Shown here: in pieces, positions 1 through 64,000 of the stretch
Layout: each line of letters begins with the position of its first letter
Position numbering within the stretch: the first letter of the stretch is position 1
The notes under the pieces: model-generated
What the model was told of the DNA's origin: nothing
Seen by the model: the letters and a program-made list of their open reading frames with translations, nothing else
The model's database searches: none
IMG/VR virus record: IMGVR_UViG_3300027782_000040
Strand: one strand, 5' to 3'
Origin: a virus
Length of the DNA stretch: 64,000 nucleotides
Position numbers and translations under genes: made by a program

Positions 1-1041
1 CCACCAACAGCGGCACCACCACCTGCAAGTAGTTCGTCATCCCCACCTCCGGCAAGTGGCGGTTCATCTTCTTCATCAAGTAGTTCGTCATCAACGGAAG
101 CAAAACCTGCTGAGGCAAAACCTGCAGAAGCAAAACCCGCCGATAAACCTGCAGATAAACCCGCTGAACAAAAAGCCGAAGAAAAGAAAACTGAAGCTAA
201 AACCGAAGAAAAGAAAGAGGAAACTAAAACCGAAGAAAAGAAATCAGAAGAAAAAAAGACTGAGGAGAAAAAGGAAGAAGCTAAAAAAGAAGAAGAAAAG
301 AAAGAAGAAGCTAAAAAAGAGGAAGAGAAAAAGAAGGAGGAAGAAAAGAAAAAAGAGGAAGAAAAAAAGAAAAAACAAGAAGTAACAAATCCAACATTAC
401 TTGCATCAGATATAACAACGGCAGAAACGGAACGAGGTAAGTTTTTAGCGTCTATATCATTAGGACTTAGTAAATCATCTATGGCTGGTGATGTAAGTTA
501 TAGTGGTGGATTGATAGTGAATAGTGACTTAAGTTCTATTATATTAACAGGAGGTATTACAAAAATGAAAATGACCGAAGATGGACAATTAGACGCAATA
601 CACTCATACGGAACAGCATTTGCATATTTGGCAGGTAACTATATGAACTTAATGGGTTATACTTGGATTAAACCAACACCTAAAAAGGGAACATTTGGTT
701 ATAACGTTGGTGTCATTAATTTATTTCTTAAAAACGATAATGGTGGGTTTGATTATAATATGGCAAGTTCTGCAATTGCATTTTGGACCAAACCTTACGT
801 CTATTCAAAAAAACTTACAATATCACCTCAAGTGTTCACGATGTTCTCACCTATCTCTTGGAATAGTGTCACAGGGGCATCGACAGTTAATAGACATATG
901 GGTTTCTTATTAGGAACCGCATTTGATTATAAACTTAGTAAGAGATTTGGGTTTGCGTTTAATTACAAAATAAGTGGTAATACTAAACCGTATTCCGTAT
1001 TTTTAAGCAACTTTCAGATAGGTAGTAGAATGGTATTATAA
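1..1041 (+). CDS. 5'-truncated protein: Pro/Ser- and Lys/Glu-rich linker followed by a probable outer-membrane beta-barrel domain
   Basis: Frame 1 is open from base 1 (PPTAAPPPASSS...EAKPAEAKP...EEKKKEEEKK...) into the listed 481..1041 ORF. The C-terminal part has alternating hydrophobic beta-strands with aromatic residues. Confidence 0.6.
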   Translation, partial: PPTAAPPPASSSSSPPPASGGSSSSSSSSSSTEAKPAEAKPAEAKPADKPADKPAEQKAEEKKTEAKTEEKKEETKTEEKKSEEKKTEEKKEEAKKEEEKKEEAKKEEEKKKEEEKKKEEEKKKKQEVTNPTLLASDITTAETERGKFLASISLGLSKSSMAGDVSYSGGLIVNSDLSSIILTGGITKMKMTEDGQLDAIHSYGTAFAYLAGNYMNLMGYTWIKPTPKKGTFGYNVGVINLFLKNDNGGFDYNMASSAIAFWTKPYVYSKKLTISPQVFTMFSPISWNSVTGASTVNRHMGFLLGTAFDYKLSKRFGFAFNYKISGNTKPYSVFLSNFQIGSRMVL

Positions 1042-1072
1042 AAAAAATCCCCGAAGTATAAACCTCGAGGAT
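1040..1072 (-). terminator. Rho-independent terminator ending the minus-strand RNA repair block
   Basis: Minus strand ATCCTCGAGG-TTTATA-CTTCGGGGAT stem (with G-U pairs) followed by a T run. Confidence 0.65.
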
Positions 1073-1129
1073 GTGACAAAAAATAAATGTACCTCTCTCC
1101 TGATACTTTACTAATATATTAATTAGATT

Positions 1130-1456
1130 TTAAGAAGTCAATTCTTTATATAAATTATTTATCTCAATACAAGTTTCATAATCCTCGATTTCTTCAAAAT
1201 GTGGAATTAAATCCCTTTTCAATATTATAGATTCTTGTTTATGAAATTTAAATTCAGTATCCCATTCTTCATTTTTTATTTTTGCCGAGATATAAAAAGT
1301 AAGATTTTCTTTACTTGTAGTTTTAAATTCTTCAAAAACATTTAAAATTGATTTATAAATTAACGTTTTATTCTCACTATAAAAATCTTCGTAATTTTTA
1401 TACTTGTCCTTGATTATCAACGACTTAAATGGTTCTTCATTTTTATTTTTTCGCAT
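1130..1456 (-). CDS. hypothetical protein
   Basis: 108 aa ORF preceded by a Bacteroidota-type promoter. Confidence 0.7.
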   Translation of the reverse strand: MRKNKNEEPFKSLIIKDKYKNYEDFYSENKTLIYKSILNVFEEFKTTSKENLTFYISAKIKNEEWDTEFKFHKQESIILKRDLIPHFEEIEDYETCIEINNLYKELTS

Positions 1457-1496
1457 TAAATGGTGTTTAGTAAGTTAGTTAATTTAGTTCGTACAT

Positions 1497-1527
1497 CAAA
1501 ATTACAACATTTTAATAAAACAACAAA
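1497..1527 (-). promoter_or_regulatory. Bacteroidota sigma70-type promoter
   Basis: Minus strand TTTG-N19-TAATTTTG matches the -33/-7 consensus TTTG-N19-21-TAnnTTTG. Confidence 0.55.
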
Positions 1528-1531
1528 AAAT

Positions 1532-2020
1532 TTATTCGTTATCCATAGATTTATCCCATTTTGCTTTTCTAGCCTCTGGGGATAACATTAACGGTTCATC
1601 TATTGTATGTTCAATTTTAACACTTATACAGGTTTGAGGTAACCTACAGTTTTTTAAATAATTGTTAATATATCCCATCATATTGGCACTACCAATAGGA
1701 TTTGCCGAATGAATATAAATTTGAGGTAAGGGTATTTTTTCATTCATACTTTCAGCAACCAAATATCTACAACAATCCATACCAGTTTTTTCTTCTATGT
1801 TGTTATAATCCAACATATAATTATTTTTTACATTTGTATAATATTCTATCATGGCACCTTCACCTAAATCATGATCTAAAGATATAACTTCAAAATTACC
1901 TAATCCGTGTAATTTAATTGCAGCCACAAATTCATCATAATTACGGGCAATTATCCAATCTTTAGCTAATGGTGTTCTTACATCATCAAGATATAATCTC
2001 AATTTATTATTAATTTTCAT
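1532..2020 (-). CDS. cyclic-phosphate-processing receiver-like domain protein
   Basis: Motifs LYLDDVR, SLDHDLG, TGMDC and HSANP; adjacent to an RNA ligase. Confidence 0.75.
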   Translation of the reverse strand: MKINNKLRLYLDDVRTPLAKDWIIARNYDEFVAAIKLHGLGNFEVISLDHDLGEGAMIEYYTNVKNNYMLDYNNIEEKTGMDCCRYLVAESMNEKIPLPQIYIHSANPIGSANMMGYINNYLKNCRLPQTCISVKIEHTIDEPLMLSPEARKAKWDKSMDNE

Positions 2021-3083
2021 CTTTCTTAAATGGTTTTTCGTATTTAGGTTTCATTATTCTCCAAATAATATGTTCATATGGTTTTCCGTCCCACATTGCA
2101 AATAATATTGGTCTATAAAATGTTTCAACATCACATTTTTCTAAATGTAATGCAAAATCTTTTTTTGTTGGTTCAGGGTCTACATCTCCATATTTTCCGT
2201 ATCTAAAATAATCATGTATCTTACCACAATGTTCTCCAATTCTGTATTTGGCATATTCAAAAGAACTCACTTGTTGTTTAACCCACTTGTAAAATTCATC
2301 AGGTACCCTATCTAAAAATTCATCCATAGGTTTTCCATCCCTCAATAATTCCCAAATATCTTTGGATGAAAAATTGGTTAATATTTTATGTAATCTTTTA
2401 TACTCTTCCCCTTTGATTTTCATACGAAAACCATTCTTAAATTTAATTACATATCCCTCTCTATCCTTTTGTATTTCTTCTTTAAGTAAATCATATCCTT
2501 CTCCCCATGTTTTATATGTCATTACTAATTCCCAACCACCTTCTTGCATAAAGAATAAAGAACTGTCAGGAACTTCATTTCCACTTTCAGTATGAATGGC
2601 ACCAAGTAAAACTAACTTTTCTTCATCACCGTAATTTACTACTATTCGGTTTTCTTTGAAAATTATTTCAAACAAATATGTGTTGTCTTTTCTTAATGAA
2701 CTAACATCATATTTCTTATCAAGAATTTCTTTACCCTTAATTGCCTGTTGTGATGTGAAGGATCCGCGTGTTGATAATATCCATTCATTTTCATAATTAA
2801 AAAGAATACCTAACGATCCATCCATCTTTTCATAGACCACATAATCTTCATTAGGTATTTCTTCTGGTTTATGTTCTTCGTAGTTAAAAAATTTCTTAAA
2901 TGGTCTTGCAACAATCTCACCTTTTGAATTGGTAACCAATCCACGGCACATAATAGTTATTTCATCCCAAAGACGCTCATATTGAACTTTAGGAGAATAA
3001 TTCCATATAGTCAAATCTTTAGTAGGATGTGTTTGTTTATGCAACAAACCATCAGTATAATATTTCTCTAAAATTTCTAACAT
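2010..3083 (-). CDS. RNA ligase (T4 Rnl1-like)
   Basis: Motif I EKMDGSLG, plus CRGLV, ARPFKKFFN, STRGSF, EGYV and MKIK. Likely start at 3083 (TAATG overlap with the upstream stop). Confidence 0.9.
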   Translation of the reverse strand: MLEILEKYYTDGLLHKQTHPTKDLTIWNYSPKVQYERLWDEITIMCRGLVTNSKGEIVARPFKKFFNYEEHKPEEIPNEDYVVYEKMDGSLGILFNYENEWILSTRGSFTSQQAIKGKEILDKKYDVSSLRKDNTYLFEIIFKENRIVVNYGDEEKLVLLGAIHTESGNEVPDSSLFFMQEGGWELVMTYKTWGEGYDLLKEEIQKDREGYVIKFKNGFRMKIKGEEYKRLHKILTNFSSKDIWELLRDGKPMDEFLDRVPDEFYKWVKQQVSSFEYAKYRIGEHCGKIHDYFRYGKYGDVDPEPTKKDFALHLEKCDVETFYRPILFAMWDGKPYEHIIWRIMKPKYEKPFKKDEN

Positions 3084-3325
3084 TAGTTTATTGTTTTGTG
3101 AAATCCGATGTTGTAGGTATGTTTCAACCAATTAAAGGACAAATATACTCCACACATTTTGTTTTTCCAAATTGATACATGAGAATCGGGTTGACATGTT
3201 TCAAAATAAAAATAAACAAAAGGTAATGGATATATTAACCATTGGTTTCTATGTAAGTTAGCGTGAAATTTCATCTTTGGTTTTGGGTTAATTGTTTTAA
3301 CATAAGAAGAAATAAATTGACTCAT
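3083..3325 (-). CDS. hypothetical protein
   Basis: 80 aa ORF overlapping its neighbours by one base on both sides (translational coupling). Confidence 0.6.
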   Translation of the reverse strand: MSQFISSYVKTINPKPKMKFHANLHRNQWLIYPLPFVYFYFETCQPDSHVSIWKNKMCGVYLSFNWLKHTYNIGFHKTIN

Positions 3326-3753
3326 TAAAGTTTAACTTGAAATCTATTCTTCATTTGTTGAAGTTTATCTTCGGGAACTCCGTGAACATTTTCATTACCA
3401 TGTCTATTTTCAACAACCACCGTATGAACACGATAATTGTACCTTTCTGCCATTTTAAAATATTCGTCCATTTCCCATTCTTGAGTAAAAGTATTTGCAA
3501 CAACTATCCTTGCCTTTTGTTGTCTCATCCTTTCTGAACATCTAAATTGACAATAGTTATGCGCTTCTTTTATTTTTTGTGAATCAAAATCGTATTCACT
3601 ATTTTCGTTGATAAAAAAATCATCAGCCGATAAAACCTCAGGTTCATCTGTACTTCTAAGTTGTAATATGATTTTAGCTAACGTTGATTTACCAGAACCA
3701 GGTAACCCTCTTAATAATATTAATTCGCCCTGAGCTTCGTTTACACTATCCAT
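3325..3753 (-). CDS. P-loop polynucleotide kinase-like protein (AAA_33 type)
   Basis: Walker A GLPGSGKST, plus SADDFF, VANTF and HGVP motifs. Confidence 0.85.
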   Translation of the reverse strand: MDSVNEAQGELILLRGLPGSGKSTLAKIILQLRSTDEPEVLSADDFFINENSEYDFDSQKIKEAHNYCQFRCSERMRQQKARIVVANTFTQEWEMDEYFKMAERYNYRVHTVVVENRHGNENVHGVPEDKLQQMKNRFQVKL

Positions 3754-3770
3754 AGGAGAGATTTAGAATT

Positions 3771-3806
3771 AAAAAATTGGGGTCAGTATGAAACCAACCC
3801 CGATTT
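3771..3806 (-). terminator. Rho-independent terminator after the lipoprotein gene
   Basis: Minus strand GGGGTTGGT-TTCAT-ACTGACCCC stem followed by AATTTTTT. Confidence 0.55.
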
Positions 3807-3807
3807 C

Positions 3808-3999
3808 TTATTTTTGTGGTATTTCAGTTTTTACTTCACCACCTGTTACAGGTGCCACTGTTGAATCAGCAACTACTGCAGTTGTATCTGCAACAGGAGC
3901 CATTGTAGAGTCCGTTGTTTCTGTTGCGGCTGACCCTGAACCACATGCTGTTAGTGTAAGTGCTACACCAAGAGCTAAGATAAATGTTAATTTTTTCAT
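3808..3999 (-). CDS. small lipoprotein
   Basis: Signal peptide MKKLTFILALGVALTLTA-C with a lipobox; short Ala/Thr/Asp-rich mature part. Confidence 0.8.
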   Translation of the reverse strand: MKKLTFILALGVALTLTACGSGSAATETTDSTMAPVADTTAVVADSTVAPVTGGEVKTEIPQK

Positions 4000-4043
4000 A
4001 TATAGTAAATATACGAAAGTTTAACGATAAAACCAAATTCCAT

Positions 4044-4142
4044 AAAAAAACCCCAACGAGATGTCGGGGTTTAAGGTCTTTCGGTGGGTTCAACCCCACT
4101 TAATTTAAGAAACGAAAAGGTTATCGACAAAGAGAACCTATA
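4044..4142 (-). ncRNA. candidate ~100 nt structured small RNA
   Basis: No credible ORF. Preceded by the TATTTATA motif (4147-4154), contains two hairpins and ends in a terminator hairpin plus T run. Confidence 0.4.
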
Positions 4143-4178
4143 GTGATATAAATATATATAACTTTACTAAAAAGTCAA

Positions 4179-4868
4179 CTATTTATTAAAATTTTTATTT
4201 AATTCGATATATTTTAAAATTTCAATCGCAAAATCTTTATGAGCCTCTTCCCCCCAATGAAAATCATCAACAAGATTATTGGTTTCAATTGTAATAGAAG
4301 GACGTTTTTTAAACGGAATTAAAAAATCATAAAATTCTTTTTGGTAATCATCATTATCTAATTGATAATCGTTAGATGGGTCGACCCATGTCCAATGGTA
4401 AACCAAATTATTTTTTAAAATATGATTAATGACCTTAATGTAGTCGGTAACCTCAGTCCAAAAAACTGAATATTTTAATCTATTCATTGATAAATCAACT
4501 AATGATTCAAATGAAACATCAATAAAATTGTAAACTTTTTCATTTGCACCGCCAATTAAAATAGGAAAAAGTCTATTATCTTTTGTTGCAGCATTAAATC
4601 TCATATTTTGGGTCCAACCAAAAATAACAATATCACCATCATTTATTCGATTTATATTATCAACAAACCAATGAAATATTGTTTGATTACATGTTCCCGC
4701 AATAGATTTATCAATTAAGTTTATATTGATGGTTTCACTTATAATTTCAGAAAAAACTTTCGGTGGGTACCCTTTGTATTTTACATAATCATACGAAACT
4801 TTACCTTCTTTTTGTAATTTAAACGATGAAGTAAACGAATCACCAAAAACCCATAAATTTTTATCCAT
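4179..4868 (-). CDS. SGNH/GDSL-like hydrolase
   Basis: N-terminal FGDSF and C-terminal DDFHW (DxH) motifs. Confidence 0.6.
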   Translation of the reverse strand: MDKNLWVFGDSFTSSFKLQKEGKVSYDYVKYKGYPPKVFSEIISETININLIDKSIAGTCNQTIFHWFVDNINRINDGDIVIFGWTQNMRFNAATKDNRLFPILIGGANEKVYNFIDVSFESLVDLSMNRLKYSVFWTEVTDYIKVINHILKNNLVYHWTWVDPSNDYQLDNDDYQKEFYDFLIPFKKRPSITIETNNLVDDFHWGEEAHKDFAIEILKYIELNKNFNK

Positions 4869-4879
4869 AAAACTTAAAA

Positions 4880-6892
4880 TTATTTTTTTGAGATTGTTAA
4901 TTTTTCGTCTTTATATTTGAGATTTATTAATTTACCCTCAACAATATTACCTTTTAAAATTTCTTCACTTAAAAAATCCTCACAAAGATTTTGAATAATT
5001 CTTTTTACTGGTCTAGCTCCATATTCTTCTTGCGAATTTAATTCAAATACTCTATTGGTGACTGTTTTATCAAAATTAACTTTATATCCTTTATCTTTTA
5101 ATCTATTCGACAATCTATTAATTTCAAGGTCAATAATTTTTTTCAATGTTTCTTCGTTCAGTGCATTAAATAAGATTATGTCATCAATACGATTTAAAAA
5201 CTCAGGATTAAAATGTTGTTTCAACGCTTTTTGTATCATTGTTTTTCTAACTTCATATTTTTGAACTTCGCTTGATGATGTACTAAATCCAACACCACCA
5301 CCAAATTCAGAAACACGTTTCGCCCCAATGTTAGATGTCATAATAACCAAACAATTTGTAAAATTAACTTTTCTACCAAATGAATCAGTTAAATGACCTT
5401 CATCTAAAATTTGTAATAGTATGTTGAACACGTCTTTATGTGCTTTCTCAATTTCATCAAATAAAATGACAGAGAAGGGGTTATTTTTAACTTTCTCGGT
5501 TAACTGACCTCCTTCATCATACCCAACAAAACCTGGGGGAGAACCAATTAATTTTGATACGTTGTGTCTATCCATATATTCACTCATATCAACACGAATG
5601 ATTTTATCTTCATCACCAAACAAGTATTGTGCTAATGTTTTAGCAAGATAAGTTTTACCTACACCAGTTGAACCTAAGAATATGAATGAACCAATAGGTT
5701 TATTCGCGTCTTTAATACCTACTCTATTTCTTCTGATTGACCTTGATATTGTAGAAATCGCTTCAGGTTGACCAATAACTTTTTCAGATAACAAATCCTC
5801 GAGTTGTAATAACTTTTGAGTTTCTTTTGCATCAAGTTTACTAATTGGAACCCCTGTCATTTGAGAAATGATTTCATAAACATTATCAATAGTAATTGGT
5901 ATCTTATTGTCTTTTTGTTTTTCAGACCATTTATATTTCTCATCTTCAAGTTTAGTAACTACTTTCTTTTCTTCGTCTCTCAATTTTGCCGCTTGTTCGT
6001 AATTCTGACTTTTAACAACTTGTATTTTTTTCTCTTTGATTTCATCAATTTGAAATTTTAATTTTTCAATTGATTCAGGAATTCTTGTTGATATTCTTTT
6101 TTCAGAACCCAATTCATCTAATACGTCAATTGCCTTATCGGGAAATTGTCTTTCGGTTATGTATCTTCCTGCTAACCTTACAATTACTTCAATTACACCA
6201 TCCTCATACGTTACTTTATGAAAATCTTGATATGATGTTGTTAGATTTTTTAAAATTTCAATTGTCTCTAACTCTGTTGGTTCCTTTAGGATTATTTTTT
6301 GAAATCTTCTAACGAGCGCACTGTCTTTTTCAATGTGTTTTTTAAATTCATCAAAAGTTGTTGCACCAATACATTGTATTTCACCTCTTGCTAATGCTGG
6401 TTTAAGAATATTTGCGGCATCCATAGAACCACTCGCATTTCCTGCACCAACCATGGTATGAAGTTCATCAATAAAAACAATTACGTTCGGTGCTTCAACC
6501 AACTCATTTAAAATTGCCTTAATTCTTTCTTCAAATTGACCACGATATTTTGTTCCAGCAACAAGTGATGTTAAATCCAAAGACATAATTCTTTTATCTA
6601 AAAGATTTGTTGGGCAATCACCTTTGTGAATCATTAACGCAAGTTTCTCAACTAATGCAGATTTACCGACACCAGCGTCACCAACAATAACTGCGTTGTT
6701 TTTCTTTTTACGAGATAGAATTTGTGCAATTCTTTTTACTTCAACGTCCCTACCAACAATAGGGTCAATCTTACCTTCCTCGGCCATCTTAATAAGATCA
6801 CGAGAGAAGTTATCTAAAATTGGGGTGTTAGAACCTTTTCTAACTTTCTTTGGGTTTGTGGTTGGACCATCTTCAAAAAAATCTACTGACAT
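4880..6892 (-). CDS. clpC: ClpC-like AAA+ chaperone lacking the N-terminal repeat domain
   Basis: Two Walker A motifs (GDAGVGKS, GSTGVGKT), GTKYRGQFEER, a UVR-type middle coiled coil (QNYEQAAKLRDEE), GSPPGFVGY and a VGF loop. Likely start MSVDFF at 6892. Confidence 0.9.
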   Translation of the reverse strand: MSVDFFEDGPTTNPKKVRKGSNTPILDNFSRDLIKMAEEGKIDPIVGRDVEVKRIAQILSRKKKNNAVIVGDAGVGKSALVEKLALMIHKGDCPTNLLDKRIMSLDLTSLVAGTKYRGQFEERIKAILNELVEAPNVIVFIDELHTMVGAGNASGSMDAANILKPALARGEIQCIGATTFDEFKKHIEKDSALVRRFQKIILKEPTELETIEILKNLTTSYQDFHKVTYEDGVIEVIVRLAGRYITERQFPDKAIDVLDELGSEKRISTRIPESIEKLKFQIDEIKEKKIQVVKSQNYEQAAKLRDEEKKVVTKLEDEKYKWSEKQKDNKIPITIDNVYEIISQMTGVPISKLDAKETQKLLQLEDLLSEKVIGQPEAISTISRSIRRNRVGIKDANKPIGSFIFLGSTGVGKTYLAKTLAQYLFGDEDKIIRVDMSEYMDRHNVSKLIGSPPGFVGYDEGGQLTEKVKNNPFSVILFDEIEKAHKDVFNILLQILDEGHLTDSFGRKVNFTNCLVIMTSNIGAKRVSEFGGGVGFSTSSSEVQKYEVRKTMIQKALKQHFNPEFLNRIDDIILFNALNEETLKKIIDLEINRLSNRLKDKGYKVNFDKTVTNRVFELNSQEEYGARPVKRIIQNLCEDFLSEEILKGNIVEGKLINLKYKDEKLTISKK

Positions 6893-6951
6893 ATGATATA
6901 AGTTTAATTCAATACAAACATAACACAAATAATACTAAAAAACAAACGTGA

Positions 6952-7021
6952 GACAAATTGTCAAAAAGTTTTTAAATATAATGACAAGTTGTCCAAAAAT
7001 ATATGTTGGTAAAGTATTTGT
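6952..7021 (+). promoter_or_regulatory. two GACAAnTTGTC dyads plus a sigma54-like GG-N10-GT element upstream of Hsp20
   Basis: Dyads at 6952-6962 and 6983-6993; TTGGTAAAGTATTTGT at 7006-7021. Confidence 0.45.
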
Positions 7022-7046
7022 TATTAAAATAAAAAAACATATAACT

Positions 7047-7403
7047 ATGATTACATTATTTAAAGACCCATTTTTTACAGGATTAGATAACAACAGATTC
7101 TTATCTACACCTGAAACTAACATCGCCAAAAATGAAACTGAATATAAAGTTTCAATATGTGTTCCAGGTTTGACCAAGGAAGACATAAAAATCACAACAA
7201 AAGATGGTATACTAAAGATTTCGTATGAAAAAATTGAAGGTGATAAAACACGTCACTTTATTGGTAGTTTCATTAAATCTTATAACATACCTGATGATGT
7301 GAGAGAAAAAGATATTTTAGGTAAAGTTGAGAACGGAGTATTAGAGTTGGTTTTACCGATTGACAGGAAAAAATCATTAGAAAGACAAATTTCTTTGAAT
7401 TAA
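7047..7403 (+). CDS. small heat shock protein (Hsp20)
   Basis: Alpha-crystallin motifs PGLTKEDIKI, ENGVLELVLP and a C-terminal I-x-L. Likely start at 7047. Confidence 0.9.
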   Translation: MITLFKDPFFTGLDNNRFLSTPETNIAKNETEYKVSICVPGLTKEDIKITTKDGILKISYEKIEGDKTRHFIGSFIKSYNIPDDVREKDILGKVENGVLELVLPIDRKKSLERQISLN

Positions 7404-7454
7404 TTTTTTTTTATCAATTTTATTTCTTAAATTAGTAATATAAAATTATACACC

Positions 7455-7706
7455 ATGTCAGTAAAAAAAGAAAAAATCAACGGAAAAATGATTTATGCCT
7501 CAATTAAATCAACTAGTCTTAAATCTGCGTCTTACGACACTTTAAAAGAAAACTTACGAGTTTTGTTCAACAGTGGAGTTGCCTATGAGTACCAAAATGT
7601 ACCATCAACAACATTTACTAAGTTTAGATTGGCTAAGTCACAAGGAAAGTTCTTTAATCAGAACATTTCAAACAACTTTACTTATAAAAAAGTAAAAAGT
7701 ATCTAA
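7455..7706 (+). CDS. KTSC domain protein
   Basis: S-T-S-L...Y...L-x-V-x-F-x-x-G-x-x-Y-x-Y-x-x-VP...A-x-S-x-GKFFN-x-x-I pattern. Confidence 0.85.
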   Translation: MSVKKEKINGKMIYASIKSTSLKSASYDTLKENLRVLFNSGVAYEYQNVPSTTFTKFRLAKSQGKFFNQNISNNFTYKKVKSI

Positions 7707-7713
7707 TTAAATT

Positions 7714-7744
7714 TAAACCCCTCTAAATGAGGGGTTTATTTTTT
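7714..7744 (+). terminator. Rho-independent terminator between the KTSC paralogs
   Basis: TAAACCCCTC-TAAAT-GAGGGGTTTA perfect stem followed by a T run. Confidence 0.75.
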
Positions 7745-7779
7745 GATATTTATTATCTATAATATATAAACAATATACT

Positions 7780-8025
7780 ATGGGTATCATATCAGAAAAA
7801 ATTGAGGGTAAACTTATTACAGTTACTATCCAATCTTCCAACCTTAAAGAATCAACATACAATACAGAAACAGAGGACTTAACCGTCGTTTTTAACAACG
7901 GAAGTATTTATGTATACAATAAAGTTCCTTGGCAGAAGTTCACCAAATTTAGGTTAGCCGAATCCCACGGAAAATACTTCAACGAGAATATCGCCAAAAG
8001 TCATAAGTATACAAAACAAGGATGA
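7780..8025 (+). CDS. KTSC domain protein (paralog)
   Basis: Same pattern; shares FTKFRLAxSxGKxFN with the upstream gene. Confidence 0.85.
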   Translation: MGIISEKIEGKLITVTIQSSNLKESTYNTETEDLTVVFNNGSIYVYNKVPWQKFTKFRLAESHGKYFNENIAKSHKYTKQG

Positions 8026-8780
8026 GTTTATTTGAAGAATTAATTGAAGATAAAAAAGGTGATAAGAAAATTATCAAATCTTTTAAATCTAAAGATACCT
8101 TATCTAATCAAATTTTTGAGGGGGATAAAGGTAAATTTTTGATGCGTGATGATATTAAAATCGCATTATTAAAAATTTCGGATGACTTTATTGAATCCCT
8201 TGGAGTTGAATTTTTCATACACGATATTGTTTTAACTGGTTCATTGGCTAATTACAATTGGTCAAATTTTTCCGATGTTGACCTACATATTGTAATTGAT
8301 TATAAAGAATCTAAATACAATTCTGAAATTCTTAAAGAGTTTTTTGATGCTAAAAAGAATATTTGGAATGAAAAACATGATATCGTAATTAAAGGATATG
8401 ACGTTGAATTATACGTACAAGACGTCAATGAAGAACACGTTTCATCTGGCGTTTATTCTATCTTACATAACAAATGGATTATTGAACCTGAACAAAAGAA
8501 CCCTAATATTGATGATAGAATGATTCTTCAAAAGGGAGAGGAGTATATAAAGAAAATAGATAAAATCGTTGAAAAGGGGAATAAGGGTGTGGACGTATTA
8601 AATGATATTGAGAACATCAGAGCTAAGATTAAATCGTTTAGACAAAGTGGATTAGATTCAGGTGGGGAGTACTCTTACGAGAATCTAACATTCAAATTAT
8701 TAAGACGAAACGGATACATTGGGAAATTATTAAAACTTAAAATAACACTAACAGATAAAAAATTGTCTGTAGAACAATAA
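8022..8780 (+). CDS. Pol-beta superfamily nucleotidyltransferase
   Basis: GS...DVDLH catalytic signature and a downstream acidic residue (VELYVQD). Confidence 0.75.
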   Translation: MSLFEELIEDKKGDKKIIKSFKSKDTLSNQIFEGDKGKFLMRDDIKIALLKISDDFIESLGVEFFIHDIVLTGSLANYNWSNFSDVDLHIVIDYKESKYNSEILKEFFDAKKNIWNEKHDIVIKGYDVELYVQDVNEEHVSSGVYSILHNKWIIEPEQKNPNIDDRMILQKGEEYIKKIDKIVEKGNKGVDVLNDIENIRAKIKSFRQSGLDSGGEYSYENLTFKLLRRNGYIGKLLKLKITLTDKKLSVEQ

Positions 8781-8850
8781 CTATACCTATTTTTTTCTAT
8801 ATATCTATGTATTTATAGGATAAGAATAAGTATATCTAACAATTTATAAA

Positions 8851-9825
8851 ATGGCAGAAATAAAACCACTTGGTAGTGAAAAACTTAACTCAGATGAGAA
8901 ATTAAAAAGGATTCTTGAGTTAACATACTACAACAATAATAAGAAATCATCATCTATGAAGGCTGAATTAGTTCAGGAATCAAAAACAGGTGGTGTATAT
9001 GGTATTGTGAGAGAGAAAGACGCATACTATGTTAAAAGAGGTTTAAATGAGCAATCGCTTGATTATATCGGTGGAATGTTTATGAAAAACAAAAACAAAT
9101 TTTCATCTTATGGTGATGCTTTTAAGAGACTTGAATTGTTAAAAGGTCAAGACGAATTACAAGAAGCAACAAAGTATGTTTTAAAACAAAACAAACCACA
9201 AGAAGAAATGCCAATGCCAGAACCATCTATGGATGCTCCTGAGGCACCTGTGGACGATATGTCAACTCAACCAGCACCCGATGCTGCACCAACAGATGGC
9301 GGTTCTGTACCTTCAGAAACACCTCCAACAGATGGTGGAGAAGATATGGGAAAACGTTCAAGTTATATGGCTGAAGCTCAAAAATATGCGGGTAAATTAG
9401 GTCAAGAATTAAGAGATTTACATGATAGAATGGAAAGTGACGATATCAAATATATTTTAAATATGATTATTTCGGCGGTTGATTTGGATAAATTATCTGA
9501 TGAAGATATTGAAGATGTTGCTAAGAAATTTGAAAGAGAGGAAGAAGAAGGTGGAATGGGTTCAGAAGAACCAAGTGCGGAAGTTCCTTCTGAGGAACCA
9601 GCAGTAGAACCTGAAGCTGAAATGGGTGAATACGATGCTATGGGTTCATTAGAAGAATTTGTTGAAACCCCAATGGACACAGATGAAATTGATTTATCAA
9701 AATACTCAATTAAAGAAACAGGTGACGAATATAACGAAGATAATATTCAAGAACTTGATTTAGATGAAATCAAGAATGAAATCAATAGTAGTATTAGTCA
9801 AACTTTACACAAATACTTTAAATAA
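8851..9825 (+). CDS. hypothetical acidic protein, probably head-associated
   Basis: 324 aa, TATTTATA motif upstream, acidic Pro-rich linkers. Confidence 0.7.
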   Translation: MAEIKPLGSEKLNSDEKLKRILELTYYNNNKKSSSMKAELVQESKTGGVYGIVREKDAYYVKRGLNEQSLDYIGGMFMKNKNKFSSYGDAFKRLELLKGQDELQEATKYVLKQNKPQEEMPMPEPSMDAPEAPVDDMSTQPAPDAAPTDGGSVPSETPPTDGGEDMGKRSSYMAEAQKYAGKLGQELRDLHDRMESDDIKYILNMIISAVDLDKLSDEDIEDVAKKFEREEEEGGMGSEEPSAEVPSEEPAVEPEAEMGEYDAMGSLEEFVETPMDTDEIDLSKYSIKETGDEYNEDNIQELDLDEIKNEINSSISQTLHKYFK

Positions 9826-10227
9826 ATGCATCTTATATATGTCAATGAAATCGGTTCGGATTACAAAGGTCAAAAACAGTACGAATTCGTATTTAGTGAA
9901 AGTACCGAAATTGACATGGGAGATTGGTTTGCAATACCTGCATCGTCTGTCTCAAGGTCTAAATCACCTGACGTCGAATATGTTGATGTAGTTGGATTAT
10001 TAAAAGATACAGATTTACAATTAGAACTTATACAAAACTCCGATTTTTTCGGAGTTATTGATGCCGTAGATGGTGTAATATCATTGGCATGGGAAAAGTT
10101 CGATTTTGATAACGAATTTGAAAGATTAACATTTAAATTCGGGGAACCAATTGAATCTGTCACAAAAAAATTAAAAAATAGGAATTATAGTTTATTAAAC
10201 GAAGAAATTAAAATCAAAGAATTATGA
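9826..10227 (+). CDS. hypothetical protein
   Basis: 133 aa ORF abutting or overlapping both neighbours. Confidence 0.7.
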   Translation: MHLIYVNEIGSDYKGQKQYEFVFSESTEIDMGDWFAIPASSVSRSKSPDVEYVDVVGLLKDTDLQLELIQNSDFFGVIDAVDGVISLAWEKFDFDNEFERLTFKFGEPIESVTKKLKNRNYSLLNEEIKIKEL

Positions 10228-11399
10228 AAAGAGACGTTATAGTTAGTCAGTTAATCAAAGAAGGATTTTCTGAAAAAACATTGGTTAGATTTAGTGATAA
10301 ACAACTTTCAGATTTACATGAAAGAATTGTTATTGATGCTGACAAATTAAAAACAGATCAAAAATTAAAAGATTTGGCAAATGACCCAAATACTGAGGTT
10401 GAGGTTGAAGAGGAATTAAAGGGTAAACAAAAGAACATTGATAAAAACCATAACGGTGAAATTGATGCTGAGGACTTTGCAATTTTAAACAAAGAAAAGA
10501 AAGGTGAAGCTAAAGAAGATGTAAATGAGGCTGATATGGGTTTAACCGTAAAAGGTTCAAAATCAAGTAGTACCTCTCTATTTGGAGGAACACCTAAAAA
10601 ATCAAGTTCTCCTAAAAAGAAATCTACACCAAAGAAAAAAGAAGAAGGTGAAACTGAAGAGGGAGAAGTGGATGAATCATTAAATGGTCTTATGCTTGGT
10701 GTAATTAAAGATAAATTAAGTAAAGATTTAGGTAGAGAACCTGAGGACCACGAAATCGATAAAGCACATGAAGATTTTGTCAATAGTTGGAAAAAAGACA
10801 ACGAATCAAAAGAAAGAATGAAAAAAAATCCTTATAAACCAGAAAAACGACCTAGTCCAAATTTTAACGGTCATAAAAAGAAAAAAGAAGAAGATGTGGA
10901 AGAAGGTGATTATCACAATGAAAGAAGTGAAAAGGCGTTAGAGAAATCTAAAGAAGATTTTCCACAACTTAAAAATATTAAAAAATGTGATGATTGTGGA
11001 AAGGTGGAATCTAAATGTAAGTGTAAAAAAGAAGATATTAAAGAAGTAAAAAATTGGGTTAAAGGTTTGGTAGAGAATAAAGAATTTCATAGTTTTACGT
11101 CTAAAAGCGAAATTATGGAACTTATCCAAACTAAACTTACCGAGTCAAATACAATGGTTCAACACGGACCTAAAGTTAAAAAGGGACACAACGGTATTCC
11201 TGAGTTTATGTCATATGATGCAATTGTAGATGCTGAACCAAAAACAGCACCAAGTAAACCTGCACCACAAACAAAACCAGGTACAAGACCTACACCGACA
11301 AGAAGAGAAGACCCAAGAAAAACTCCTTTTAAACAACCTGGCCCGGGACCAAACCCAAAACCAAAGGCTAAAATGGCGGAAGAAAAAAAAGTTAACTAA
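10224..11399 (+). CDS. charged low-complexity protein with an EF-hand-like loop, probably head-internal
   Basis: DKNHNGEIDAED loop; many [LVI]-x-E sites. Confidence 0.65.
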   Translation: MKRDVIVSQLIKEGFSEKTLVRFSDKQLSDLHERIVIDADKLKTDQKLKDLANDPNTEVEVEEELKGKQKNIDKNHNGEIDAEDFAILNKEKKGEAKEDVNEADMGLTVKGSKSSSTSLFGGTPKKSSSPKKKSTPKKKEEGETEEGEVDESLNGLMLGVIKDKLSKDLGREPEDHEIDKAHEDFVNSWKKDNESKERMKKNPYKPEKRPSPNFNGHKKKKEEDVEEGDYHNERSEKALEKSKEDFPQLKNIKKCDDCGKVESKCKCKKEDIKEVKNWVKGLVENKEFHSFTSKSEIMELIQTKLTESNTMVQHGPKVKKGHNGIPEFMSYDAIVDAEPKTAPSKPAPQTKPGTRPTPTRREDPRKTPFKQPGPGPNPKPKAKMAEEKKVN

Positions 11400-11401
11400 T
11401 A

Positions 11402-12799
11402 ATGAGAATATCTAAGAAAAAACTCTTATCTTTAATCAAAGAAAATTTGAACGAAATGCCGATGGACTTTGATTCACAAGATAGACCTGACCAAGGGGTA
11501 CAAGATAAATTATCATCGGGAGAAACTCCGTTGAAAAAAATACCATTACCACAGACGGGAAATGAACCTAATAAGAACTTCCAAGAACTTTTAGCTTCAG
11601 AAAGATATAAACAAGTTGTTGAGAAAATGAGACAATATACGGGTACCAATTCAACTATAAGTGGTATGCAAGGTATGAGCCCATTGATGCAACAAATGAT
11701 GAGTGCTCATAATCAAATTTTATCGTTTGAACAAAATCATAGAAGAGAATTGGAAGCGTTAGCGGTAGATTTAGTTAAAAAAGAATTAGGTATTCCAGAA
11801 GGTTCAGTTCAATATGATGCAAGAATTATTGGTATGGGTGAATTTAACCCTGAAGATTTTGGTCATGATGAGGAAGAACAAGGTGGTGACGAAGAGGGTG
11901 GTGAAGAGGAAATGAATTTTGGTAATGAAATTGAAATCGTTAATGATTTAGAAAATCTTAATTTAGAGAAAGCAAAAAGAAGATTTATTAATACAATTAT
12001 ACAGGGGGCATCTAAAAGAGGTCACTATATGTATCATTATGTTGAAGATAGAGTTAGAGAAATTGTGGGTAATGATAGAATCATTGGATTGTACGGTATT
12101 ATGATGTCAGTAAATGACGCATTATATTGGCAATTACCTGATGAAACTATGAAATCAATGGGACAGGCGGGTGCGATTGCAGGTAGAGAAGATGTTGATA
12201 GACAAACAGACCCACCAACGGTTAAAGCAAGAGCGGTAAACTTTCCAGTTTTAATACATGAATTAATTAAAGGAACATTAGAGTTGGTTGCATTACACGG
12301 TAGAAAAAGAGATGAAGAAGGTAATGAAGAAGATTTTACAGCAATTGAAGATAGTGAAGATACATTAGAAAAAGAAATGTGGGATTTACGTTTAGGACCT
12401 GTAATTTGGGATAGAATTAGGTCTAAATTTCCTGAAGATGTATTAACTGACGAAACAAAATCAATTATTCAATTAATGGTTTTCCAACATATTTTCAAAA
12501 AACCAGCAAAAGAGTTTTTAGTGTTTATGAAGGAAGTTGTTTCTAACTCTGAAAGTGGAAATCGTTTAATGGAAACTTTAGTAAGAGCAATTGAAGAAGA
12601 CATTAACAATTACGATTACGAACAGACAATGGCGGAATTTGATGAGGATTTAAATAATGTTTCCGATGAAACAGATAACAATGAATTAAAAGATTTTATA
12701 TCAGGAATACCTGGTATTAGTTTATCTAATGATAATGACGAAGAGGATGACGATGATGACCTCTTTAAAGAGTTAGGTTTAGATAGACCTACGAAATAA
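11402..12799 (+). CDS. hypothetical protein upstream of terminase
   Basis: 465 aa ORF with leader MRISKKKLLSLIKENLNE. Confidence 0.75.
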   Translation: MRISKKKLLSLIKENLNEMPMDFDSQDRPDQGVQDKLSSGETPLKKIPLPQTGNEPNKNFQELLASERYKQVVEKMRQYTGTNSTISGMQGMSPLMQQMMSAHNQILSFEQNHRRELEALAVDLVKKELGIPEGSVQYDARIIGMGEFNPEDFGHDEEEQGGDEEGGEEEMNFGNEIEIVNDLENLNLEKAKRRFINTIIQGASKRGHYMYHYVEDRVREIVGNDRIIGLYGIMMSVNDALYWQLPDETMKSMGQAGAIAGREDVDRQTDPPTVKARAVNFPVLIHELIKGTLELVALHGRKRDEEGNEEDFTAIEDSEDTLEKEMWDLRLGPVIWDRIRSKFPEDVLTDETKSIIQLMVFQHIFKKPAKEFLVFMKEVVSNSESGNRLMETLVRAIEEDINNYDYEQTMAEFDEDLNNVSDETDNNELKDFISGIPGISLSNDNDEEDDDDDLFKELGLDRPTK

Positions 12800-12802
12800 T
12801 AC

Positions 12803-12832
12803 AAAGGTGGTTTACAATAACCACCTTTTTTT
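12803..12832 (+). terminator. Rho-independent terminator
   Basis: AAAGGTGGTT-TACAAT-AACCACCTTT stem followed by a T run. Confidence 0.75.
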
Positions 12833-12846
12833 GTATTTATACATAT

Positions 12847-14622
12847 ATGAATACCAGAGCAGAACAATTAATGGAGTATGCTAAGATTATTAAAGATACC
12901 CCATACGCCCTTAGAACATACCTTCAAACGTTTGACAATACACAGAAGAAGTATGTCCCGATGGATTTGTTTGAGGACCAAATTCAATTAATTAACGATT
13001 ACGAAAATTACAACGAAAACATTACAAGAAAGTATAGACAAGCTGGAGTTACAACTGTAACTGCAGCATGGTTATCAAAAAAATTACAATTAGCAAAACC
13101 TGATAATCCTGAAAGGGTTCTACTTATCGCGAACAAACGTGATACCGCGGTGGAGATGGCTAATAAGGTTAGACATTTCATAGAACAATGGCCTGATTGG
13201 ATTAATGTTGGGTTCTCACCTGATAAAAACTCAGAAAGTAGATTTAGATTAAATAATGGTTGTGAGGTTAAGGCGGTTGCAACATCGGCGGATGCCCTTC
13301 GTGGTTATACACCTACCATACTTGTATTTGATGAGGCTGCATATATTGAAGCGGGTGATGATTTTTGGGCGGCATCTATGGCATCCCTATCAACGGGTGG
13401 TAAGATTATTCTTATCTCCACACCAAATGGTTATGATGCTATCTATTACGGTGTTTACGACCAAGCATTACGTGGAATCAATGATTTCCATATAACTGAT
13501 TTAAGATGGTTTAAAGACCCTCGTTACACCAAAGATTTACGTTGGGTTAAATGTCAAGACATCTGTCACTACATGTTGAATAGAGAACAATATAATGATG
13601 ATGAAGTTGTTCTACATGATTTTGATATGAAAGAGTACAATAAACTAATTGAGGATGGTTATAAACCATTTTCATCTTGGTTTGAATCAATGTCTAAAAA
13701 ATTCAAATACGATAGACGTAAAATTGCTCAGGAGTTGGAATGTGATTTCTTAGGTTCAGGTGATGGGGTTATACCTACTGATATTCAAGAGAACATAGCA
13801 AAAAATATGATTCGTATTCCTAAAGAAAAATACATGCAAGGTACTTTCTGGCAATGGAAAGAACCAATTGAAGGTCATCGTTATATTATGGGTGTGGATG
13901 TTAGTAGAGGGGATAGTGAGGACTTTTCATCAATTAATATTATTGATTTTGACGATAGAGAACAAGTTGTTGAATATATTGGTAAAATACCTCCAGATGA
14001 TTTGGCGAATATAGCATACAAATGGGGTATTTTATATGACGCTTTCATTGTAATTGATATCACAGGTGGTATGGGAGTTGCAACATCTAGAAAGTTACAA
14101 GAAATGAATTATAAAAGTTTATTCATTGATGGTATTAACACACAGAACATTTGGGAATACAATAAAAAGGCTTTAGATAAAATACCAGGAATTAGTTTTA
14201 ACAATAAAAGAACCCAAATCGTGGCGGCCTTTGAAGAACAACTTAGAAAAGGATTTTTAGTAAGGTCTAGTAGATTATTAAATGAACTCAATACGTTTGT
14301 TTATCTGAATGGAAGACCTGACCATATGAAAGGAATGCACGATGACTCAATTATGAGTATGTCTATGGCATTATATGCTGGTGATATTTCATTCAATCAA
14401 TTACAAAAAAATGATTCCAAAAATAAAGCAATGATAGATTCATGGGTTATGTCTGAAAGAACTTACGAACCGGCCAAAACTCATTATTCTTATGGTTCAT
14501 CTTTTGACCAAATAGGGGCTATGGGTATGGACACTAACGACATTTATCACAAAGACAACCCAACAAACGTACCTAAAGACGCATATAAAGAACATATGTG
14601 GTTATTTGGGAAATCTAAATAA
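12847..14622 (+). CDS. terminase large subunit (T4 gp17-like)
   Basis: RQAGVTT Walker A variant, LVFDEAA Walker B, ISTPNG, nuclease GVDVSRG and HDD. Confidence 0.95.
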   Translation: MNTRAEQLMEYAKIIKDTPYALRTYLQTFDNTQKKYVPMDLFEDQIQLINDYENYNENITRKYRQAGVTTVTAAWLSKKLQLAKPDNPERVLLIANKRDTAVEMANKVRHFIEQWPDWINVGFSPDKNSESRFRLNNGCEVKAVATSADALRGYTPTILVFDEAAYIEAGDDFWAASMASLSTGGKIILISTPNGYDAIYYGVYDQALRGINDFHITDLRWFKDPRYTKDLRWVKCQDICHYMLNREQYNDDEVVLHDFDMKEYNKLIEDGYKPFSSWFESMSKKFKYDRRKIAQELECDFLGSGDGVIPTDIQENIAKNMIRIPKEKYMQGTFWQWKEPIEGHRYIMGVDVSRGDSEDFSSINIIDFDDREQVVEYIGKIPPDDLANIAYKWGILYDAFIVIDITGGMGVATSRKLQEMNYKSLFIDGINTQNIWEYNKKALDKIPGISFNNKRTQIVAAFEEQLRKGFLVRSSRLLNELNTFVYLNGRPDHMKGMHDDSIMSMSMALYAGDISFNQLQKNDSKNKAMIDSWVMSERTYEPAKTHYSYGSSFDQIGAMGMDTNDIYHKDNPTNVPKDAYKEHMWLFGKSK

Positions 14623-14676
14623 TATTCCAAATACCAAATATTTAGTTTATATTATAAAGAAAAGTATTTATATAGA

Positions 14677-16500
14677 ATGGCAAATCAAAATCCTACCGTC
14701 TTTCAGAAACTAACAAGAATGTTTGGTTTTCCGGGTCAAATTAAAGCTGATCAGGCACCATCATTTAATTTCAACAAAGATGAATTATTAAAAACGGATA
14801 GTAAAGAAGATTATGAAAAGGCAATGTTACAGGCTCAACAGAGTCAATACATTGCTGACAAGTGGACAAAATTAGATCAATCTCTTTATAATCAATCGGT
14901 TTATTATGAACCGAATAGAATGGCAGCATACTACGACTATGAATCTATGGAGTTTACTCCTGAAGTTTCAGCAGCGTTAGATATATACGCTGAAGAATCA
15001 ACTACAATGTCAGAGAAGGGTGAAATCCTTACAATATATTCTGAATCAGATAGAATTAAATCAATACTTCAAGATTTATTCCACACAAAAATGGATATCA
15101 ATACTAACCTACAAATGTGGGCTCGTGGTATGTCTAAGTACGGTGATGATTTTGTTTATTTAAAGATTGACCCTGAAAAAGGTATTGTTGGAGTTCAACA
15201 ATTACCAAATATTGAAATTGAAAGAATCGAAGGTGCTGGAACAAAAACCGCAGGACCTCATGATATTAAAGTTCCAACACGTGAATTAAGATTTCAATGG
15301 AAGAATAAAGATTTGGAATTTCAAGCATGGGAAGTCGCTCACTTTAGATTATTAGGTGATGATAGAAAACTTCCTTATGGAACTTCTATGTTAGATAAAA
15401 TTAGAAGAATTTGGAAACAACTTTTACTTGCTGAAGATGCAATGTTAATCTATAGAACATCAAGAGCACCCGAAAGACGTGTGTTTAAAATATTTGTTGG
15501 TAATATGGACGATAAAGATATTGAATCTTACGTACAAAAAGTTGCAAATAAATTTAAACGTAGTCCAATAGCCGACCCACGTAATGGTCAGGTGGATATG
15601 AGATATAATCAAATGGCAGTTGACCAAGATTATTTTGTTCCTGTTCGTGATGCATCTCAAACAATGCCAATTGAAACTTTACCTGGTGCACAAAACTTAG
15701 GTGAAATTGCTGACATTGAATATATTCAAAAGAAAATGTTAGCAGCACTTCGTATTCCTAAAGCATTTTTAGGATTTGAAGAAGTAGTTGGTGACGGAAA
15801 GAATCTTGCATTAATGGATATCCGTTTTGCAAGAACAATTAATAAAATACAAAAATCATTAATACAAGAGTTAAATAAAGTTGCATTAATTCATTTATAT
15901 CTTTTAGGTATGGAAGATGAATTGAATAATTTTACTTTATCATTAACTAACCCATCAGCACAATCTGATTTGTTAAGGCTTGAGCAGTGGAAGGAAAAGG
16001 TAACACTTTACAAAGATGCGACTTCCGACCAGTCACAAGTTGGTATCTTGCCGGTGTCGCATACATGGGCAAAGAAGAATATTTTAGGGTTTAGTGACAG
16101 TGAAGTCGTACTTGATTTACAACAACAACGTTTAGAAAGAGCTATAGGTTTTGAATTAACTAATACACAGAATATTATTAAACGATCAGGTGTGTTCGAT
16201 GAGGTTGATTCCAAATACGGAATCCCTGAAGAAGAGAGAGAAAAACTTGAAGCTGCCGGTGCATTGGGTGGTGAAAATCCTGAAGGAGGTGGTATGGATA
16301 TGGGTGGCGGTGGAGCACCTGAACCACCAGCAGCAGGTGGAGGAGAACCACCGTTAAGTGAATCTAAATCAAAGAAATCTAAAATATTAGGTATGTTAGG
16401 TGAAGAGAAAGAAGATTTTAGCTCACTATTTGATATGAAACGCGCACAACAGAATATTTATGAGATAGAGAATAAATTGAAGGATATTTTAAATGACTAA
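14677..16500 (+). CDS. portal protein (T4 gp20-like)
   Basis: EDAMLIYRTSRAPERRVFKIFVGN, IETLPGAQNL and ALRIP motifs. Confidence 0.95.
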   Translation: MANQNPTVFQKLTRMFGFPGQIKADQAPSFNFNKDELLKTDSKEDYEKAMLQAQQSQYIADKWTKLDQSLYNQSVYYEPNRMAAYYDYESMEFTPEVSAALDIYAEESTTMSEKGEILTIYSESDRIKSILQDLFHTKMDINTNLQMWARGMSKYGDDFVYLKIDPEKGIVGVQQLPNIEIERIEGAGTKTAGPHDIKVPTRELRFQWKNKDLEFQAWEVAHFRLLGDDRKLPYGTSMLDKIRRIWKQLLLAEDAMLIYRTSRAPERRVFKIFVGNMDDKDIESYVQKVANKFKRSPIADPRNGQVDMRYNQMAVDQDYFVPVRDASQTMPIETLPGAQNLGEIADIEYIQKKMLAALRIPKAFLGFEEVVGDGKNLALMDIRFARTINKIQKSLIQELNKVALIHLYLLGMEDELNNFTLSLTNPSAQSDLLRLEQWKEKVTLYKDATSDQSQVGILPVSHTWAKKNILGFSDSEVVLDLQQQRLERAIGFELTNTQNIIKRSGVFDEVDSKYGIPEEEREKLEAAGALGGENPEGGGMDMGGGGAPEPPAAGGGEPPLSESKSKKSKILGMLGEEKEDFSSLFDMKRAQQNIYEIENKLKDILND

Positions 16501-16502
16501 AA

Positions 16503-17240
16503 ATGAACAAATTCGGAACAATAAAAAGTAAATTATTAACTAAATTAACTGAGTCTTACGCTAATGAAAATAAAGCCGAGATAAAGGATATACTAACTAC
16601 AATTAAAGAAAACAAAGATTTTAAAGAAATGTATTTGTTCTATGAAGAAATTGAAAACAAATATATTGAAGATAAAGAAACTGCAAAATTATATGTCGAG
16701 GGGGTTATTGGAATCTTAAAACAACAAATGGAAGATTTAACAACATTTTGTACATCATTAAATAAAATGATTAATGTAGAGACAATTAATGAAAATGAAA
16801 TTTATAGTTCTTTAGACGTATTAATAGAAAACGATAAATTATCTAATATTGAAAAGAAAGTAATTGCAAAGAAGAAATTAGTAGAACATTTAACAACTAA
16901 AAAGGAAATAAAGGAATCTAAAGATTCAACATTAATCCCAAATGAAAATTTATTAAATGCCGTTTTAACAAATAACTTTAATGTTCTTTATTCTAATACA
17001 TTATCGGAACAACAAAAAGAAGAGTTAAAGAACATCCTTTCTTTATCTCATGAAGATGTATTAACTAAAACAACTGAATTAAAGGAATCTATTATCAATC
17101 AAGTATCTACACTTATAAGTGAATCAAATGAAACTGATTTATCAACTAAATTAAAGAAAGTGAAAGATGAGGTTAACGAAATGTTCCCATCCAAATTAAA
17201 TTATTACAGATTAACAGAATTAAAAAATGGACTTAACTAA
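16503..17240 (+). CDS. hypothetical head-module protein
   Basis: 245 aa helical ORF directly after portal. Confidence 0.75.
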   Translation: MNKFGTIKSKLLTKLTESYANENKAEIKDILTTIKENKDFKEMYLFYEEIENKYIEDKETAKLYVEGVIGILKQQMEDLTTFCTSLNKMINVETINENEIYSSLDVLIENDKLSNIEKKVIAKKKLVEHLTTKKEIKESKDSTLIPNENLLNAVLTNNFNVLYSNTLSEQQKEELKNILSLSHEDVLTKTTELKESIINQVSTLISESNETDLSTKLKKVKDEVNEMFPSKLNYYRLTELKNGLN

Positions 17241-17255
17241 GTCCATTTCTTTTTT
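17225..17255. terminator. hairpin / probable bidirectional terminator at a convergent gene junction
   Basis: AAATGGACTT-AACT-AAGTCCATTT perfect inverted repeat flanked by A-rich and T-rich tracts. Confidence 0.55.
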
Positions 17256-17424
17256 GTTGTAGATATACCGCTTTCAATTTTTCAGTTCTTTTCTTAACAG
17301 AAGGTTTAACAAACTGTTGTCTCTCCCTTAATTTTTGAACTTGTTTTGTTTTCTGAACTTTTTGTTTATAAGTTCTTAACGCAGTCTCAATACTTTTCTC
17401 TTTTTGTAAATCAATTATAATCAT
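17233..17424 (-). CDS. rpsU: phage-encoded ribosomal protein bS21
   Basis: 63 aa basic protein with SIETALRTYKQK...LRERQQFVKPSVKKR...KAVY, matching Bacteroidota bS21. Confidence 0.9.
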   Translation of the reverse strand: MIIIDLQKEKSIETALRTYKQKVQKTKQVQKLRERQQFVKPSVKKRTEKLKAVYLQQKRNGLS

Positions 17425-17442
17425 ATATAAATAAATATATTA

Positions 17443-17475
17443 CAAATATATGAAAGTATTTTTGGAATAATCAAA
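17443..17475 (-). promoter_or_regulatory. Bacteroidota sigma70-type promoter for bS21
   Basis: Minus strand TTTG-N21-TATATTTG. Confidence 0.55.
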
Positions 17476-17529
17476 TATTTTATTTATTTTTTATAAAACA
17501 CCATAAAATAAAAATAATATGAAATTATA

Positions 17530-17955
17530 ATGAAAATTGGTAAGTATATTCCATTGGGAACGTACAATGAAGTAAAAATCGGTTATGGTACCGTAGATTT
17601 TAAAAATCTGAAAACCATATATCTTAAATTAAATTCGTGGTTACAACCCGAAAACGAAACGGACGACTTCAACCATTTGATTGGAAAATCAAGAAGAAAG
17701 ATTAAAGAAATAATTTACAACTTAAAAAGTCCGTATTTTAAAGACCAATCTATTGTAGATTTAGATGTTAGAACTAAAGGGATTAAGTTAGAAAAGAGGT
17801 CCTTTATGAATTTGGAGGTAACATTATATGTTAACAATCAATTCGACATTAAATCAAAAGATGTTAAAATAATCATTAATGATTTATTCGAACATATCAT
17901 AGATGAAGGGTTATCTGATAAAAAACTATTCAATTTTTACAAAACAAAGAAATAA
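17530..17955 (+). CDS. hypothetical protein
   Basis: 141 aa ORF. Confidence 0.7.
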   Translation: MKIGKYIPLGTYNEVKIGYGTVDFKNLKTIYLKLNSWLQPENETDDFNHLIGKSRRKIKEIIYNLKSPYFKDQSIVDLDVRTKGIKLEKRSFMNLEVTLYVNNQFDIKSKDVKIIINDLFEHIIDEGLSDKKLFNFYKTKK

Positions 17956-17993
17956 GTTAGATATTGATGTATTTATAGTAATAAAAACTATAA

Positions 17994-18677
17994 ATGAAGG
18001 TATTAGGACCAAAAGAAACCGGCAGAGGATTATTAATTGAGTATGATGCTGGTCACGTATCTCCAGAAGAGAATAAAAAAATAATTTCAGAAATGAAGAA
18101 CATGGACTTTTCACAGGACATGATTCTTTATGCTGTTTTACAAAAATACGACACTCCGAATAAGAACGGAAGGATTTATCCTGAGATGTTACTTAAGAGA
18201 GAAAACGAAAAATACCAAACAATTATTAAGAAGGGTGGAGCTTTAAATGAATTAAATCACCCAACATCTTCACTTATCGATTTAGATAGAATTTCACATT
18301 CAATTCTAGAAACATGGTGGGATGGTAAAATCCTTATGGGTAAGATAAAACTATTCACTTCGCCAGGTTGGAAGAAGATGGGTATTGTTTCTACCAAAGG
18401 AGACCAAGCGGCTATGTTATTAATGAACGGAGCAACTTTGGGTATCTCTTCACGTGGAGTAGGTTCACTTAAACAAGTTAAAGGTGAGAACATTGTACAA
18501 GACGACTTTGAATTAGTTTGTTTTGATTTAGTTTCATCTCCATCTACACCTGGTGCATATGTTTTTAGTGACCCATCTGAAAGAGACCAATATCAAGAAT
18601 CTACAATTGAAAAACCCGTAGTTGAGGACAGAATGAAAAAACTAATGGGTAGATTAGATACATTTCTATCTAAATAA
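17994..18677 (+). CDS. prohead protease (T4 gp21-like)
   Basis: NKNGRIYP, ELNHP, ISH, GISSRGVGS and FDLVSSPSTPGA motifs. Confidence 0.95.
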   Translation: MKVLGPKETGRGLLIEYDAGHVSPEENKKIISEMKNMDFSQDMILYAVLQKYDTPNKNGRIYPEMLLKRENEKYQTIIKKGGALNELNHPTSSLIDLDRISHSILETWWDGKILMGKIKLFTSPGWKKMGIVSTKGDQAAMLLMNGATLGISSRGVGSLKQVKGENIVQDDFELVCFDLVSSPSTPGAYVFSDPSERDQYQESTIEKPVVEDRMKKLMGRLDTFLSK

Positions 18678-18765
18678 TTAATTTATTAGGGGTGGGAATA
18701 TTGAAATAGTCAATTTTTCCAAATTTCCAAGTATTTATAAGGTAATAAAACAACAAATTTTACAA

Positions 18766-19998
18766 ATGAGCGAAAAATCTATTTTAGAACAAGCGTTACT
18801 TCAAGTGCAAAACCTTGAAGAAGCTGTTAAGCAAAATGCAAAAGGTATACTTGCTTCAACAATGAAACAAGAACTAAGCGACTTGCTTAAAGAATCGTTA
18901 GAAGAAGAGGAGAAGTTAGATCCAATGGGTGAACAACCTGAAGACGAAACTAAACCTGACGAAGAGGAAGATGATGTAACAACAGATGATGAAGCTGACA
19001 CCGATGGTGAAGATGCTGACACTGATGTTGAAGATGATGACACAGACCTCGATAATGAACCAAGTAAAGGAATCGATGACTTAGATTCTGAAGCTGGTGA
19101 CGATACCGACACATCTATGGATGATTTAGGTACTGAACCATCTCCAGAAGAAGGTATGGATGACGAAGACGTTATGGACATGACAGGAGCTTCAGATGAT
19201 GAGGTTCTTAAAGTTTTCAAGGCTATGAAACCAGAAGATGGTATTGTAGTTAAGAAAGATGGTAATAACGTTGAATTTGCTGACGGTCAAGATGAGTATA
19301 TCATCAAACTTGATAGTGAGGAAACTCCTGATGTTGATGCAGATATGGACACAGATTTAGATACTGATATGGGTTCTGAAATGGACGCAGATTTAGATAC
19401 TGAAACTGACGAAACTTCTGACGAAACAGATATGGATGAAACTTTATATGAAATTGAGTTAGGTGAAGACGAAGATGAAGTTAAGGAAGTAGAAGCTTCT
19501 GAAGGTGAAGCTAAAGAAGTTGAAGTTGGTGAAGCGGCAAGAACATTGGGTAACGATGTTAGAAAGCCAGCTGACCAAGGTAAAAAATATAAAGCAGGTC
19601 GTCATGAAATGAACGAAGAAGTTGAAAAGTTGAAGAAACAAAATTCTGAATACAAGAAAGCTTTAATTCTTTTCAAAGACAAGCTTAATGAAGTTGCTGT
19701 ATTCAACGCAAACTTAGCTTACGCTACTCGTTTATTCACTGAACATTCTACAACAAAACAAGAGAAATTGAATATTTTAAAGAGATTTGATTCTATTTCC
19801 TCTATGAATGAAGCTAAAACTTTATTCAACACAATAAAAACTGAATTAGGTACTAAAACAACTGTAACTGAATCAGTGGCTGAAAAAATCACTAACATGC
19901 CATCAACATCTACTTCTACTGAGGTTTTAGCTGAGTCAAAAGCTTACGAAAATCCACAGTTCAAAAGAATGAAAGATTTGATGACAAAAATAAAATAA
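18766..19998 (+). CDS. prohead scaffolding/core protein
   Basis: Very acidic coiled-coil protein located between protease and major capsid protein. Confidence 0.8.
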   Translation: MSEKSILEQALLQVQNLEEAVKQNAKGILASTMKQELSDLLKESLEEEEKLDPMGEQPEDETKPDEEEDDVTTDDEADTDGEDADTDVEDDDTDLDNEPSKGIDDLDSEAGDDTDTSMDDLGTEPSPEEGMDDEDVMDMTGASDDEVLKVFKAMKPEDGIVVKKDGNNVEFADGQDEYIIKLDSEETPDVDADMDTDLDTDMGSEMDADLDTETDETSDETDMDETLYEIELGEDEDEVKEVEASEGEAKEVEVGEAARTLGNDVRKPADQGKKYKAGRHEMNEEVEKLKKQNSEYKKALILFKDKLNEVAVFNANLAYATRLFTEHSTTKQEKLNILKRFDSISSMNEAKTLFNTIKTELGTKTTVTESVAEKITNMPSTSTSTEVLAESKAYENPQFKRMKDLMTKIK

Positions 19999-20023
19999 AC
20001 TAAAAAAACAAAATATTTTAAAA

Positions 20024-21763
20024 ATGGGAGCATTATTAGAATCAGGTATGGTTGGTAACATCGGATTAAAACATTTACGTGTTATCAAGGAAGATACCAT
20101 TAAAAAATGGGACGAATTAGGTTTCTTAGAAAACTTAGAAGGTCACCAAAAAGATAATATCGCGCAATTGTATGAAAACCAAGCGTCATATTTGATTAAC
20201 GAAGCGGCAGTAGCAGATTCTTCAGGTTCTTTTGAAACTGTAGTTTTCCCTATCATCCGTCGTGTATTCTCTAAATTATTAGCGAATGACATCGTATCAG
20301 TACAAGCAATGAACTTACCAATTGGTAAATTGTTCTTCTTCGTACCTAAAATCCAAGAAAGAGATAATAGTAATAATCACTATTCTCCTTATGGATATCC
20401 AAATACAGGTGCAACAAGTCAAGGTTATGACACAGGTGCTAAGAATCTTTACGATCGTTTCTACGAAGGTAGTGACGCAGTAGGTGAAGGTCTTTTTGAT
20501 TATTCAAAAGGTTCATTCACTGATGTTTCTTTAACTGGTACATCTATTGTAACTTTTGCAAATGGTGTTGAAAGTAACGCAGTAACTATCGCTACAGGTA
20601 CCGATGTTTCATCAGTTATCTTAAAGTTAACAGGTTTCTCTAGATTAGGTCAAGGTAAATTAGCTGGTCCAGACGGTAACGAAATGGATACAGAAGAGTT
20701 TTTAGCTTCATTAACAATCACTGCACCTCGTGCAAATGCGTTAAGTGGTAGAACTTTCTTACCTTTCAACGTTGTAACTCAAAAATATGGTAAAGGTATC
20801 GTATCTTACGGACAAAAATCTGCAGGTACAAACGGTAACTTATTCAATGATATTTGCGATGAAGCTGGTACAATCTACTTAAATGTTGATTTACAAACTT
20901 ACAGTTCAACTGAAGGTTTTGCAGATACGGAAATTACAGTTACAACATTACAAGGTGATGACTTTACAGCGACTTATCGTCGTTATGCAACTTTAGAATT
21001 TGAAGATCAAATTGGTGAGGTTTCTTTTGATTTAGAATCAGTAACAGTTTCTGTAACTGAAAGAAAATTAAGAGCTAGCTGGTCTCCTGAATTGGCTCAA
21101 GACGTTAGTGCATTCCACAACATTGATGCTGAAGCTGAATTAACAGCTTTATTATCAGAGCAAATTGCAGCTGAAGTTGACCGTGAAATCTTACGTGATT
21201 TACGTAAAGGTGCAGCATGGAAATCTAAATGGGATTACAATGAGTGGAAATACGGTGGAACTGGTGGTGCAACTTTACAAGGTTACACACAAAAAGACTG
21301 GAACCAAACTTTAGTTACTAAAGTTAACCAAATTTCAGCTCAAATCCATAAAACAACCTTAAGAGGTGGTGCTAACTGGATTGTAGTTTCTTCTGAAGTT
21401 TCTGCAGTATTTGATGATTTGGAATATTTCCACGTATCAAACGCAGCTCCTGAGCAAGATTCTTACAACATGGGTATTGAGAAAATCGGTTCTTTGGCAG
21501 GTCGCTACCAAGTATACCGTGATCCTTACTTCCCAGCTAACAAAATCTTGATTGGTCATAAAGGAAAATCTTTATTGGATGCAGGTTATGTATACGCACC
21601 ATATGTGCCATTACAATTGACTCCAACAATGTACAATCCTTTCACAATGACTCCTATCAAAGGTATCATGACTCGTTACGCAAAGAAAATGGTGAACAAC
21701 CGTTACTTTGGTATCATCGATGTACAAGGTATTGCAACATTTGATATGAATACATTAAGATAA
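20024..21763 (+). CDS. major capsid protein (T4 gp23-like)
   Basis: LYENQ, VSVQAM, RKLRASWSPELAQD, IDAEAEL, YAPYVPL and GIMTRY motifs. Confidence 0.95.
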   Translation: MGALLESGMVGNIGLKHLRVIKEDTIKKWDELGFLENLEGHQKDNIAQLYENQASYLINEAAVADSSGSFETVVFPIIRRVFSKLLANDIVSVQAMNLPIGKLFFFVPKIQERDNSNNHYSPYGYPNTGATSQGYDTGAKNLYDRFYEGSDAVGEGLFDYSKGSFTDVSLTGTSIVTFANGVESNAVTIATGTDVSSVILKLTGFSRLGQGKLAGPDGNEMDTEEFLASLTITAPRANALSGRTFLPFNVVTQKYGKGIVSYGQKSAGTNGNLFNDICDEAGTIYLNVDLQTYSSTEGFADTEITVTTLQGDDFTATYRRYATLEFEDQIGEVSFDLESVTVSVTERKLRASWSPELAQDVSAFHNIDAEAELTALLSEQIAAEVDREILRDLRKGAAWKSKWDYNEWKYGGTGGATLQGYTQKDWNQTLVTKVNQISAQIHKTTLRGGANWIVVSSEVSAVFDDLEYFHVSNAAPEQDSYNMGIEKIGSLAGRYQVYRDPYFPANKILIGHKGKSLLDAGYVYAPYVPLQLTPTMYNPFTMTPIKGIMTRYAKKMVNNRYFGIIDVQGIATFDMNTLR

Positions 21764-21785
21764 TCTTAGGATTCACAATACAAAA

Positions 21786-21813
21786 GACCCTCGTAGAAAT
21801 ACGGGGGTTTTTT
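21786..21813 (+). terminator. Rho-independent terminator after the capsid gene
   Basis: GACCCTCGTA-GAAA-TACGGGGGTT stem-loop followed by a T run. Confidence 0.8.
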
Positions 21814-21816
21814 ATT

Positions 21817-21848
21817 TTTGGGATATTCCAGAATATTACTTATATTTG
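21817..21848 (+). promoter_or_regulatory. Bacteroidota sigma70-type promoter
   Basis: TTTG-N20-TATATTTG, 5 nt before the ATG at 21854. Confidence 0.65.
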
Positions 21849-21853
21849 CTATT

Positions 21854-22159
21854 ATGTCAGAAATTAACTATGAAATATTAAGATTGGACGTATTAACCAA
21901 ACTCATTGATGAGAGGGGGATTTCTTGTAAAAACAAGAAAGATGTGATGATTGAATACCTTAAAATGGACGATGAGGGTAAGTATATCCGTGAGACAACC
22001 TACGAAAAGGAAGGAGGTCGGTTTTTGGTGGGTATAGACCTCAAAAATCACTCTCAATTGATTCAAATGGGTAAGTTAGTGGAAAAGAAAGAGGCACACC
22101 CTAAAGGTCTGTATGCGTCAGATAGGATATATTTCATATCAAATCAAAAATTAATATAA
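21854..22159 (+). CDS. hypothetical protein
   Basis: Likely ATG at 21854 just after the promoter. Confidence 0.65.
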   Translation: MSEINYEILRLDVLTKLIDERGISCKNKKDVMIEYLKMDDEGKYIRETTYEKEGGRFLVGIDLKNHSQLIQMGKLVEKKEAHPKGLYASDRIYFISNQKLI

Positions 22160-22912
22160 TTACCAGCTACGACAGGCCCAATATCTTGGTTTCCAACGTG
22201 GACCTGGATTATCACAATTCATACGTGCCCTGAATGATTTACGTCTTGCAGGGTTATTTTTCTTAATAACCATTCTTTTACCTTTGGCAGATTTACCACC
22301 AAATCCAAAATTAACCTTAACGACTTTACCTTTGTCGTTTTTAACATATACTTTTGATTTCTTTACATCACCTTGCATGATTTTACCTAATTGAACTTTA
22401 CGTCCTTGGTATTCTGCTTCATTTAATAAACCACCGTTATATTCAAAATTGGTGTTTTCAACGGAACCGTCCTCATCTTCATATATTAATACGGGAGTTT
22501 CTTCGTTGTATTCAAATAATCTTTGGAATTGTTCTTCAGATATTTGAATTATTGTTCTTTTTTTCATACTCTCATCAAATTTAGTCATTGTTGGTTTATT
22601 ACCCTTACCTACTTTTGGGTCTTTCTTTTCGGCTCTTCTTTTTTGTGATGTCATAGCCTTCTTTTCTTTTTTATCATATGAAGATGCAACTTTTGGTGTT
22701 TCTTTTGAAACTTTCTTAGATGGACGACATTTAGGATATGATTTACCATCGGCATCTTTTCTACCACAAGGTGGGTGTTTACCATCTACCTTTTTACTAA
22801 CATCTACCCACTTCTCTTTAAACCACCTTGTAAGATCTTCTTTTAAAACCTCACCTGATTTAAGACATTCGTTTATATATTCTTTATCTTCCTTTGAAAC
22901 AATAATTTTCAT
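22160..22912 (-). CDS. multi-module basic protein, probably head-internal
   Basis: Two basic Cys/Trp modules (DLTRWFKEKW...PCGR...YPKCRP; AEYQG...RRKSFRAR...YWACRSW), each beginning after L-x-E. Confidence 0.7.
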   Translation of the reverse strand: MKIIVSKEDKEYINECLKSGEVLKEDLTRWFKEKWVDVSKKVDGKHPPCGRKDADGKSYPKCRPSKKVSKETPKVASSYDKKEKKAMTSQKRRAEKKDPKVGKGNKPTMTKFDESMKKRTIIQISEEQFQRLFEYNEETPVLIYEDEDGSVENTNFEYNGGLLNEAEYQGRKVQLGKIMQGDVKKSKVYVKNDKGKVVKVNFGFGGKSAKGKRMVIKKNNPARRKSFRARMNCDNPGPRWKPRYWACRSW

Positions 22913-22913
22913 G

Positions 22914-23192
22914 TTATATAATTTTATTTACCTCATTAACAAATTTATGACACTTATCGGACACCTTACCCTTATCGTGGTCTGTAATTGATAACTTTAC
23001 ATTATCATAATGAACCGTCATATCGGGGTGATGATTTTGTTTGTTGGCAATTTTCATCACCTCATTCGCAAATGACATAACCTCCTTATAATCTTTAAAA
23101 TAAAATGTTTTAATTAGTTTACCACTTACTTCCTCCCAATTATTACTATTCATAATTGTATTTTTTTGGTCTTCAGTTATTATTATTCTCAT
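22914..23192 (-). CDS. pterin-4-alpha-carbinolamine dehydratase-like protein
   Basis: W...L-x-K-x-F-x-F-x-D, NHHPD and TDHD motifs. Confidence 0.85.
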   Translation of the reverse strand: MRIIITEDQKNTIMNSNNWEEVSGKLIKTFYFKDYKEVMSFANEVMKIANKQNHHPDMTVHYDNVKLSITDHDKGKVSDKCHKFVNEVNKII

Positions 23193-23193
23193 A

Positions 23194-23955
23194 TTATAAT
23201 TTAGTATCTTTTATAAATTTTTTGTGAGAATCTTTATATGATTTTAATGATTCATCATTTACATTTTTAGTATATTGCCAATTCCAATATAAATCGTCAT
23301 TTGTTTTGAAACCGTAAAATTCATGAACTTTCTTTTGTAAATCATTAACATTAACACCGTTAAAATTTTGTCCCGTACATATAAATCCAGTTTCAATATC
23401 TTTAACTAAATTAGATTCACCTAACGCTGTGTGTCTATTTTCTATCCAAGTTAGACGTTCAATTAGATTTTGGTAAAACATATTTGTTTGTCCCCATCTA
23501 ACAGAACTAAGGAATATCACAGCATCGGATTCAAACAATTCTTTACTTATTTTCCAAAGTTCATCTTTAGGGTTATTAACACTGGCCCAACATCTATGAT
23601 GACCAGTTGGGTTTTTATCTTTATCCTTAAGTTTTGCCTTTAATAAACCGCAACTATTACCATCTTTTCTTGATACATTACCCTCACAAGGAACAATATT
23701 TAGTTCTGAAACGTCCATTAATGTTGAGTTATCACCTAATTCTTCATTAAGGTACATTGCAATCATTTTAGATTTTGGTATATCAATATCATTTTTGTCC
23801 CAATTGTGTCTATTAGAACAACTTAATAATAAAACTTTTTTCTTCTTTTTAAGAACATCCAATGTTTTCTTTAAAGATTTCCAAGCATCAGATTGTACCA
23901 TCTCCTCAGAAATCATCATTTGTCTAATCCTTTGTATGTTCTCTTCTAAATTCAT
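23194..23955 (-). CDS. flavodoxin-fold NAD(P)H-dependent FMN reductase / iron-sulfur flavoprotein-like protein
   Basis: Cys motif IVPCEG...C...RCW and ESDAVIFLSSVRWG. Confidence 0.7.
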   Translation of the reverse strand: MNLEENIQRIRQMMISEEMVQSDAWKSLKKTLDVLKKKKKVLLLSCSNRHNWDKNDIDIPKSKMIAMYLNEELGDNSTLMDVSELNIVPCEGNVSRKDGNSCGLLKAKLKDKDKNPTGHHRCWASVNNPKDELWKISKELFESDAVIFLSSVRWGQTNMFYQNLIERLTWIENRHTALGESNLVKDIETGFICTGQNFNGVNVNDLQKKVHEFYGFKTNDDLYWNWQYTKNVNDESLKSYKDSHKKFIKDTKL

Positions 23956-24612
23956 CTATTTACATTTTCTCCAACCACCACCTTTTGCTTTATAATCTTT
24001 TGCCGCGAATCCATTTGCATAAGCTGAGGGGTATACGTCAAATTTTGATTTAGCTTTAGCTTTAGATGCTGCCCATTTTGCAGGGTCTGTTGGACAATTC
24101 TTACTTTCATCTATTTCCATAGCTTCATACATTTCCTTTTCTGATTCATTCTTAGGTTTCTTACCGGCTTTTTTCATAGCAATTGCAATAGCGGCTTGTT
24201 GTGTAAGATTTTTTGCTTCACTTACAGGTACACAATTTGGTACCATTTTTCCACCTTTTTTCTTACTACCAACTTGTTTGTAACCATCCCAACATTTTTC
24301 GTCAAGTTGTCCTTCTTCGTTCATACTAAACTGATCCACGTCAGCAGTTACATCTTGTTTATCTTTACTTTTAGTTTCATTCATGAAGAAATCAAAAACT
24401 TGGTCCATATTGTTCTTCGCCTCAGATACGTGATCGTCCGCCCAATCGTGACCATTTTTAATAATGTTATCCAATTCTTGTGGATTCATTTTCATCAACA
24501 TTTCACATTGTCTATGTATTTGTTGTAAATTACCAAAAAACATATAGTTTTCAGTTGTTTGACTTTCAATTATTTTCTTTAATTGAGCTTCGCTGATTAT
24601 AATTTTCTTCAT
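23956..24612 (-). CDS. multi-module protein, probably head-internal
   Basis: Leader MKKIIISEAQL; modules CWDGYKQVG...VPNCVP, QQAAIAIA and YPSAYANG...YKAKGGGW. Likely start at 24612. Confidence 0.7.
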   Translation of the reverse strand: MKKIIISEAQLKKIIESQTTENYMFFGNLQQIHRQCEMLMKMNPQELDNIIKNGHDWADDHVSEAKNNMDQVFDFFMNETKSKDKQDVTADVDQFSMNEEGQLDEKCWDGYKQVGSKKKGGKMVPNCVPVSEAKNLTQQAAIAIAMKKAGKKPKNESEKEMYEAMEIDESKNCPTDPAKWAASKAKAKSKFDVYPSAYANGFAAKDYKAKGGGWRKCK

Positions 24613-24625
24613 ATTAATAAATACT

Positions 24626-26014
24626 TTATTTTTCTGATACGATTTCAAAATTTATTGATTCTTTATAGTATATCTCTTCAGTGTGAGTTTTTCCTTTAAT
24701 CTGTAGGAAATACTGTCTTGGTATTAAATAAGAACTATCTAATTGAAATGAGTTTTCATTCGTTTTATCTAATAACGTCCAATCGTGTACAATTACTTGA
24801 GTCGCACCTTCTTCGATATAAATTCTATAATAAACCTCATCTAACAATACCGTTTTAGGTACGTCAATAGATTTAAATGTAATAACTACTTTTCTTATTT
24901 CACCACTTACTATTTTTTCATTTTGTTTAATTCCAAAAAATTGAATGGCATACCTTTGTAATTCTGTTTGATTTTCACCTACCGTAAATCCGGCGGTATA
25001 TGGTTTTGGAATGAACTTTTGTCTTACTCCACCAGAAATTGTATTACCATCTAAAATAACACCTTTCCAATGGTCAGTAAAGAATTTCTTTCCGTCACAT
25101 TCTGGTGTGGTTATTGTAAATGTAACCTTATAGATACCTTTTCTAATTAATGTTGTGGTTAAACCTGAAAGACCTGTAATAACAGCACCGTCAGAGTTTA
25201 ATATGTCAACCGTTGGGTTTGAATCTAAATTATAAAAATTGGTTCCTTTTGTAACGTATAGATATAAATTCTGTGATACTTTCTCAACAAAATTATTTCT
25301 ATCGTCCATTATGGTATCTTCAAAATGTGTGTCAACGTATGGTTCAAAGAATGTTTGTGTGTATTTGGTAAAAAATGCTACTGATTGGTCTCTATCAGGT
25401 GTTAAATATTGATAAACAACAGCGAATGATAATCCTAAACCATGATTTGTATTACCTGTAATAATACCATTTACATAATCGGTAATATCAAAATCAATGT
25501 TTTCACCACCATTATCCATATGTATTTTATTACCTGTGTACCCTGAAATGACTGTTGGGGAGTCATGAAATACACCTGCAGTTGACCATTGATTCAATGT
25601 TGTTCTATAATACCAGTTTGACGGTCTTTCGTCAAATGTTCTATTTCCAGTTACAAAGTCATAACCAGAATCTGCATAATCAAACCCTAAACCTTCATCC
25701 CAAAATTGATCTAATTTAAATAATATTAAATCAAATGAACTTGTTCTGTCTCTACCGGTAGTTCTGTTTAAACCCTTTTGACCCTCATCACCAAAGATTG
25801 TATTTGTTAAATGTAAAGTATGTCTAGTGTTAGAATCTACCACTAATTCATCATTATTAACTTTATTTTTTAAATCGGTAAAGTCAACTTTAAATAAAAA
25901 TTTAGAAAATGAAGAACCATAAAAAATCTCTGTTGCAGGGTTTTTTGCGGTGTTAACCTGTGAATCCTTAATAATAGTATTATTCTTTTCAAAATAGGAA
26001 CGGAAATATGACAT
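24626..26014 (-). CDS. probable virion structural protein
   Basis: 462 aa beta-rich ORF with TATTTATA upstream. Confidence 0.65.
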   Translation of the reverse strand: MSYFRSYFEKNNTIIKDSQVNTAKNPATEIFYGSSFSKFLFKVDFTDLKNKVNNDELVVDSNTRHTLHLTNTIFGDEGQKGLNRTTGRDRTSSFDLILFKLDQFWDEGLGFDYADSGYDFVTGNRTFDERPSNWYYRTTLNQWSTAGVFHDSPTVISGYTGNKIHMDNGGENIDFDITDYVNGIITGNTNHGLGLSFAVVYQYLTPDRDQSVAFFTKYTQTFFEPYVDTHFEDTIMDDRNNFVEKVSQNLYLYVTKGTNFYNLDSNPTVDILNSDGAVITGLSGLTTTLIRKGIYKVTFTITTPECDGKKFFTDHWKGVILDGNTISGGVRQKFIPKPYTAGFTVGENQTELQRYAIQFFGIKQNEKIVSGEIRKVVITFKSIDVPKTVLLDEVYYRIYIEEGATQVIVHDWTLLDKTNENSFQLDSSYLIPRQYFLQIKGKTHTEEIYYKESINFEIVSEK

Positions 26015-26038
26015 CTCTTTTTTATTATAAATATCAAA

Positions 26039-27550
26039 TTAATTGGTTCTAATCGATTTGTTTAACATGTCATTTTCTAAAGTCGTGATTTTTTTCATTA
26101 AATTAACGAAACTCGGGTCAGTTTGGACTAATGGACCCATCAAATTGTGTTGGTGACTAATCATTAATTTAATTATTGATTGAAGTACGTCAATTAAAAC
26201 TTCCCCCCTAACTAACGCATATGTATTTGGTTCAATGTCTTTAATATAATTCTCGTGGGTAGGTTCATACTTATCAATTTTGGTAAAATCAATTGGTATG
26301 TTATATTCGTTGGTATCTGTTGAAATTAGGTATATTTTGTCAGATTTAACGGTTGCAAATGTTTGTTCAACAGTATCATCACTTTCTTCCAAAACATTCT
26401 TTTTTGTTACACTAGTTACTGTTGGAGCATCAAAACTTGATTTTGAGAAAACGATACCTTCTTGGATTCTTTTACCAAAAGTAACGTTTGTTAATAGTGT
26501 TTTTCTATTTGTTAATTCAAATGGATTCGCTAAATCTCTCTCTTTACATTCTTTTGTACATCTAAAATAAAATGGATGCATTTCAGTTTCTCCGTAAATT
26601 GGGTTGAAGTAGTTTAATCCATCGTGATGTAATTTATAGAGGTTTAATCGTATTTTAACACACGCTTCCGTTAAATCTGCAGCCGTAAATGTGAGTGTTG
26701 CGCCTGTCGAAGTATTTACTCTATTATTAATGTTATATTCGTTGATTAACGTACAACCAGTGGTTAAAATTGTATCTTCTAATTTTGAGTTTGAACTTAA
26801 AAATTGTGGTCCAGCATTTCTAGTGTCATAAACATAAAATTCAATATTAACTCCACCACCATAAAAATTAGTAACGTTATATTCAACAAAATATTTTATT
26901 TGTTGGATTTGTAAGGTATTAGTGATAACATCTTGGTTGTTATATTCTAATTTTTTTGGATATTTTTTTAAATGTATTGTTGATGAATTGTCCGACATTG
27001 TCGGGTGCGTTATCAATACCTTTTTTTGTGCACTTGTTGCAAATGATTTACTTAACAATTTACCACCTCTAATATTCACACCATTTTCTGTAAAAATAAC
27101 ATCAGAACCGTATTTCCCATAAACACCATAATCAGTATTTTTTGCTAACGAACCATTAGATTTTGGTTTAATATAATTTCCGTCTTTATCTTTAACATCT
27201 TCACCATGCACCGCTCCTTTATGGTAAGTTGTATTTTCAAGTTGTGCGGAATGTGTTTGTCCGTTAAAATCGTGAACAGTTGTAAAGGGACCTGCAATAT
27301 ATTCAAGATTAACAGTATCTTTTTCAGTATCGTAATTTATAATTTTAACTGACTGTCCTTTTTCAGGTATAAAATTCAGATTTGTTGGTAAAAATGGAAT
27401 TGCAGTAAATAAATCCTTATCATCCCAAGCATTATAATCAAAAGCTTTTTCTAATTCACCTGTATATGAACTATACCTAACTGCACGGATACGACCAATA
27501 CCTTTTGGGTCATTATTATCAATACAAATTGCAATATCTATTATTTTCAT
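26039..27550 (-). CDS. baseplate hub/spike protein (gp5-like N-terminal OB fold)
   Basis: DNNDPKGIGRIR...PFLP...IPEKGQSV N-terminus and an HQH motif near the C-terminus. Confidence 0.65.
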   Translation of the reverse strand: MKIIDIAICIDNNDPKGIGRIRAVRYSSYTGELEKAFDYNAWDDKDLFTAIPFLPTNLNFIPEKGQSVKIINYDTEKDTVNLEYIAGPFTTVHDFNGQTHSAQLENTTYHKGAVHGEDVKDKDGNYIKPKSNGSLAKNTDYGVYGKYGSDVIFTENGVNIRGGKLLSKSFATSAQKKVLITHPTMSDNSSTIHLKKYPKKLEYNNQDVITNTLQIQQIKYFVEYNVTNFYGGGVNIEFYVYDTRNAGPQFLSSNSKLEDTILTTGCTLINEYNINNRVNTSTGATLTFTAADLTEACVKIRLNLYKLHHDGLNYFNPIYGETEMHPFYFRCTKECKERDLANPFELTNRKTLLTNVTFGKRIQEGIVFSKSSFDAPTVTSVTKKNVLEESDDTVEQTFATVKSDKIYLISTDTNEYNIPIDFTKIDKYEPTHENYIKDIEPNTYALVRGEVLIDVLQSIIKLMISHQHNLMGPLVQTDPSFVNLMKKITTLENDMLNKSIRTN

Positions 27551-27747
27551 TTCTTAAGCCTTTTTTCAATTTCTTTATTAACTTTATTATATGAATTTTC
27601 AACACTCTCCATATGTCTTGTTAAATCAATTATTAATTGTTTTGTCTTTTCAAATTCTTCGTATAATTCATTAACAACGATAAATAAATCTTTATTTGAT
27701 TTATTTTCGACGTCATACACCACTTCTATAATTTTTTCTTTTTCCAT
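27547..27747 (-). CDS. hypothetical coiled-coil protein
   Basis: 66 aa ORF overlapping the downstream gene start. Confidence 0.6.
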   Translation of the reverse strand: MEKEKIIEVVYDVENKSNKDLFIVVNELYEEFEKTKQLIIDLTRHMESVENSYNKVNKEIEKRLKK

Positions 27748-27750
27748 ATA

Positions 27751-29796
27751 TTATGCTAGTCCTCCGGTCGCTTTAAGTAATCCTTGTGGTATTAGTACCA
27801 TTCCACCAACAACTGGAAACTTTAGCGTTTTTTTATTTGCGACGTGTACGTAAGAGTTATTATTCACTTCTTTAGTGTGTTGTTGAACTGTTGTTGCCAA
27901 AACACTTAATAAGTTATTATCTTTACCAAATATTGGTTGAGATGCGTTTATACCTTGTTCTTCTAATTGGTTCACAATATTAACAATAGTTCTAATACCA
28001 CTAAATCCTGATTTTTTATCGGCAAAGGAATCAATAATACCAGGAACTTCAAAATTAGGACCACCAAATAATGCAGCATCTATTGTTTTGTCAATCACAG
28101 TAAATAATGCGTTACAGTTATTAAGCTTTGTGTCCAACAGTCCACGTAATAAATTTATAATAGAAAGAATATAATCTCTATATTTTTTAATTTTTTCTTT
28201 TAATATATTATATGCTGTAATTTTTAAAAATTCAAGTAAATCTTTTTTAACCAATTTCCAAAACTCACTTATAAATTTCCATAAAATATCCTTAATTATT
28301 TTAAAAAATAATTTATGTAATTTTTTCATTATTTCTTTCGCCAATAAAACAACATTACCACCTGCTGAATTTACATATTTATAAATTATTACAATTGGTA
28401 ATATATACTTTGGTGATAAAATAGAACCAATTAATGCTTTAGGTAAGTTTAAAATATAATTGTTTAATAACGATATTTGAAAATTAACTAATGGTATTGT
28501 TCCACCGGCTTCTTGATATGACGTTGTTGCAGTATTTAAAAAGACGTCATTTACCGCATCATCTAAATTGTTTTTTGAAAGGTACACAAAATCTTCATAG
28601 TGTGATGGATTTGATGGTATTGTAAAATTATTACAGTCTGTAAATTTTAAAACTTTATTAAATCTATTCGCCTCGTCGTCTAAATCAATACCTTCCATAT
28701 CATCAAAATCAAAGAAAGATTCTATATCATCATCATCTTCATTAAATTGATTTTCCGCACTTTGATTTAATCCTTGACTTGGGTTATTACAAACCCTCAT
28801 CAATTTATTTAATAATCTATTTAAATCATTCATACCGATATCAAATAACGGGGGTTCAGATTTATCACCCTTCAAAACCATCATCGTTGCAGTTTTAACT
28901 ACCGCAGATAAATCTAACTGTTCAATATTACTATAATAATCATTAAAAAAACCACCAACAGTGGTTCCTGTTTGAGTTGTGGTTGTCATCCCTGTTAATC
29001 CAGATAATTCAAATTCTTGATTTGCTTCATCCCAATGTAAATCAAATAATTTTTTTTCATCAGATGTTTCAACCGATTGATCTGATGTAAATCCAGAATA
29101 TAATGTACGATTCATCTTAATTAATTTCCTATCTGGATTTTGTGGTTCATACACAATTTGACCACTATTACTAGTTGGGTTTACTGTCAAAACATTCATA
29201 AAATCAAATTCACCAGGACGTATAGTTAATGTATTACCCGTGATTGGTGTTGATGATCCACAAATACCATCACCAGCAAAAAGAATATTTTTAACATTAT
29301 CCATCACAATGTTTTTAGAAGACGTTATTGTTGTATTAATGGCTTCATGTGCTAAAAAATGTAATCTGTCTTTAGATACAAAGTTTTGTCTTGTAAATTT
29401 AGACCCGTAAGTTTTTTTAACTGTAAAAGTTGTAGATTTTTTTTTATCTAAAAAAGTATCAACCAAATCAAGAATTTGACTAAAAATATCAGTTTTTAAT
29501 TTTCCAGCATCTTTTTTCTTTTTTTTCTCTTTTAAATCTGTAATTTTTTTCTTTAATCTTTTTTTTGCGTCCGCAAGTAATGGACCATCTCCATTAAAAT
29601 CAATAATAGACCCAAAACCATCCTTATCTATAGTATTGTTAAAGTTCCACTTATCGGCAAATTCCTTAACAGCCCCAATTTTTCTTTTAATTTTAGCGAT
29701 TAAAATCTTTGTTTTACTTTTAGTTGGTAAATCATTTGCAGTCGCATATGAAAATGGAATAATTGGGTTACTACTAACATTAAAATATTCTCCCAT
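27751..29796 (-). CDS. hypothetical protein, probably virion/baseplate
   Basis: 681 aa ORF in the same operon as the gp5-like gene. Confidence 0.65.
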   Translation of the reverse strand: MGEYFNVSSNPIIPFSYATANDLPTKSKTKILIAKIKRKIGAVKEFADKWNFNNTIDKDGFGSIIDFNGDGPLLADAKKRLKKKITDLKEKKKKKDAGKLKTDIFSQILDLVDTFLDKKKSTTFTVKKTYGSKFTRQNFVSKDRLHFLAHEAINTTITSSKNIVMDNVKNILFAGDGICGSSTPITGNTLTIRPGEFDFMNVLTVNPTSNSGQIVYEPQNPDRKLIKMNRTLYSGFTSDQSVETSDEKKLFDLHWDEANQEFELSGLTGMTTTTQTGTTVGGFFNDYYSNIEQLDLSAVVKTATMMVLKGDKSEPPLFDIGMNDLNRLLNKLMRVCNNPSQGLNQSAENQFNEDDDDIESFFDFDDMEGIDLDDEANRFNKVLKFTDCNNFTIPSNPSHYEDFVYLSKNNLDDAVNDVFLNTATTSYQEAGGTIPLVNFQISLLNNYILNLPKALIGSILSPKYILPIVIIYKYVNSAGGNVVLLAKEIMKKLHKLFFKIIKDILWKFISEFWKLVKKDLLEFLKITAYNILKEKIKKYRDYILSIINLLRGLLDTKLNNCNALFTVIDKTIDAALFGGPNFEVPGIIDSFADKKSGFSGIRTIVNIVNQLEEQGINASQPIFGKDNNLLSVLATTVQQHTKEVNNNSYVHVANKKTLKFPVVGGMVLIPQGLLKATGGLA

Positions 29797-30173
29797 TATA
29801 ATGAATAATTATTTGGTTTATTATCTGAACCATCATTTACCAGTTTATCTAATAACTCCCTATCTTCATCTGACAATGTAAGTTTACCCATTGGACCACC
29901 TCCATTACCACCACTTGTAGTTTGTTTTAATAGTAAACTTTGTAATTTAACTAATGAAATTTTCTTCTCGGTACAATCGTTTAAAATCTTCTGTTGTTCT
30001 TTAATAACAGGTCCAATTGTACTCATATCTTCAGCGTCCTTCATAAATCCCATCATTTTTCTCAAAATTTGGGATGCAGTATTTCTATTCTCAACAACAT
30101 CGTTGTAGATTTCCTGCATTAGGGCTAACGCCGAATCAACATCTAAAGTAATATTGTTTCTTTGTGTTCTCAT
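29796..30173 (-). CDS. hypothetical protein
   Basis: 125 aa ORF with TATTTATA 3 nt upstream. Confidence 0.7.
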   Translation of the reverse strand: MRTQRNNITLDVDSALALMQEIYNDVVENRNTASQILRKMMGFMKDAEDMSTIGPVIKEQQKILNDCTEKKISLVKLQSLLLKQTTSGGNGGGPMGKLTLSDEDRELLDKLVNDGSDNKPNNYSL

Positions 30174-30187
30174 ATCTATAAATAGAT

Positions 30188-30886
30188 TTATTCTAAAAAT
30201 CCAACCAAAATACCGTCATACATCTTTTTAAAACGTTTTAGGGATACTCTAATCTCTTTTGTGGATAATGAGGTCATTTCTCGTAATGAGAGTAAGATAA
30301 GGTTCTTATTGAATTTATTACCATCACCAACTTGGAATATTTTATCAAAATTGCTAAAAATCTCTAACAATGCATATCCCAATTTTTGTTCGTTTTCTGT
30401 TAGGTTTTCCTTCTCAATAAAGTTTTCTAAAGAAATGGTTAATTTAATTATAACACTTTGGTAATCAATAATGTGTTCGTCAATAACATAAGACAAATCT
30501 TTCCTATCTTCAATATCGGATGATATGTCATCGTAAGATACTTGTCTATTCTGTTCTTTAGTGTCTTTCTGTATTGCCCCCATAAGGTAGTTTTTACAGA
30601 TAGTACCAAAGTATGAATACGCTTTAGTGTTCTTTGTGTGGTCGAATTTATTAATTTTAGTGATTAAAAAAGACATAGTATCGGTGTGAATTTCTTCAAA
30701 TTCCATATCCTTCCTATATAATTTATATCTTCTAATAATACTCTCAACCATAATAACTAATGGTTCTCTTAAAAACTCATTGAATATTTTGTTTTTTTCA
30801 TCTTCATCGGTACTCTCTAGATACTTAACGACGGCTTTTTCTTGATCCTCACCAAAGTATATTTTTTGGGTTCGTGGTCTCGGCAT
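30188..30886 (-). CDS. phage RNA polymerase sigma factor (gp55-like)
   Basis: Region 2-like KFDHTKNTKAYSYFGTICKNYL and a C-terminal HTH-like LREMTSLSTKEIRVSLKR. Confidence 0.75.
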   Translation of the reverse strand: MPRPRTQKIYFGEDQEKAVVKYLESTDEDEKNKIFNEFLREPLVIMVESIIRRYKLYRKDMEFEEIHTDTMSFLITKINKFDHTKNTKAYSYFGTICKNYLMGAIQKDTKEQNRQVSYDDISSDIEDRKDLSYVIDEHIIDYQSVIIKLTISLENFIEKENLTENEQKLGYALLEIFSNFDKIFQVGDGNKFNKNLILLSLREMTSLSTKEIRVSLKRFKKMYDGILVGFLE

Positions 30887-31666
30887 TTAAACTGTTTCAT
30901 AATTTACATCTCGTTTATTCTTAAAAAAGAATTCCTTTTTGGCCGTCTCCAACCAAAATTTAACCTCATTTTCTGACAGTTTTTGTTTTTCATTATTCTT
31001 GTAACTCCAAAATAATGAATCTTCTCTTAAGTTAACATGTTGATAACCAATTTTAGGAACTGTCATGACCCTAATACCATTGTGTGTTAATCTTAAAAAG
31101 AATTCGTATGCGAATGTTAATTTGATATTTTCTTTTAAGCTACCATTATCCTTAATAACTTGGGTTCTATATAAACCACCACTTATTTGATAATTTTGGA
31201 AATCTAATAATACTTCATTGTCAATGAATCCTTGCATTTCAGTAAAACCATATGCCCAAGCTGATTCATTTGTAAAACTTACAAATTTACCATCAGTATT
31301 AATGTCTCTTACAATAGGTAAAAATACATCAACATCTTTATAAATTTTCATATAATCGTTGATTGATTTTAACCAAATAGGTCTAAATTCATCATCAACT
31401 TCTAAAATAGTAAACCATTCAGTATCACATTTCTCAATACCTAAATTAACTTGTGAACAAAAATCTGTTTCACCTTTATTAACCACTATTTCAATTTCTA
31501 ATTTTTCAGAAAGATTTTCTAAATCTTTTTTTAATTTACTTGGACAAACAATTGATACTTTAACATCATTGTGGAAATCCTCAATAGACGATAACGCGTT
31601 ATCTAACATAACTTTATAATCGTCATCTAATTTATGTAAAGGTAAAATTACTGTTATATTTTTCAT
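30887..31666 (-). CDS. glycosyltransferase, GT-A fold (GT2-like)
   Basis: ITVILP N-terminus, NLGI...WFTILEVDD, and FFLRL. Confidence 0.8.
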   Translation of the reverse strand: MKNITVILPLHKLDDDYKVMLDNALSSIEDFHNDVKVSIVCPSKLKKDLENLSEKLEIEIVVNKGETDFCSQVNLGIEKCDTEWFTILEVDDEFRPIWLKSINDYMKIYKDVDVFLPIVRDINTDGKFVSFTNESAWAYGFTEMQGFIDNEVLLDFQNYQISGGLYRTQVIKDNGSLKENIKLTFAYEFFLRLTHNGIRVMTVPKIGYQHVNLREDSLFWSYKNNEKQKLSENEVKFWLETAKKEFFFKNKRDVNYETV

Positions 31667-31667
31667 A

Positions 31668-32732
31668 TTATACTGTTTCTTCTTGTTTTAATTTGTCTAA
31701 TGCTGATTGAATAGATTCAACTCTTTTATTTATTAATGAACCAAATATTGATAAAATATTATTTTTTGTAATTTCAGTGTCATAAGGTAATAACGTTTCT
31801 TTCATTTTATCTTTAACTTCATCAGTTAATTCAACACCCTCAATCCACGCTAAAATATATGAACCTAATAATTCAACTAATTTATTACCGTCGTATGTCC
31901 ACATACCATTTTCACTTAACCAATCTGGTTCAGTGTCAGGAATTTTACCAACTACAGGTACACCACATTTCATAGATTCTAATGGAAATGTACCGAACGT
32001 ACTTTCATCATCAACCCATACCGATACCATACATTCCTTTAAGTTTGACGAAAATTCATCATAAGACATTTGGACCATATCTCTAAATGTAATCCAACGT
32101 AATTGTGGAAACTTCAAATAAAATTCAGAAATTAATTTTCTATGTACCGCTCTATCTCTACAACTGATTGCCACATAAGGTTTTAATGGTAAATTAATTG
32201 GTTTAAAATCATCTCCGATAATCGGTGGAATAATATACACTAAACTTTCAGGGAAGTAATCTAAAATGTATTTTTTTGTACTTTCAGTTGTGGTAATAAC
32301 TTTATCAAATCCATATTCGCTATACCTACTACCAATTGGTAATGTCTCAAACATATATTCTTTTTGTTGTATCAATAAAACTTTAATACATCTAATACTT
32401 GATAATTGTTGTAATGTGTTTCCGTAATACTCGGGAACAACTAAAACATCTTCAATTTTAATTTCAACTTTATCTTCTTTGATAGATACAATCTCTAATT
32501 CACTATATTCTTCACTTAACCAAGAACTAACCCCAACATAGTTTTTATCTTCAACTAAAATTTTGGACTTTCTACCATTTCTATTAAGTGTTAATGCCAA
32601 ATCGTAAATGTATTTTACAGATGCTCTCGCGTTTGTTTTAGTGTCGTATGTTAAAAAATACACAACACTTTCATTGTTATTTAATCTACCTAAAGCAGAT
32701 TCTAATTTTTCTATGTTTTCGTTATTACTCAT
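31668..32732 (-). CDS. glycosyltransferase, GT-B fold
   Basis: STFGTFPLESMKCGVPVVG resembles the GT4 nucleotide-sugar binding motif. Confidence 0.7.
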   Translation of the reverse strand: MSNNENIEKLESALGRLNNNESVVYFLTYDTKTNARASVKYIYDLALTLNRNGRKSKILVEDKNYVGVSSWLSEEYSELEIVSIKEDKVEIKIEDVLVVPEYYGNTLQQLSSIRCIKVLLIQQKEYMFETLPIGSRYSEYGFDKVITTTESTKKYILDYFPESLVYIIPPIIGDDFKPINLPLKPYVAISCRDRAVHRKLISEFYLKFPQLRWITFRDMVQMSYDEFSSNLKECMVSVWVDDESTFGTFPLESMKCGVPVVGKIPDTEPDWLSENGMWTYDGNKLVELLGSYILAWIEGVELTDEVKDKMKETLLPYDTEITKNNILSIFGSLINKRVESIQSALDKLKQEETV

Positions 32733-33006
32733 CGTCTTCTATTAATATTTGATTTTTTATTAGTGTGTTAAATGCAATTTTAAATGATGTGGTTGTGTTG
32801 TTTTGTGCGAATTCACCAAGTTCTTCATCTACTTGTTCAAACTCGGCCAACACTCTATCTAAACACATTTTTATAATTTCATATTTGAAAATGTTTACCT
32901 CGGTAACATCTTCTCCATCCTCGTCTTTTATATTTTTTCCTGTTCTACATTTGTCTGTGACTCCGTCAAGGTCAATGTAGTAGGTTTTTCCAAAGATTTC
33001 AACCAT
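32725..33006 (-). CDS. hypothetical protein
   Basis: 93 aa ORF. Confidence 0.65.
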   Translation of the reverse strand: MVEIFGKTYYIDLDGVTDKCRTGKNIKDEDGEDVTEVNIFKYEIIKMCLDRVLAEFEQVDEELGEFAQNNTTTSFKIAFNTLIKNQILIEDDE

Positions 33007-33572
33007 GGTTCTTGTATTTCAGTTAATTTAGTTATTTCTTTTTTATTTGTAAAGTATTGATTATAAGTCGTGTTAAATTTAATTACAACTTTATCACTTG
33101 GACACGAGTCAACAATTTTTTTACAATCAGTAATCCAAACATCACACTTGTTCCAATTCTCATCTAAGTTTTCAGTTTTAATTGATTTAATATTGTTACC
33201 CATAAATCCATTTTTTGATAAGAAGAAAAGTGTTGCAGGTTTTGCTTTACCTAATTCATCTAAACCAACTAATGTAAAATTATGTTCTGGATTGTCAAAA
33301 ATCATTTTATGTAAATCCGTAAATGTGGTGGAATAACTCAATCCGGCGTGACCAAATATTTCAATTGGATACTCAACAAATAAAAAATATTCAAATTCTT
33401 CTTGTGATTGAAATTTATAAGAATTTAATAAATTATCGTTTTGAATTGGTTCCGTTATGTCGTATTCAAAGACATCTTCACTTTCACTATCTAAATAAGA
33501 ATCCTTATAATGAAAGTCAAATTTTTGAATTGTGTTTCTTATAACACCATCTATACTAATAAAAATTTCCAT
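32928..33572 (-). CDS. HAD-fold 5'(3')-nucleotidase-like protein (degenerate motif)
   Basis: ISIDGVIRN start, DVWITD and YN motifs. Likely start at 33572. Confidence 0.55.
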   Translation of the reverse strand: MEIFISIDGVIRNTIQKFDFHYKDSYLDSESEDVFEYDITEPIQNDNLLNSYKFQSQEEFEYFLFVEYPIEIFGHAGLSYSTTFTDLHKMIFDNPEHNFTLVGLDELGKAKPATLFFLSKNGFMGNNIKSIKTENLDENWNKCDVWITDCKKIVDSCPSDKVVIKFNTTYNQYFTNKKEITKLTEIQEPWLKSLEKPTTLTLTESQTNVEQEKI

Positions 33573-33612
33573 AATAAAAATATAACACATTCATAATCAT
33601 AAGTAAATAATA

Positions 33613-33644
33613 AACCCACACCATTATGATAAACGGTGTGGGTT
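33613..33644 (-). terminator. stem-loop downstream of phoH
   Basis: AACCCACACC...GGTGTGGGTT 10-bp inverted repeat; weak U tract. Confidence 0.5.
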
Positions 33645-33668
33645 CAATTATATAATCTAATAATTATT

Positions 33669-34400
33669 TTAATCGTATCTATTCAATATTTCACCAATGA
33701 TTGGGTTTCGTACAATGTCTTGCATTCCAAATTCAAAAATCCCAATTCCCTTAACATCTTGTAATCTCATTTTAGCATCAAATAAACCAGATTTAGTTTT
33801 ATCTCTAAATTTATCTGATTGTTCCAAATCACCTGATAAGAAAAATTTGGAATTAAATCCAATACGAGTTAATAATAACTTAATCTGTGATGGGGTGGCA
33901 TTTTGTGCTTCCTCAAAAACAAGGATTGTATTATCTACGTTCCAACCTCTCATGTAAGCGAGTGCGGCAACTTCAATATAACCTTGGTCTTTTAGTTCTT
34001 CTCTCGCTTCCTTACCAATAATCTTATTTAAAAGGTAATATGACGGATAAATGTATGGGTCTAATTTCTCCTCTAAACCCCCTGGAAGTGACCCTAATTT
34101 CTCTTCAGCTTCAACTGCGGGCCTAACTATGATAATCTTCTCATACTTGTTAGAATCGTCGTATAATAGGTCCACAGCACGTTTCATTGCTATGTAGGAC
34201 TTACCTACACCTGCGGGACCGAAACATAATGTTATTTGATTTTCTCCAAGAATGTTCCAATAAATTTCTTGGTTTTTCGTTAGGAACTTTTCTTTAGGAC
34301 GTTTGATGATTTGTCTTATCCTATCCTTATGTGATATCTTCTTCTCTTCTACTAATACGGGTGGGTGGTTGGTTGTTTTGGTTCTAGTTTTATATGCCAA
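33669..34400 (-). CDS. phoH: PhoH-like ATPase
   Basis: GPAGVGKS, RPAVE, LGSLPG, YMRG, EEAQN, LLTRIG, GDLEQSD and IVRNP motifs. Confidence 0.95.
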   Translation of the reverse strand: MAYKTRTKTTNHPPVLVEEKKISHKDRIRQIIKRPKEKFLTKNQEIYWNILGENQITLCFGPAGVGKSYIAMKRAVDLLYDDSNKYEKIIIVRPAVEAEEKLGSLPGGLEEKLDPYIYPSYYLLNKIIGKEAREELKDQGYIEVAALAYMRGWNVDNTILVFEEAQNATPSQIKLLLTRIGFNSKFFLSGDLEQSDKFRDKTKSGLFDAKMRLQDVKGIGIFEFGMQDIVRNPIIGEILNRYD

Positions 34401-34443
34401 AATTGATAGTTTTAAAAGTTCTGTTTATTGTTTATAAATATCA

Positions 34444-35097
34444 TCAAACACCGGTAGATCCAAATCCTCCCTCGCCTCTTTCTGTATTAGATAATTCAGG
34501 AACCTCCGTCATATATATGGTAGGATAAGGTAATATGATGATTTGAGCTCCTCTATCTCCAACTTTGTATTTAATTGAGTCCAAACCATTTGTTTTCTTA
34601 AAGGTGGCTTGTAATTCTCCTCTATATCCACTATCAATTACACCAACACAATTTGATAATATTAAATCTTGGTTTCTAACTGAAGAACGAGGGAATACTA
34701 ACCCAACATAACCTTTAGGAATTTCTATTGCAATACCAAATCCATATGATACGCTAAATGATGTATTTTCAATTTCTTTTGTGATTGTTAAATCCATACC
34801 AGCATCCCCAACTTTTGAATATGATGGAATTACAGCTTCAGGAACTAATTTTTTAACTTTAACTAAAGTACCACCTCCCGTCATTGTTGGTTGAGTGTTA
34901 ATTATGTTTTGTCTGTTAACAGGGGTATTAATATTTTTTGAAACTTCGTCATTAGTAATTTCACCAGATAATTTATTTAGAACTTCTTCTAACTCACTTA
35001 AATAACTCATATCCTGACTTTCATCAGTATCGTCATTAAGTGTTTTTTCAATCTCTTCTAATTTTTTTAGGTACTGTTCTATTTCTTCTTTTTCCAT
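34444..35097 (-). CDS. dut: dUTPase with an acidic N-terminal extension
   Basis: AGMDL, PRSS, GVIDSGYRGE, AQ and RGEGGFGSTG motifs. Confidence 0.95.
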   Translation of the reverse strand: MEKEEIEQYLKKLEEIEKTLNDDTDESQDMSYLSELEEVLNKLSGEITNDEVSKNINTPVNRQNIINTQPTMTGGGTLVKVKKLVPEAVIPSYSKVGDAGMDLTITKEIENTSFSVSYGFGIAIEIPKGYVGLVFPRSSVRNQDLILSNCVGVIDSGYRGELQATFKKTNGLDSIKYKVGDRGAQIIILPYPTIYMTEVPELSNTERGEGGFGSTGV

Positions 35098-35098
35098 T

Positions 35099-35311
35099 TT
35101 ATTTTTTCTTTTCTTCCAACCATTTATCTAACGCCTTTATTCTTCTTTTAAGGTCATCATCTTGGGGTCTTAAACATATTTCTACGAATAAATCAGTTAT
35201 TCGAATTAATTCTTCTAAAGTAACAGAAACACCAACTGTTGTGACATACTCTAAAGCCATTTTACTTTGTGATTGACGCATAATTTGTATTTCACGACTA
35301 TAGAATTCCAT
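35099..35311 (-). CDS. hypothetical protein
   Basis: 70 aa ORF. Confidence 0.6.
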   Translation of the reverse strand: MEFYSREIQIMRQSQSKMALEYVTTVGVSVTLEELIRITDLFVEICLRPQDDDLKRRIKALDKWLEEKKK

Positions 35312-35330
35312 ATCAGTTGGTGTTTAATTG

Positions 35331-35567
35331 TTATTTACTTTTGTAATACTCTGGTGTGTTCTTACTGTCAATGATACATTCAATTGCCATTTTTGCAACT
35401 GAAATACTTTCACTTGAACGTGTGTCACCAGCTCTGTATTTTGATGCAACAATGGTTGCCTCTTCTACTGATTCCGCTTCGATAATGTACTTGTACTTTT
35501 TAACACGAGGGTTTCCTTCTCTGTCCATTTGTTCGGTTTCATAACCGATTGTAACTAAATAATGCAT
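35331..35567 (-). CDS. hypothetical protein (resembles the Bacteroidota DUF4494 N-terminal domain)
   Basis: YLVTIGYE...G...KYIIEAESVEEA pattern. Confidence 0.55.
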   Translation of the reverse strand: MHYLVTIGYETEQMDREGNPRVKKYKYIIEAESVEEATIVASKYRAGDTRSSESISVAKMAIECIIDSKNTPEYYKSK

Positions 35568-35573
35568 GTTGTT

Positions 35574-36794
35574 TTATTTTATTATTGATTTAAAAAATTC
35601 TACTCTATCTTGACAAACTTTTTTTAATGAATATTTGTCTTTAACTGTTTCATATAAACGATTACCTAAATCTTCAATCATATTTGGATTTTCAACTAAA
35701 CGTTTCATATGTTTTGCCCAATCCTTATGATTTCTTCTTGGGTTAACTAATAATGCGTTACCGTTATCATTAAACTTACCGTCGTTAATTGCTGAAATTA
35801 AATCTAATGTATATGGGTCAGTTTCACTTGCAATAATTGCTTTCTTATGAAACCCCGCTTCAATAACTTTTAATTGTGATTTGTTAGCGTTAAATTGAGA
35901 TTCAACTAATGGTGCCAAAGACACATCAAATGTATTATAATTTGATGCATATGTTTTAATGTCCTTTGTCCACCTTCTTCTATATGATTCATTTTCATCA
36001 TCATATGGCGTATCAACAAATGTATTTAAAAAACTTTTATATTGAGGACTTAATACTTTATAATCTTCAGTAAAGAATTTTTCATACTTATACCAAACAG
36101 TTTCTGTTGGTTGAATTGAACGTTGTCTTTGTTTTCCTTCTTGGTCAATTTCAGTCACAGTACCTCTTAAGTCAAACCCACATAACACAAATTGTACTTT
36201 ATCTTTGAAACTGTTATGTGTTGAAGAAATACCATTTGACATTAATTCAATATCATGTAAATGTGATGAACCACCTAACCAACCAAATCTAATTTTATCT
36301 GACTTAATTGTTTCTCTTTTAAACTGAGGTTCATCTTCATTAACCGCATTTGGAAAAATTTCAATATTTTTTATATGTAATTTATCTTTGATGGTTTTAG
36401 TGAAAATTGGTGTTGTCGTTGTAACATAATCAACTACTTTTAACATGTCAATTTTCATTTCACCAATCTTAGATGCTTTAACGTGATGATACATTGGGTG
36501 TCTTTGATCAACAAACCACAAATCATCAATATCCATAATAACTTTAATACCTTTGGATTGTAACCATTTTATTCTTCCAATGTTTTGTTCGTGATTTGTT
36601 TGATGTATGAATGTATGAAATACGACGATATCGTAATTTAAAAAATATTCATCATTGTTATCTGCATTATATGAGATATCAACATGGACATCATCCGAAT
36701 GATTATCACCAATAAATTGGTAAGGGTCCATCATCCTAAACTTACCTACTCCGTGTTTATCCGAGGGAATTGCTAAAATTCTAATTTTTGACAT
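35574..36794 (-). CDS. glycosyltransferase, GT-B fold (GT4-like)
   Basis: MDIDD, PNAV, GWLGGSSH, DVSLAPL and FNANKSQLKVIEAG motifs. Confidence 0.85.
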   Translation of the reverse strand: MSKIRILAIPSDKHGVGKFRMMDPYQFIGDNHSDDVHVDISYNADNNDEYFLNYDIVVFHTFIHQTNHEQNIGRIKWLQSKGIKVIMDIDDLWFVDQRHPMYHHVKASKIGEMKIDMLKVVDYVTTTTPIFTKTIKDKLHIKNIEIFPNAVNEDEPQFKRETIKSDKIRFGWLGGSSHLHDIELMSNGISSTHNSFKDKVQFVLCGFDLRGTVTEIDQEGKQRQRSIQPTETVWYKYEKFFTEDYKVLSPQYKSFLNTFVDTPYDDENESYRRRWTKDIKTYASNYNTFDVSLAPLVESQFNANKSQLKVIEAGFHKKAIIASETDPYTLDLISAINDGKFNDNGNALLVNPRRNHKDWAKHMKRLVENPNMIEDLGNRLYETVKDKYSLKKVCQDRVEFFKSIIK

Positions 36795-36845
36795 TAATTA
36801 CTATTATATGTCTATAATATAAGAAATAAAAATGAGAAAACAAAA

Positions 36846-37418
36846 TTACTTTGCTTTATTTACGCCAGTGATTTTACCTTTGAATATGGAATCACCCACT
36901 TTTAATACTAAATTTTCGTTAATTGACGCAGTGGTTGATGCTGATAATATTTGATTTAACTTTTCGTCCATTACTTTACGAACTGTATTTTCAATAAGTG
37001 TGGCAATTGCCCCCATATCAATATTATTATTATATTGTACTACTTGTTTTTGTTGTGGTTGTTTTTTACCAACACCTTCTTGTTCCATTAATCTTTTAGC
37101 ACCTTTTAAGAAATCCATATCAAGTGTGTCATTTAAAGATATTTGTTGAATTGGATTCTCAATCATTGCTTTTTTAATTGCGTCAGGTAATTTAGAATTT
37201 TGTATTTTATCAACTGACGGCATTCCCATTTGTTTTGTAGAAGATTGTTGTGGTAAATCTTGACTATTCATTAAATCTTCAGGGTTAGACCTTAACATTT
37301 CTTCATTTACATGACCTCTTTCGTAGTTTCCGCCGTCTACTTTATTCATAACCTTTTTAGCGTTAACTAATTTTTGCATTAAATCGTTAGATGATATTGT
37401 TCCTTTTCCTTGTGACAT
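36846..37418 (-). CDS. hypothetical protein
   Basis: 190 aa ORF with TATTTATT 3 nt upstream. Confidence 0.7.
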   Translation of the reverse strand: MSQGKGTISSNDLMQKLVNAKKVMNKVDGGNYERGHVNEEMLRSNPEDLMNSQDLPQQSSTKQMGMPSVDKIQNSKLPDAIKKAMIENPIQQISLNDTLDMDFLKGAKRLMEQEGVGKKQPQQKQVVQYNNNIDMGAIATLIENTVRKVMDEKLNQILSASTTASINENLVLKVGDSIFKGKITGVNKAK

Positions 37419-37451
37419 ACTAATAAATATTTTATTTTAATATAATATTTT

Positions 37452-38207
37452 TTATGAAAACATTAAACGCTTAATGTTTTTAATACTTTCTTGAAGTTTT
37501 TTATTTTCATCCTCTTCTGGATTAACTTCAGGTTTTTCCTGTGGTTTTGGTTGAGGAGGTTCTTGTGTTTTAGGTTCTTCGGGTGTTGGTTGAGTCGGTT
37601 CTTTCGGTGGCGTTGGTGTCTTTGTTGGTTTTGTTTGTGGTGTTGGTTGTGGTAATTCTGTTGGTGTTGGTTCCGTAGGTTCAGTAGGTTTAACTTCAGG
37701 CTCAACTGGTTGAGGTTCTGTAGGTTGTGGTTGAACTGGTTTAGGTGTTGGTTTACTAACTGTAGGTTTAACAATCCTTGGTTTTTTAACTTCAGGTTTA
37801 TTTGTCCAATCAGCAGTTACATAAGTAACACTCATAGATTTATCATCACCTTCTTTATAGTCAGGTCTTTTTTGGTCAAACTTACTATCACTAACCTTTA
37901 AATTACTCATACGACCAACCATAAAAGTTCTCCAACCTGTTTTATCAAATCCTTTTTTGGATACTGATGGTGGTTGAACATACGCACGAACAACTAAATT
38001 ACCTTTTTTATTTAAACCTAATGCAACAGCTTCTGCGTCAATTCTATTACCTGGTTTAACACTATTTTTTGCGGGTTTTCTTGGACCACTATAAAAAAAA
38101 GATATTTTATTCCTACTTTTGATTGCGTCAACAATAGGTTTTGTTTTAGTCGTCTTTAATATATTTTGTTCTTCAATAACATCGAAGAATGTTTGATTAA
38201 AATTCAT
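37452..38207 (-). CDS. WYL-like domain protein with a Pro/Thr/Glu-rich tail
   Basis: AIKSRNKISFFY...R...E...LG...VRAY...GWRTFMVGRM pattern. Confidence 0.65.
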   Translation of the reverse strand: MNFNQTFFDVIEEQNILKTTKTKPIVDAIKSRNKISFFYSGPRKPAKNSVKPGNRIDAEAVALGLNKKGNLVVRAYVQPPSVSKKGFDKTGWRTFMVGRMSNLKVSDSKFDQKRPDYKEGDDKSMSVTYVTADWTNKPEVKKPRIVKPTVSKPTPKPVQPQPTEPQPVEPEVKPTEPTEPTPTELPQPTPQTKPTKTPTPPKEPTQPTPEEPKTQEPPQPKPQEKPEVNPEEDENKKLQESIKNIKRLMFS

Positions 38208-38602
38208 TATTCGAAATCAGGATATTTGTTGGATTCACCAAATTTATTTTTATTAATAACTTGTATTCTTGTATTAATATCAGTTAATGAACCAACTTGT
38301 CCGTTATCACCAATTTGTCCTTTACCAAATTCGTCACCATCTGACATAGCATTAGGATTTGTAACACCATATCCATTTTCACCACTATATTTATTGGTTG
38401 CCATAATTTGAATTCTTGTGTTAATATCAGTTAAAGAACCGACAGTACCCGTATCACCAACTTGTCCTTTACCTAATTCATCTCCATCGGAAAGTGCGTT
38501 TTTACTTGTGATACCATAACCATTTTTTTCTGAATATCTATTAATAACAACTTCTTGTGTTCTTAATTTTTCAGCGATAACTTCTAATTGTGTCTTTGCC
38601 AT
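38207..38602 (-). CDS. protein with a tandem ~49 aa duplication
   Basis: Two copies of N-x-YS...GYG...NA-x-SDGDE-x-GKGQ...VGSLTDINTRIQ. Confidence 0.7.
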   Translation of the reverse strand: MAKTQLEVIAEKLRTQEVVINRYSEKNGYGITSKNALSDGDELGKGQVGDTGTVGSLTDINTRIQIMATNKYSGENGYGVTNPNAMSDGDEFGKGQIGDNGQVGSLTDINTRIQVINKNKFGESNKYPDFE

Positions 38603-38603
38603 A

Positions 38604-39098
38604 TTATAACATTAATTTTTTTATTCTTTGTAATTGTTCAAACAAACCCGATAATTTAATACTTGATATTGAAGATTTATGTGAATTACTTTTCATCATA
38701 TTCAACGGAGGTAAGAAATCTGGTTTTTTTGAATGTTTTTTCAAATGACTATTTTTTCTTTCTCCAGTTATCCCACCAATATCATCAGCCTGTTTTCTTC
38801 CGTCTTTTCTATTACTCACCATATCTCTTTCACCTTGTAGGTATTGTTTGGACCATCTATCCATTAACTCACCACCAGCCAAGTCATACCTAACTCTATC
38901 ACCAATTTTATCAATATTTTGTAAGTCATGTATAATTCTTTTTAACTGTCCGTATTTAACTTTTTTATCCATTAAAAGTTTCTTGGCTCTTTGTACACCA
39001 TGAACATGTGTTCCGTTAAGACCAACGATTGTATGGTTAATCTTATCTAAAATGTTCTGCGGTATATCAAATATCCTATGTTTTAAATCCTTATTCAT
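38604..39098 (-). CDS. hypothetical basic protein
   Basis: 164 aa ORF ending LFEQLQRIKKLML. Confidence 0.7.
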   Translation of the reverse strand: MNKDLKHRIFDIPQNILDKINHTIVGLNGTHVHGVQRAKKLLMDKKVKYGQLKRIIHDLQNIDKIGDRVRYDLAGGELMDRWSKQYLQGERDMVSNRKDGRKQADDIGGITGERKNSHLKKHSKKPDFLPPLNMMKSNSHKSSISSIKLSGLFEQLQRIKKLML

Positions 39099-39883
39099 TA
39101 TTTTTTCAAATTAACTTCGACGTCAGATAAATATTTTACAATTGTTTCCATTGATAAATTATGATTATCCATACTATTTTTTAATGAATTAAGTTGTCTT
39201 TTAATAATTGGATGTATCTCTTTTGGTTCAACTTCTTCCTTTTCCTTTTCTAAAACATCATTATCTTTACTTCTACCTTTAAGAATACTCTCAATATATT
39301 CCTCCATATACTTCTTTGGGTTCTCAACTAATCTAACTTTATCGTCAGGTAAATTTTCGTCATATCCCATTTGATCCATTCTATCTTTAGTTTCTTCACT
39401 ATCCAAACCTAAATCTTTTTCAAAATATTCTTCAGCCTCTTCGTAATCTGCGTCATTTCCCATTGTAGCGTCAAATCCAAGAGCATCTTTCATTGCAATT
39501 TCAATTAGTTCTCCTTTGGTTAATTTACCCTCTCCCCAAAACTTTGTGTAGTTTTGAACCTTGGTCATACCATAATTACCCATCATACCTTTACCCGTTC
39601 TCACCACTTCGTCACTTGTTGAATCGGAACTAACACCTTTAGCATCTAAATCCGAAGGTTTTTTACTTGTTAAGATATTACCATTTTTATCTATAATCTC
39701 ATCCACTTCTTCTTCTTTCTCTACCTTATCAGGTATTTTACTATAATCCGTCTTATCAGAAAACTCTTTGGCCCATTTGGACCACTTCTTATTTTTACCC
39801 CCTTTGGCTTTTGCATAGAAGAATCTTTGTTGTGCTTTTGATGCAAATTTCTCCTCAATTACCTGTTTTATAAAATTATTCAT
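39098..39883 (-). CDS. hypothetical protein, probably head-internal
   Basis: Leader MNNFIKQVIEE followed by a KFASKAQQRFFYA module. Confidence 0.7.
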   Translation of the reverse strand: MNNFIKQVIEEKFASKAQQRFFYAKAKGGKNKKWSKWAKEFSDKTDYSKIPDKVEKEEEVDEIIDKNGNILTSKKPSDLDAKGVSSDSTSDEVVRTGKGMMGNYGMTKVQNYTKFWGEGKLTKGELIEIAMKDALGFDATMGNDADYEEAEEYFEKDLGLDSEETKDRMDQMGYDENLPDDKVRLVENPKKYMEEYIESILKGRSKDNDVLEKEKEEVEPKEIHPIIKRQLNSLKNSMDNHNLSMETIVKYLSDVEVNLKK

Positions 39884-39936
39884 CTAAATGGACTTTTATA
39901 TAAATATCAAATGTTATGAAAGATATTTATATAAAC

Positions 39937-42807
39937 ATGGCTAATCAGAATATTTTAAGATTTTACGGTTCCAAACTCGATTTGAAGGTAGATTATTCCG
40001 AATTATATGACTATGAACTATCAAAAGTTCAAATGGATTATAATGAAGAGGTCTTAGATTTCGATACGGAAATAACATATACAGGACTAACAATAGATTC
40101 TTCTTGTTTAACAGGACTAACTTCACCTTGGGAAGTAGAGGTAAATAAACCATACACTGGCGGTACCTGTGATTTTACTGTTCGTAGAAGAACAGAGAAG
40201 GGTTGGACATTAGATTTAGTTTTCGATAGATTAGTAACTGGATCGACATTTTACTATTTAGGAATTAAAGATGATTTAGCCAATGGGAATTACGCGGATA
40301 ATAATTTAACATTCTCATTTACCAATAATAAAAAAATAAAATGGGAATCTTACCATTATTCGGGGTCGTGTAATCCAGATAGCGGGTACACGGAGTCATA
40401 TTACACATTAACAGGTAATACTCCTGAATTGTGTGCGAATGGAATATATGACGATTTTAATATTACAATCACATTTGATAGATACACATATCTTTATGAT
40501 TGTGAGATTGAGAATGAGGGAGGATTTAATGATTTAATATTAGGTCCGCACGCGGTTAGTTATACTGATGAATTATGGGCTCCGACGACTGGAGATACTG
40601 GTAGTTTCTTTTCGGGTTCATTTATAGGACATTCAACACAAATCACCACAGGATACACAATGACTACAGGTTCATTAAATTGGATTACGGGTGATACTGA
40701 ATATAGTTATGTTGAAGAATTAAATAAGAAATGGGCCAGCGAAAAACAAAAAAGATTAGGAACACTTAAAATTTATCATAACGGTAAAAGAATATATAAA
40801 TTAGAAAACTTTGAGGAAATAATTCCATCATTAAGGTCTTCTGAAAATGAAATCGTACAAATTTTTGGTAGTAATGGTCTTAATGGTGTTTTAAAACAAG
40901 TTAAGTATTTTGAAGAACCGTTGGATTTTGTTCATGTTAATCATCATTATTTAACATCAATTAAACCAAATTATTCAATATATGGTTGTTCAGATGTTTT
41001 ACCAAGTCCTACACCAACACCAACTCCGAGTATTACTCCAACTAAAACGGTAACACCGACCCCAACACCTACACAGACAGGAACACCAACACCAACACCA
41101 ACACCTAGTATCACACCAACCAATACTGTAACGCCAACCAATACACCAACTATAACCCCATCACCTACACAGGCACCAGTATTTGAAACAGGGTTATTTA
41201 ATTTTGATTTTGATTATATGTTATGTGAATATTTCTTTAGTGATGGTTCTGATATGGATACTATGACTTATGTATCTAATCCATTAATAATGAATAATGA
41301 CTTTACCAATGGTTTACCTGGTGATTATGTTGGAACATGTGCATCATCGTCTAATGGACCGTCTAATGGAAATTGGATTGATCCATTTTTACTTTATGGT
41401 GGTGATAATTTAGGAACAGGAACTGAGGCAATTTTATTTGATTTAAATAAATTTAAAACACAGTATCCCTCCACAACAGATTTAGAATTAACGTTTACGG
41501 CAACATGGTACGGTTCAAAAGGATTTATACCTGTTATTATGAAATCAACAATGTGGAAAGGAGGAACACCGATTCAAGATGGTTACACATTTATTAATAC
41601 AGGTGCCACTCAAACAAAATTAGTTAAATCTAACGGTACAATTATAACAAGTAATACACAAAATTGCGAGGCATTTGAAATTGTTGATAAATTTGAATTT
41701 AATATATCATCCAAAAATGGTTACTTCTTAAATGGTAATCAAACTCCAACACCAACACCTACACCAACAAATACTGAAACTCCTACCTCAACGCCAACAC
41801 CTACGGTTACACCTACCAATACACCAACACCAACAGGAAGTGAAACTCCAACACCAACACCTACTGTTACTGAAACTCCAACTAATACACCAACACCTAC
41901 TGTTACTGAAACCCCTACTAATACCCCAACACCTACGGTTACGCCTACCAATACACCAACACCAACAGGAAGTGAAACTCCAACACCTACACCAACAAAT
42001 ACGGTTACACCTACGGAGACACCTACAAATACACCAACACCAACTATAACGCCAACAAACACGGTAACACCTACTCCAACTATATTGAGTACATATACTA
42101 ACACCGCAGAGATTTTTTACGACGCTGCAAATGCTTTGTCATACTCTGGTGGTACAACATTAACAAATATTGGTACATTGGGAAATGTTAGTGGAACGTT
42201 AGGTACTATAAGTGGTGTAACATTTGAAAGTGGAATTGCTCGTGGAGTATTTAATTTTAGTGGAAACACTTTTGCAAACTTAAGAAATAAAATTACATTT
42301 GACACATTTGATTTTGGAAATGAAATGACAACTACAGCTTGGATTTATCCTCGTGATTACGAACATAACGATTATTTCATTACATTAATGTCAAATGCTG
42401 TACAAAATTCATCTAGCCCTGGATTTAAAATGGTGTGGAGACTTAATTATAATGATATTAACGCCTATTCTAATCAAATGTTGTTTGAAAATGCGGGTGC
42501 AAGCGGTGGTTCAACACGTTTTACAAGTAGCCAACCAATAATAGGAAATACTTGGCAACATATTGCATATAAGTTTGATAAGACCAATAGAAAAATTAGT
42601 TTTTACCATAATGGTATTCTTTTAGGTGCTGAACAGATTACATCTGTTGGTGTTATAACAAACCAACCTTGGGTTATTGGGTCATTTATTGATGATGCGT
42701 TCTTTATGAATGCTAATTTAGGTGAATTTAGAGTATATAAAACATTGAGAAGTGATTCCAATATTTCAGACGAATATAATAACACCAAGTCAAGATACGG
42801 TTTATAA
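39937..42807 (+). CDS. large virion surface protein with Pro-Thr repeats and a C-terminal LamG/ConA-like domain
   Basis: Two (TP)n tracts; C-terminal WIYP...WQHI...YHNG...IG...FRVY. Likely start at 39937. Confidence 0.75.
41743..42081 (+). repeat. Pro-Thr-coding tandem repeat tract
   Basis: Repeated ACACCAACACC units; the block encoding [20 protein letters not shown] occurs twice. Confidence 0.8.
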
Positions 42808-42829
42808 TAAAAATATATATTTATAACAT

Positions 42830-43183
42830 ATGGAATTCTTTATAAGACAAGGGGCATCTGACCCAATATTAAAATTGAGGATGATTGATGATGGTAAAAA
42901 CGACAAATCATCATTTAACGATTTATTGGAAAATGCAACAATCACATTTGACATGTTTGATGTTAGTACCGGTGAACCCGTGTTATTAAATGAAACTTGT
43001 AATATCACAACAAGAACAAAACTATATAACCAAACGACTGATGAATATTATATCATTTATAGATTTACCGAAGAACAGACATCTGAAATAGGTAAATTTG
43101 AAGGAAAGGTAAATGTGTCGTTTGATAATGGTAATAAACTTATATTACCTGTTAAAGAAAAACTTTACATTAATATTTTTTAA
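42830..43183 (+). CDS. BppU-like/Ig-fold adaptor protein
   Basis: FFIRQG...L...L-x-NATITF-x-M...Y-x-F...G-x-F-x-G...LILP pattern. Confidence 0.55.
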   Translation: MEFFIRQGASDPILKLRMIDDGKNDKSSFNDLLENATITFDMFDVSTGEPVLLNETCNITTRTKLYNQTTDEYYIIYRFTEEQTSEIGKFEGKVNVSFDNGNKLILPVKEKLYINIF

Positions 43184-43232
43184 TTTCATTTCATTAGTAG
43201 AATTTATACTATTTATGATAAACAAAAAATAG

Positions 43233-44303
43233 ATGCCATCAACAAATCATTTTAAATTCGGAGCCTCAGGAATAAGTTCAGCAACTAGAGGCGGTTTTAG
43301 TGTTGGAGTAAAAGAAGGGGCCGATTACGGACCAACATCAACAACAGGTTTTTGGAACGGAGTAACTCCACCAGTAAGTGGATACACCATTTACGTAGAT
43401 AAAGCTTCACAAGGTCCTAGTATACACGTTGCGTCTAACAATTCACAATGTATTGGTATGTTATTGGCGATGGGTGCCACAGGTAGTACAATAGAAAATG
43501 TATTGGCGTGGGCTGATGGTCAAGCAAATATGGTAGTTTTAAGTGAAGAATTAGTTATAGGTGATTTACCAGGTGCGGGACCAAGTATTGTAACATCAGG
43601 TTTAGTATTAAACTTGGATGCTGGAAATGTTTCTTCATATTCCGGAACTGGAACAGTTTGGAATGACTTAAGTGGAAATGGATATACAGCTACAATGACT
43701 AGTTCTAACCCAACATTTGTAAGTAACGGTGCAGCTAGTTACTTTAACTTATCTAATAACAATAAATACATATACAACCACGATACAAGTGTACAAGGAT
43801 TTACATTTGCAACTAATACTGGAATACCACAAACTAATGGTTTCACAATTGAATTTATGTATTATATATCATCTTACAACTTTGGGAATGGACAAAATTC
43901 TATATTCTTAAATTCAGGTACAGGTGATGGTTATAGATTTGGTATTCTTAATGATGATTCTTTATACTTTATGATTGGAGATGGTAGTGGAACTGATAAT
44001 GCAACTGTAGGTAACGGAAGTGTAACTGTTGGAGCATGGTATCATATTGTTGGAGTATTTGATAGAACGAACGCATTAGGTGGAGGTGTTAATATATATG
44101 CATATTCAAACGGTATATCAAAAGGATCAACGGGTATTTCGCCACGTTCAGGAATGTCATTAGCAGCACCTAACATATCTTATGATGGTTGTTGTTCAGC
44201 ATTTGACGGACGATTAAATACATTAAGAGTTTATAATCGAGCATTAAATTCAACTGAAGTCACTCAAAACTTTAACACTGTAAAATCAAGATTTGGATTA
44301 TAA
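43233..44303 (+). CDS. putative fibre/receptor-binding protein with a LamG domain
   Basis: IVTSGLVLNLDAGN-x-x-SY-x-G-x-G-x-x-W-x-DLSGNG, WYHIVG and RVYNRAL motifs. Confidence 0.75.
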   Translation: MPSTNHFKFGASGISSATRGGFSVGVKEGADYGPTSTTGFWNGVTPPVSGYTIYVDKASQGPSIHVASNNSQCIGMLLAMGATGSTIENVLAWADGQANMVVLSEELVIGDLPGAGPSIVTSGLVLNLDAGNVSSYSGTGTVWNDLSGNGYTATMTSSNPTFVSNGAASYFNLSNNNKYIYNHDTSVQGFTFATNTGIPQTNGFTIEFMYYISSYNFGNGQNSIFLNSGTGDGYRFGILNDDSLYFMIGDGSGTDNATVGNGSVTVGAWYHIVGVFDRTNALGGGVNIYAYSNGISKGSTGISPRSGMSLAAPNISYDGCCSAFDGRLNTLRVYNRALNSTEVTQNFNTVKSRFGL

Positions 44304-44320
44304 AATAAAACAAAAAATAT

Positions 44321-45148
44321 ATGTCACAACCAAGTACAAATCATTTTAAATTCGGAGCATCCGGAATAAGTTCAGCCACAAGAGGTGGCTTCAGCGTTGG
44401 AGTAAAGGAGGGTGCCGATTATGGCCCAACCTCATCAACAGGTTTTTGGAACGGAGTAAAACCACCAGTAGGTGGATACACCATTTACGTAGATAAAGCA
44501 TCACAAGGTCCAAGTATTCATGTGGCATCTAACAATGCTCAATGTATTGGTATGTTATTAGCAATTGGTGCTACAGGTAGTACAATAGAAAATGTATTGG
44601 CGTGGGCTGATGGTCAAGCAAATATGGCAGTTTTAAGTGCAGAATTAACTCTTGGTGATTTACCAGGTGCTCCAGTAACTTATACTATAGGTCAAGCAGC
44701 CTTAGGTGGTATAATCGCTTATATTGATGGTGGTGGTTCTACAGGTACATCAGGATTAGTTGCTACAGTTGCAGATGTTTCTTCAGGTAATGCATCATGG
44801 GGATGTATTGGAACGGCGATATCGGGTGCAGATGGTACCGCTATAGGAACTGGAAATCAAAATACAATAGATATAATGGCTGGATGTGCTACCGCAGGAA
44901 TTGCAGCTAGAATTTGTGGAGATTTAACACAAAGTGGATATTCTGATTGGTATTTACCAAGTAAAGATGAGTTAAATGCATTATATACAAACAAAGCTTC
45001 TATTGGAGGTTTTGCGAATGACGCCTATTGGTCTTCTACGGAATATCACATTGCATCTGCAGCATATTACCAAGATTTCACTAATGGTTTTGTAACTGCA
45101 ACACCTAAGAACTCTGATTTATATGTACGTGCAGTGAGAAGCTTCTAA
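44321..45148 (+). CDS. putative fibre protein with a DUF1566/C-type lectin-like C-terminus
   Basis: GYSDWYLPSKDEL...YWSSTE...VRAVRSF; N-terminal ~115 aa nearly identical to the upstream gene. Confidence 0.75.
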   Translation: MSQPSTNHFKFGASGISSATRGGFSVGVKEGADYGPTSSTGFWNGVKPPVGGYTIYVDKASQGPSIHVASNNAQCIGMLLAIGATGSTIENVLAWADGQANMAVLSAELTLGDLPGAPVTYTIGQAALGGIIAYIDGGGSTGTSGLVATVADVSSGNASWGCIGTAISGADGTAIGTGNQNTIDIMAGCATAGIAARICGDLTQSGYSDWYLPSKDELNALYTNKASIGGFANDAYWSSTEYHIASAAYYQDFTNGFVTATPKNSDLYVRAVRSF

Positions 45149-45168
45149 ACGTAAAACAAATAATTCAC

Positions 45169-45199
45169 AAGGAGGACCCAAAAAGTCCTCCTTTTTTTT
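45169..45199 (+). terminator. Rho-independent terminator
   Basis: AAGGAGGAC-CCAAAAA-GTCCTCCTT stem followed by a T run. Confidence 0.8.
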
Positions 45200-45291
45200 A
45201 TTACCGATTTTTTTATGTATATTTATTAATGTAAACAAGGCAAACTGTGGTTATCCACAAGCTAATACGTCACATTAAAAAAATATAAAAC

Positions 45292-48189
45292 ATGAAAGAG
45301 GTTATCTCTCAGGAAGTTATTGAAGGCTTCCTCAATGGTGGTGACGACGAAATGTATATCGTCGGAGTTGAATATGACTACCCAACCAATACAATTTGGA
45401 AAATTATCCAAGACCCAATTGAAGGAAAAATTATTAAATCTGATACATTTACACCGTTTATATGGGTGGGTGATTTAACAGGATTAAATTTCTATAACAA
45501 CTCAAAGGCCATGCAAAAGAAACGTATGGGTGAGTTTGGAATATTAATTGAGAAGTTAGATACTCACGGCAACGAACGTTTAGAAAATGGTATGACCCAT
45601 ATCGTTAAGAGTATTAAATCATATACGGATTTAGTATCGTTCTTTAGAATGGGCGGATTAAATCCATGGGACGAAAAAGTAAGACATCATTTTACTGTAT
45701 TAAACCCTGTTGAACAATATCTTATACAAAAGAAAAAAAGATTATTTAAAGGTATTGATGAGTATAGTGGTGTTAATAGATTTGTATTTGATATTGAGAC
45801 CACTGGTCTTGACCCTGAAACTTGTGTTATTATATTAATAGGGGTTAAAGATAATCGTGGTATGAATGAAACCATTGCTGCATTTGGTGAAGATGGGGAA
45901 AAGAAATGTATTGAAAGATTTTTCAAATATATTAAAGATTTAAAACCAACCATTGTTGCAGGTTATAACTCCGCGTTCTTTGACTGGCCATTTATATTAA
46001 AACGTGCAGAAATACTTGGTGTTGACGTTAATGGTCTTACACAAATATTCACAACGCAAGGAATGAAAGAGAAAGAAGGAATGTTAAAACTTGCAAATGA
46101 AATTGAACCATATAAACAACACGTTATATGGGGATTCAATATTATTGATATTGCACATTCCGTAAGACGTGCTCAGGCAATCAACTCTGAAATTAAAAGT
46201 TGGGGGTTGAAATATATTACCACATATTTGGAGAAAGAAAAACCTAATCGGGTTTATGTGGATGGTGCAAAGATTTCCAAAATATATCTTGATAACGAAA
46301 GTTATTATGTAAATCCAAAGACAGGAAATTATAAACAAATTGGAGAACCTGGTACAGAAAATTTAACACAGAAATATCCTGGTAAATTTGAGATATGGAC
46401 AGGAAGAAAAATTGTAGAACAATATCTTGATGATGACTTGTACGAGACCATGGTTGTAGATGATTCATTTTCTCAATCAACATTCTTATTATCAAAACTC
46501 GTACCTACCACGTATGAAAGAATTGCAACAATGGGAACTGCAACACTATGGAAAATTATTATGTTAGCATGGTCTTATGAAAACAATTTAGCAATACCAG
46601 CAAAAGACGAGAAACGTGCAATCACTGGTGGTTTATCAAGATTACTTAACGTAGGTTATTCAAAGAATATTGTTAAGTTTGACTATGCATCACTCTATCC
46701 ATCTATTCAACTTGTATATGATGTGTTTCCTGATTGTGATGTGATGGGTGTTCAGAAATCAATGTTAAAATATTTCCGTGATATTCGTATCAAATATAAA
46801 TTACTTGCCGGTGAATTAAAAAATAGTGATCCAGTTCTTGCTGAAATGTATGATAGAAAACAATTACCAATTAAGATTTTTATCAATGCGTATTTCGGTA
46901 GTTTATCCGCACCACAAGTATTCCCTTGGGGGGATATGAATATGGGTGAAACCATTACCTGTGTTGGTCGTCAGTGTTTAAGAATGATGATTATGTTTTA
47001 TATGAAGAAAGGTTATAAACCTCTCGTAATGGACACGGATGGTGTAAACTTTGAAACACCACCGAATATTGATGATACGGTTTATATTGGTAAAGGATTA
47101 AATGAAATGGTTACATTAGGAAAAGAATATAAAGGTATTGAAGCGGATACTGCAGAGTTCAATGATATCTTTATGAGAAATGAAATGGGATTAGATATTG
47201 ATTATGTTGCACCATCATGTATTAATGTTTCTCGTAAGAACTATATCATTAAGATGATGAAGAAAGGAAAAGAGAAAATTAAATTAACAGGTAATACAAT
47301 TAAATCAAAAAAATTACAAACATATATTGTAGAGTTTTTAGATGAAGGATTAAAGTATTTGTTAAATGGTGATGGATTATCTTTTGTGGAATTATATTAT
47401 GAATTTGTAAGTAAAATTTATAATAAAGAAATTCCGTTATCAAAAATTGCAAATAAAGCTCGTGTTAAACAATCTATTAATGATTATAGAAAGTATGTTC
47501 AGAAGACAACTAAAGCTGGTTCATTAATGTCTCGTCAAGCACATATGGAATTAATTATGAGAAGTGATTATCCGGCAGGATTAGGAGACACAATCTATTA
47601 TATAAACAATGGTACAAAGAAATCATCAGGAGACGTTCAGAAAGTTAGTAGACCAAGTAAGAAAGTTTTAGAAGAATATCTTACAAAACATGGTACACCA
47701 ATGCCAGAAGATTATATTGAAGTGAATTGTTATATGATTGATGAAAAAGAAATATTAAACAATCCTGATTTAAAAGGTGATTATAATGTTCCTCGTTATC
47801 TTAATAATTTTAACAAACGTGTGGAACCATTGTTAGTTGTTTTTCATCCGTCAATTAGAGAAGATATATTAATTGAATCTCCTGACCAAAGACAATTCTT
47901 TACAAAATTACAATGTGAATTAGTTAATGGATTTCCATTAAAAGAAGAAGGTCAAGATAAATTAGATGAAGTAATGACTTTATCGGATAGTGAAGTTTTG
48001 TTTTGGAATCGTGTGGGTAGGGACCCTTACTTTATGTATGTGGAAAATAGTTTAGAACTTGCTGACCCATTTTGGGTGGACCATAATAGAAAAGTAATTT
48101 CGTTCCAAGAACAAAGTACCAAATCCAATGAAGAGGAGATTATTGAAACTAATGGTAATGATTATGCATTACACGCAATAGAAAGTTAG
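45292..48189 (+). CDS. DNA polymerase, family B
   Basis: ExoI FDIETTG, ExoII GYNSAFFDWPFI, motif A DYASLYPS, motif B KIFINAYFG and motif C DTDG. Confidence 0.95.
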   Translation: MKEVISQEVIEGFLNGGDDEMYIVGVEYDYPTNTIWKIIQDPIEGKIIKSDTFTPFIWVGDLTGLNFYNNSKAMQKKRMGEFGILIEKLDTHGNERLENGMTHIVKSIKSYTDLVSFFRMGGLNPWDEKVRHHFTVLNPVEQYLIQKKKRLFKGIDEYSGVNRFVFDIETTGLDPETCVIILIGVKDNRGMNETIAAFGEDGEKKCIERFFKYIKDLKPTIVAGYNSAFFDWPFILKRAEILGVDVNGLTQIFTTQGMKEKEGMLKLANEIEPYKQHVIWGFNIIDIAHSVRRAQAINSEIKSWGLKYITTYLEKEKPNRVYVDGAKISKIYLDNESYYVNPKTGNYKQIGEPGTENLTQKYPGKFEIWTGRKIVEQYLDDDLYETMVVDDSFSQSTFLLSKLVPTTYERIATMGTATLWKIIMLAWSYENNLAIPAKDEKRAITGGLSRLLNVGYSKNIVKFDYASLYPSIQLVYDVFPDCDVMGVQKSMLKYFRDIRIKYKLLAGELKNSDPVLAEMYDRKQLPIKIFINAYFGSLSAPQVFPWGDMNMGETITCVGRQCLRMMIMFYMKKGYKPLVMDTDGVNFETPPNIDDTVYIGKGLNEMVTLGKEYKGIEADTAEFNDIFMRNEMGLDIDYVAPSCINVSRKNYIIKMMKKGKEKIKLTGNTIKSKKLQTYIVEFLDEGLKYLLNGDGLSFVELYYEFVSKIYNKEIPLSKIANKARVKQSINDYRKYVQKTTKAGSLMSRQAHMELIMRSDYPAGLGDTIYYINNGTKKSSGDVQKVSRPSKKVLEEYLTKHGTPMPEDYIEVNCYMIDEKEILNNPDLKGDYNVPRYLNNFNKRVEPLLVVFHPSIREDILIESPDQRQFFTKLQCELVNGFPLKEEGQDKLDEVMTLSDSEVLFWNRVGRDPYFMYVENSLELADPFWVDHNRKVISFQEQSTKSNEEEIIETNGNDYALHAIES

Positions 48190-49301
48190 ATAATATTAAT
48201 AGGTGCTGGCATAGCTCTAAACTTAAGAGATTTGTTTAGATTCTCTGCCTCACCTGCTTTTCTTTCAAGTATTTTGTCAGGACGTAATCTTTCTAATCTT
48301 GCCATAAGTTCTTCAACCAATTTAGATTTTTCATCTTTACCTTCAGTAATTAATGAACTGTAATCTAATTTAATTGTACTATCAGGAACTTGTAAATCAC
48401 CTGAAAACTTACCCCATATACGACCTAAACCTTCTTTAGAATAACCGATTAGATATTTTCTAACCCAATTCTGTGAAGGTTTATTTAAACTACCCCATGT
48501 TAATTCTTCCGTCATAACATCTGAAGGTAATTTAATAACATCTTTGTTTTTCTCTAAACAAGTATCTCTATCCATAGTTTCATAGTACCAATACCAAACG
48601 TTGTAGTTGTTTTTAGCGATAGAACCAAAGTCAAATTTACCACCTGGTACATTATAAAGGTGTACCAATTTCTTACCTTCAGGACCTGCAGTAATTTTAT
48701 ATGTCAAATCACCACCAATCATTCTACTCTTGAAGTTTCTGTCTTGCATCCTTAATAATAGGTCAAAACCTGGCGTCATAAAATATGAGCCAGCGGTTCC
48801 AACTTGAGCGTATCCACCCACACCACCGAAACCAACACCACCAAGTGCTCCAAAACCACCTAAAAATGGATCTACGATTGAGTCATTCAAAGTTGCACGT
48901 GTAAAGTATAATAACTCGTTAATTTCACGACCAGCAGGAATTTCATATACTTGTTGATTTTGTGAAACTGTAAAATAATCCTTCTTTAATTCACTTGTTC
49001 CACCAGCCTGTAAACCTACAATTTTGGAATACGAGTGAGTATATTGAGTTTCGTAATCTAAACTTCTTGTTGTAAAAGCCCTTGAAAGGGATTGTGTGTC
49101 TAAATCAAGACCCGCTAACGCCGACCATTGAGATTCAATTAACCAATCACTAACGTATTGTTCGTATTCTGATAGAGATAACTCTAAAAAGGTATCCATT
49201 TGTTCTTGTGTAAGTTCAATTCCACGAACTGGCATCCCCAAAAGGTGAAAAACCTGTGTATATAATTTATCTCTTTCTTCCGGTGTAATAATAGTGGGCA
49301 T
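48186..49301 (-). CDS. neck/head-completion protein (gp13-like)
   Basis: LGMPVRGIEL...QM N-terminus and WVRKY...KE-x-LGRI-x-GKF C-terminus. Confidence 0.75.
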   Translation of the reverse strand: MPTIITPEERDKLYTQVFHLLGMPVRGIELTQEQMDTFLELSLSEYEQYVSDWLIESQWSALAGLDLDTQSLSRAFTTRSLDYETQYTHSYSKIVGLQAGGTSELKKDYFTVSQNQQVYEIPAGREINELLYFTRATLNDSIVDPFLGGFGALGGVGFGGVGGYAQVGTAGSYFMTPGFDLLLRMQDRNFKSRMIGGDLTYKITAGPEGKKLVHLYNVPGGKFDFGSIAKNNYNVWYWYYETMDRDTCLEKNKDVIKLPSDVMTEELTWGSLNKPSQNWVRKYLIGYSKEGLGRIWGKFSGDLQVPDSTIKLDYSSLITEGKDEKSKLVEELMARLERLRPDKILERKAGEAENLNKSLKFRAMPAPINII

Positions 49302-49303
49302 AA

Positions 49304-49335
49304 TTTGGTATATTCTTATAAATATCTTATATTTG
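49304..49335 (+). promoter_or_regulatory. Bacteroidota sigma70-type promoter overlapping a divergent phage promoter
   Basis: TTTG-N20-TATATTTG 4 nt before ATG 49340; TATAAATA at 49317-49324 serves the opposite strand. Confidence 0.6.
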
Positions 49336-49339
49336 TGTT

Positions 49340-50221
49340 ATGTCTAACACTAAACTAACTGAACTTAAAAATTATTCATCTGAAGATACGTCAGATTTTG
49401 ACTATATTTTGTCTGATGATACATTAAAAAATAAAATAATAGAACTTTGGGGTAATTTATTCTTTAGTGTTTATAGTAAACAAAAAGGAAGATGGACTAA
49501 AAGAATTAAAGAAAATGGCGGTTCTTATTATGGAGTTGTGGAGATAATAGAAGATGAAGAATATTGGGGACATATTAATAGAGGAAATACTAATTTTACG
49601 GCATTAACTCATTTTAAAAATGAAGTTAATTTTCTATTATTAAAAGATGAGATAAACGATACAATTAAATTTGATAGGGATTATACTAATAATTTTAACA
49701 ATATTAAAAAGATGTTTAGATATGCTGAAACATATAAAACACATTTAATATCTGATAAAAATGAGTTTTATTGGGAACTAAGAGAATATTGTTTTCGTTC
49801 ATGGTTAGCAGGACAAGAACATACTAAAGATTGGAAAAAAAATTGGAAATATTATTTTCCTGAAGCATTTGCGATGGAGATGAAAGACGATTTACCTGGA
49901 GACCCAATTGATATGTTTAACGGACACGATTGTATTATGTATGTTAAAGGTAAAAATACGGGAGAAACAATTTTTTGTGGAACACAAATTAAAGGAGTTT
50001 CTAAATGTGAATTGAGGGGAGAAGATTACTATGTTAGAGTTTCAATGACATTAAAGAATTATAATGATGTAATATTATTTGTTTTTTATGTCCCAAAAGA
50101 AAAAGAAATTTACATTTTTAAAAATGATAAAAAAAGTATTGAAAGATTAACTGAATATGGAAAACCTGTTTTTAAATTTCCATCTAAATTATTTATTAAA
50201 AAAGTAAGTAAAAATGACTAA
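49340..50221 (+). CDS. hypothetical protein, possible PD-(D/E)xK nuclease
   Basis: G-x-E...D...GHD...TQIKG arrangement. Confidence 0.5.
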   Translation: MSNTKLTELKNYSSEDTSDFDYILSDDTLKNKIIELWGNLFFSVYSKQKGRWTKRIKENGGSYYGVVEIIEDEEYWGHINRGNTNFTALTHFKNEVNFLLLKDEINDTIKFDRDYTNNFNNIKKMFRYAETYKTHLISDKNEFYWELREYCFRSWLAGQEHTKDWKKNWKYYFPEAFAMEMKDDLPGDPIDMFNGHDCIMYVKGKNTGETIFCGTQIKGVSKCELRGEDYYVRVSMTLKNYNDVILFVFYVPKEKEIYIFKNDKKSIERLTEYGKPVFKFPSKLFIKKVSKND

Positions 50222-50414
50222 CACATTATTAGATTTATTTGAAACTGCGGGTAAGAACAATTTTGAATTTAACTACAAAACAGGTGAAGGTGAAAACGTT
50301 CTAACTTTGGATTTGGAAAATAAAATAGTAACTTTATTAATAGGTAACCCTGAAGATAAAGATTTAGAATTGACTTTAAGGGACGCAATAATAAAGATTA
50401 AAGGAGGCTTTTAA
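50214..50414 (+). CDS. hypothetical protein
   Basis: 66 aa ORF overlapping the upstream stop. Confidence 0.55.
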   Translation: MTNTLLDLFETAGKNNFEFNYKTGEGENVLTLDLENKIVTLLIGNPEDKDLELTLRDAIIKIKGGF

Positions 50415-52149
50415 GTAAATCCTTACTAAACGATTCAGAGTATTCTCCATCTCCCATAACTTGGTCTATAATTCCTTTTTTCTTTTGTAATATATTATAG
50501 ATAATTTTTTCAACCGTATTCTCAAACACGGGATAATAAACCAACACACTATTCTGTTGACCGTAACGATATGCTCTATCTTCGGCTTGACTGTGATGAG
50601 CTGGTACAAATGATAAATCATTCATTACAACAACCTCACCTGCAGTTAATGTAATACCAACACCACCTGCAATAATATTTGAGATAAATATTTTTACCTT
50701 ATCTTCATTTTGAAATCTATCAACACTCTCTTGTTTCTTTTCTTTAGACATACTACCATTCAATATTACAGAGTTCTTTTTATATTTCTCATGTAACATA
50801 TCTAATGACATTGTAAAGTTAGTGAATACAATTACTTTCTTTCCTTGATCTAAACATTTATCTATAATTTCACAAGTGTATGGAATTTTTTCGTAAGCAA
50901 TAAGTTGTCTAATTTTCATTAAACGATTTAAGGTTACACTAATAGTTTCGTTGTCCTTCTTATCATTACTAATTCTTGTAAACTCTTCTAACTCCTCATC
51001 ATACATTTTACTACTTAATTCTACAAAGACAGGTGTAACAATTTTTTCAGGTAAATCTAAAATATCTGTTTTCATTCTACGAAGAACATATGACTTTGTT
51101 CTTTCTCTTAACTCATCCAAATTACTTGCCCCACTTGTGTTCCACACTTTTCTATTTCCAACAGTGAATTGATAACCTTTACAATATCTACGAACATAAG
51201 ATTGCCAATTTAATGTTAAAGGTGAATCAACAATCTTTAATAAATTAAAATAATTTATTGGTCTTGATGTCATTGGGGTTCCCGTTAATAACCAAACTCG
51301 TGGTATGGTTTCTAATACGTCATTTAATAAACGAGTTCTGTTCGCGGTACTATTACTTACATAATGTGCTTCATCCACAATTGCTAAATCAAACTTTTCA
51401 TTTACTAATAATTTATAGTCATCACTATCTTCACTTTTTTCTGTGGTGTGATAATTTTTTAATATATCATAATTGATAATATAATAATCAAAAGTAGACC
51501 CCCATTTACGACCTTCAACTATTAAAACTTTTCTATCTGTGTAATTTTTAATCTCTCTATCCCAATTTATTTTAAGAGATGCAGGACAAACAATTAAAAC
51601 TTTCTTTGCTCCACTTTCCATCGATGCAATAACCGCTGCCGTCGTTTTTCCGAGACCCATATCGTCAGCTAATATAAACTTATTGTTAGCCAATAACTTC
51701 TCAATGGCAACCTTTTGATGTTCCATAGGAGGACGATTATCATACGGACTATAATCAATTACACGATTTAACTTTTTCTCATCTTGAACAATTGCAGACT
51801 TAGGTAACCACATTGCACTCATTTGGTCACTATCTAAAACTTTACCCCATATATGAAACGCTTTATCAGATTCACATAACAATTTTTCACACCAAATTTT
51901 TTCAGGGGGAATGGGTAATAACCTTTCTTCCATAATTTTTTCTCCAAATGTGGAAACCAAATTAATATATTTTCTAGCGACCTTTGGACTCAATTCGTAA
52001 TATTTCATTACATATTCAGATTGGGGTCTGGTTAACTTAAAATTTTTAACCTCATCTATCTTTCTTTTCCAATCCAATAATTGGTTATTGGAACCTTCGT
52101 AAGTTAATAATATTGTTCTCGCTTCAATCTCGGGAATTTTTATCTCCAT
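50398..52149 (-). CDS. SNF2-family helicase/translocase
   Basis: LADDMGLGKT, DEAH, LTGTP, LRR, GVGITL and QAEDRAYRYGQ motifs. Confidence 0.92.
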   Translation of the reverse strand: MEIKIPEIEARTILLTYEGSNNQLLDWKRKIDEVKNFKLTRPQSEYVMKYYELSPKVARKYINLVSTFGEKIMEERLLPIPPEKIWCEKLLCESDKAFHIWGKVLDSDQMSAMWLPKSAIVQDEKKLNRVIDYSPYDNRPPMEHQKVAIEKLLANNKFILADDMGLGKTTAAVIASMESGAKKVLIVCPASLKINWDREIKNYTDRKVLIVEGRKWGSTFDYYIINYDILKNYHTTEKSEDSDDYKLLVNEKFDLAIVDEAHYVSNSTANRTRLLNDVLETIPRVWLLTGTPMTSRPINYFNLLKIVDSPLTLNWQSYVRRYCKGYQFTVGNRKVWNTSGASNLDELRERTKSYVLRRMKTDILDLPEKIVTPVFVELSSKMYDEELEEFTRISNDKKDNETISVTLNRLMKIRQLIAYEKIPYTCEIIDKCLDQGKKVIVFTNFTMSLDMLHEKYKKNSVILNGSMSKEKKQESVDRFQNEDKVKIFISNIIAGGVGITLTAGEVVVMNDLSFVPAHHSQAEDRAYRYGQQNSVLVYYPVFENTVEKIIYNILQKKKGIIDQVMGDGEYSESFSKDLLKSLL

Positions 52150-52203
52150 ATAATATATATAATATAACTAAATAGAATGAAATATTAAACTATTTATAAG
52201 GAT

Positions 52204-52716
52204 ATGAATAATAAATTACCGATAACGAGAATGTCCAAATTCCTTTCTCAGGATGACTTTGATTTAAATATTCAAATGGGTCAGGAATACCTTCATGGTG
52301 ATTTGGGGATAAAATTGGTATTATATCGTGTAGATAAACAAAAAACAGAAAACGACGACGTTTACGCTGAAGTTGGGGTGGATGAAATTAAATATTTCCC
52401 ACCAATTGAGTTTTATGCATTAGTTAAAATAGAGGAACCAAAGAACAGTTCATATAAAGGTGGATTATTAAGATACAACGAACCGGGTAATATGACATTA
52501 TCAGTTTATATAAAACATTTGGAAGAATTAAAGGTTGATATAAAATACGGAGATTTTATTGGATACCCTGAATCTGAAACAAGAACAAGATATTATAACG
52601 TTTCAAACGACGGAAAAGTAACATCAGATAATAAACATAATATGTTTGGTTACAAACCATATTATAGAAACATTGTATGTACAGCAGTACAAGACAATAC
52701 ATTTAGAGGAGTATAA
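52204..52716 (+). CDS. head closure/neck protein (gp14-like)
   Basis: Position before the tail terminator; DDVYAE and GDFI motifs. Confidence 0.55.
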   Translation: MNNKLPITRMSKFLSQDDFDLNIQMGQEYLHGDLGIKLVLYRVDKQKTENDDVYAEVGVDEIKYFPPIEFYALVKIEEPKNSSYKGGLLRYNEPGNMTLSVYIKHLEELKVDIKYGDFIGYPESETRTRYYNVSNDGKVTSDNKHNMFGYKPYYRNIVCTAVQDNTFRGV

Positions 52717-52717
52717 C

Positions 52718-53998
52718 ATGGGAATACCTAAAAGAAAAACAAATATTGAAATCTATAAAGGTTCTGAACTCACTAAAAGGAGACAGGAACTTTTGGATAA
52801 TATTACCAAATCAGATACGAATCTTCCCGATTCTATATTACACGATGATTTAGATAGGGGTATGTTAGATTATGTTACGAAAACATTTAAGGTCGTAACT
52901 GATGGTAAACAAATCCCAATTATAAATAAAATTCTAACAATACAAAGATGGGGAGAGTTTATGCAGAATTGGTCGTTTAGTGATGAAGACGGTAACATGC
53001 AACTTCCATTTATTGCAACCATTAGAAAACCCGACGTTCAATTTGGAACAAATCCATCGGTTCAAAGAACAATACCTGACAGATATCAAGTTTATTACGC
53101 TTCAGTTCCGAATTGGAATGGTTCACAATTGGGCGCGGACATTTACACAATACCACAACCTATCCCTGTGGATATTACATATGACGTAACAATTATATGT
53201 AATAAATTTAGAGATTTAAACAAGTTTAATAAAATCATATTACGTCACTTTGCGTCAAGACAAGATTATACAACAATTAAAGGACATTACATTCCTATTG
53301 TTCTTGATAAGATTGAAGATAATAGTCCAATTGAAACGATTGACGGACGTAGATTTTACGTTCAGAATTATCAATTTACAATGTTAGGTTATTTGATAGA
53401 TAGTGAGGAGTTTGAAGTGAAACCCGCCATTAATAGATTATTTACCATGTTTGAGTTTATAAAAGATAACCCCAAATTTGGTGTCAATAAAGTTGTTAAT
53501 ACTAATGATATAATACAAACTGTAAATTTAGTTTGTGACGGAATTCAAAGTGTTTTTGATGTTGGTGAAAGTATTGGTACATTATTCGGTGTTTATGTAA
53601 ATGATGTATTACAAACAAAAAATACAAATTATTTACATATTGCTTACACTTCAAAAATAGAATTTGTTTCTCCATATATCCCAACCGCCGGAAGTAAACT
53701 CACTATTGTTTATTATAAAAGTAAGAATAGTAGAATAGTAGGAACATCAGGTACAATTTTTAGTTTTGTTAGAGAAGAGTTTCAATTCACAGGTTCGGGA
53801 TCTTTTTTTGACCCACCAACCAATAATAGACCAATGTTTGATACAAATGAAATGATTAATAGTGTTGTTACAGTTGAGATTAATGGATTGGCGGAACAAC
53901 AAGGTATCGGATTTATCGTTTCAGATGATAACTCGTATATTATTTTATCAGATAAACCATCCATAAATTCAAATATATCAGTAGGATATTTGTATTAA
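52718..53998 (+). CDS. tail terminator/sheath stabiliser (gp15-like) with C-terminal Ig-like repeats
   Basis: LPFI...R and PQPIPVDITYDV motifs. Likely start at 52718. Confidence 0.6.
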   Translation: MGIPKRKTNIEIYKGSELTKRRQELLDNITKSDTNLPDSILHDDLDRGMLDYVTKTFKVVTDGKQIPIINKILTIQRWGEFMQNWSFSDEDGNMQLPFIATIRKPDVQFGTNPSVQRTIPDRYQVYYASVPNWNGSQLGADIYTIPQPIPVDITYDVTIICNKFRDLNKFNKIILRHFASRQDYTTIKGHYIPIVLDKIEDNSPIETIDGRRFYVQNYQFTMLGYLIDSEEFEVKPAINRLFTMFEFIKDNPKFGVNKVVNTNDIIQTVNLVCDGIQSVFDVGESIGTLFGVYVNDVLQTKNTNYLHIAYTSKIEFVSPYIPTAGSKLTIVYYKSKNSRIVGTSGTIFSFVREEFQFTGSGSFFDPPTNNRPMFDTNEMINSVVTVEINGLAEQQGIGFIVSDDNSYIILSDKPSINSNISVGYLY

Positions 53999-54008
53999 AC
54001 CATAATCT

Positions 54009-54512
54009 ATGTACGAATTTATAAAAGATAATGTTGTTTCAAGTCAGAGTCAAAACATGCCGATTAATATAATGACGGTCAGTTTTATTGCAGACGGAAC
54101 ACAAACTAATTTTAGTGTTGGAACTAATATCGGAACCTTATTTTCAGTTTCAATGAACGGTATTGGTCAAATAAGAGATTTAAGTTTTACGTTTATAAAC
54201 TTTACAAGTACGATTACTTTTATTGAACCTCCAATAAATAACTCAATAATAACGATACAATTTTATAAAGGAATTAATAGTGTAATTTTAGACAATAAGG
54301 GTAAATTATTACAATTTGAAAAACAAGAGTTTATTTATACCGCATCAAGAGTGTTTAACTTAAGTAATTCCATCAATAGTTTAATAACGGTTGAAACCAA
54401 TGGATTAGCTGAAGAAGAGTCAGTTGGGTTTGATATTACTGGAGACGATGAAATTACATATCTCTCCAATCCTAAAGTTGGGTCAAAAATTAGTATATCT
54501 TATTTATACTAA
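54009..54512 (+). CDS. paralog of the C-terminal repeat region of the upstream gene
   Basis: Shared M-x-EFIKDN, IGTLF, INS...TVE-x-NGLAE and YLY motifs. Confidence 0.7.
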   Translation: MYEFIKDNVVSSQSQNMPINIMTVSFIADGTQTNFSVGTNIGTLFSVSMNGIGQIRDLSFTFINFTSTITFIEPPINNSIITIQFYKGINSVILDNKGKLLQFEKQEFIYTASRVFNLSNSINSLITVETNGLAEEESVGFDITGDDEITYLSNPKVGSKISISYLY

Positions 54513-54667
54513 TCGTCACCATAAATGTCTTTCTTTTTAGGTTTACAAAGTTCCTCAATGTGTTTTTCCAATACTTTATAAATTTTTAATCCATTTTTAT
54601 CACAATAATTTTTTAACATTTCGTGGTGTTTCTGACCTATTTTAACATTTTTTTGTTTGTTTTCCAT
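54509..54667 (-). CDS. small ribbon-helix-helix-like DNA-binding protein (not in the ORF track)
   Basis: 52 aa, MENKQKNVKIGQKHHEMLKNYCDKNGLKIYKVLEKHIEELCKPKKKDIYGDD. Confidence 0.65.
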   Translation of the reverse strand: MENKQKNVKIGQKHHEMLKNYCDKNGLKIYKVLEKHIEELCKPKKKDIYGDD

Positions 54668-54783
54668 ATAAAAGATAATTAAAGATAAATAACTATCTTT
54701 TTAAGAAAAGTTCGGAAATCTTTGGTGAAAACAAAGATATTTATAAGATAAGTAATAAAAACAATTTAACCAAACAACAATCG

Positions 54784-57222
54784 ATGGCAAATTCAAACAG
54801 AGTATTCGTTTCTCCAGGTGTTTATACATCAGAGAAGGATTTAACATTCGTAGCACAAAGTATAGGTGTTACAACATTGGGATTAGTGGGAGAAACCTTA
54901 AAAGGTCCAGCTAATGAACCAATATTAATTTCAAATTTTGACGAATTTAAAACATATTTCGGAAGTACATCACCTGAAAAAGATGGTAATGGTAATCCAA
55001 AATATGAATTAGGTTATGTCGCTAAATCTTATTTACAAGAGTCAAATCAATTATTTGTAACAAGAGTATTAGGTAAGACAGGTTATAAAGCAGGTAAAAC
55101 ATTCGGTATTAAAACATTAGGTACAGATGCAGATATTGTAGTGGTAGCATTAAGATCAAGAGGACATTATTCAGGAGAAACTTTAGTATTTGAAGTTACT
55201 GGAAATACATCCTTCGTTCTTAGTGGTGCAACATTAACAACTAATCCATTATCTGAATTTGATATTCATGTTACAGGTGCAACAGGTGGAGCTAAAGTTT
55301 TTACTTGTAGTTTAGACGTTACATCATCAAAATATATAACTAAAGTTTTAGGAACAAGTCCATATGATAAAGATAGAAGTGATGTTCCTTTATATGTTCA
55401 CGAAGTATATCCAAACTTAACTAAAAATTTATATCACCAAGGTATGATTAGTGGTTTAAGTTTTACTGAAGTATATAACGCTGAAGGTGACAATTTTTCA
55501 AATCCTTGGGCTTTTCCAACGTCACCTACTATAGTTTCTGAAGTAAGAGGTGGTAAAGTTGATGATTTATTTGATATAACCACAATTTCAGACGGAAACG
55601 CTGCAAATGAAGAAGTTAAAATTACAATTCAAAATATCAATATTGAAACAGGTGAATTTGACATACTAGTTAGAGATTTTAACGATACAGATGAAAACAT
55701 GTCAGTTTTAGAAAAATTCTCAAGATGTTCAATGAATCCTGATGTTGCGGGATATGTTGCTAGAAAGGTAGGAACATCAAATGGTGATTATACTTTGAAT
55801 TCTAAATATATTATGTTAAGTATGGACCCTAATGCACCATCAAATGCGTTCCCTGCTGGATTTAAAGGGTTTACAAACGCAACTTTATCAGGGTCAACAA
55901 AATTAGGTAATGTTCTTTATAAAACTGAATTTTTTGATTCAGGAGATGCGATTGGTCCAGCTGGATCACCATATTCAGCAACAACAAGTAACGGAGACAA
56001 ATATAGAAAAACATCTTTAGGTTTATCTTCAGATAGTAATTTTAGTTTTGACGCAGATTTGTTCAAATATAAAGGTTCAGGAACATTGAATAGTACTGAT
56101 GGATTTCACTTATCAACTAATGCATCTTCAATTACAGGTACAACATATCAAACAACGGGTTATGATTTGGAAGGTCAAACAGACGCCGCTAACAACAAAT
56201 TAACCAATATTAATTATCGTAAATTTACATTTGCAGTATGTGGTGGTTTTGATGGTTGGGATATCTACAGAAGAGTAAGAACATATGGAGATGCGTATAT
56301 ATTTGGAAAAACAACATACATTTCAGGTCTTACAACAAATGGTGGATTGTTTGACACTGCAAATGGAAACTCCGATTATTATGCTTATTTAGAAGGAATT
56401 CAAACATATGCAAACCCTGAAGCAATAGATATTAACGTATTCGCAACTCCAGGTATTAACTTCTACGACCATAGTTCATTAACAACTCAAGCAATTGACA
56501 TGATTGAAACCGATAGAGCGGATTCAATTTATATTATCGGAGCCCCAAATGAAACTGATGCAACTAACGTTATTGACGATTTAGACGGTATTGCGGTTGA
56601 TTCTAACTATTCAGCCACATATTGGCCTTGGATTCAAGTAAGAGACACAGATAACGCAACTCAATTATATATCCCACCAACAGGTGAGGTTGTTAAGAAT
56701 ATTGCCTTAACTGATAACGTATCTTATCCTTGGTTCGCAGTTGCGGGTTACAGTAGAGGTTTGGTAAACGCAATCAAAGCACAAAAGAAACTTACTCTTG
56801 ACGAAAGAGATGAGTTATATAAGGCAAGAATCAACCCAATTGCAACATTCTCTGATACAGGTACCATTATATGGGGTAACAAAACGTTACAAGTTAGAGA
56901 GTCAGCTTTAGATAGAATCAACGTAAGAAGATTGTTATTAAGAGCAAGGAAATTGATATCTGCAGTCGCTGTAAGGTTATTATTTGAACAAAATGACGAC
57001 CAAGTAAGACAAGAGTTCTTAAGATTGGTAAACCCTATCTTGGAATCAATTAAGAAAGAAAGAGGTTTATATGACTTCCGTGTAAGTGTATCTAATGACC
57101 CAGAGGACATCGATGCTAACACATTAAGAGGTAAGATTTACATCAAACCAACTCGTTCTTTAGAATTCATTGATTTGGAATTTGTAATCACTCCAACAGG
57201 AGCTTCATTCGACAATATCTAA
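54784..57222 (+). CDS. tail sheath protein (gp18-like)
   Basis: SPGVY-x-x-E-x-D, GP, YWPW, PWFAVAG-x-x-RG, INPI, WGNKT, RINVRRL and IKPTRSLEFI motifs. Confidence 0.95.
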   Translation: MANSNRVFVSPGVYTSEKDLTFVAQSIGVTTLGLVGETLKGPANEPILISNFDEFKTYFGSTSPEKDGNGNPKYELGYVAKSYLQESNQLFVTRVLGKTGYKAGKTFGIKTLGTDADIVVVALRSRGHYSGETLVFEVTGNTSFVLSGATLTTNPLSEFDIHVTGATGGAKVFTCSLDVTSSKYITKVLGTSPYDKDRSDVPLYVHEVYPNLTKNLYHQGMISGLSFTEVYNAEGDNFSNPWAFPTSPTIVSEVRGGKVDDLFDITTISDGNAANEEVKITIQNINIETGEFDILVRDFNDTDENMSVLEKFSRCSMNPDVAGYVARKVGTSNGDYTLNSKYIMLSMDPNAPSNAFPAGFKGFTNATLSGSTKLGNVLYKTEFFDSGDAIGPAGSPYSATTSNGDKYRKTSLGLSSDSNFSFDADLFKYKGSGTLNSTDGFHLSTNASSITGTTYQTTGYDLEGQTDAANNKLTNINYRKFTFAVCGGFDGWDIYRRVRTYGDAYIFGKTTYISGLTTNGGLFDTANGNSDYYAYLEGIQTYANPEAIDINVFATPGINFYDHSSLTTQAIDMIETDRADSIYIIGAPNETDATNVIDDLDGIAVDSNYSATYWPWIQVRDTDNATQLYIPPTGEVVKNIALTDNVSYPWFAVAGYSRGLVNAIKAQKKLTLDERDELYKARINPIATFSDTGTIIWGNKTLQVRESALDRINVRRLLLRARKLISAVAVRLLFEQNDDQVRQEFLRLVNPILESIKKERGLYDFRVSVSNDPEDIDANTLRGKIYIKPTRSLEFIDLEFVITPTGASFDNI

Positions 57223-57246
57223 TCTAAAAGGAGATATAAAAAGAAG

Positions 57247-57275
57247 AAGAGTATCAGAAATGGTGCTCTTTTTTT
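57247..57275 (+). terminator. Rho-independent terminator after sheath
   Basis: AAGAGTATCA-GAAA-TGGTGCTCTT stem-loop followed by a T run. Confidence 0.75.
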
Positions 57276-57332
57276 ATGCTCCACGTAGAACCATATTATA
57301 TAACAATTATACTATTATATTATACCCAGAAT

Positions 57333-57408
57333 ACTGGAACTATATATACTAGTATTTATTATTGAAATATTAAATTATTAAAGGAGAGTATTAAACTGGA
57401 ACTATATA
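57333..57408. repeat. 14-bp direct repeat ACTGGAACTATATA
   Basis: Copies at 57333-57346 and 57395-57408 in non-coding DNA. Confidence 0.75.
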
Positions 57409-57544
57409 CTGGAGCCTGTAAAAAACTACGAAAAATAATTGACATAAACAAGTATTTCCAATAAAAAACTTAAAATAAAATTATTTTCCAATATAGATAT
57501 ATTTATAAGAAAGTAAATAACTTAAAAACTTTAACAAATACAAT

Positions 57545-58033
57545 ATGGCAGATTTATTAATGAAAATGCCGGTTCCTTACGAACCGAAAAGAAAAAATAG
57601 ATTTATCCTAAGATTTCCATCATCTTTAGGAATAAATGAGTGGTATGTATTCTCCACAGCGAGACCATCTGCTAAAATTAAATCAGTTGAGATTCCTTTC
57701 TTGAACACAAAAACTTATGTTGCTGGTCAATTTGAGTGGGAAGAGATTAAAGTTCAATTTAAAGACCCAATTGGTCCTTCAGCTTCTCAAGCACTTATGG
57801 AATGGTTCCGTTTACATGCGGAGTCAGTTACAGGTCGTATGGGATATGCTGCGGGTTATAAGAAAGACATTGAATTGGAGATGTTAGACCCAACGGGAGT
57901 TGTGGTTGAAAAATGGATTTTACAAGGTTGTTTCTTAACAAGTTTGAACTTCGGTGATTTAGATTACTCAAGAGATGATTTGGCGACAATTGACGCTTCA
58001 TTAAGAATGGACCGTTGTATTCAAGTTTATTAA
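57545..58033 (+). CDS. tail tube protein (gp19-like)
   Basis: EPKRKNRF, RP, YVAG...W, YKKDI and W-x-L-x-G-x-F motifs. Confidence 0.9.
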   Translation: MADLLMKMPVPYEPKRKNRFILRFPSSLGINEWYVFSTARPSAKIKSVEIPFLNTKTYVAGQFEWEEIKVQFKDPIGPSASQALMEWFRLHAESVTGRMGYAAGYKKDIELEMLDPTGVVVEKWILQGCFLTSLNFGDLDYSRDDLATIDASLRMDRCIQVY

Positions 58034-58054
58034 TATAATAATTTTTCATATGAG

Positions 58055-58089
58055 AAACCGATATACCAGAAATGGGTGTCGGTTTTTTT
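58055..58089 (+). terminator. Rho-independent terminator after tube
   Basis: AAACCGATA..CCA-GAAA-TGG..TGTCGGTTT stem-loop followed by a T run. Confidence 0.7.
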
Positions 58090-58134
58090 ATTTAAAAACT
58101 TTACTTTCTCATAGTTATAGTATAAACTTATATT

Positions 58135-58884
58135 ATGGACGAAACAAGAATAGACCCAACAATCGCATACGATGTGGTGGAATTACCAACTAAAGGTATC
58201 CATTATAAAAACAAAAATAAATCAGTTAGAGTTGCATACCTAACCGCAAGTGACGAAAACATTCTATCATCACCAAGTTTAATTGGTTCTGGTTTAGTTG
58301 TTGATGAATTACTAAAAAGAAAAATATTAGACAAAACGTTATCTGTTGATGAAATTGTTGATGAAGATAGACAAGCAATTCTTATATTTTTAAGAAATAC
58401 TGCTTTTGGTTCAGAATATACAATTACGGTAACTGACCCAAAGACAAATGAACCATTTACGGTTGATGTTGATTTAAGTGAAATTAAAGTGAAAGATTTT
58501 AAGTTAGAAGAAGATTCTAATGGTGAATATAAGTACTTCATGGAGAAAAGTAAAAATGATATTACATTTACTTTTTTATCATTAAAACAAGAAAAAGAAA
58601 TTGATGAAATTAGAAAAAGTTGGAATGGTAATGGAGTTGCTCCGATTATCACCAAACAACTTGAAATGATGATTAAGTCAGTTAATGGAAATAAAGATTT
58701 AATGAATATTAGAAATTTGATTGAAACCTTACCAATTAAGGATTCACAAAGTTTTAGAAAATTCATTAACCAAGTTAAACCGGGGTTGGATCTAACCCAA
58801 AATGTTACAACCCCGTCCGGAGAGACAATCCAAGTTGAAATTGGATTCGGGGTAGAATTTTTTCGTCCTTTCTACGGATTATAA
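58135..58884 (+). CDS. tail assembly chaperone / baseplate hub assembly protein (gp26-like)
   Basis: VELPTKG-x-x-Y, LTASDENIL, DR-x-AIL-x-x-LR and FFRP; lies between tube and tape measure. Confidence 0.75.
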   Translation: MDETRIDPTIAYDVVELPTKGIHYKNKNKSVRVAYLTASDENILSSPSLIGSGLVVDELLKRKILDKTLSVDEIVDEDRQAILIFLRNTAFGSEYTITVTDPKTNEPFTVDVDLSEIKVKDFKLEEDSNGEYKYFMEKSKNDITFTFLSLKQEKEIDEIRKSWNGNGVAPIITKQLEMMIKSVNGNKDLMNIRNLIETLPIKDSQSFRKFINQVKPGLDLTQNVTTPSGETIQVEIGFGVEFFRPFYGL

Positions 58885-59017
58885 AAAAGGACAATTAGAC
58901 GAAATTTTATTTTTGGTTAAAAGAGGGTTCTCTTATGGGGACATCTTATCTATGCCAGTGTATATTAGAAGATACTATATTAATTATATGATAGAGAAAG
59001 AGACTGAAAATAGTTAA
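58862..59017 (+). CDS. probable frameshift extension of the tail chaperone (gp51/GT-like)
   Basis: +1 frame opens exactly at TTT TTT CGT; FVLSTDY...GFSYGDILSMPVYIRRYYI. Confidence 0.6.
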   Translation, partial: FVLSTDYKKGQLDEILFLVKRGFSYGDILSMPVYIRRYYINYMIEKETENS

Positions 59018-59034
59018 TCAGTCTATTTATATGT

Positions 59035-60960
59035 ATGGCAGATGTTTTAAAATATACAAAAGGAGCTAAAAGTGCAGAAGCGGCAGCAACGGCATTTAAA
59101 ATTGGTGAAGGACGTATGCCAGATACGAATGAAGCAATCCAAATAGGTAACGCTTTTAATCCATTAAAAGACTCAAATACTGCTCGTTGGTCTGAAAATG
59201 TTTCAAAAAATATAGGGGGTGATAACCTATCCACTTTTGTAAATACAAAAATGGGGTATGTAGGTAAAGCAATGGGATTAGCAAGTGACGCCGTTAAATT
59301 TTTAGCGGACGGAACCAACCAAATTTTTAAATCTCAAATGGGTATACCGGAAGAAAATCCTGCAATGAGTAAAGTTTTGGAGATGGTTAAGGGAGGAGGA
59401 CTTAACCCCTTAGAACTAATGTCAAGTTTTGTTAAAGGGGCATTTACCGAAATATTAGATCAGTTATCCCAAGAATCAGCATTACTTTCAAGTGTAAATA
59501 GAGAAACAGGTATAAGTGGTAAACTATCTGAAGCATTAAGAGATGACATGAAAGAAGCATCTATAGAAGGTGCAAGATTTGGTTTTAAATTAAAAGATAT
59601 TGGAGATTTTTATATAAAGTTAACGTCAGAATCTGGTAAATTTTCCTTAATAAATAAATCATTAACAGATGATACGATTAAAGTCGCGGGTGCATTAGGT
59701 AGAACATTACCTGAAATGGCTGTGAGTATTGGTGAATTTGAAAAAGTAGGTTTAGGTGCGGATAAAACAATTAAGACGTTAGGAGATTCGGCAACAAAAT
59801 TAACATCATTAGGTTTAAGTGCTAGAAAGGTAACAACTGATTTACAATCAAATTTAGGTAAACTTAATGAGTATGGATTTAAAAATGGTGTTCAGGGTCT
59901 TGAGACTATGGCGAAGAAGGCTAGTGAGTTTAGAATGGAAATGCAATCTACATTTACAATTGCAGATAAAGTATTTAATCCTGAAGGTGCAATAGATTTG
60001 GTTGCTAATTTACAAGTTTTAGGTGGTGCAATTGGTGATTTTAATGACCCACTTAAATTGATGTATGATGCAACAAACAACGTAGAAGGACTACAAGACG
60101 CATTAATAAAGGCATCAGGTTCGTTAGCAACATATAACCAACAACAAGGTAGATTTGAAGTTACCGGTATTAATTTAAGGAAGGCCAAGGAAATGGCAAG
60201 TGCATTAGGAATCACAATGGGTGAATTGAATAAGATTTCAATTGCAGCAGCTGAAAGGACTCAAGCAACTACAGCATTAATGGCAACTGGTTTAGTGATG
60301 AAAGACGAAGATAGAGAGTTTTTAACAAACTTATCTCGTATGGATGGTGGTGAAATGAAAATCACAGTACCAGCGTCCTTAATGAAAGAATTAGGATTAA
60401 AAGAACAATCGTTAGCATTAAAAGATTTGTTACCTAATCAACAAAAAATATTATTAGCTAATAAAGAAGCGTTTGAGAAAATGAACCCTAAAGATATGGC
60501 GATGGCTCAACTTACCGAAACACAACAAATGTCAAGAGGTATTGATGTGATTGCTTCATATTATAAAGTAAGGGGTGCTGAAATGGCTAGAGGGATTGCT
60601 AAAGGTACTGGAGGAAAAGAATTTGAAGAACTTAGAGCTACAATTGATAACTATTCTGCAAGTTTATCATCGGCCCAAAAATCAACAATAGAAAAAGATG
60701 CCGAAAAGTTCGGTGATAAAGCTAGAAATGTAATAAGCAAGGTGGTACACCCTATTGATACCATTAAAAATTATATGAATAGAGCAAGTCAATACCAATC
60801 AGAACCCCCTCCACCAAAAAATTCAGAAGTAACAGTAAAACATCAGTTAATTGGAATGCAGGAGATGACAGTGTTTAATAGAGAAATTATGAAAAACCCA
60901 TCCTCTTTTAATTTATTTGATTTTAAAAATCCAAAGGAATATGGAAACTCTAATGTTTAA
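59035..60960 (+). CDS. tape-measure-like protein
   Basis: 641 aa Ala/Gly/Leu-rich helical protein after the chaperone. Confidence 0.65.
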   Translation: MADVLKYTKGAKSAEAAATAFKIGEGRMPDTNEAIQIGNAFNPLKDSNTARWSENVSKNIGGDNLSTFVNTKMGYVGKAMGLASDAVKFLADGTNQIFKSQMGIPEENPAMSKVLEMVKGGGLNPLELMSSFVKGAFTEILDQLSQESALLSSVNRETGISGKLSEALRDDMKEASIEGARFGFKLKDIGDFYIKLTSESGKFSLINKSLTDDTIKVAGALGRTLPEMAVSIGEFEKVGLGADKTIKTLGDSATKLTSLGLSARKVTTDLQSNLGKLNEYGFKNGVQGLETMAKKASEFRMEMQSTFTIADKVFNPEGAIDLVANLQVLGGAIGDFNDPLKLMYDATNNVEGLQDALIKASGSLATYNQQQGRFEVTGINLRKAKEMASALGITMGELNKISIAAAERTQATTALMATGLVMKDEDREFLTNLSRMDGGEMKITVPASLMKELGLKEQSLALKDLLPNQQKILLANKEAFEKMNPKDMAMAQLTETQQMSRGIDVIASYYKVRGAEMARGIAKGTGGKEFEELRATIDNYSASLSSAQKSTIEKDAEKFGDKARNVISKVVHPIDTIKNYMNRASQYQSEPPPPKNSEVTVKHQLIGMQEMTVFNREIMKNPSSFNLFDFKNPKEYGNSNV

Positions 60961-60997
60961 CAAAATAGTATTAAACCTATTTATAATAAAATAAAAA

Positions 60998-63900
60998 ATG
61001 CCGAGTTATTTAGATTTTAATACAACAAAACAGTTTAGAAACCATATATTAGGTAAGACCTTACAAAAACCTAATGGACCTCAAACGTTTACAAATAGTT
61101 CATATGTTGAACAAAATCTAAGTGATATCCCTAATTTATTACAAGGTCAGGTAGACACTAATAGAATTAGTGATTTAACAATACCAAAGAACTCAAACAT
61201 ATATAAACCTGACGAATATTTTATTGGTGAAGTTATTAATACATTACCTCGTTCAGTTAATTTAAAGTTATACCCAAGTTTTGTTCAAACAGATTTAAGT
61301 TTATTCGGTATTATTAGTAATTCAAATTATGAAACTGAATCTGAATTAGTTAAGTTTTCAACTAGTTTAATTAAAAATGACCCACAAGGACCCGTTTATA
61401 GTAGAATAGCTCAAAATGTAGAAAAAAATACATTGGGTCGTGTAAGAATAATGGACGCCCTTAATGGTAATACAACTACTGCGGTTAACATATTAACAGG
61501 TAGAGAACCATTAATTGAATCAAACTACACAATCACGGTTGATAATACGTTAAGTATACCAGGTCAAGCGATTGATTTTCTAAAAACTGTTTCAGGTATA
61601 CAATTACCCTTTAGTCAAATACCAGGGGATTATTTAAGTAACCCAAGAAACCCGATAAACTATAGACCACAAGCGTCATCACAATTAGGTGCATTATTTC
61701 AAGACATAACAGGTGTATTAGGTTCATTAATAGGGATACAAAGACGACCATTGTTGTCAAGGAAACCATCCGACCTTTTGATTGAACATATGGGAAGTGG
61801 TCAAAAAAACAGGTTATATGACTTATTATCCTATTCAACATATGCACCAAATTATACCACAACCGCAAGATCACAAAACACATCTAAAATTTTTAATTTT
61901 ATTGATAAGGTTGCACAAGGGGTAAAAAACATTTTAGGTGTTGAGGCACCATCAGGTATCGCCTATATTGGAGACGATAGAGGTGAGGATGTAAAATATG
62001 CGATGAATGATTTTAATGATAGACCCGTAAGGAGTAACTATTATTTAACGTTAATGTTTGATAAAGTGTCAGCTGAATTATTTCACACAAATAAAAATAT
62101 TACAGAGGGAGGTTCAATCGGAGGTAAGTTAACTTGGATAAGTAATAAAGGATCCACCACAGATATAAATTTTCAAAACGTTAATGATGATTTATCTGTA
62201 AAATATGAGTTTAGACCTGATTCAATTTTAGGTAAAACACAAGAATTATTAAATTCAATGCCATCAGACGGAGGATCTCGTCGTTCACATGTTGCAAATG
62301 TTATTGACCAAACAAGTAAAGTATTTCAAGATGGGGATACAAGAATATCAAGAGGTTCCGCAGTTAAGTATACGGACAAATTTACAGGTGAAGAAAGTGG
62401 AGTTGAATATGCTAGAGTTTGGACGAAAGATAGACCATATATGACAAATTATGATACGATGCCGTTGGCAACAAATCAAAAAGATATTAACACAAAAAAA
62501 TACAAACAAACAGGAAGAAAATATAGAAGAGGTAATGTTAGAAGGTTTGAATCAAGTGTATTAAATGACACTTGGAATTTAAACATGGCACCAATGTCTA
62601 ATGGTAAAAAATCATTTGACGGATCAACAAATATTGTAGAGAAAAATGTAGGTTTAGGTGATTTTTATGCAAAGAAATATATGTTCTCAATTGAGAACTT
62701 AGCATGGAAAACATCTAACTTATCTGGATTCCAAGTAAGTGATTTACCTGCATGTGAAAAAGGAAATAATGGAGGTAGAGTTATGTGGTTTCCACCATAC
62801 GACTTAAAGATGAGCGAACAAAATAATGCAAATTGGGAAAAGAACTCATTTGTCGGAAGACCGGAACCAATTTATACATATCAAAATACTGAAAGAACTG
62901 GTCAAGTTTCATTTAAAGTTGTCGTTGACCATCCGAGTATTATGAATTTGTTAGTTAGAGAACATTTCAAAGGAATGTCAGATGAAGAATCCGATAACTA
63001 TATAAATGCATTTTTTGCTGGCGCACAAGACATTGATTTTTATTCATTAATACAAACATATACTACTTTAGATCAAAACGATAGAGATTTAATTCAACAA
63101 TACCTAAATGCTGGTGTTAAAAAAGAAACAATTGAAACAATTAAATATACTACCGAACAATTACCTAATGATGCTAATACTGATGTAAATAAAAATGAAC
63201 CTGTTAATTATGACACAAATAACATATTCTACTTTAAAAATGCTGAACCACCTGTAAATGGAAAAGTATTAACACAATCTCCCGATTATTATAGTAATTA
63301 TTATACACAATATATTGGAAGTCAATCGACATACATTACCAATTTAACATCCGCGATGAATAGTGCATTGTCTAATGCTGATAAAATTTTATTAATCGGT
63401 GACACAGGATCAACATCAAACCCAAGTGTTATCTCAGGACAAACTAATCAAATAATAACTGCATTTAGTGGGTTAACTACAAATTTTGAGGCATTAAATA
63501 AACAAATACTTGATTTAAAAACGGCATTATCTGGAAAAACAATTATTTCAGACACAAAAATAACAATATATACATCAACATCGGAAGCGGGAGATAACGA
63601 TAAGAATTTCTACTTAGGAATAAGAAGGGCGCATTCATTATTCCAACACATTTGGAATGAATTAGGAACATTCAAATATACGTGGTTTACCGAAAAGGAA
63701 TTAGCAACGTATGCCAAAAGTGGTTTACCTTTAAATACAAAAACAATCACTATAAAATATAAAGATATAGGATATGAATTAGATGGTAATATTATATTTG
63801 ATATAGGAACAATAGGTGAAAATAGTACATCACTAAATGGAACTAGTGTTGATTGTACAAAAGTATTTACTAATACCAATTTAAAAATATATTCCCCAAC

Positions 63901-64000
63901 GGCGTTTTACTGTAGACAGGGGTATGTTAAAATAAAATACGAAAAATCGTATGGTGAAAAAACACCACAAAAGATAAATAACCCAATTAGAAAACCGGTG
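60998..64000 (+). CDS. large baseplate/tube-initiator-like protein, 3'-truncated (not in the ORF track)
   Basis: Starts MPSYLDFN at ATG 60998 after TATTTATA and appears to run to the window end; includes GRVMWFPPYDL...W...GRPEPIYTY...R. Confidence 0.7.
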   Translation, partial: MPSYLDFNTTKQFRNHILGKTLQKPNGPQTFTNSSYVEQNLSDIPNLLQGQVDTNRISDLTIPKNSNIYKPDEYFIGEVINTLPRSVNLKLYPSFVQTDLSLFGIISNSNYETESELVKFSTSLIKNDPQGPVYSRIAQNVEKNTLGRVRIMDALNGNTTTAVNILTGREPLIESNYTITVDNTLSIPGQAIDFLKTVSGIQLPFSQIPGDYLSNPRNPINYRPQASSQLGALFQDITGVLGSLIGIQRRPLLSRKPSDLLIEHMGSGQKNRLYDLLSYSTYAPNYTTTARSQNTSKIFNFIDKVAQGVKNILGVEAPSGIAYIGDDRGEDVKYAMNDFNDRPVRSNYYLTLMFDKVSAELFHTNKNITEGGSIGGKLTWISNKGSTTDINFQNVNDDLSVKYEFRPDSILGKTQELLNSMPSDGGSRRSHVANVIDQTSKVFQDGDTRISRGSAVKYTDKFTGEESGVEYARVWTKDRPYMTNYDTMPLATNQKDINTKKYKQTGRKYRRGNVRRFESSVLNDTWNLNMAPMSNGKKSFDGSTNIVEKNVGLGDFYAKKYMFSIENLAWKTSNLSGFQVSDLPACEKGNNGGRVMWFPPYDLKMSEQNNANWEKNSFVGRPEPIYTYQNTERTGQVSFKVVVDHPSIMNLLVREHFKGMSDEESDNYINAFFAGAQDIDFYSLIQTYTTLDQNDRDLIQQYLNAGVKKETIETIKYTTEQLPNDANTDVNKNEPVNYDTNNIFYFKNAEPPVNGKVLTQSPDYYSNYYTQYIGSQSTYITNLTSAMNSALSNADKILLIGDTGSTSNPSVISGQTNQIITAFSGLTTNFEALNKQILDLKTALSGKTIISDTKITIYTSTSEAGDNDKNFYLGIRRAHSLFQHIWNELGTFKYTWFTEKELATYAKSGLPLNTKTITIKYKDIGYELDGNIIFDIGTIGENSTSLNGTSVDCTKVFTNTNLKIYSPTAFYCRQGYVKIKYEKSYGEKTPQKINNPIRKPV

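Follow-up and report, generated by a model that had tools for sequence, protein, structure and literature searches.

Short terminal peptides carried by unrelated late proteins of a jumbo T4-like phage probably form a capsid-targeting system like the CTS of T4 which, as sequence comparison suggests, derives from the tail of the head scaffold, can stand at either terminus, and would be cleavable and load late proteins. What is new is most likely a variant of T4-CTS-type targeting: a motif with a terminal position, portable among unrelated proteins, selected at the peptide level, placed in a late-type context and homologous, in the cultured Flavobacterium phage immuto, to the scaffold tail. From these observations we infer that the tags bind to the core or shell and are cut off, and that the tagged proteins are packaged and injected.

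Head module and late-type gene context

The window, that is, the whole stretch of 64,000 nucleotides that was analysed, comes from an uncultured jumbo T4-like lake phage of ~300 kb or more. Its head genes encode a portal (gp20), a protease of the gp21 family, an acidic scaffold and a major capsid protein (MCP; gp23), and Pfam assigns T4-type head genes (Portal_T4, E 5e-76; Peptidase_S77, E 2e-21; Gp23, E 2e-73); terminase, sheath and tube genes also lie within the window, together with that of the portal. The prohead protease of the T4 gp21 family (Peptidase_S77; 17994..18677, plus strand) ends in the tail DRMKKLMGRLDTFLSK (18627-18674, plus strand), which is kept in ~60 relatives and is the top window match to the scaffold tail of Mel-JY01. 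The acidic scaffold protein (18766..19998, plus strand) occupies the gp22 position between the protease and MCP genes, and its C-terminal tail FKRMKDLMTKIK (19960-19995, plus strand) is conserved in 80 loci. The MCP of the gp23 family (20024..21763, plus strand) has a predicted maturation site YLINE|AA near residue 63, corresponding to FLTE|AE in T4, and its N-terminal region shows no variation among relatives.

The tagged genes belong to late-type operons. The motif TATTTATA occurs on the minus strand at 26026..26033, upstream of the operon running from 26014 to 22160, which contains the leader-bearing genes, and again at 39899..39906 (minus strand), upstream of the operon from 39883 to 37452, which contains both C-terminally tagged genes; it is also found 5' of the portal, protease, scaffold, sheath and tube genes, and a gp55-like sigma factor is present. 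We regard TATTTATA as a putative late promoter, named so from position alone.

A terminal motif on unrelated late proteins

The preliminary description of this DNA had proposed that a motif near the C-termini of the scaffold and the protease also addresses unrelated proteins to the capsid. All nine peptides that it quoted (9/9) are present at their genes, and its first motif does behave like a transferable module at the ends of unrelated late proteins. The pattern [RN][IM][KR]x[LM]M has exactly five matches in 66 window proteins (19,206 aa), with ~0.1 expected by chance as estimated from residue frequencies, and five out of five lie at most 15 residues from a protein end: at residues 213/227 of the protease, 401/410 of the scaffold, 9/253 of a flavoprotein, 244/251 of a WYL-like protein and 158/164 of the protein encoded at 38604-39098. 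In the related contigs, 42-80 in number, motif 1 is kept at those ends; across 80 loci the scaffold repeatedly ends in ENPQFKRMKDLMxKIK, the protease in DRMKKLMGxLDxFLSK, and the flavoprotein starts with MNLQENIQRI[KR]xMMISE, and both C-terminal tags recur across 42 loci. In its full 12-residue form this tag A, an amphipathic helix, reads L-x-E-x-[IV]-x-[RK]-I-K-x-[LM]-M, in many cases with G-h after it.

The motif search across relatives suggested in the preliminary description gave a similar picture. An HMM of the 12-mer, applied to the window and to a relative of 286,785 bp (G006, 287 kb) used for the whole-genome scan, yielded 10 matches above 8 bits, all of them terminal (10/10), while the highest score in shuffled proteomes was 3.7 bits; three window proteins are tagged by this HMM. 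The regex was fitted by eye and the scaffold and protease members score weakly in the profile (2.6 bits), as might be expected if the motif were a product of chance or of reader bias, fitted post hoc to five peptides. Yet all matches are terminal although the regex says nothing about position, independent contigs keep the tags, and an identical leader stands on 20 cargo families, which makes such an origin scarcely credible; for the cargo tags it is already refuted.

Three cargo proteins of the window bear tag A. The first is a flavodoxin-like protein of the FMN-reductase fold (gene 23194-23955), whose N-terminal leader MNLEENIQRIRQMMISE (23905..23955, minus strand) consists of tag A followed by an ISE site. 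Its fold is assigned solely from the AF2 model, in which the leader is a helix (residues 3-19) of low pLDDT outside the core; by sequence the protein has no PDB or Pfam match, and the homologue search returned close phage-type copies only. The second, for which the assignment as WYL-like is a lead (gene 37452-38207), ends in the tag LQESIKNIKRLMFS (37455..37496, minus strand) after a Pro/Thr/Glu-rich linker, and 42 loci keep this tag in the form L-x-E-x-I-x-[RK]-[IF]-K-x-L-[MI]. The third, a 164-aa protein (gene 38604-39098), ends in LFEQLQRIKKLML (38607..38645, minus strand), recognized by both motif 1 and the HMM, with L152, E154 and L162 invariant among 26 homologues. Searches for a family, Atlas or fold match to this protein gave none; in its AF2 model a basic linker that is disordered joins a folded domain (1-110) to a terminal helix (150-163). 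In the AF2 models, then, the tags appear as low-confidence helices tethered outside the folded cargo. Sliding-clamp-binding C-terminal motifs, such as those of T4 gp33, gp55 and gp43, were considered as well and rejected, since proteins internal to the head have the motif too.

Portability of the leader and selection on the peptide

In metagenomes, an identical leader MNLQENIQRIKEMMG-h-h-x-E fronts at least 20 unrelated protein bodies, a figure obtained in a length-limited search, and the string NLQENIQRIKEMMG is common to 73 metagenome proteins ahead of 20 unrelated bodies. Within single contigs the same leader is found on five to six different proteins, both in L009 and in the 287-kb relative. 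The cargo bodies include P-loop kinases, peptidoglycan-binding (PG_binding_1) proteins and a Tae4-type peptidoglycan amidase, the latter two being typical virion-borne activities.

Further cargo comprises a CCA-adding enzyme, an HD hydrolase, a flavin reductase and pterin-4a-carbinolamine dehydratase (PCD); the cargo is mostly enzymatic. The CCA-adding enzyme, HD hydrolase, PCD and flavin reductase are not obviously of use inside a capsid.

The leaders stand at the head of a hypervariable gene island adjoining the MCP gene, and AT-rich starts of the MKII... type suit efficient initiation. Both features would fit conservation at the DNA or RNA level, in which the shared starts are a recombination linker for cassettes or a translation-initiation context and not a functional peptide; a recombination-linker or initiation idea was once proposed for the T-even IP loci. 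In leader A, however, 55/101 codon pairs for identical residues use different codons, so that selection acts on the peptide and not on the DNA. Counting 94/246 codon pairs as well, synonymous codons vary while the residues are kept, and the same peptide works at C-termini too. The synonymous-codon test rules out DNA-level conservation of the leaders and largely refutes the nucleic-acid explanation as a whole, which we consider very unlikely.

Predicted protease junctions

Motif 1 adjoins h-x-E protease sites of the T4 type. A junction Glu lies three to four residues past the G in 73/73 metagenome leaders, the h-x-E motif of the predicted cleavage site is found at 15/15 distinct N-terminal leaders, and L-x-E is invariant directly before the C-terminal tags. 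Sites known in T4 are ITE|SQ, LTE|SQ, LIAE|AQ, FLTE|AE and LLIE|T; the candidate sites in the window are IIITE|DQ, IISE|AQ, YLINE|AA, LLIE|Y and SILE|Q. The protease logic thus seems common to the window phage and T4.

These junctions also bear on a different explanation, according to which the helix, as a propeptide of the zymogen type or a docking element for the protease, keeps potentially harmful enzymes (kinases, amidases, nucleotidyltransferases) inactive or presents them to the protease, packaging being due to other features. Every leader does end in an h-x-E site, most of the cargo is enzymatic, and the protease itself bears the tail RMKKLM. T4-family prohead proteases, however, are active only inside proheads (reviews in PMC9026906), so that a cut site would be useless unless the protein were already inside; moreover, the homology is to the scaffold tail and not to a protease substrate, and in the short leader B the site occurs although the helix is missing. 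We therefore judge this explanation unlikely and retain capsid targeting as the preferred reading.

Leader B as a probable short propeptide

The second leader of the preliminary description, leader B, was supposed to be another portable address. As a motif it is real: its regex gives 17 matches against 0.57 in shuffles, and 12 out of the 17 begin at residues 3-5, where 0.015 are expected. It does not, in contrast, hold up as an independent helix-type address. In full leaders the string I-I-T-E-S-Q is the junction that comes after the helix (LAGIITE|SQ in immuto), and leader B matches T4 gp21 cut sites (ITE|SQ in gp21, LTE|SQ in gp22); leader B (MK-IIITE-SQ) is thus best read as a putative seven-residue T4-type propeptide plus an I-x-E cleavage site, as on T4 Alt.

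The PCD of the window (gene 22914-23192) starts with leader B, MRIIITEDQ (23166..23192, minus strand), and the Pfam domain Pterin_4a begins at residue 7 (E 6e-18, residues 7-88 on profile positions 5-88 of 91). The PDB structures of PCDs 3jst and 2ebb align from residue 5, so the protein is without an added N-terminal segment relative to cellular PCDs, and the claim that a leader had been grafted onto it falls: nothing is grafted. In the 287-kb relative the PCD begins with MNIIITESQ, as do its neighbours. A 218-aa protein (gene 23956-24612) starts with MKKIIISEAQ (motif 2; 24583..24612, minus strand); in relatives this leader is exchanged for other N-terminal helices while the ENYMFF core is conserved. 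The DUF5872 protein (gene 22160-22912) is a weak member by its start KIIVSKED, which fits motif 2 poorly, and has an internal motif 2 site IIQISEEQ (22526..22549, minus strand). In relatives, what lies downstream of the site forms a gene of its own that starts with leader B, L020 and L072 having split DUF5872 forms that begin MKLIITESQFKRLFEY and ...IISITEDQFQRLFEF.

Link to the scaffold tail

Descent of motif 1 from the scaffold tail, the other part of the earlier proposal, is borne out through immuto, while the window's own tail stays within chance. Two N-terminal leaders of immuto (vB_FspM_immuto, grown on Flavobacterium sp. LMO8) are near-copies of its own scaffold tail (SEQxxR[WM]QKLAGII): the tail SEQVSRWQKLAGII scores 48 and 41 against them, compared with a shuffled-proteome maximum of 33, and 10-11 out of 14 residues match. 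With an immuto leader as a query, the top three matches are leaders of G006, at the same residue position, and the leaders of the window clade and the immuto clade are, judging by such matches, homologous to each other. In the scaffolds themselves the tails read KRMKDLMxKIK in the window clade, SRWQKLAGIIK in immuto, ERMKKLAGIVK in Mel-JY01 and SRMQKLADIS in LR756508. By these residues a conserved peptide stands at the extreme scaffold C-terminus across relatives, and Mel-JY01 and LR756508, with RMKKLAGI and RMQKLADI, have tails of one family with that of immuto.

The window scaffold and protease tails match the cargo tags only in the six-residue core R-[IM]-K-x-L-M, and in unbiased proteome-wide BLOSUM scans with these two tails the scores are within the shuffled-proteome null (25 against a 95% null of 27; 24 against 32), as they are with the tails of G006. 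Homology between tag and scaffold tail is thus supported by the alignments with immuto and the family-wide tail, not by the window's own tail. Among 80 close loci, the tail variants (KRMKDLM vs SRIKEMM) and the flavoprotein leaders show no fine-scale co-variation. Mel-JY01 and LR756508, scanned whole, have the scaffold tail and no terminal cargo tags; motif 1 is absent from the tails of T4 gp21, gp22, gp67 and gp68; and when 50,697 phage records were searched by tblastn with the immuto leader, the only matches were immuto phages. The literature searched contained no occurrence of the motif strings, and the search for immuto virion proteomics returned none.

That tail and tag are not similar above chance within the window clade would agree with a motif that serves late proteins for generic interaction or oligomerisation (chaperone, tail/baseplate or membrane), its likeness to the scaffold tail being convergent, the more so as amphipathic helices with a hydrophobic moment of 0.5-0.8 are common. 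The agreement of immuto tail and leaders is, however, far over the null, the motif is strictly terminal and coupled to cut sites, and the protease, which is bound to enter the core, bears it in this clade. We find a generic motif improbable, and the targeting system outlined above remains our preferred reading.

Proposed mechanism and implications

Under this reading, the tag would be a short amphipathic helix descended from the C-terminal tail of the head scaffold, and would dock proteins made late in infection into the core or shell of the prohead during assembly. In N-terminal tags an h-x-E site comes two to five residues after the helix, and in C-terminal tags L-x-E directly precedes the helix. 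A gp21-type protease cutting after Glu in I/L-x-E could thus take the label off within the prohead, after which the mature cargo would remain with the DNA and presumably be ejected at the next infection. The seven-residue MK-IIITE leader may be a short propeptide form that keeps the cleavage site without the helix, as in T4 Alt.

It is possible, though we stop a little short of calling it probable, that a freshwater jumbo T4-like lineage has turned scaffold-tail mimicry into a general, exchangeable loading system. A cleavable label of 15-20 residues at either terminus would deliver dozens of enzyme families (P-loop kinases, peptidoglycan amidase and binders, CCA-adding enzyme, HD hydrolase, flavin reductase with PCD) together with the DNA as a toolkit for takeover and counter-defence, and a CTS-type signal would bind the scaffold tail's own partner. 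If so, capsid targeting of injected proteins would not be peculiar to T-even phages but a general evolvable strategy, copying of the scaffold tail would be a suggested origin of such signals, and a binding hypothesis would be available for a question open since the discovery of the T4 CTS. Further, a sequence rule would predict the injected proteome of uncultured giant phages, putting forward for delivery by the virion some enzymes that one would not expect there (tRNA CCA-adding enzyme, kinases, redox/pterin enzymes), and a natural short tag for loading HK97-fold shells would be at hand.

Comparison with known systems

The closest parallel is the T4 CTS. A T4 CTS with Asp at position 10 is still incorporated into proheads. 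As in T4, the tags are short, here putative, terminal propeptides common to unrelated proteins of a T4-type phage, end in a gp21-type h-x-E site, and belong to genes in variable loci, with enzymes and defence-related proteins among the cargo. The CTS is found on the internal proteins IPI-III and on Alt (Mullaney and Black, 1996; reviewed in PMC9026906, PMC3012670); T4 CTS peptides are 10-19 aa long, the Alt propeptide has 7 aa, and the C-terminus of Alt is processed too (PMC9026906, PMC5694885). The seven residues of leader B equal the length of the Alt propeptide, and the C-terminal processing of Alt parallels the C-terminal tags. In contrast to T4, the tag consensus L-x-E-x-I-x-R-I-K-x-L-M has no likeness to MKTYQEFIAE (the CTS as quoted in PMC9026906), the tag is a helix of 12-15 residues apparently homologous to the scaffold tail and placed at either terminus, and the cargo range, known from sequence alone, is much wider, with 20 families or more.

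Propeptides of head and ejection proteins have been described for phiKZ, 201phi2-1 and SPN3US (PMC5694885, PMC7411985, PMC10052503). These are likewise jumbo phages; their gp21-like protease cuts after Glu and is itself cut at its C-terminus, many of their internal proteins are processed, and the propeptides are proposed to target proteins into the prohead. Their propeptides, however, are mostly longer than 100 aa, have no single shared portable sequence and end in A/S/G-x-E sites, and a link to the scaffold tail is not reported there.

The likeness to encapsulin cargo-loading peptides drawn in the preliminary description stands as an analogy only: in both cases short terminal peptides address, or here would address, diverse enzymes to an HK97-fold lumen, whereas encapsulins are without portal, scaffold, protease and DNA, and their peptides, which have no sequence relation to the tags, stay on the cargo. 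With portal, terminase, sheath and tube genes present, the window phage has no portal-less shell.

Systems of P22 and the herpesviruses offer a further parallel: the C-terminal peptide of a scaffold binds to the inside of the shell, and a protease that bears the scaffold's tail thereby gains entry to the procapsid, much as proposed for the tags, although the P22 and herpesvirus tails have no sequence relation to those described here. Scaffold C-terminal coat-binding helices, the C-terminus shared by herpesvirus protease and scaffold, and engineered encapsulation by P22 scaffold fusion have been described (PMC9962691, PMC8939255). The P22 tail, fused to foreign enzymes, loads them into particles; what is an engineering trick there is seemingly natural and widespread here.

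Terminal motif and its portability

The preliminary description reported a short helical motif shared by protein termini, and this observation was confirmed: the regular expression matches five times in 19,206 residues, each time within 15 residues of a protein end. Extended to a 12-mer, L-x-E-x-[IVL]-x-[RKN]-[IMF]-[KR]-x-[LM]-[MI], the motif is retained at the C-termini of the WYL-like protein (37452–38207) and the protein encoded at 38604–39098 in 42 out of 42 related loci, with L, E, and the distal L invariant, and at the N-terminus of the flavoprotein (23194–23955) in 19 loci. The earlier suggested motif search, run with the 12-mer profile on the window and on a near-complete proteome chosen for comparison, that of the relative G006 (286,785 bp), yielded ten matches above 8 bits (shuffled-proteome maximum 3.7 bits), all of them terminal; the N-terminal ones begin at residues 3–6, and the C-terminal ones finish at most two residues from the stop. 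The motif strings were not found in the literature searched. A weak look-alike conserved in G006, EKLKRILEL near the N-terminus of a head-module protein (8851–9825, plus strand; start MAEIKPLGSEKLNSDEKLKRILELTYY), was rejected as a tag due to its low profile score.

The tag is borne by diverse proteins. G006 encodes five N-tagged and two C-tagged proteins, and in the related locus L009, a distinct 175-aa protein adjoining the flavoprotein bears the same leader. When the first 40 residues of a single G006 protein were used for a word search, 73 metagenome proteins with an identical NLQENIQRIKEMMG core were retrieved. This core precedes 20 unrelated bodies, among them PG_binding_1 proteins and P-loop kinases of three kinds; at every junction, a Glu lies 3–4 residues past the Gly of the leader, within [LVI]-(h)-x-E. 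Since synonymous codons differ in 55 out of 101 identical-residue pairs between paralogous leaders, the conserved entity is the peptide.

AF2 modeling of the flavoprotein (pLDDT 74.6; best Foldseek matches 1sqs, 6jxn, and NQO2, E ~1e-5) predicts that the leader forms a helix at residues 3–19 (pLDDT 55–64), outside the flavodoxin-like FMN-reductase core. The 38604–39098 protein is modeled as a helical folded domain (residues 1–110) joined through a basic, disordered linker to the tag, which forms a terminal helix (residues 150–163); no known fold matched this protein.

Phage lineage and head module

The plus-strand head module comprises terminase (12847–14622), a T4-type portal (14677–16500), two small core-position proteins between the portal and protease genes, a gp21-family protease (17994–18677), a very acidic scaffold (18766–19998), and a gp23-family major capsid protein, MCP (20024–21763). 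The MCPs of 80 IMG/VR contigs are 74–94% identical to that of the window; as the long related contigs span 251–316 kb at estimated completeness of 75–95%, the lineage is that of a jumbo phage. The closest cultured relatives, Flavobacterium phage vB_FspM_immuto (immuto), Microcystis phage Mel-JY01, and Rhodothermus phage RM378, are distant (MCP identity about 40%).

Elsewhere on the plus strand (39916–42807 and 43233–45148), a large fibre-like protein combines long linkers of Pro/Thr repeats with a Laminin_G_3 (concanavalin-like) domain at its C-terminus, and two proteins downstream of it have a common N-terminal stretch of 30 residues and the end ...RVY..L...E....N....SR[FY]GL. Two small paralogues lying side by side on the same strand (83 and 81 aa; 7455–7706 and 7780–8025) matched no family.

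Relation to the scaffold tail

The scaffold and protease tails had been grouped with the cargo tags; this link is weak inside the window clade but clear in relatives, foremost in immuto. Against the tag profile, the window-clade tails reach 2.6 bits, and the top scores of proteome-wide BLOSUM scans with them fall inside the shuffled null. The immuto scaffold ends with ...SEQVSRWQKLAGIIK, and two unrelated immuto proteins begin with MKKQILSEQF[KR]RMQ[FK]LAGIITES; the scaffold-tail scan gives 48 and 41 on these two and at most 26 on all others, with a shuffled-proteome maximum of 33. The three best matches of the immuto leader are the G006 leaders, at the same residue position. The scaffold tails of Mel-JY01 (VVERMKKLAGIVK) and LR756508 (SRMQKLADIS), two genomes where no terminal cargo tags were found, belong to the same family; the best window match of the Mel-JY01 tail is the protease tail, and out of 80,000 positions, the eight that score highest with it include three leaders as well as the protease tail of G006. 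These matches indicate that the tag descends from an ancestral scaffold tail. Tails and tags also agree by clade, both being K...M in the window clade and Q...A in immuto, a suggestive agreement seen in two clades only.

Leader B and predicted protease sites

The second motif, leader B, had been described as another address. The pattern [ILVF]-h-[ILV]-[TS]-E-x-[QE] is indeed enriched (17 occurrences vs. 0.57 expected) and situated near N-termini (12 out of 17 at residues 3–5), but a second, independent helix-type address is not supported: in immuto, the same string forms the junction that comes after the helix (LAGIITE|SQ), and it matches T4 gp21 cut sites (T4 record: ITE|SQ in gp21, LTE|SQ and LIAE|AQ in gp22, FLTE|AE in gp23). 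Matching sites are predicted at homologous places of the window head proteins, namely, YLINE|AA near residue 63 of MCP, LLIE|Y at the protease N-terminus, and SILE|Q at the scaffold N-terminus, and all these h-x-E sites are conserved in relatives. In T4 Alt, a 7-residue propeptide is removed, and the C-terminus is cut as well (PMC9026906). Accordingly, we read leader B as a putative short propeptide that carries a cut site.

The internal IIQISEEQ of the 22160–22912 protein marks the point where relatives split the gene in two, the second gene opening with leader B, which fits a cleavage junction. The start of the same protein, KIIVSKED, fits leader B poorly. Grafting of the leader onto pterin-4a-carbinolamine dehydratase, PCD (22914–23192), was not borne out, as there is no added segment; its natural start is merely shaped toward the leader consensus, as MNIIITESQ in G006 shows.

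The minus-strand proteins 22160–22912 and 23956–24612 are polyprotein-like, with short basic Cys/Trp modules (DUF5872) and ends GPRWKPRYWACRSW and KAKGGGWRKCK. In relatives, fusion or splitting of the modules takes place at h-x-E or leader-B sites, as though small basic peptides were released by the protease.

Late-type motif and putative cargo

The motif preceding structural genes is TATTTATA and differs from the late promoter of T4, TATAAATA. It precedes the portal, protease, scaffold, sheath, and tube genes by 5–40 nt, and window examples just upstream of most structural genes are at 14665, 17970, 18732, 54738, 57500, 59024 and, on the minus strand, 26026, 30177, 39899. It heads both operons containing all tagged window genes, and 69 out of 378 G006 genes have it at most 45 nt from the start. 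Judging by position, TATTTATA is probably a late promoter that is used together with the gp55-like sigma factor encoded at 30188–30886 (minus strand). The latter ends with ...SLKRFKKMYDGILVGFLE, a hydrophobic C-terminus that may serve to bind the sliding clamp, like the tail of T4 gp55. A TATTTATA-type motif of its own also precedes a 63-aa ribosomal protein S21 homologue (17233–17424, minus strand; Ribosomal_S21, E 1e-11) that is flanked by core-protein genes in the head module; its counterparts are an annotated RpsU at the equivalent place in Mel-JY01 and an S21-like ORF in LR756508.

In G006, the motif is present throughout a late-type minus-strand array of 16 kb (124.6–140.6 kb) with about 25 leader-bearing genes, most genes opening with leader A (the N-terminal form of the tag), MK(K)IIITESQ, or MG[KQ]RFTITESE. 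Its members include a CCA-adding enzyme (PolyA_pol, E 2e-40), a Tae4-type peptidoglycan amidase (E 2e-12), an HD hydrolase, PCD, and an FMN-reductase-like protein; a window counterpart, if any, lies outside the 64 kb. All these families, with P-loop kinases and PG_binding_1 proteins, make up the cargo with family assignments.

Comparison with known systems

The initial interpretation holds in part: the peptide exists and is portable; the second motif as an address and the PCD graft are not supported. As we infer every step beyond this, capsid targeting by the tag is favored with moderate confidence. The likeness to encapsulin cargo loading is an analogy only, and in P22, loading by scaffold fusion is a known engineering method (PMC9962691). 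The long propeptides of the giant phages SPN3US and phiKZ, unlike the present tag, form no single portable unit. In T4, the capsid targeting sequence is a short common propeptide by which various proteins enter the scaffolding core, after which gp21 removes it (PMC3012670, PMC9026906, PMC5694885). The tag, with its putative gp21-type cut site, would follow the same logic; it differs from the T4 sequence in its residues, derivation from the scaffold tail, use of both termini, and breadth of cargo.

Follow-up and report, generated by a model that had tools for sequence, protein, structure and literature searches.

An uncultured large T4-like freshwater phage carries the motif [ST]GxT at three to fifteen times the level expected by chance in its outer particle proteins. 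We analyzed a 64-kb stretch (the window; IMG/VR record IMGVR_UViG_3300027782_000040) of its roughly 300-kb genome and find that [ST]GxT is a real, order-specific and clade-specific, sequon-like tag that is selected at the protein level. Of the readings considered, the best is that an enzyme modifies the motif, most likely by O-glycosylation. It is unproven, and we put it forward tentatively, as something that may well be true but is not yet probable.

There are 44 motifs in the window, where 14.5 are expected from shuffles of whole proteins and 15.2 from local 30-aa shuffles. The virion and fibre-like proteins hold 40 (10.6 expected) and the enzymes and regulators hold one (1.7 expected), in line with the bias towards virion proteins reported in the initial annotation, whose hand counts were all reproduced exactly. 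The polymerase has one motif, and a recount of the window proteins finds zero in TerL, the portal, the ClpC-like ATPase, the helicase, and the RNA ligase, as well as in the tail tube (57545-58033). Since most of the motif-rich proteins lack a family annotation, their assignment to the virion is in part a prediction.

Ser, Thr, and Gly make up more of the motif-rich proteins than of the enzymes, and one motif is duplicated in a pair of paralogs (described below). Both observations would suit an artefact, be it from composition, repeats within proteins, paralogous domains, or a motif at the DNA level. We consider such an artefact very improbable and reject it. The excess remains after global and local shuffles (p<5e-4 for each of the 39916, 27751, and sheath proteins), and anagrams of the same composition occur 14-23 times each, vs. 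44 times for [ST]GxT. As a control for post hoc choice of the motif, the structural set was scanned without bias for 24,000 gapped tripeptides (3 x 8000); with the patterns of (TP)n linkers set aside, TGxT (23 vs. 5.9, p 8e-8) and SGxT (18 vs. 4.4, p 1e-6) take the top ranks. The k-mer enrichment therefore stands once composition is corrected for. Homology of the motif-bearing segments to one another was not detected. Codon choice at the motif is that of the genome at large, with Ser codons from both families; selection acts on the protein and not on the DNA.

By recount, a 963 aa fibre-like protein (39916..42807, plus strand) has 13 motifs, at residues 56-258, 562, and 744-782, with 1.4 expected when its linkers are masked; the N-terminal 265 aa alone contain 9 vs. 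0.6. Its C-terminus is a Laminin_G_3 lectin-like domain. The same protein contains two long (TP)n linkers (nucleotides 41002-41175 and 41737-42081), absent from the initial annotation, that are an equally plausible or an additional candidate site for O-glycans.

Two lectin-tipped proteins (43233..45148, plus strand), one with a Laminin_G_3 tip and one with an Lcl_C tip, begin with 115 aa that are 91% identical and hold one motif. The 43233 and 44321 proteins are paralogs, so only two of their three motifs count as independent. The tail sheath (54784..57222, plus strand) has seven motifs in its insertion domains (residues 130-514), all of them before residue 527, where the conserved C-terminal core recognized by Pfam starts. 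The 579 aa Gp23-type major capsid protein (20024..21763, plus strand) has two (residues 128 and 241), in a clade-specific insertion with no aligned counterpart in other Gp23 proteins. A large tail protein, open at the window end (60998..64000, plus strand), has four in residues 803-845, and its homologs hold 81 vs. 39 expected. Encoded on the minus strand are an unannotated 681 aa protein (27751..29796) with five motifs in residues 186-276 (0.4 expected), the start of which overlaps the stop of the upstream gene within the string of glycosyltransferase and sigma factor genes, a 462 aa protein (24626..26014) with three motifs and a weak CBM96-like profile match, and a 503 aa protein (26039..27550) with two motifs and a weak PlyCA_N-like profile match. 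Orthologs of the 462 aa protein have seven motifs in genome G009 and one in G006.

Across 81 sheath homologs of the clade there are 632 motifs vs. 109 expected. SGxT is enriched 6.2x and TGxT 5.5x, with ratios of 1.0 for SGxS, 0.3 for NGxT, 0.7 for DGxT, and 0.3 for SGxV. At the second position Gly is enriched 5.8x and any other residue at most 1.5x. The x position is unconstrained at conserved sites and accepts bulky hydrophobic residues. The sheaths of relatives carry very different sequences at the homologous sites, so the sheath fold does not need the motif.

The motif was initially proposed to lie on exposed loops. We mapped it onto the one confidently modeled domain (AF2, sheath residues 101-235, pLDDT 70-88), in which three of the four motifs are predicted to be at strand-end hairpin turns. 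One strand ends at S130, the turn is G131-E132, and the next strand starts from T133; S147 and T164/G165 are likewise at strand ends. This fits exposed loops, but it fits equally well a structural habit that involves no modification. Hydrophobic-[ST]-G-x-T could be a favored tight beta-hairpin turn in new beta-rich surface domains, with Gly at the first turn position and hydroxyl residues on either side, and the glycosyltransferases could serve otherwise (e.g., on DNA, host envelope glycans, or small molecules). We regard this as a serious explanation, albeit a somewhat unlikely one. It would agree with the hydrophobic residue at position -1 in 26 of 40 instances and with the spacing of 8-11 residues between motifs in several clusters. 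Harder to explain by a favored turn are the lack of enrichment of turn-compatible variants (NGxT, DGxT, [ST]GxV/I, and [ST]GxS), the bulky hydrophobic residues at x, which are atypical of a type II' turn, and the absence of enrichment in enzymes of the same genome, which contain hairpins too. The beta-rich virion proteins of T4, Mel-JY01, and LR756508, both homologous and analogous, also do without this turn.

Based on profiles and models, the three glycosyltransferases of the window are genuine soluble enzymes. None has a transmembrane segment (maximum 19-aa Kyte-Doolittle hydropathy of 0.56, 1.22, and 0.62), and the membrane-bound serotype-converting Gtr type is thereby ruled out. The gene at 35574..36794 (minus strand) encodes a long-form, GT4-like, retaining-type GT-B. 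It has profile matches to the C-terminal domains of PglA, TreT, MshA, BshA, and PimA, and its model (pLDDT 96.6) has a two-Rossmann GT-B fold with a GT4-type donor-binding domain and best Foldseek matches that are all GT4 (E 5e-13). The top matches use lipid, sugar, or small-molecule acceptors; SdgB, a GT4 protein O-GlcNAc transferase, is among the matches only at rank 42. The modeled fold does not reveal the acceptor, and nearest neighbors that do not act on proteins would suit an unmodified turn. More than 8000 relatives of this GT-B occur in a metagenome-derived protein database.

The gene at 31668..32732 (minus strand) encodes an Agt/AmGGT-like GT-B. Its sole solved relative is PDB 8xsg (E 1.4e-6 with the single sequence and 2.1e-10 with a profile, over 234 residues). 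The AmGGT/Agt family of Actinobacillus elongates glucose chains on glycopeptides, and a two-pair residue motif sets whether the acceptor is a glycopeptide or an oligosaccharide (PMC12159676). The adjacent gene (30887..31666, minus strand) encodes a small, GT2-like GT-A with an invariant ExDD motif (28.3 bits, cut-off 23.3). Immediately downstream of these two genes is a possible gp55-like late sigma factor (30188..30886, minus strand; Sigma70_r2 E 1e-3, phrog_234 E 6e-4). Three glycosyltransferases had been reported beside a sigma factor; their identity as glycosyltransferases is confirmed, and the sigma factor match is weak.

DNA is a conceivable target of these enzymes, but nothing points to it. 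Relatives carry a thymidylate synthase family gene (297 bits) that looks like an ordinary ThyA, and a Tet/JBP search gave no match, with a control that was silent as well. By analogy, the enzymes would fit a role in reading a sequon: they are soluble, SdgB is among the GT4 fold matches, and the solved relative of the 31668 enzyme comes from a family that elongates glucose on glycopeptides.

The motif is close to chance in T4 (18 vs. 14.2 expected, ratio 1.27) and in Mel-JY01, the closest cultured relative (42 vs. 40.4, ratio 1.04, with zero in its sheath). The megaphage LR756508 (71 vs. 51.6, ratio 1.38) and phi92 (ratio 1.46) have no significant ORF. With no comparable enrichment in these four phages, we reject a generic beta-turn motif of phage fibre proteins. 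A short-form GT-B homolog is present in phi92 and two small phages, which have no clear enrichment.

Hydrophobic-[ST]GxT is enriched in 19 ORFs (p<0.003) of LR756501, a 735-kb megaphage. Except for a weak match of the sheath homolog, these ORFs have no BLAST match (E<=1e-5) to the motif-rich proteins of the window, and the virion module is far more distant (no match to the major capsid protein and 24% sheath identity over 160 aa). LR756501 has the long-form GT-B (34%, full length) and does not share the other two enzymes. The same tag in non-homologous proteins of a distant phage that shares the GT-B argues against a mere turn preference. Closer virion relatives that lack the long-form GT-B also lack the motif. 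In a gene-content profile drawn from the genes of genome G002, only five are found in G010 and LR756501 and are missing from Mel-JY01 and LR756508. Of these five matches that of the GT-B is much the strongest; the other four are a 505-aa double GT2, a protein with a HAD domain, a 247-aa protein that lacks annotation, and a match confined to 100 aa. In these sequence comparisons, the 35574..36794 enzyme is the one whose distribution best follows the motif.

One relative departs from this pattern. G011, a syntenic 41.5-kb fragment, is a closer relative than G010 (sheath 55%, tube 80%) and has all three glycosyltransferases intact, with every family-invariant residue kept. Its homologous ~41 kb contain four motifs vs. 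10.2 expected, and its orthologs of the 24626, 26039, 27751, and 60998 proteins have zero. The proposed co-occurrence of motif and glycosyltransferase genes, drawn from very few independent lineages, thus holds for LR756501 and the relatives without the GT-B and fails in G011. Enzymes present without motif enrichment would also be expected if the turn is unmodified.

The sharp residue specificity and the convergent spread suggest that the tag has a reader, and G011 indicates that the three glycosyltransferases of the window are not sufficient. The reader could be another trans-acting factor, such as a modifying enzyme elsewhere in the genome (e.g., a double GT2 like that of G002, with the same phyletic profile as the motif, or an enzyme for a non-glycan modification) or an assembly chaperone. 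Alternatively, the tag itself could be a ligand-binding array of hydroxyls for host surface polysaccharide. We consider these options unlikely, and the five genes that match the profile include no candidate reader other than glycosyltransferases.

In our preferred reading, glycosylation of the tag, hydrophobic-[ST]-G-x-T would be a short recognition tag, displayed at exposed turns of beta-hairpins in surface domains of the virion that evolve fast: the insertions of the sheath and capsid proteins, the fibre-like proteins, and those with lectin tips. Its reader would be a soluble enzyme of the phage that acts in the cytoplasm, either while particles assemble or beforehand. The long-form GT4-like GT-B (35574-36794) is the best candidate and would attach an O-linked sugar to one of the tag's hydroxyls. 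The glycan may then be extended by the Agt/AmGGT-like enzyme (31668-32732) and the GT-A (30887-31666), and the tail and fibres would be coated in sugar. We infer that modification occurs, and likewise the modified residue, the sugar, and the initiating enzyme. As for the initial proposal of a phage O-glycosylation sequon, the motif, its clade specificity, and the enzymes support it, G011 counts against it, and the hairpin turns are ambiguous. That the long-form GT4 enzyme, common to otherwise distant jumbo and megaphages of aquatic bacteria, writes such a sequon and so allows them to position and shift a glycan coat across fast-evolving surfaces of tail and fibres is a more doubtful proposition.

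If the motif is a true sequon, the sites of sugar coating on the tails and fibres of abundant freshwater jumbo phages could be read from sequence. It would bear on adsorption, evasion of defence and antibodies, particle stability, and the reading of virion surfaces from metagenomes, and would offer a compact pair of enzyme and tag for glyco-engineering. It would also be the first sequon-directed protein glycosylation system in tailed phages beyond actinobacteriophages. Even as no more than a structural habit, the motif would help to mark which domains of the clade are exposed and evolve fast. The exception in G011 and the convergence in LR756501 provide a concrete comparative design to separate the two.

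The alpha- and beta-glucosyltransferases of T4 glucosylate hydroxymethylcytosine in DNA. The window enzymes are also glycosyltransferases that a T4-like phage expresses from a block of non-structural genes, but they have no Pfam match to either family, and neither family is among the fold matches listed. In BclA of Bacillus and BclA3/SgtA of C. difficile, Thr is O-glycosylated in G-x-T triplets of collagen-like exosporium proteins. The G-x-T core is similar, and Thr is a plausible acceptor here. There, collagen triplets follow one another in tandem within a triple helix, whereas the phage motif is isolated, follows Ser/Thr and a hydrophobic residue, and is predicted at beta-hairpin turns.

Soluble GT-B enzymes also modify folded or repeat proteins in the cytoplasm in the NGT/Agt (alpha-1,6-glucosyltransferase) system of Actinobacillus and in the case of SdgB (PDB 7vfk). 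The 31668-32732 protein is a sequence relative of AmGGT/Agt and the 35574-36794 protein is predicted to share the GT4 fold of SdgB, but no initiating enzyme of the HMW1C/NGT type was seen here. [ST]GxT differs from the NGT sequon, N-x-S/T, and from the Ser-Asp repeats that SdgB accepts.

Mycobacteriophage virions are O-glycosylated by phage-encoded glycosyltransferases (Freeman et al. 2023, Cell Host Microbe 31:1216, as cited in PMC12619734), with glycans described at the C-termini of capsid and tail-tube subunits (PMC12619734). In contrast, the candidate sites here are a four-residue motif spread over internal loops of many proteins of a T4-like jumbo myovirus known from sequence alone; its tail tube has no motif, the capsid protein (579 aa) has its two at residues 128 and 241, and the rest are internal. 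As in the mycobacteriophages, the phage supplies soluble glycosyltransferases of its own, surface proteins of capsid and tail that are made in the cytoplasm would be the targets, and the proposed role is that of a glycan coat.

Genes in the window (31% G+C) specify a Gp23-type capsid protein, the T4-type portal and large terminase, and the tail sheath, tube, and baseplate hub. Also present are genes for a family B polymerase, a helicase, a ClpC-like ATPase, an RNA ligase, PhoH, and a dUTPase. A search of 50,697 phage records gave no near match to the window. IMG/VR contigs of 176-287 kb are syntenic with it, which places the phage in a large, metagenome-abundant clade of T4-like jumbo phages. 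The phage encodes a full-length AAA+ chaperone of the ClpB/ClpC type with two domains (4880-6928, minus strand), which the megaphages LR756501 and LR756508 also have (42-45% identity).

The window contains 44 instances of the motif [ST]GxT (the tag); shuffling whole proteins predicts 14.5, and shuffling locally over 30 residues predicts 15.2. Every hand count of the motif in the initial annotation was reproduced exactly, and the enrichment reported there holds after correction for composition, under global and local shuffles and in an unbiased scan. Because the motif had been picked after looking at the sequence, the scan of the structural proteins took in every gapped tripeptide (3 x 8000). 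Behind patterns from the (TP)n linkers, TGxT ranked first (23 vs 5.9 expected) and SGxT second (18 vs 4.4), which rules out post-hoc motif choice. Anagram patterns, with identical residues in another order, occur only 14-23 times vs 44, and together with the shuffles they rule out composition as the source. We consider it highly improbable that the enrichment is an artefact.

The motif occurs 10 times in proteins assigned to a virion family (2.5 expected) and 30 times in large proteins that are fibre-like or unannotated (8.2 expected), compared to once in enzymes and regulators (1.7 expected). The fibre-like 39916 protein has 13 with its linkers masked (1.4 expected), including 9 in its first 265 residues (0.6 expected). 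PHROG, Pfam, and ESM Atlas searches with the motif-rich proteins returned almost no matches. The family of the polymerase (45292-48189; 32 homologues) has 42 motifs vs 9.8 expected, a mean of 1.3 per protein; we think that most of these represent one site (residue 666) that the homologues have kept. This family shows that conserved sites inflate family-wide motif counts.

Codons at the three fixed motif positions match genome usage and serine codons come from both families, so selection is on the protein and a DNA-level motif is ruled out. A shared paralogous domain is ruled out because motif-bearing segments have no detectable mutual similarity, except for the paralogues 43233 and 44321, which share 91% identity over their first 115 residues. 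In these adjacent genes (43233-44303 and 44321-45148) the common 115 amino acid N-terminus is followed by different lectin-like tips (Laminin_G_3 and Lcl_C), and the pair resembles a fibre duplication in which the receptor-binding ends were swapped.

Across 81 sheath homologues, SGxT is enriched 6.2-fold and TGxT 5.5-fold, and the ratios for variants are 1.0 (SGxS), 0.3 (NGxT), 0.7 (DGxT), and 0.3 (SGxV). Non-glycine residues at position 2 never exceed 1.5-fold. The x position is unconstrained at clade-conserved sites (e.g., TGST, TGAT, TGLT, and TGVT), and, of 40 window instances, 26 are preceded by L, I, Y, or V. Sheath motifs are spread over 72 alignment columns, all within insertion domains; a few columns are occupied in 44-50 of 73 sequences and many in only a few. 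At the positions of the seven sites in the window sheath (54784-57222), relatives have unrelated sequences, and therefore the motif is not demanded by the fold. Counts in orthologues differ widely from one close relative to another (for 24626, 7 in the G009 orthologue and 1 in that of G006, both clade members). We conclude that the tag is genuine, specific, and restricted to the clade, and it behaves as though it is read by something.

The initial annotation suggested mapping the motifs onto predicted surfaces. An AF2 model of the sheath was too poor for a surface map (pLDDT 47.5 overall), and only residues 101-235 (70-88) are usable. In this region S130 closes a strand, and the turn at G131-E132 leads into the next strand, which starts at T133. 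Strands also end at S147 and T164/G165, and T139 is in a loop. From this region, the tag is predicted to mark tight, exposed beta-hairpin turns. Such turns would suit a sequon, yet a turn is a structural element too, so the modelled placement favours neither reading. The tag could be nothing more than a structural habit of hairpins, the glycosyltransferases having some other role; we regard this as possible but somewhat doubtful.

Three neighbouring genes had been annotated as glycosyltransferases, and fold, profile, and GT-A motif evidence bears this out. The protein encoded at 35574-36794 has a predicted GT-B fold (pLDDT 96.6), and the structures closest to it all belong to GT4 (PglA, GlgM, MshA, BshA, and TreT); SdgB (rank 42) and a chlorovirus enzyme (rank 45) are further down. 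The sole match of 31668-32732 is AmGGT (PDB 8xsg, profile E 2e-10), whose Agt homologues attach glucose to peptide-linked glycans (PMC12159676). The third (30887-31666) is of the GT-A type, and its ExDD is invariant. The three enzymes lack membrane segments and do not match the T4 DNA glucosyltransferase families. The two adjacent glycosyltransferases form a one-strand string of abutting or overlapping genes with a sigma-like gene, a 125 amino acid gene, and motif-rich 27751-29796. The metagenome-derived protein database searched contains >8000 relatives of the GT-B. Its long form, which has E237, Y270, R272, and W274 and an insertion at about residues 206-275, is carried by all motif-positive lineages, and a short form without this segment occurs in phi92, G012, and G013. 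In phi92 the short-form homologue is among four annotated glycosyltransferases (gp163-166; NC_023693.1, 102200-105376).

The long-form GT-B is absent from distant T4 (18 observed vs 14.2 expected in 25 structural proteins) and from megaphage LR756508 (484 kb, MCP 43%; 71 vs 51.6). The closest cultured relative, Mel-JY01 (sheath 31%, full length), is without all three glycosyltransferases and has 42 motifs vs 40.4 expected, with none in its sheath or two giant proteins. Unrelated phi92, with only the short-form homologue (25%), has 34 vs 23.3; no ORF is significant in it or in LR756508. These four phages rule out a generic phage-fibre property. Clade members G002, G005, G006, and G009 have ratios of 3.1, 3.4, 2.1, and 3.1 and carry the long form, except for G005, whose contig stops just short of the glycosyltransferase block so that its status is unreadable. 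An outlying relative with all three enzymes (G010; 345 kb, complete; MCP 55%) has a ratio of 2.2. Low-motif sheath outliers are not explained as relatives lacking the enzymes: G006 has them, the G005 contig ends before the block, and the other G005 proteins are strongly enriched.

In Mel-JY01 and LR756501, what looked like alternative motifs came from single collagen-like (GTS)n proteins and not from a dispersed tag. Such proteins (Mel-JY01 635-3052 and several LR756501 ORFs) have dozens to hundreds of Gly-Thr-Ser triplets; they dominate naive motif counts of those genomes and need masking in any survey.

Co-occurrence of motif and enzymes in related phages, a check proposed earlier, holds for clade members whose contigs cover the glycosyltransferase block and, as regards the GT-B, for LR756501 (735 kb). 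This megaphage has the GT-B in common with the window (34% identity, full length); the other two enzymes were not found in it. Its virion module is much more distant from the window's than those of Mel-JY01 and LR756508 (no MCP match; sheath 24% over 160 residues). In LR756501, 19 ORFs are motif-enriched at p<0.003 (e.g., 22 vs 1.6, 12 vs 0.9, and 15 vs 1.8), and the preceding residue is hydrophobic, as in the window. BLAST (E<=1e-5) of these ORFs against the motif-rich window proteins gave nothing beyond a weak sheath-sheath match. Large unannotated tag-bearing proteins of LR756501.1 include 252448-256500, 466198-470223, and 247690-249690.

Just five G002 genes combine presence in G010 and LR756501 with absence from Mel-JY01 and LR756508, and the GT-B is the strongest by far. 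All enzyme-motif contrasts here are based on only a handful of lineages. Another of the five, located beyond the window, encodes a 505 amino acid double GT2 (G002 208521-210038) with two GT-A domains, Glyco_tranf_2_5 and Glycos_transf_2. In the genomes compared, the distribution of this double GT2 fits the motif as well as that of the GT-B does. That the tag has another reader or another function seems unlikely to us.

The co-occurrence fails in G011 (IMGVR_UViG_3300025684_000025), a 41.5-kb fragment syntenic with window 22-64 kb and nearer to the window than G010 (sheath 55%, polymerase 61%, tube 80%). Its three glycosyltransferases are intact (41-45% identity) with all GT-B family-invariant residues, yet it has 4 motifs vs 10.2 expected. 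Its orthologues of 24626, 26039, 27751, and 60998 have 0, and no alternative enriched motif was found. The three window enzymes are therefore insufficient for the motif, and have some motif-independent function. The linker protein of G011 relies on poly-Thr (TTT 60 vs 8 expected).

The proposal that [ST]GxT is a phage O-glycosylation sequon thus gains from LR756501, which shares tag and GT-B, and loses from G011, which keeps the enzymes without an excess. We tentatively favour, as the best single explanation, enzymatic modification. The long-form GT4 enzyme (35574-36794) would modify the tag, most plausibly by O-glycosylation, and the other two glycosyltransferases would extend the glycan.

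The 39916 protein has two long (Thr-Pro)n linkers between domains (41002-41175 and 41737-42081, residues 363-420 and 608-722). In G002, TPT is the most enriched tripeptide genome-wide (233 vs 33 expected). Because (Thr-Pro)n linkers are classic O-glycosylation regions of bacterial secreted enzymes, those in the phage may be an alternative or additional glycosyltransferase target.

A literature search for SGxT/TGxT as a known sequon found nothing relevant. The mycobacteriophage type of virion glycosylation is defined by C-terminal targets, and on that definition the candidate window system is not a member; mycobacteriophage virion glycosylation is nonetheless the closest known system.

What the first reader, a model, noticed from the sequence alone, without database searches (positions are those of the whole stretch)
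58850..59017. Probable programmed +1 (or -2) frameshift in the tail chaperone at UUU_UUU_CGU
Seen: the chaperone ends GAA TTT TTT CGT CCT...TAA. The +1 frame has a TAG immediately before this T run, then stays open for 51 more codons to a stop 17 nt before the tape-measure ATG, with no early ATG. The -1 frame stops after 11 codons. Known: tail chaperone G/GT frameshifts sit between tube and tape measure and are usually -1, and UUU_CGU is the +1 shift site of influenza PA-X. Inference: a Phe-tRNA slip from UUU to UUC yields a fused gp26+gp51-like product, whereas T4 encodes these as separate genes.
Basis: partly seen in the sequence, partly recalled or inferred. Interest (0 to 1): 0.75.

Follow-up and report, generated by a model that had tools for sequence, protein, structure and literature searches.

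The report
Conserved +1 frameshift in tail chaperone
This phage most likely makes a short and a long version of its tail-assembly chaperone by letting some ribosomes slip one base forward on a run of U's, and the same short/long pair is encoded in phage T4 as two separate genes (gp26 and gp51), which may explain why T4 seemed to lack this nearly universal phage trick.

Summary
The 249-aa gene at 58135-58884 ends GAA TTT TTT CGT CCT ... TAA. The +1 frame is closed by TAG just before the T run. It then stays open to 59017, 17 nt before the next gene.

The gene belongs to Pfam PF12322 (T4 gp26/gp51 hub assembly chaperones) and lies between the tail tube gene and the presumed tape measure gene.

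Evidence that the +1 ORF is translated as a C-terminal extension:
- 76 close and 154 diverse metagenomic relatives, plus seven cultured phages, keep an in-frame UUU_Y site, a 0-frame stop within a few codons, and a +1 ORF of 50-107 codons.
- Codon-position variation switches from frame 0 to frame +1 at the site.
- 58 of 154 lineages have no possible start codon for the +1 ORF.
- A few phages encode the same domain in frame. One of them has a short gene and a long gene in tandem, as T4 does. One huge phage carries the domain in the -1 frame behind U_UUU_UUC.

The best reading is a programmed +1 ribosomal frameshift giving a 293-aa long form, analogous to lambda G/GT. No protein or RNA data exist.

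Homology of the extension to the gp51 C-terminus is only moderately supported.

I found no publication describing this. This scan reached the same conclusion earlier on related genomes.

The parts
54784..57222 (+). tail sheath gene (812 aa)
   Evidence: Pfam Phage_sheath_1 and Phage_sheath_1C; phrog_23 at E 9e-68
57545..58033 (+). tail tube gene (162 aa)
   Evidence: phrog_4542 tail tube at E 4e-26; weak Pfam T4 gp19 hit
58135..58884 (+). frame-0 ORF: short form of the PF12322 (T4 gp26/gp51-like) chaperone, 249 aa
   Evidence: PF12322 at 36.6 bits (cut-off 24.5); phrog_150 baseplate hub at E 7e-12. All 120 best database clusters are 249 aa long.
58853..58855 (+). TAG stop in the +1 frame immediately upstream of the slip site
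   Evidence: Read. It excludes any upstream start for the +1 ORF in this phage.
58858..58866 (+). shift site TTT TTT CGT (UUU_UUU_CGU). tRNA-Phe is proposed to re-pair from UUU to UUC (58862-58864).
   Evidence: Invariant T6C in 76 close relatives. An in-frame UUU_Y is present in all 157 diverse loci. The second codon is TTT in 144 of the 157 diverse loci (142 of the 154 unique ones) and never TTC, although TTC makes up 25% of Phe codons elsewhere in the same genes.
58865..59017 (+). +1-frame extension ('T-like' domain, 50 codons plus TAA), predicted helix - short helix - long helix
   Evidence: Third-position variation pattern in the +1 frame. A profile of this domain finds 1984 representative proteins, including C-termini of 308-331 aa in-frame PF12322 proteins. 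The profile also hits the alternate-frame ORF in 8 annotated phage records that were not used to build it.
58135..59017 (+). predicted long form, 293 aa (frame 0 to 58863, then frame +1 from 58865), junction ...GVEFF/VLSTDYK...
   Evidence: Translation with one +1 step (P0124). It aligns colinearly with natural in-frame long forms.
59035..60960 (+). presumed tape measure protein (641 aa)
   Evidence: Assigned by position only. The gene in this position is annotated as tape measure in immuto, HSE3, SP-15 and LIS04. It has no Pfam, PHROG or NCBIfam hit.

Best explanation
The gene at 58135-58884 encodes a tail/baseplate-hub assembly chaperone of the T4 gp26/gp51 family. Most ribosomes terminate at TAA 58882-58884 and make the 249-aa short form. 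A fraction shift +1 on UUU_UUU_C: peptidyl-tRNA-Phe re-pairs from UUU 58861-58863 to UUC 58862-58864, or equivalently from the first UUU. These ribosomes read GUC next and continue for 50 codons to 59017, giving a 293-aa long form that carries a small helical C-terminal domain. By analogy with lambda G/GT and P2 E/E+E', the shared N-terminal part would coat the tape measure or hub protein encoded just downstream. The extra domain of the rarer long form would recruit the tube or hub, and neither form would stay in the virion. What is shown: the site, the two frames, their conservation, the coding constraint in the +1 frame, and the existence of in-frame and two-gene versions in other phages. 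What is inferred: that the shift is ribosomal and +1, its efficiency, and the chaperone roles of the two forms.
For: Family and position:
- PF12322 and phrog_150 hits; gene order sheath-tube-chaperone-[641 aa].

Conservation:
- 76 close relatives (69-98% aa identity) all keep GAR TTT TTT CGY CCT and the +1 ORF.
- 120 of the 120 best database clusters are exactly 249 aa.
- 157 of 157 diverse loci (26-70% identity to distant members) end F-[FL]-[WRYF]-P plus 1-6 aa, with a +1 ORF 54-107 codons past the stop wherever the contig is long enough to show it, while the -1 frame is short.

Nucleotide-level constraint:
- The second codon is TTT in 142 loci, CTT in 11 and CTA in 1, never TTC. The control TTT fraction is 0.75.
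- The Pro codon is fixed as CCT, because the +1 frame reads GGC CTN (Gly-Leu).

Coding constraint:
- Variability peaks at frame-0 third positions upstream (0.256) and at +1-frame third positions downstream (0.335). This includes the 28 nt before the first possible start, TTG 58913.
- 58 of 154 lineages have no ATG, GTG or TTG for the +1 ORF.

Natural variants:
- Natural in-frame long forms of 308-331 aa exist.
- L251 has a short gene whose +1 frame is dead, followed directly by an in-frame long paralog.
- LR756511 has the domain in the -1 frame behind U_UUU_UUC.

Link to T4:
- T4 gp26 (208 aa, ends KEFFELL) and gp51 (249 aa) both match PF12322 over about 200 aa.
- The long-form profile aligns with the gp51 family to both C-termini, at probability 93.7%, E 1.9e-7.

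Literature:
Against: There are no protein, ribosome-profiling or RNA data for this phage or any relative.

No conserved stimulator was found:
- The hairpin at 58865-58892 has z = -1.2, and one of its pairs is broken in most relatives.
- No conserved Shine-Dalgarno-like motif lies upstream.
- CGU is not rare in the window's genes, at 6.8 per 1000 codons and the second most used Arg codon. The +1 A-site codon GUC is rare, at 2.5 per 1000.

In-frame UUU_Y occurs 157 times in the window's long ORFs, so the tetranucleotide alone cannot define a programmed site. A T6/T7 run would also allow transcriptional slippage or a -2 shift. The downstream 641-aa gene is called a tape measure by position only.
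Confidence: 0.8

Rival explanations
1. Transcriptional slippage: RNA polymerase loses one U (or adds two) on the T6/T7 run. A subset of mRNAs then encodes the long form in a single frame, and the ribosome does not shift.
For: About 90% of lineages keep an uninterrupted T6 or T7 run. The window clade keeps T6 strictly.
Against: Lineages with interrupted runs keep the +1 ORF and the domain. These are TTT CTT TGG (12 loci), TTC TTT TGG (5 loci), TTT CTA TGG (one IMG/VR locus), TTT CTA TTC (L003), and TTC TTT CGT in the Streptococcus and Bacillus phages. By general knowledge, T6 is short for efficient slippage by bacterial RNA polymerase. The LR756511 variant uses a canonical ribosomal -1 heptamer.
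Confidence: 0.1
2. A -2 ribosomal frameshift on the U run reaches the same frame but adds one more Phe, giving the junction ...EFFFVLSTDYK.
For: On U6/U7, peptidyl-tRNA-Phe can re-pair perfectly two bases back. -2 shifts that look like +1 shifts are known in phage tail chaperone genes (PRFect preprint PMC10274946).
Against: In lineages with TTT CTT TGG or TTC TTT, a -2 re-pairing is poor while a +1 re-pairing on UUU_C or UUU_U is perfect. Natural in-frame long forms align best with the +1 junction length.
Confidence: 0.06
3. The downstream ORF is an independent small gene, starting at TTG 58913 or at a non-canonical start, and no fusion protein is made.
For: Gene callers and annotators list it as a separate small ORF in immuto, HSE3, SP-15, RM378 and Mel-JY01. 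96 of 154 lineages have some ATG, GTG or TTG in the overlap.
Against: In this window TAG closes the +1 frame directly before the site, and the 16 conserved codons between the site and TTG 58913 show a third-position-only pattern of change. 58 of 154 lineages have no start codon. The domain always begins exactly at the site. In-frame fused and two-gene versions show that the domain works attached to a PF12322 body.
Confidence: 0.03
4. Sequencing error or a recent inactivating indel in a homopolymer: the true gene would be a single 293-aa ORF.
For: Removing one T would fuse the frames.
Against: The same T6C with a 0-frame stop appears in 76 independently assembled relatives. No in-frame version appears among the 120 closest protein clusters. 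The 0-frame tail (RPFYGL) is itself conserved.
Confidence: 0.01

Closest known systems
Lambda gpG/gpGT and P2 gpE/E+E' tail assembly chaperones made by programmed frameshifting (Levin 1993; Xu, Hendrix and Duda 2004, as cited in PMC5009743)
   Same: The gene sits between the tube and tape measure genes. A short product comes from normal termination and a rarer C-terminally extended product from a shift near the 3' end. The downstream ORF has no start of its own. The arrangement is conserved despite very low sequence identity.
   Different: The direction is +1 on UUU_Y, not -1 on an X_XXY_YYZ heptamer. The protein family is PF12322, and no Pfam tail-chaperone family is hit. The protein is about twice as large (249 aa), and in most members it has two zinc-ribbon knuckles.
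Phage T4 gp26 and gp51 (baseplate hub assembly chaperones, PF12322)
   Same: The window's protein is in the same Pfam family. gp26 ends at the same EFF motif as the 0-frame product. gp51 carries about 48 extra C-terminal residues with the same predicted order of elements as the long forms: hairpin, short helix, helix, short helix, Pro-initiated helix.
   Different: T4 encodes the two forms as two diverged, divergently transcribed genes with no frameshift. Homology of the extension is weak at sequence level: HMM -2 bits, hhalign P 0.0018.
Influenza A PA-X +1 frameshift at UCC_UUU_CGU, and the bacterial +1-prone tetranucleotide UUU_Ynn (PMC5009743)
   Same: UUU_CGU with a UUU-to-UUC re-pairing of tRNA-Phe. 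There is no obvious stimulatory element, and efficiency is probably low.
   Different: The preceding codon is UUU or GAA, not UCC. CGU is replaced by UGG, UAC, CAC or AGU in most relatives. CGU is not rare in this phage's own codon usage.
HSTV-2 haloarchaeal myovirus tail chaperone ('very likely +1', PMC5009743) and Listeria phage PSA +1 frameshifts in structural genes (Zimmer 2003, cited in PMC9024508)
   Same: These are +1 recoding events in tailed-virus structural or assembly genes.
   Different: The protein families and shift sites differ. I did not compare them directly here.

Membership tests
Pfam PF12322 T4_baseplate (T4 gp26/gp51) | Profile match above the curated cut-off | tested here: met
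   36.6 bits against a cut-off of 24.5, residues 55-238. T4 gp26 and gp51 score 216 and 178 bits.
Pfam PF12322 T4_baseplate (T4 gp26/gp51) | Two CxxC zinc-ribbon knuckles, present in T4 gp26, SP-15, HSE3 and L003 | tested here: not met
   In alignment A1 the window protein has no Cys at either knuckle (TDPKTNEP and TTPSGET). The fold is probably kept without zinc.
Pfam PF12322 T4_baseplate (T4 gp26/gp51) | C-terminal E/x-F-F motif at the end of the common domain | tested here: met
   EFFRP in the window, KEFFELL at the end of T4 gp26, FFWP in most relatives.
G/GT-type tail assembly chaperone with programmed frameshift | Located between the tail tube gene and the tape measure gene | tested here: met
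   Tube at 57545-58033, chaperone at 58135-58884, 641-aa gene at 59035. The tape measure identity is by synteny with immuto, HSE3, SP-15 and LIS04 only.
G/GT-type tail assembly chaperone with programmed frameshift | Overlapping downstream ORF without its own start, under coding constraint from the shift site onward | tested here: met
G/GT-type tail assembly chaperone with programmed frameshift | -1 shift on an X_XXY_YYZ heptamer | tested here: not met
   The -1 frame closes after 11 codons, and the extension lies in the +1 frame. Only LR756511 has the -1 arrangement.
G/GT-type tail assembly chaperone with programmed frameshift | Sequence or fold homology to known tail assembly chaperones (HK97 gp13 2OB9, YqbN 3KLU, 3FGX) | tested here: inconclusive
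   No Pfam, PHROG or NCBIfam chaperone family was hit. VIA-align on the model of a natural long form ranks 3fgx first (Z 6.0), 3klu sixth (Z 5.0) and 2ob9 ninth (Z 4.8) of 48,161 chains. PMC9603447 calls all three tail assembly chaperones. However, the Z values are low, the three cover different parts of the model, and they did not recur with the gp51 model.
G/GT-type tail assembly chaperone with programmed frameshift | Both products made in a fixed ratio, both required, neither present in the virion | not testable with these tools
   Needs expression, genetics and virion proteomics.
UUU_Y / PA-X-type +1 ribosomal frameshift site | P-site UUU followed by a pyrimidine, allowing tRNA-Phe to re-pair in the +1 frame | tested here: met
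   UUU_U and UUU_C are both present here. An in-frame UUU_Y is present in 157 of 157 diverse loci.
UUU_Y / PA-X-type +1 ribosomal frameshift site | Slowly decoded 0-frame A-site codon | tested here: inconclusive
   CGU is at 6.8 per 1000 codons in the window's ORFs, so it is not rare. The host and its tRNA pool are unknown, and the window has no tRNA genes.
UUU_Y / PA-X-type +1 ribosomal frameshift site | UCC codon before UUU (PA-X cassette UCC_UUU_CGU) | tested here: not met
   The preceding codon is UUU, or GAA if the first UUU is taken.
prfB-type +1 frameshift | Stop codon in the A site and a Shine-Dalgarno-like stimulator three bases upstream | tested here: not met
   The A-site codon is CGU. 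The upstream residues and bases are not conserved across lineages.

The most novel reading that the evidence does not exclude
PF12322 proteins are the tail/hub assembly chaperones of a very large, ancient group of contractile-tailed phages, with at least 1984 representative clusters carrying the extension domain. In this reading their short and long forms are normally made by an unstimulated +1 frameshift at UUU_Y. T4's essential but enigmatic gp26 and gp51 would then be the same short/long pair resolved into two genes by duplication. That would remove T4 as the classic exception to the G/GT rule and assign a concrete role to gp51.
Probability: 0.55. Interest if true: 0.8.

Novelty: new variant of a known kind. 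Interest (0 to 1): 0.7.

Why it matters
Programmed frameshifting in tail chaperone genes is one of the most conserved recoding events known. Phage T4 is cited as the exception (PMC5009743), and the role of its 'hub assembly catalyst' gp51 has stayed undefined for decades (PMC3004832).

This locus and several hundred relatives suggest that the T4 superfamily does use the short/long chaperone principle, but with a different protein family and a +1 shift. They also suggest that T4 and a few other lineages replaced the shift with a gene duplication.

The reading gives a testable function for gp26 and gp51. It offers a large natural dataset of unstimulated UUU_Y +1 sites. It also corrects annotation: many phage records list the extension as a separate small hypothetical gene.

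Tried and rejected
- **DNA similarity:** blastn of the region against cultured phages found nothing.
- **Extension versus T4 gp51:** BLASTP found no alignment. The T-domain HMM scored -2 bits against T4 gp51, below shuffled controls. The homology claim therefore rests only on profile-profile and model comparison.
- **Pfam PF28602:** it is precomputed on gp51 relatives. It is not flagged on natural long forms and is absent from the local Pfam copy, so it could not be tested on the window.
- **Structure searches:** Foldseek against the PDB found no match at E <= 0.001. The matches to tail-chaperone structures from VIA-align were not reproduced with the gp51 model.
- **Stimulators and codon rarity:** the downstream hairpin at 58865-58892 is not significant and not maintained. 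No conserved upstream SD-like element was found. Rare-codon pausing at CGU is not supported by phage codon usage.
- **Family libraries:** NCBIfam gave no hits.
- **Second paralog:** the window's own assembly is not held, and the nearest record G001 is a 61-kb fragment without the gene. A second paralog elsewhere in this genome therefore cannot be excluded. None lies within the 64-kb window.
- **Literature:** eight full-text searches found no paper describing a frameshift in gp26-like genes or equating gp26/gp51 with G/GT. Subscription literature was not searchable.

Full report
**Observation**

- The ORF 58135-58884 (249 aa) ends ...GAA TTT TTT CGT CCT TTC TAC GGA TTA TAA.
- In the +1 frame a TAG (58853-58855) lies directly before the T6 run (58858-58863).
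- That frame then stays open for 53 codons to TAA 59015-59017, which is 17 nt before the ATG of the next gene (59035).
- The -1 frame closes 11 codons after the run.
- The only canonical start inside the +1 ORF before its last third is TTG 58913.

**What the gene is**

The gene order is sheath (54784-57222), tube (57545-58033), this gene, a 641-aa gene, then a very large protein. The 249-aa protein matches Pfam PF12322 'T4_baseplate' at 36.6 bits (cut-off 24.5) and phrog_150 'baseplate hub'. The 53-aa +1 peptide and the 641-aa protein hit no Pfam, PHROG or NCBIfam family. The tape measure label for the 641-aa gene therefore rests on position alone; the gene in this position is annotated as tape measure in related cultured phages.

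T4 gp26 (208 aa) and gp51 (249 aa) both match PF12322 over their first ~200 residues. They are recognisable paralogs. [quoted passage not shown]

**Conservation in close relatives**

IMG/VR holds 80 loci at 69-98% protein identity. In every one that covers the site, the sequence is GAR TTT TTT CGY CCT TTC TAY GGN WTA TAA, with a +1 ORF of 52-53 codons after the site. The 120 best clusters in the 5.8-billion-protein database are all exactly 249 aa, so no in-frame version exists among close kin. This excludes a homopolymer sequencing error or a recent pseudogene.

Across 37 unique sequences the variable positions follow the reading frames:
- Upstream of the site they are frame-0 third positions (0.256, against 0.109 and 0.071 for the other two positions).
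- Downstream of the 0-frame stop they are +1-frame third positions (0.335, against 0.139 and 0.072).
- The overlap itself is nearly frozen.
- The +1-frame pattern already holds in the 28 nt between the 0-frame stop and TTG 58913, so that stretch is translated although nothing can start it.

**Conservation in distant relatives**

Three cultured or assembled phages at about 30% identity show the same layout: Flavobacterium phage immuto, Microcystis phage Mel-JY01 and the uncultured 484-kb phage LR756508. So do Streptococcus phage GXN1, Bacillus phages HSE3 and SP-15, Listeria phage LIS04 and Rhodothermus phage RM378.

Two further IMG/VR scans gave 160 diverse loci.
- All 157 complete ones end x-F-[FL]-[WRYF]-P plus 1-6 residues and a stop.
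- The +1 ORF runs 54-107 codons beyond the stop wherever the contig allows.
- The -1 frame is short and erratic.

The commonest site is NNN TTT TTT TGG CCT. Variants are TTT CTT TGG (12), TTC TTT TGG (5), TTT TTT TAC (13), TTT TTT CGT (5) and TTT CTA TGG (1).
- Every site contains an in-frame UUU_Y.
- The second codon is never TTC, although TTC is 25% of Phe codons elsewhere in the same genes. In loci with G+C of at least 0.42, TTC is 36% of Phe codons, yet 30 of 32 sites are still TTTTTT.
- The Pro codon is fixed as CCT because the +1 frame reads GGC CTN, the Gly-Leu that opens the extension.

58 of 154 unique loci have no ATG, GTG or TTG in the +1 frame between the previous stop and the extension. 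None of the eight annotated records examined joins the two ORFs; most list the extension as a small hypothetical protein.

**The extension is a domain that works attached to the chaperone body**

The extensions align into a conserved domain of about 50 residues that begins exactly at the site.

A profile of 45 of them (A4) was searched against 1.84 billion representative proteins.
- It found 1984 hits at E <= 0.001.
- Most are 56-130-aa ORFs in which the match starts 6-20 residues in, which looks like spurious gene-caller starts in the overlap.
- P0251, P0264, P0268, P0282, P0311 and P0365 are 308-331 aa with the domain at the C-terminus of a PF12322 body.
- Their junctions mostly lack the FFWP motif, so they are true in-frame long forms rather than miscounted T runs. 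The window's predicted long form (P0124) aligns colinearly with them.

In the contig that encodes P0268 (L251), a 289-aa short paralog comes first. It ends NFFWPGLNE with TTC TTT TGG CCC, and its +1 frame dies after four codons. It is followed immediately, with an ATGA overlap, by the 308-aa in-frame long paralog. This is a natural two-gene solution.

In the 595-kb phage LR756511 the domain lies in the -1 frame behind GGT TTT TTC, a canonical U_UUU_UUC heptamer. The domain profile hits that ORF at E 4e-6.

So the same two parts are joined by a +1 shift, by a -1 shift, in frame, or as two genes. The constant is a PF12322 body with and without the extension.

**Relation to T4**

T4 gp26 ends KEFFELL, at the position where the 0-frame products end. 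gp51 continues for about 48 residues.

Sequence evidence that this tail equals the extension is weak:
- BLASTP found nothing.
- The domain HMM scored -2 bits.
- hhalign of the two domain alignments gave P 0.0018, probability 15%.

Supporting evidence:
- The full long-form profile aligns with the gp51 family from residue ~41 to both C-termini in the same register (probability 93.7%, E 1.9e-7).
- AlphaFold models of a natural long form (pLDDT 95.4, pTM 0.89) and of a 95%-identical gp51 relative (pLDDT 92.0, pTM 0.86) end with the same order of elements: beta hairpin, short helix at the FF motif, 14-15-residue helix, 5-6-residue helix, then a proline-initiated terminal helix.
- Nine PDB helix-loop-helix entries appear in both top-50 VIA lists, aligned to these tails.

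I rate 'gp26 = short form, gp51 = long form' as likely but not proven.

**Chaperone fold**

Foldseek finds no solved relative. BFVD returns gp26/gp51-like 'baseplate hub' proteins from many phage groups.

VIA-align against 48,161 chains puts 3fgx first (Z 6.0), YqbN 3klu sixth (Z 5.0) and HK97 gp13 2ob9 ninth (Z 4.8). PMC9603447 describes all three as tail assembly chaperones. However, the Z values are below the tool's caution level, the three matches cover different parts of the model, and they did not recur for gp51. This is a lead, not a result.

**Mechanism**

[quoted passage not shown] It gives UCC_UUU_CGU as the influenza PA-X site, and says that G-T frameshifting is conserved in long-tailed phages 'except T4'.

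Here tRNA-Phe can re-pair from UUU to UUC (or UUU), and the next codon read is GUC. I found no stimulator:
- The 7-bp hairpin at 58865-58892 is not significant (z -1.2), and its second pair is broken in 13 of 17 variants.
- Upstream sequence is not conserved between lineages.
- CGU is not rare in the phage's own genes, whereas GUC is.
- The window has no tRNA genes.

In-frame TTT TTT occurs 16 times in the window's long ORFs but is followed by a pyrimidine only twice. One is this site, which hints that the heptanucleotide is avoided. That is weak statistics.

A low-efficiency, unstimulated shift is what the G/GT analogy would need. Transcriptional slippage and a -2 shift cannot be excluded for this T6 run, but the lineages with interrupted runs argue for ribosomal +1.

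**Novelty**

Eight full-text searches found no description of this frameshift and no equation of gp26/gp51 with G/GT. Subscription journals were not covered.

This scan has met the same site in related genomes before. One follow-up (e1-5411793) reached the same conclusion. I saw that note only after my own analysis, and it agrees with it.

**Limits**
- There are no expression data.
- The host is unknown.
- The window's full genome is not held, so a second paralog elsewhere cannot be excluded. None lies in the window.

Noticed in passing
window 58135-58884: The window's PF12322 protein has lost both CxxC zinc-ribbon knuckles that T4 gp26/gp51, SP-15, HSE3 and LR756508 carry (alignment A1).
   Followed up: partly
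window 37451-38207 (minus strand ORF): This ORF holds the only other in-frame TTT TTT Y in 52 long ORFs of the window (TCT TTT TTT TAT). It is a possible second shift-prone site.
   Followed up: no
window 59035-60960: The 641-aa gene called the tape measure has no Pfam, PHROG or NCBIfam hit and no BLASTP similarity to the immuto tape measure protein. Its identity rests on position alone.
   Followed up: partly
L250 (LR756511) 2656-3920: In this 595-kb uncultured phage the extension domain lies in the -1 frame behind GGT TTT TTC (U_UUU_UUC). The same chaperone family therefore also uses a classical -1 shift.
   Followed up: partly
L251 (Ga0209777_10033284) 2890-4678: Tandem paralogs: a short PF12322 gene whose +1 frame is closed, followed directly by a 308-aa long form with the extension in frame. 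This is a two-gene arrangement like T4 gp26 + gp51.
   Followed up: yes
L247 (Rhodothermus phage RM378) 2998-3877: RM378 has the same TTT TTT TGG site and a +1 ORF of about 70 codons. The gene is not next to a tape measure gene, and the extension is not recognised by the domain profile.
   Followed up: partly
T4 gp51 relatives (P0125-P0216): These proteins carry a second precomputed Pfam family, PF28602, which is absent from the local Pfam copy. It is probably the gp51 C-terminal region. It is not flagged on the natural in-frame long forms.
   Followed up: partly
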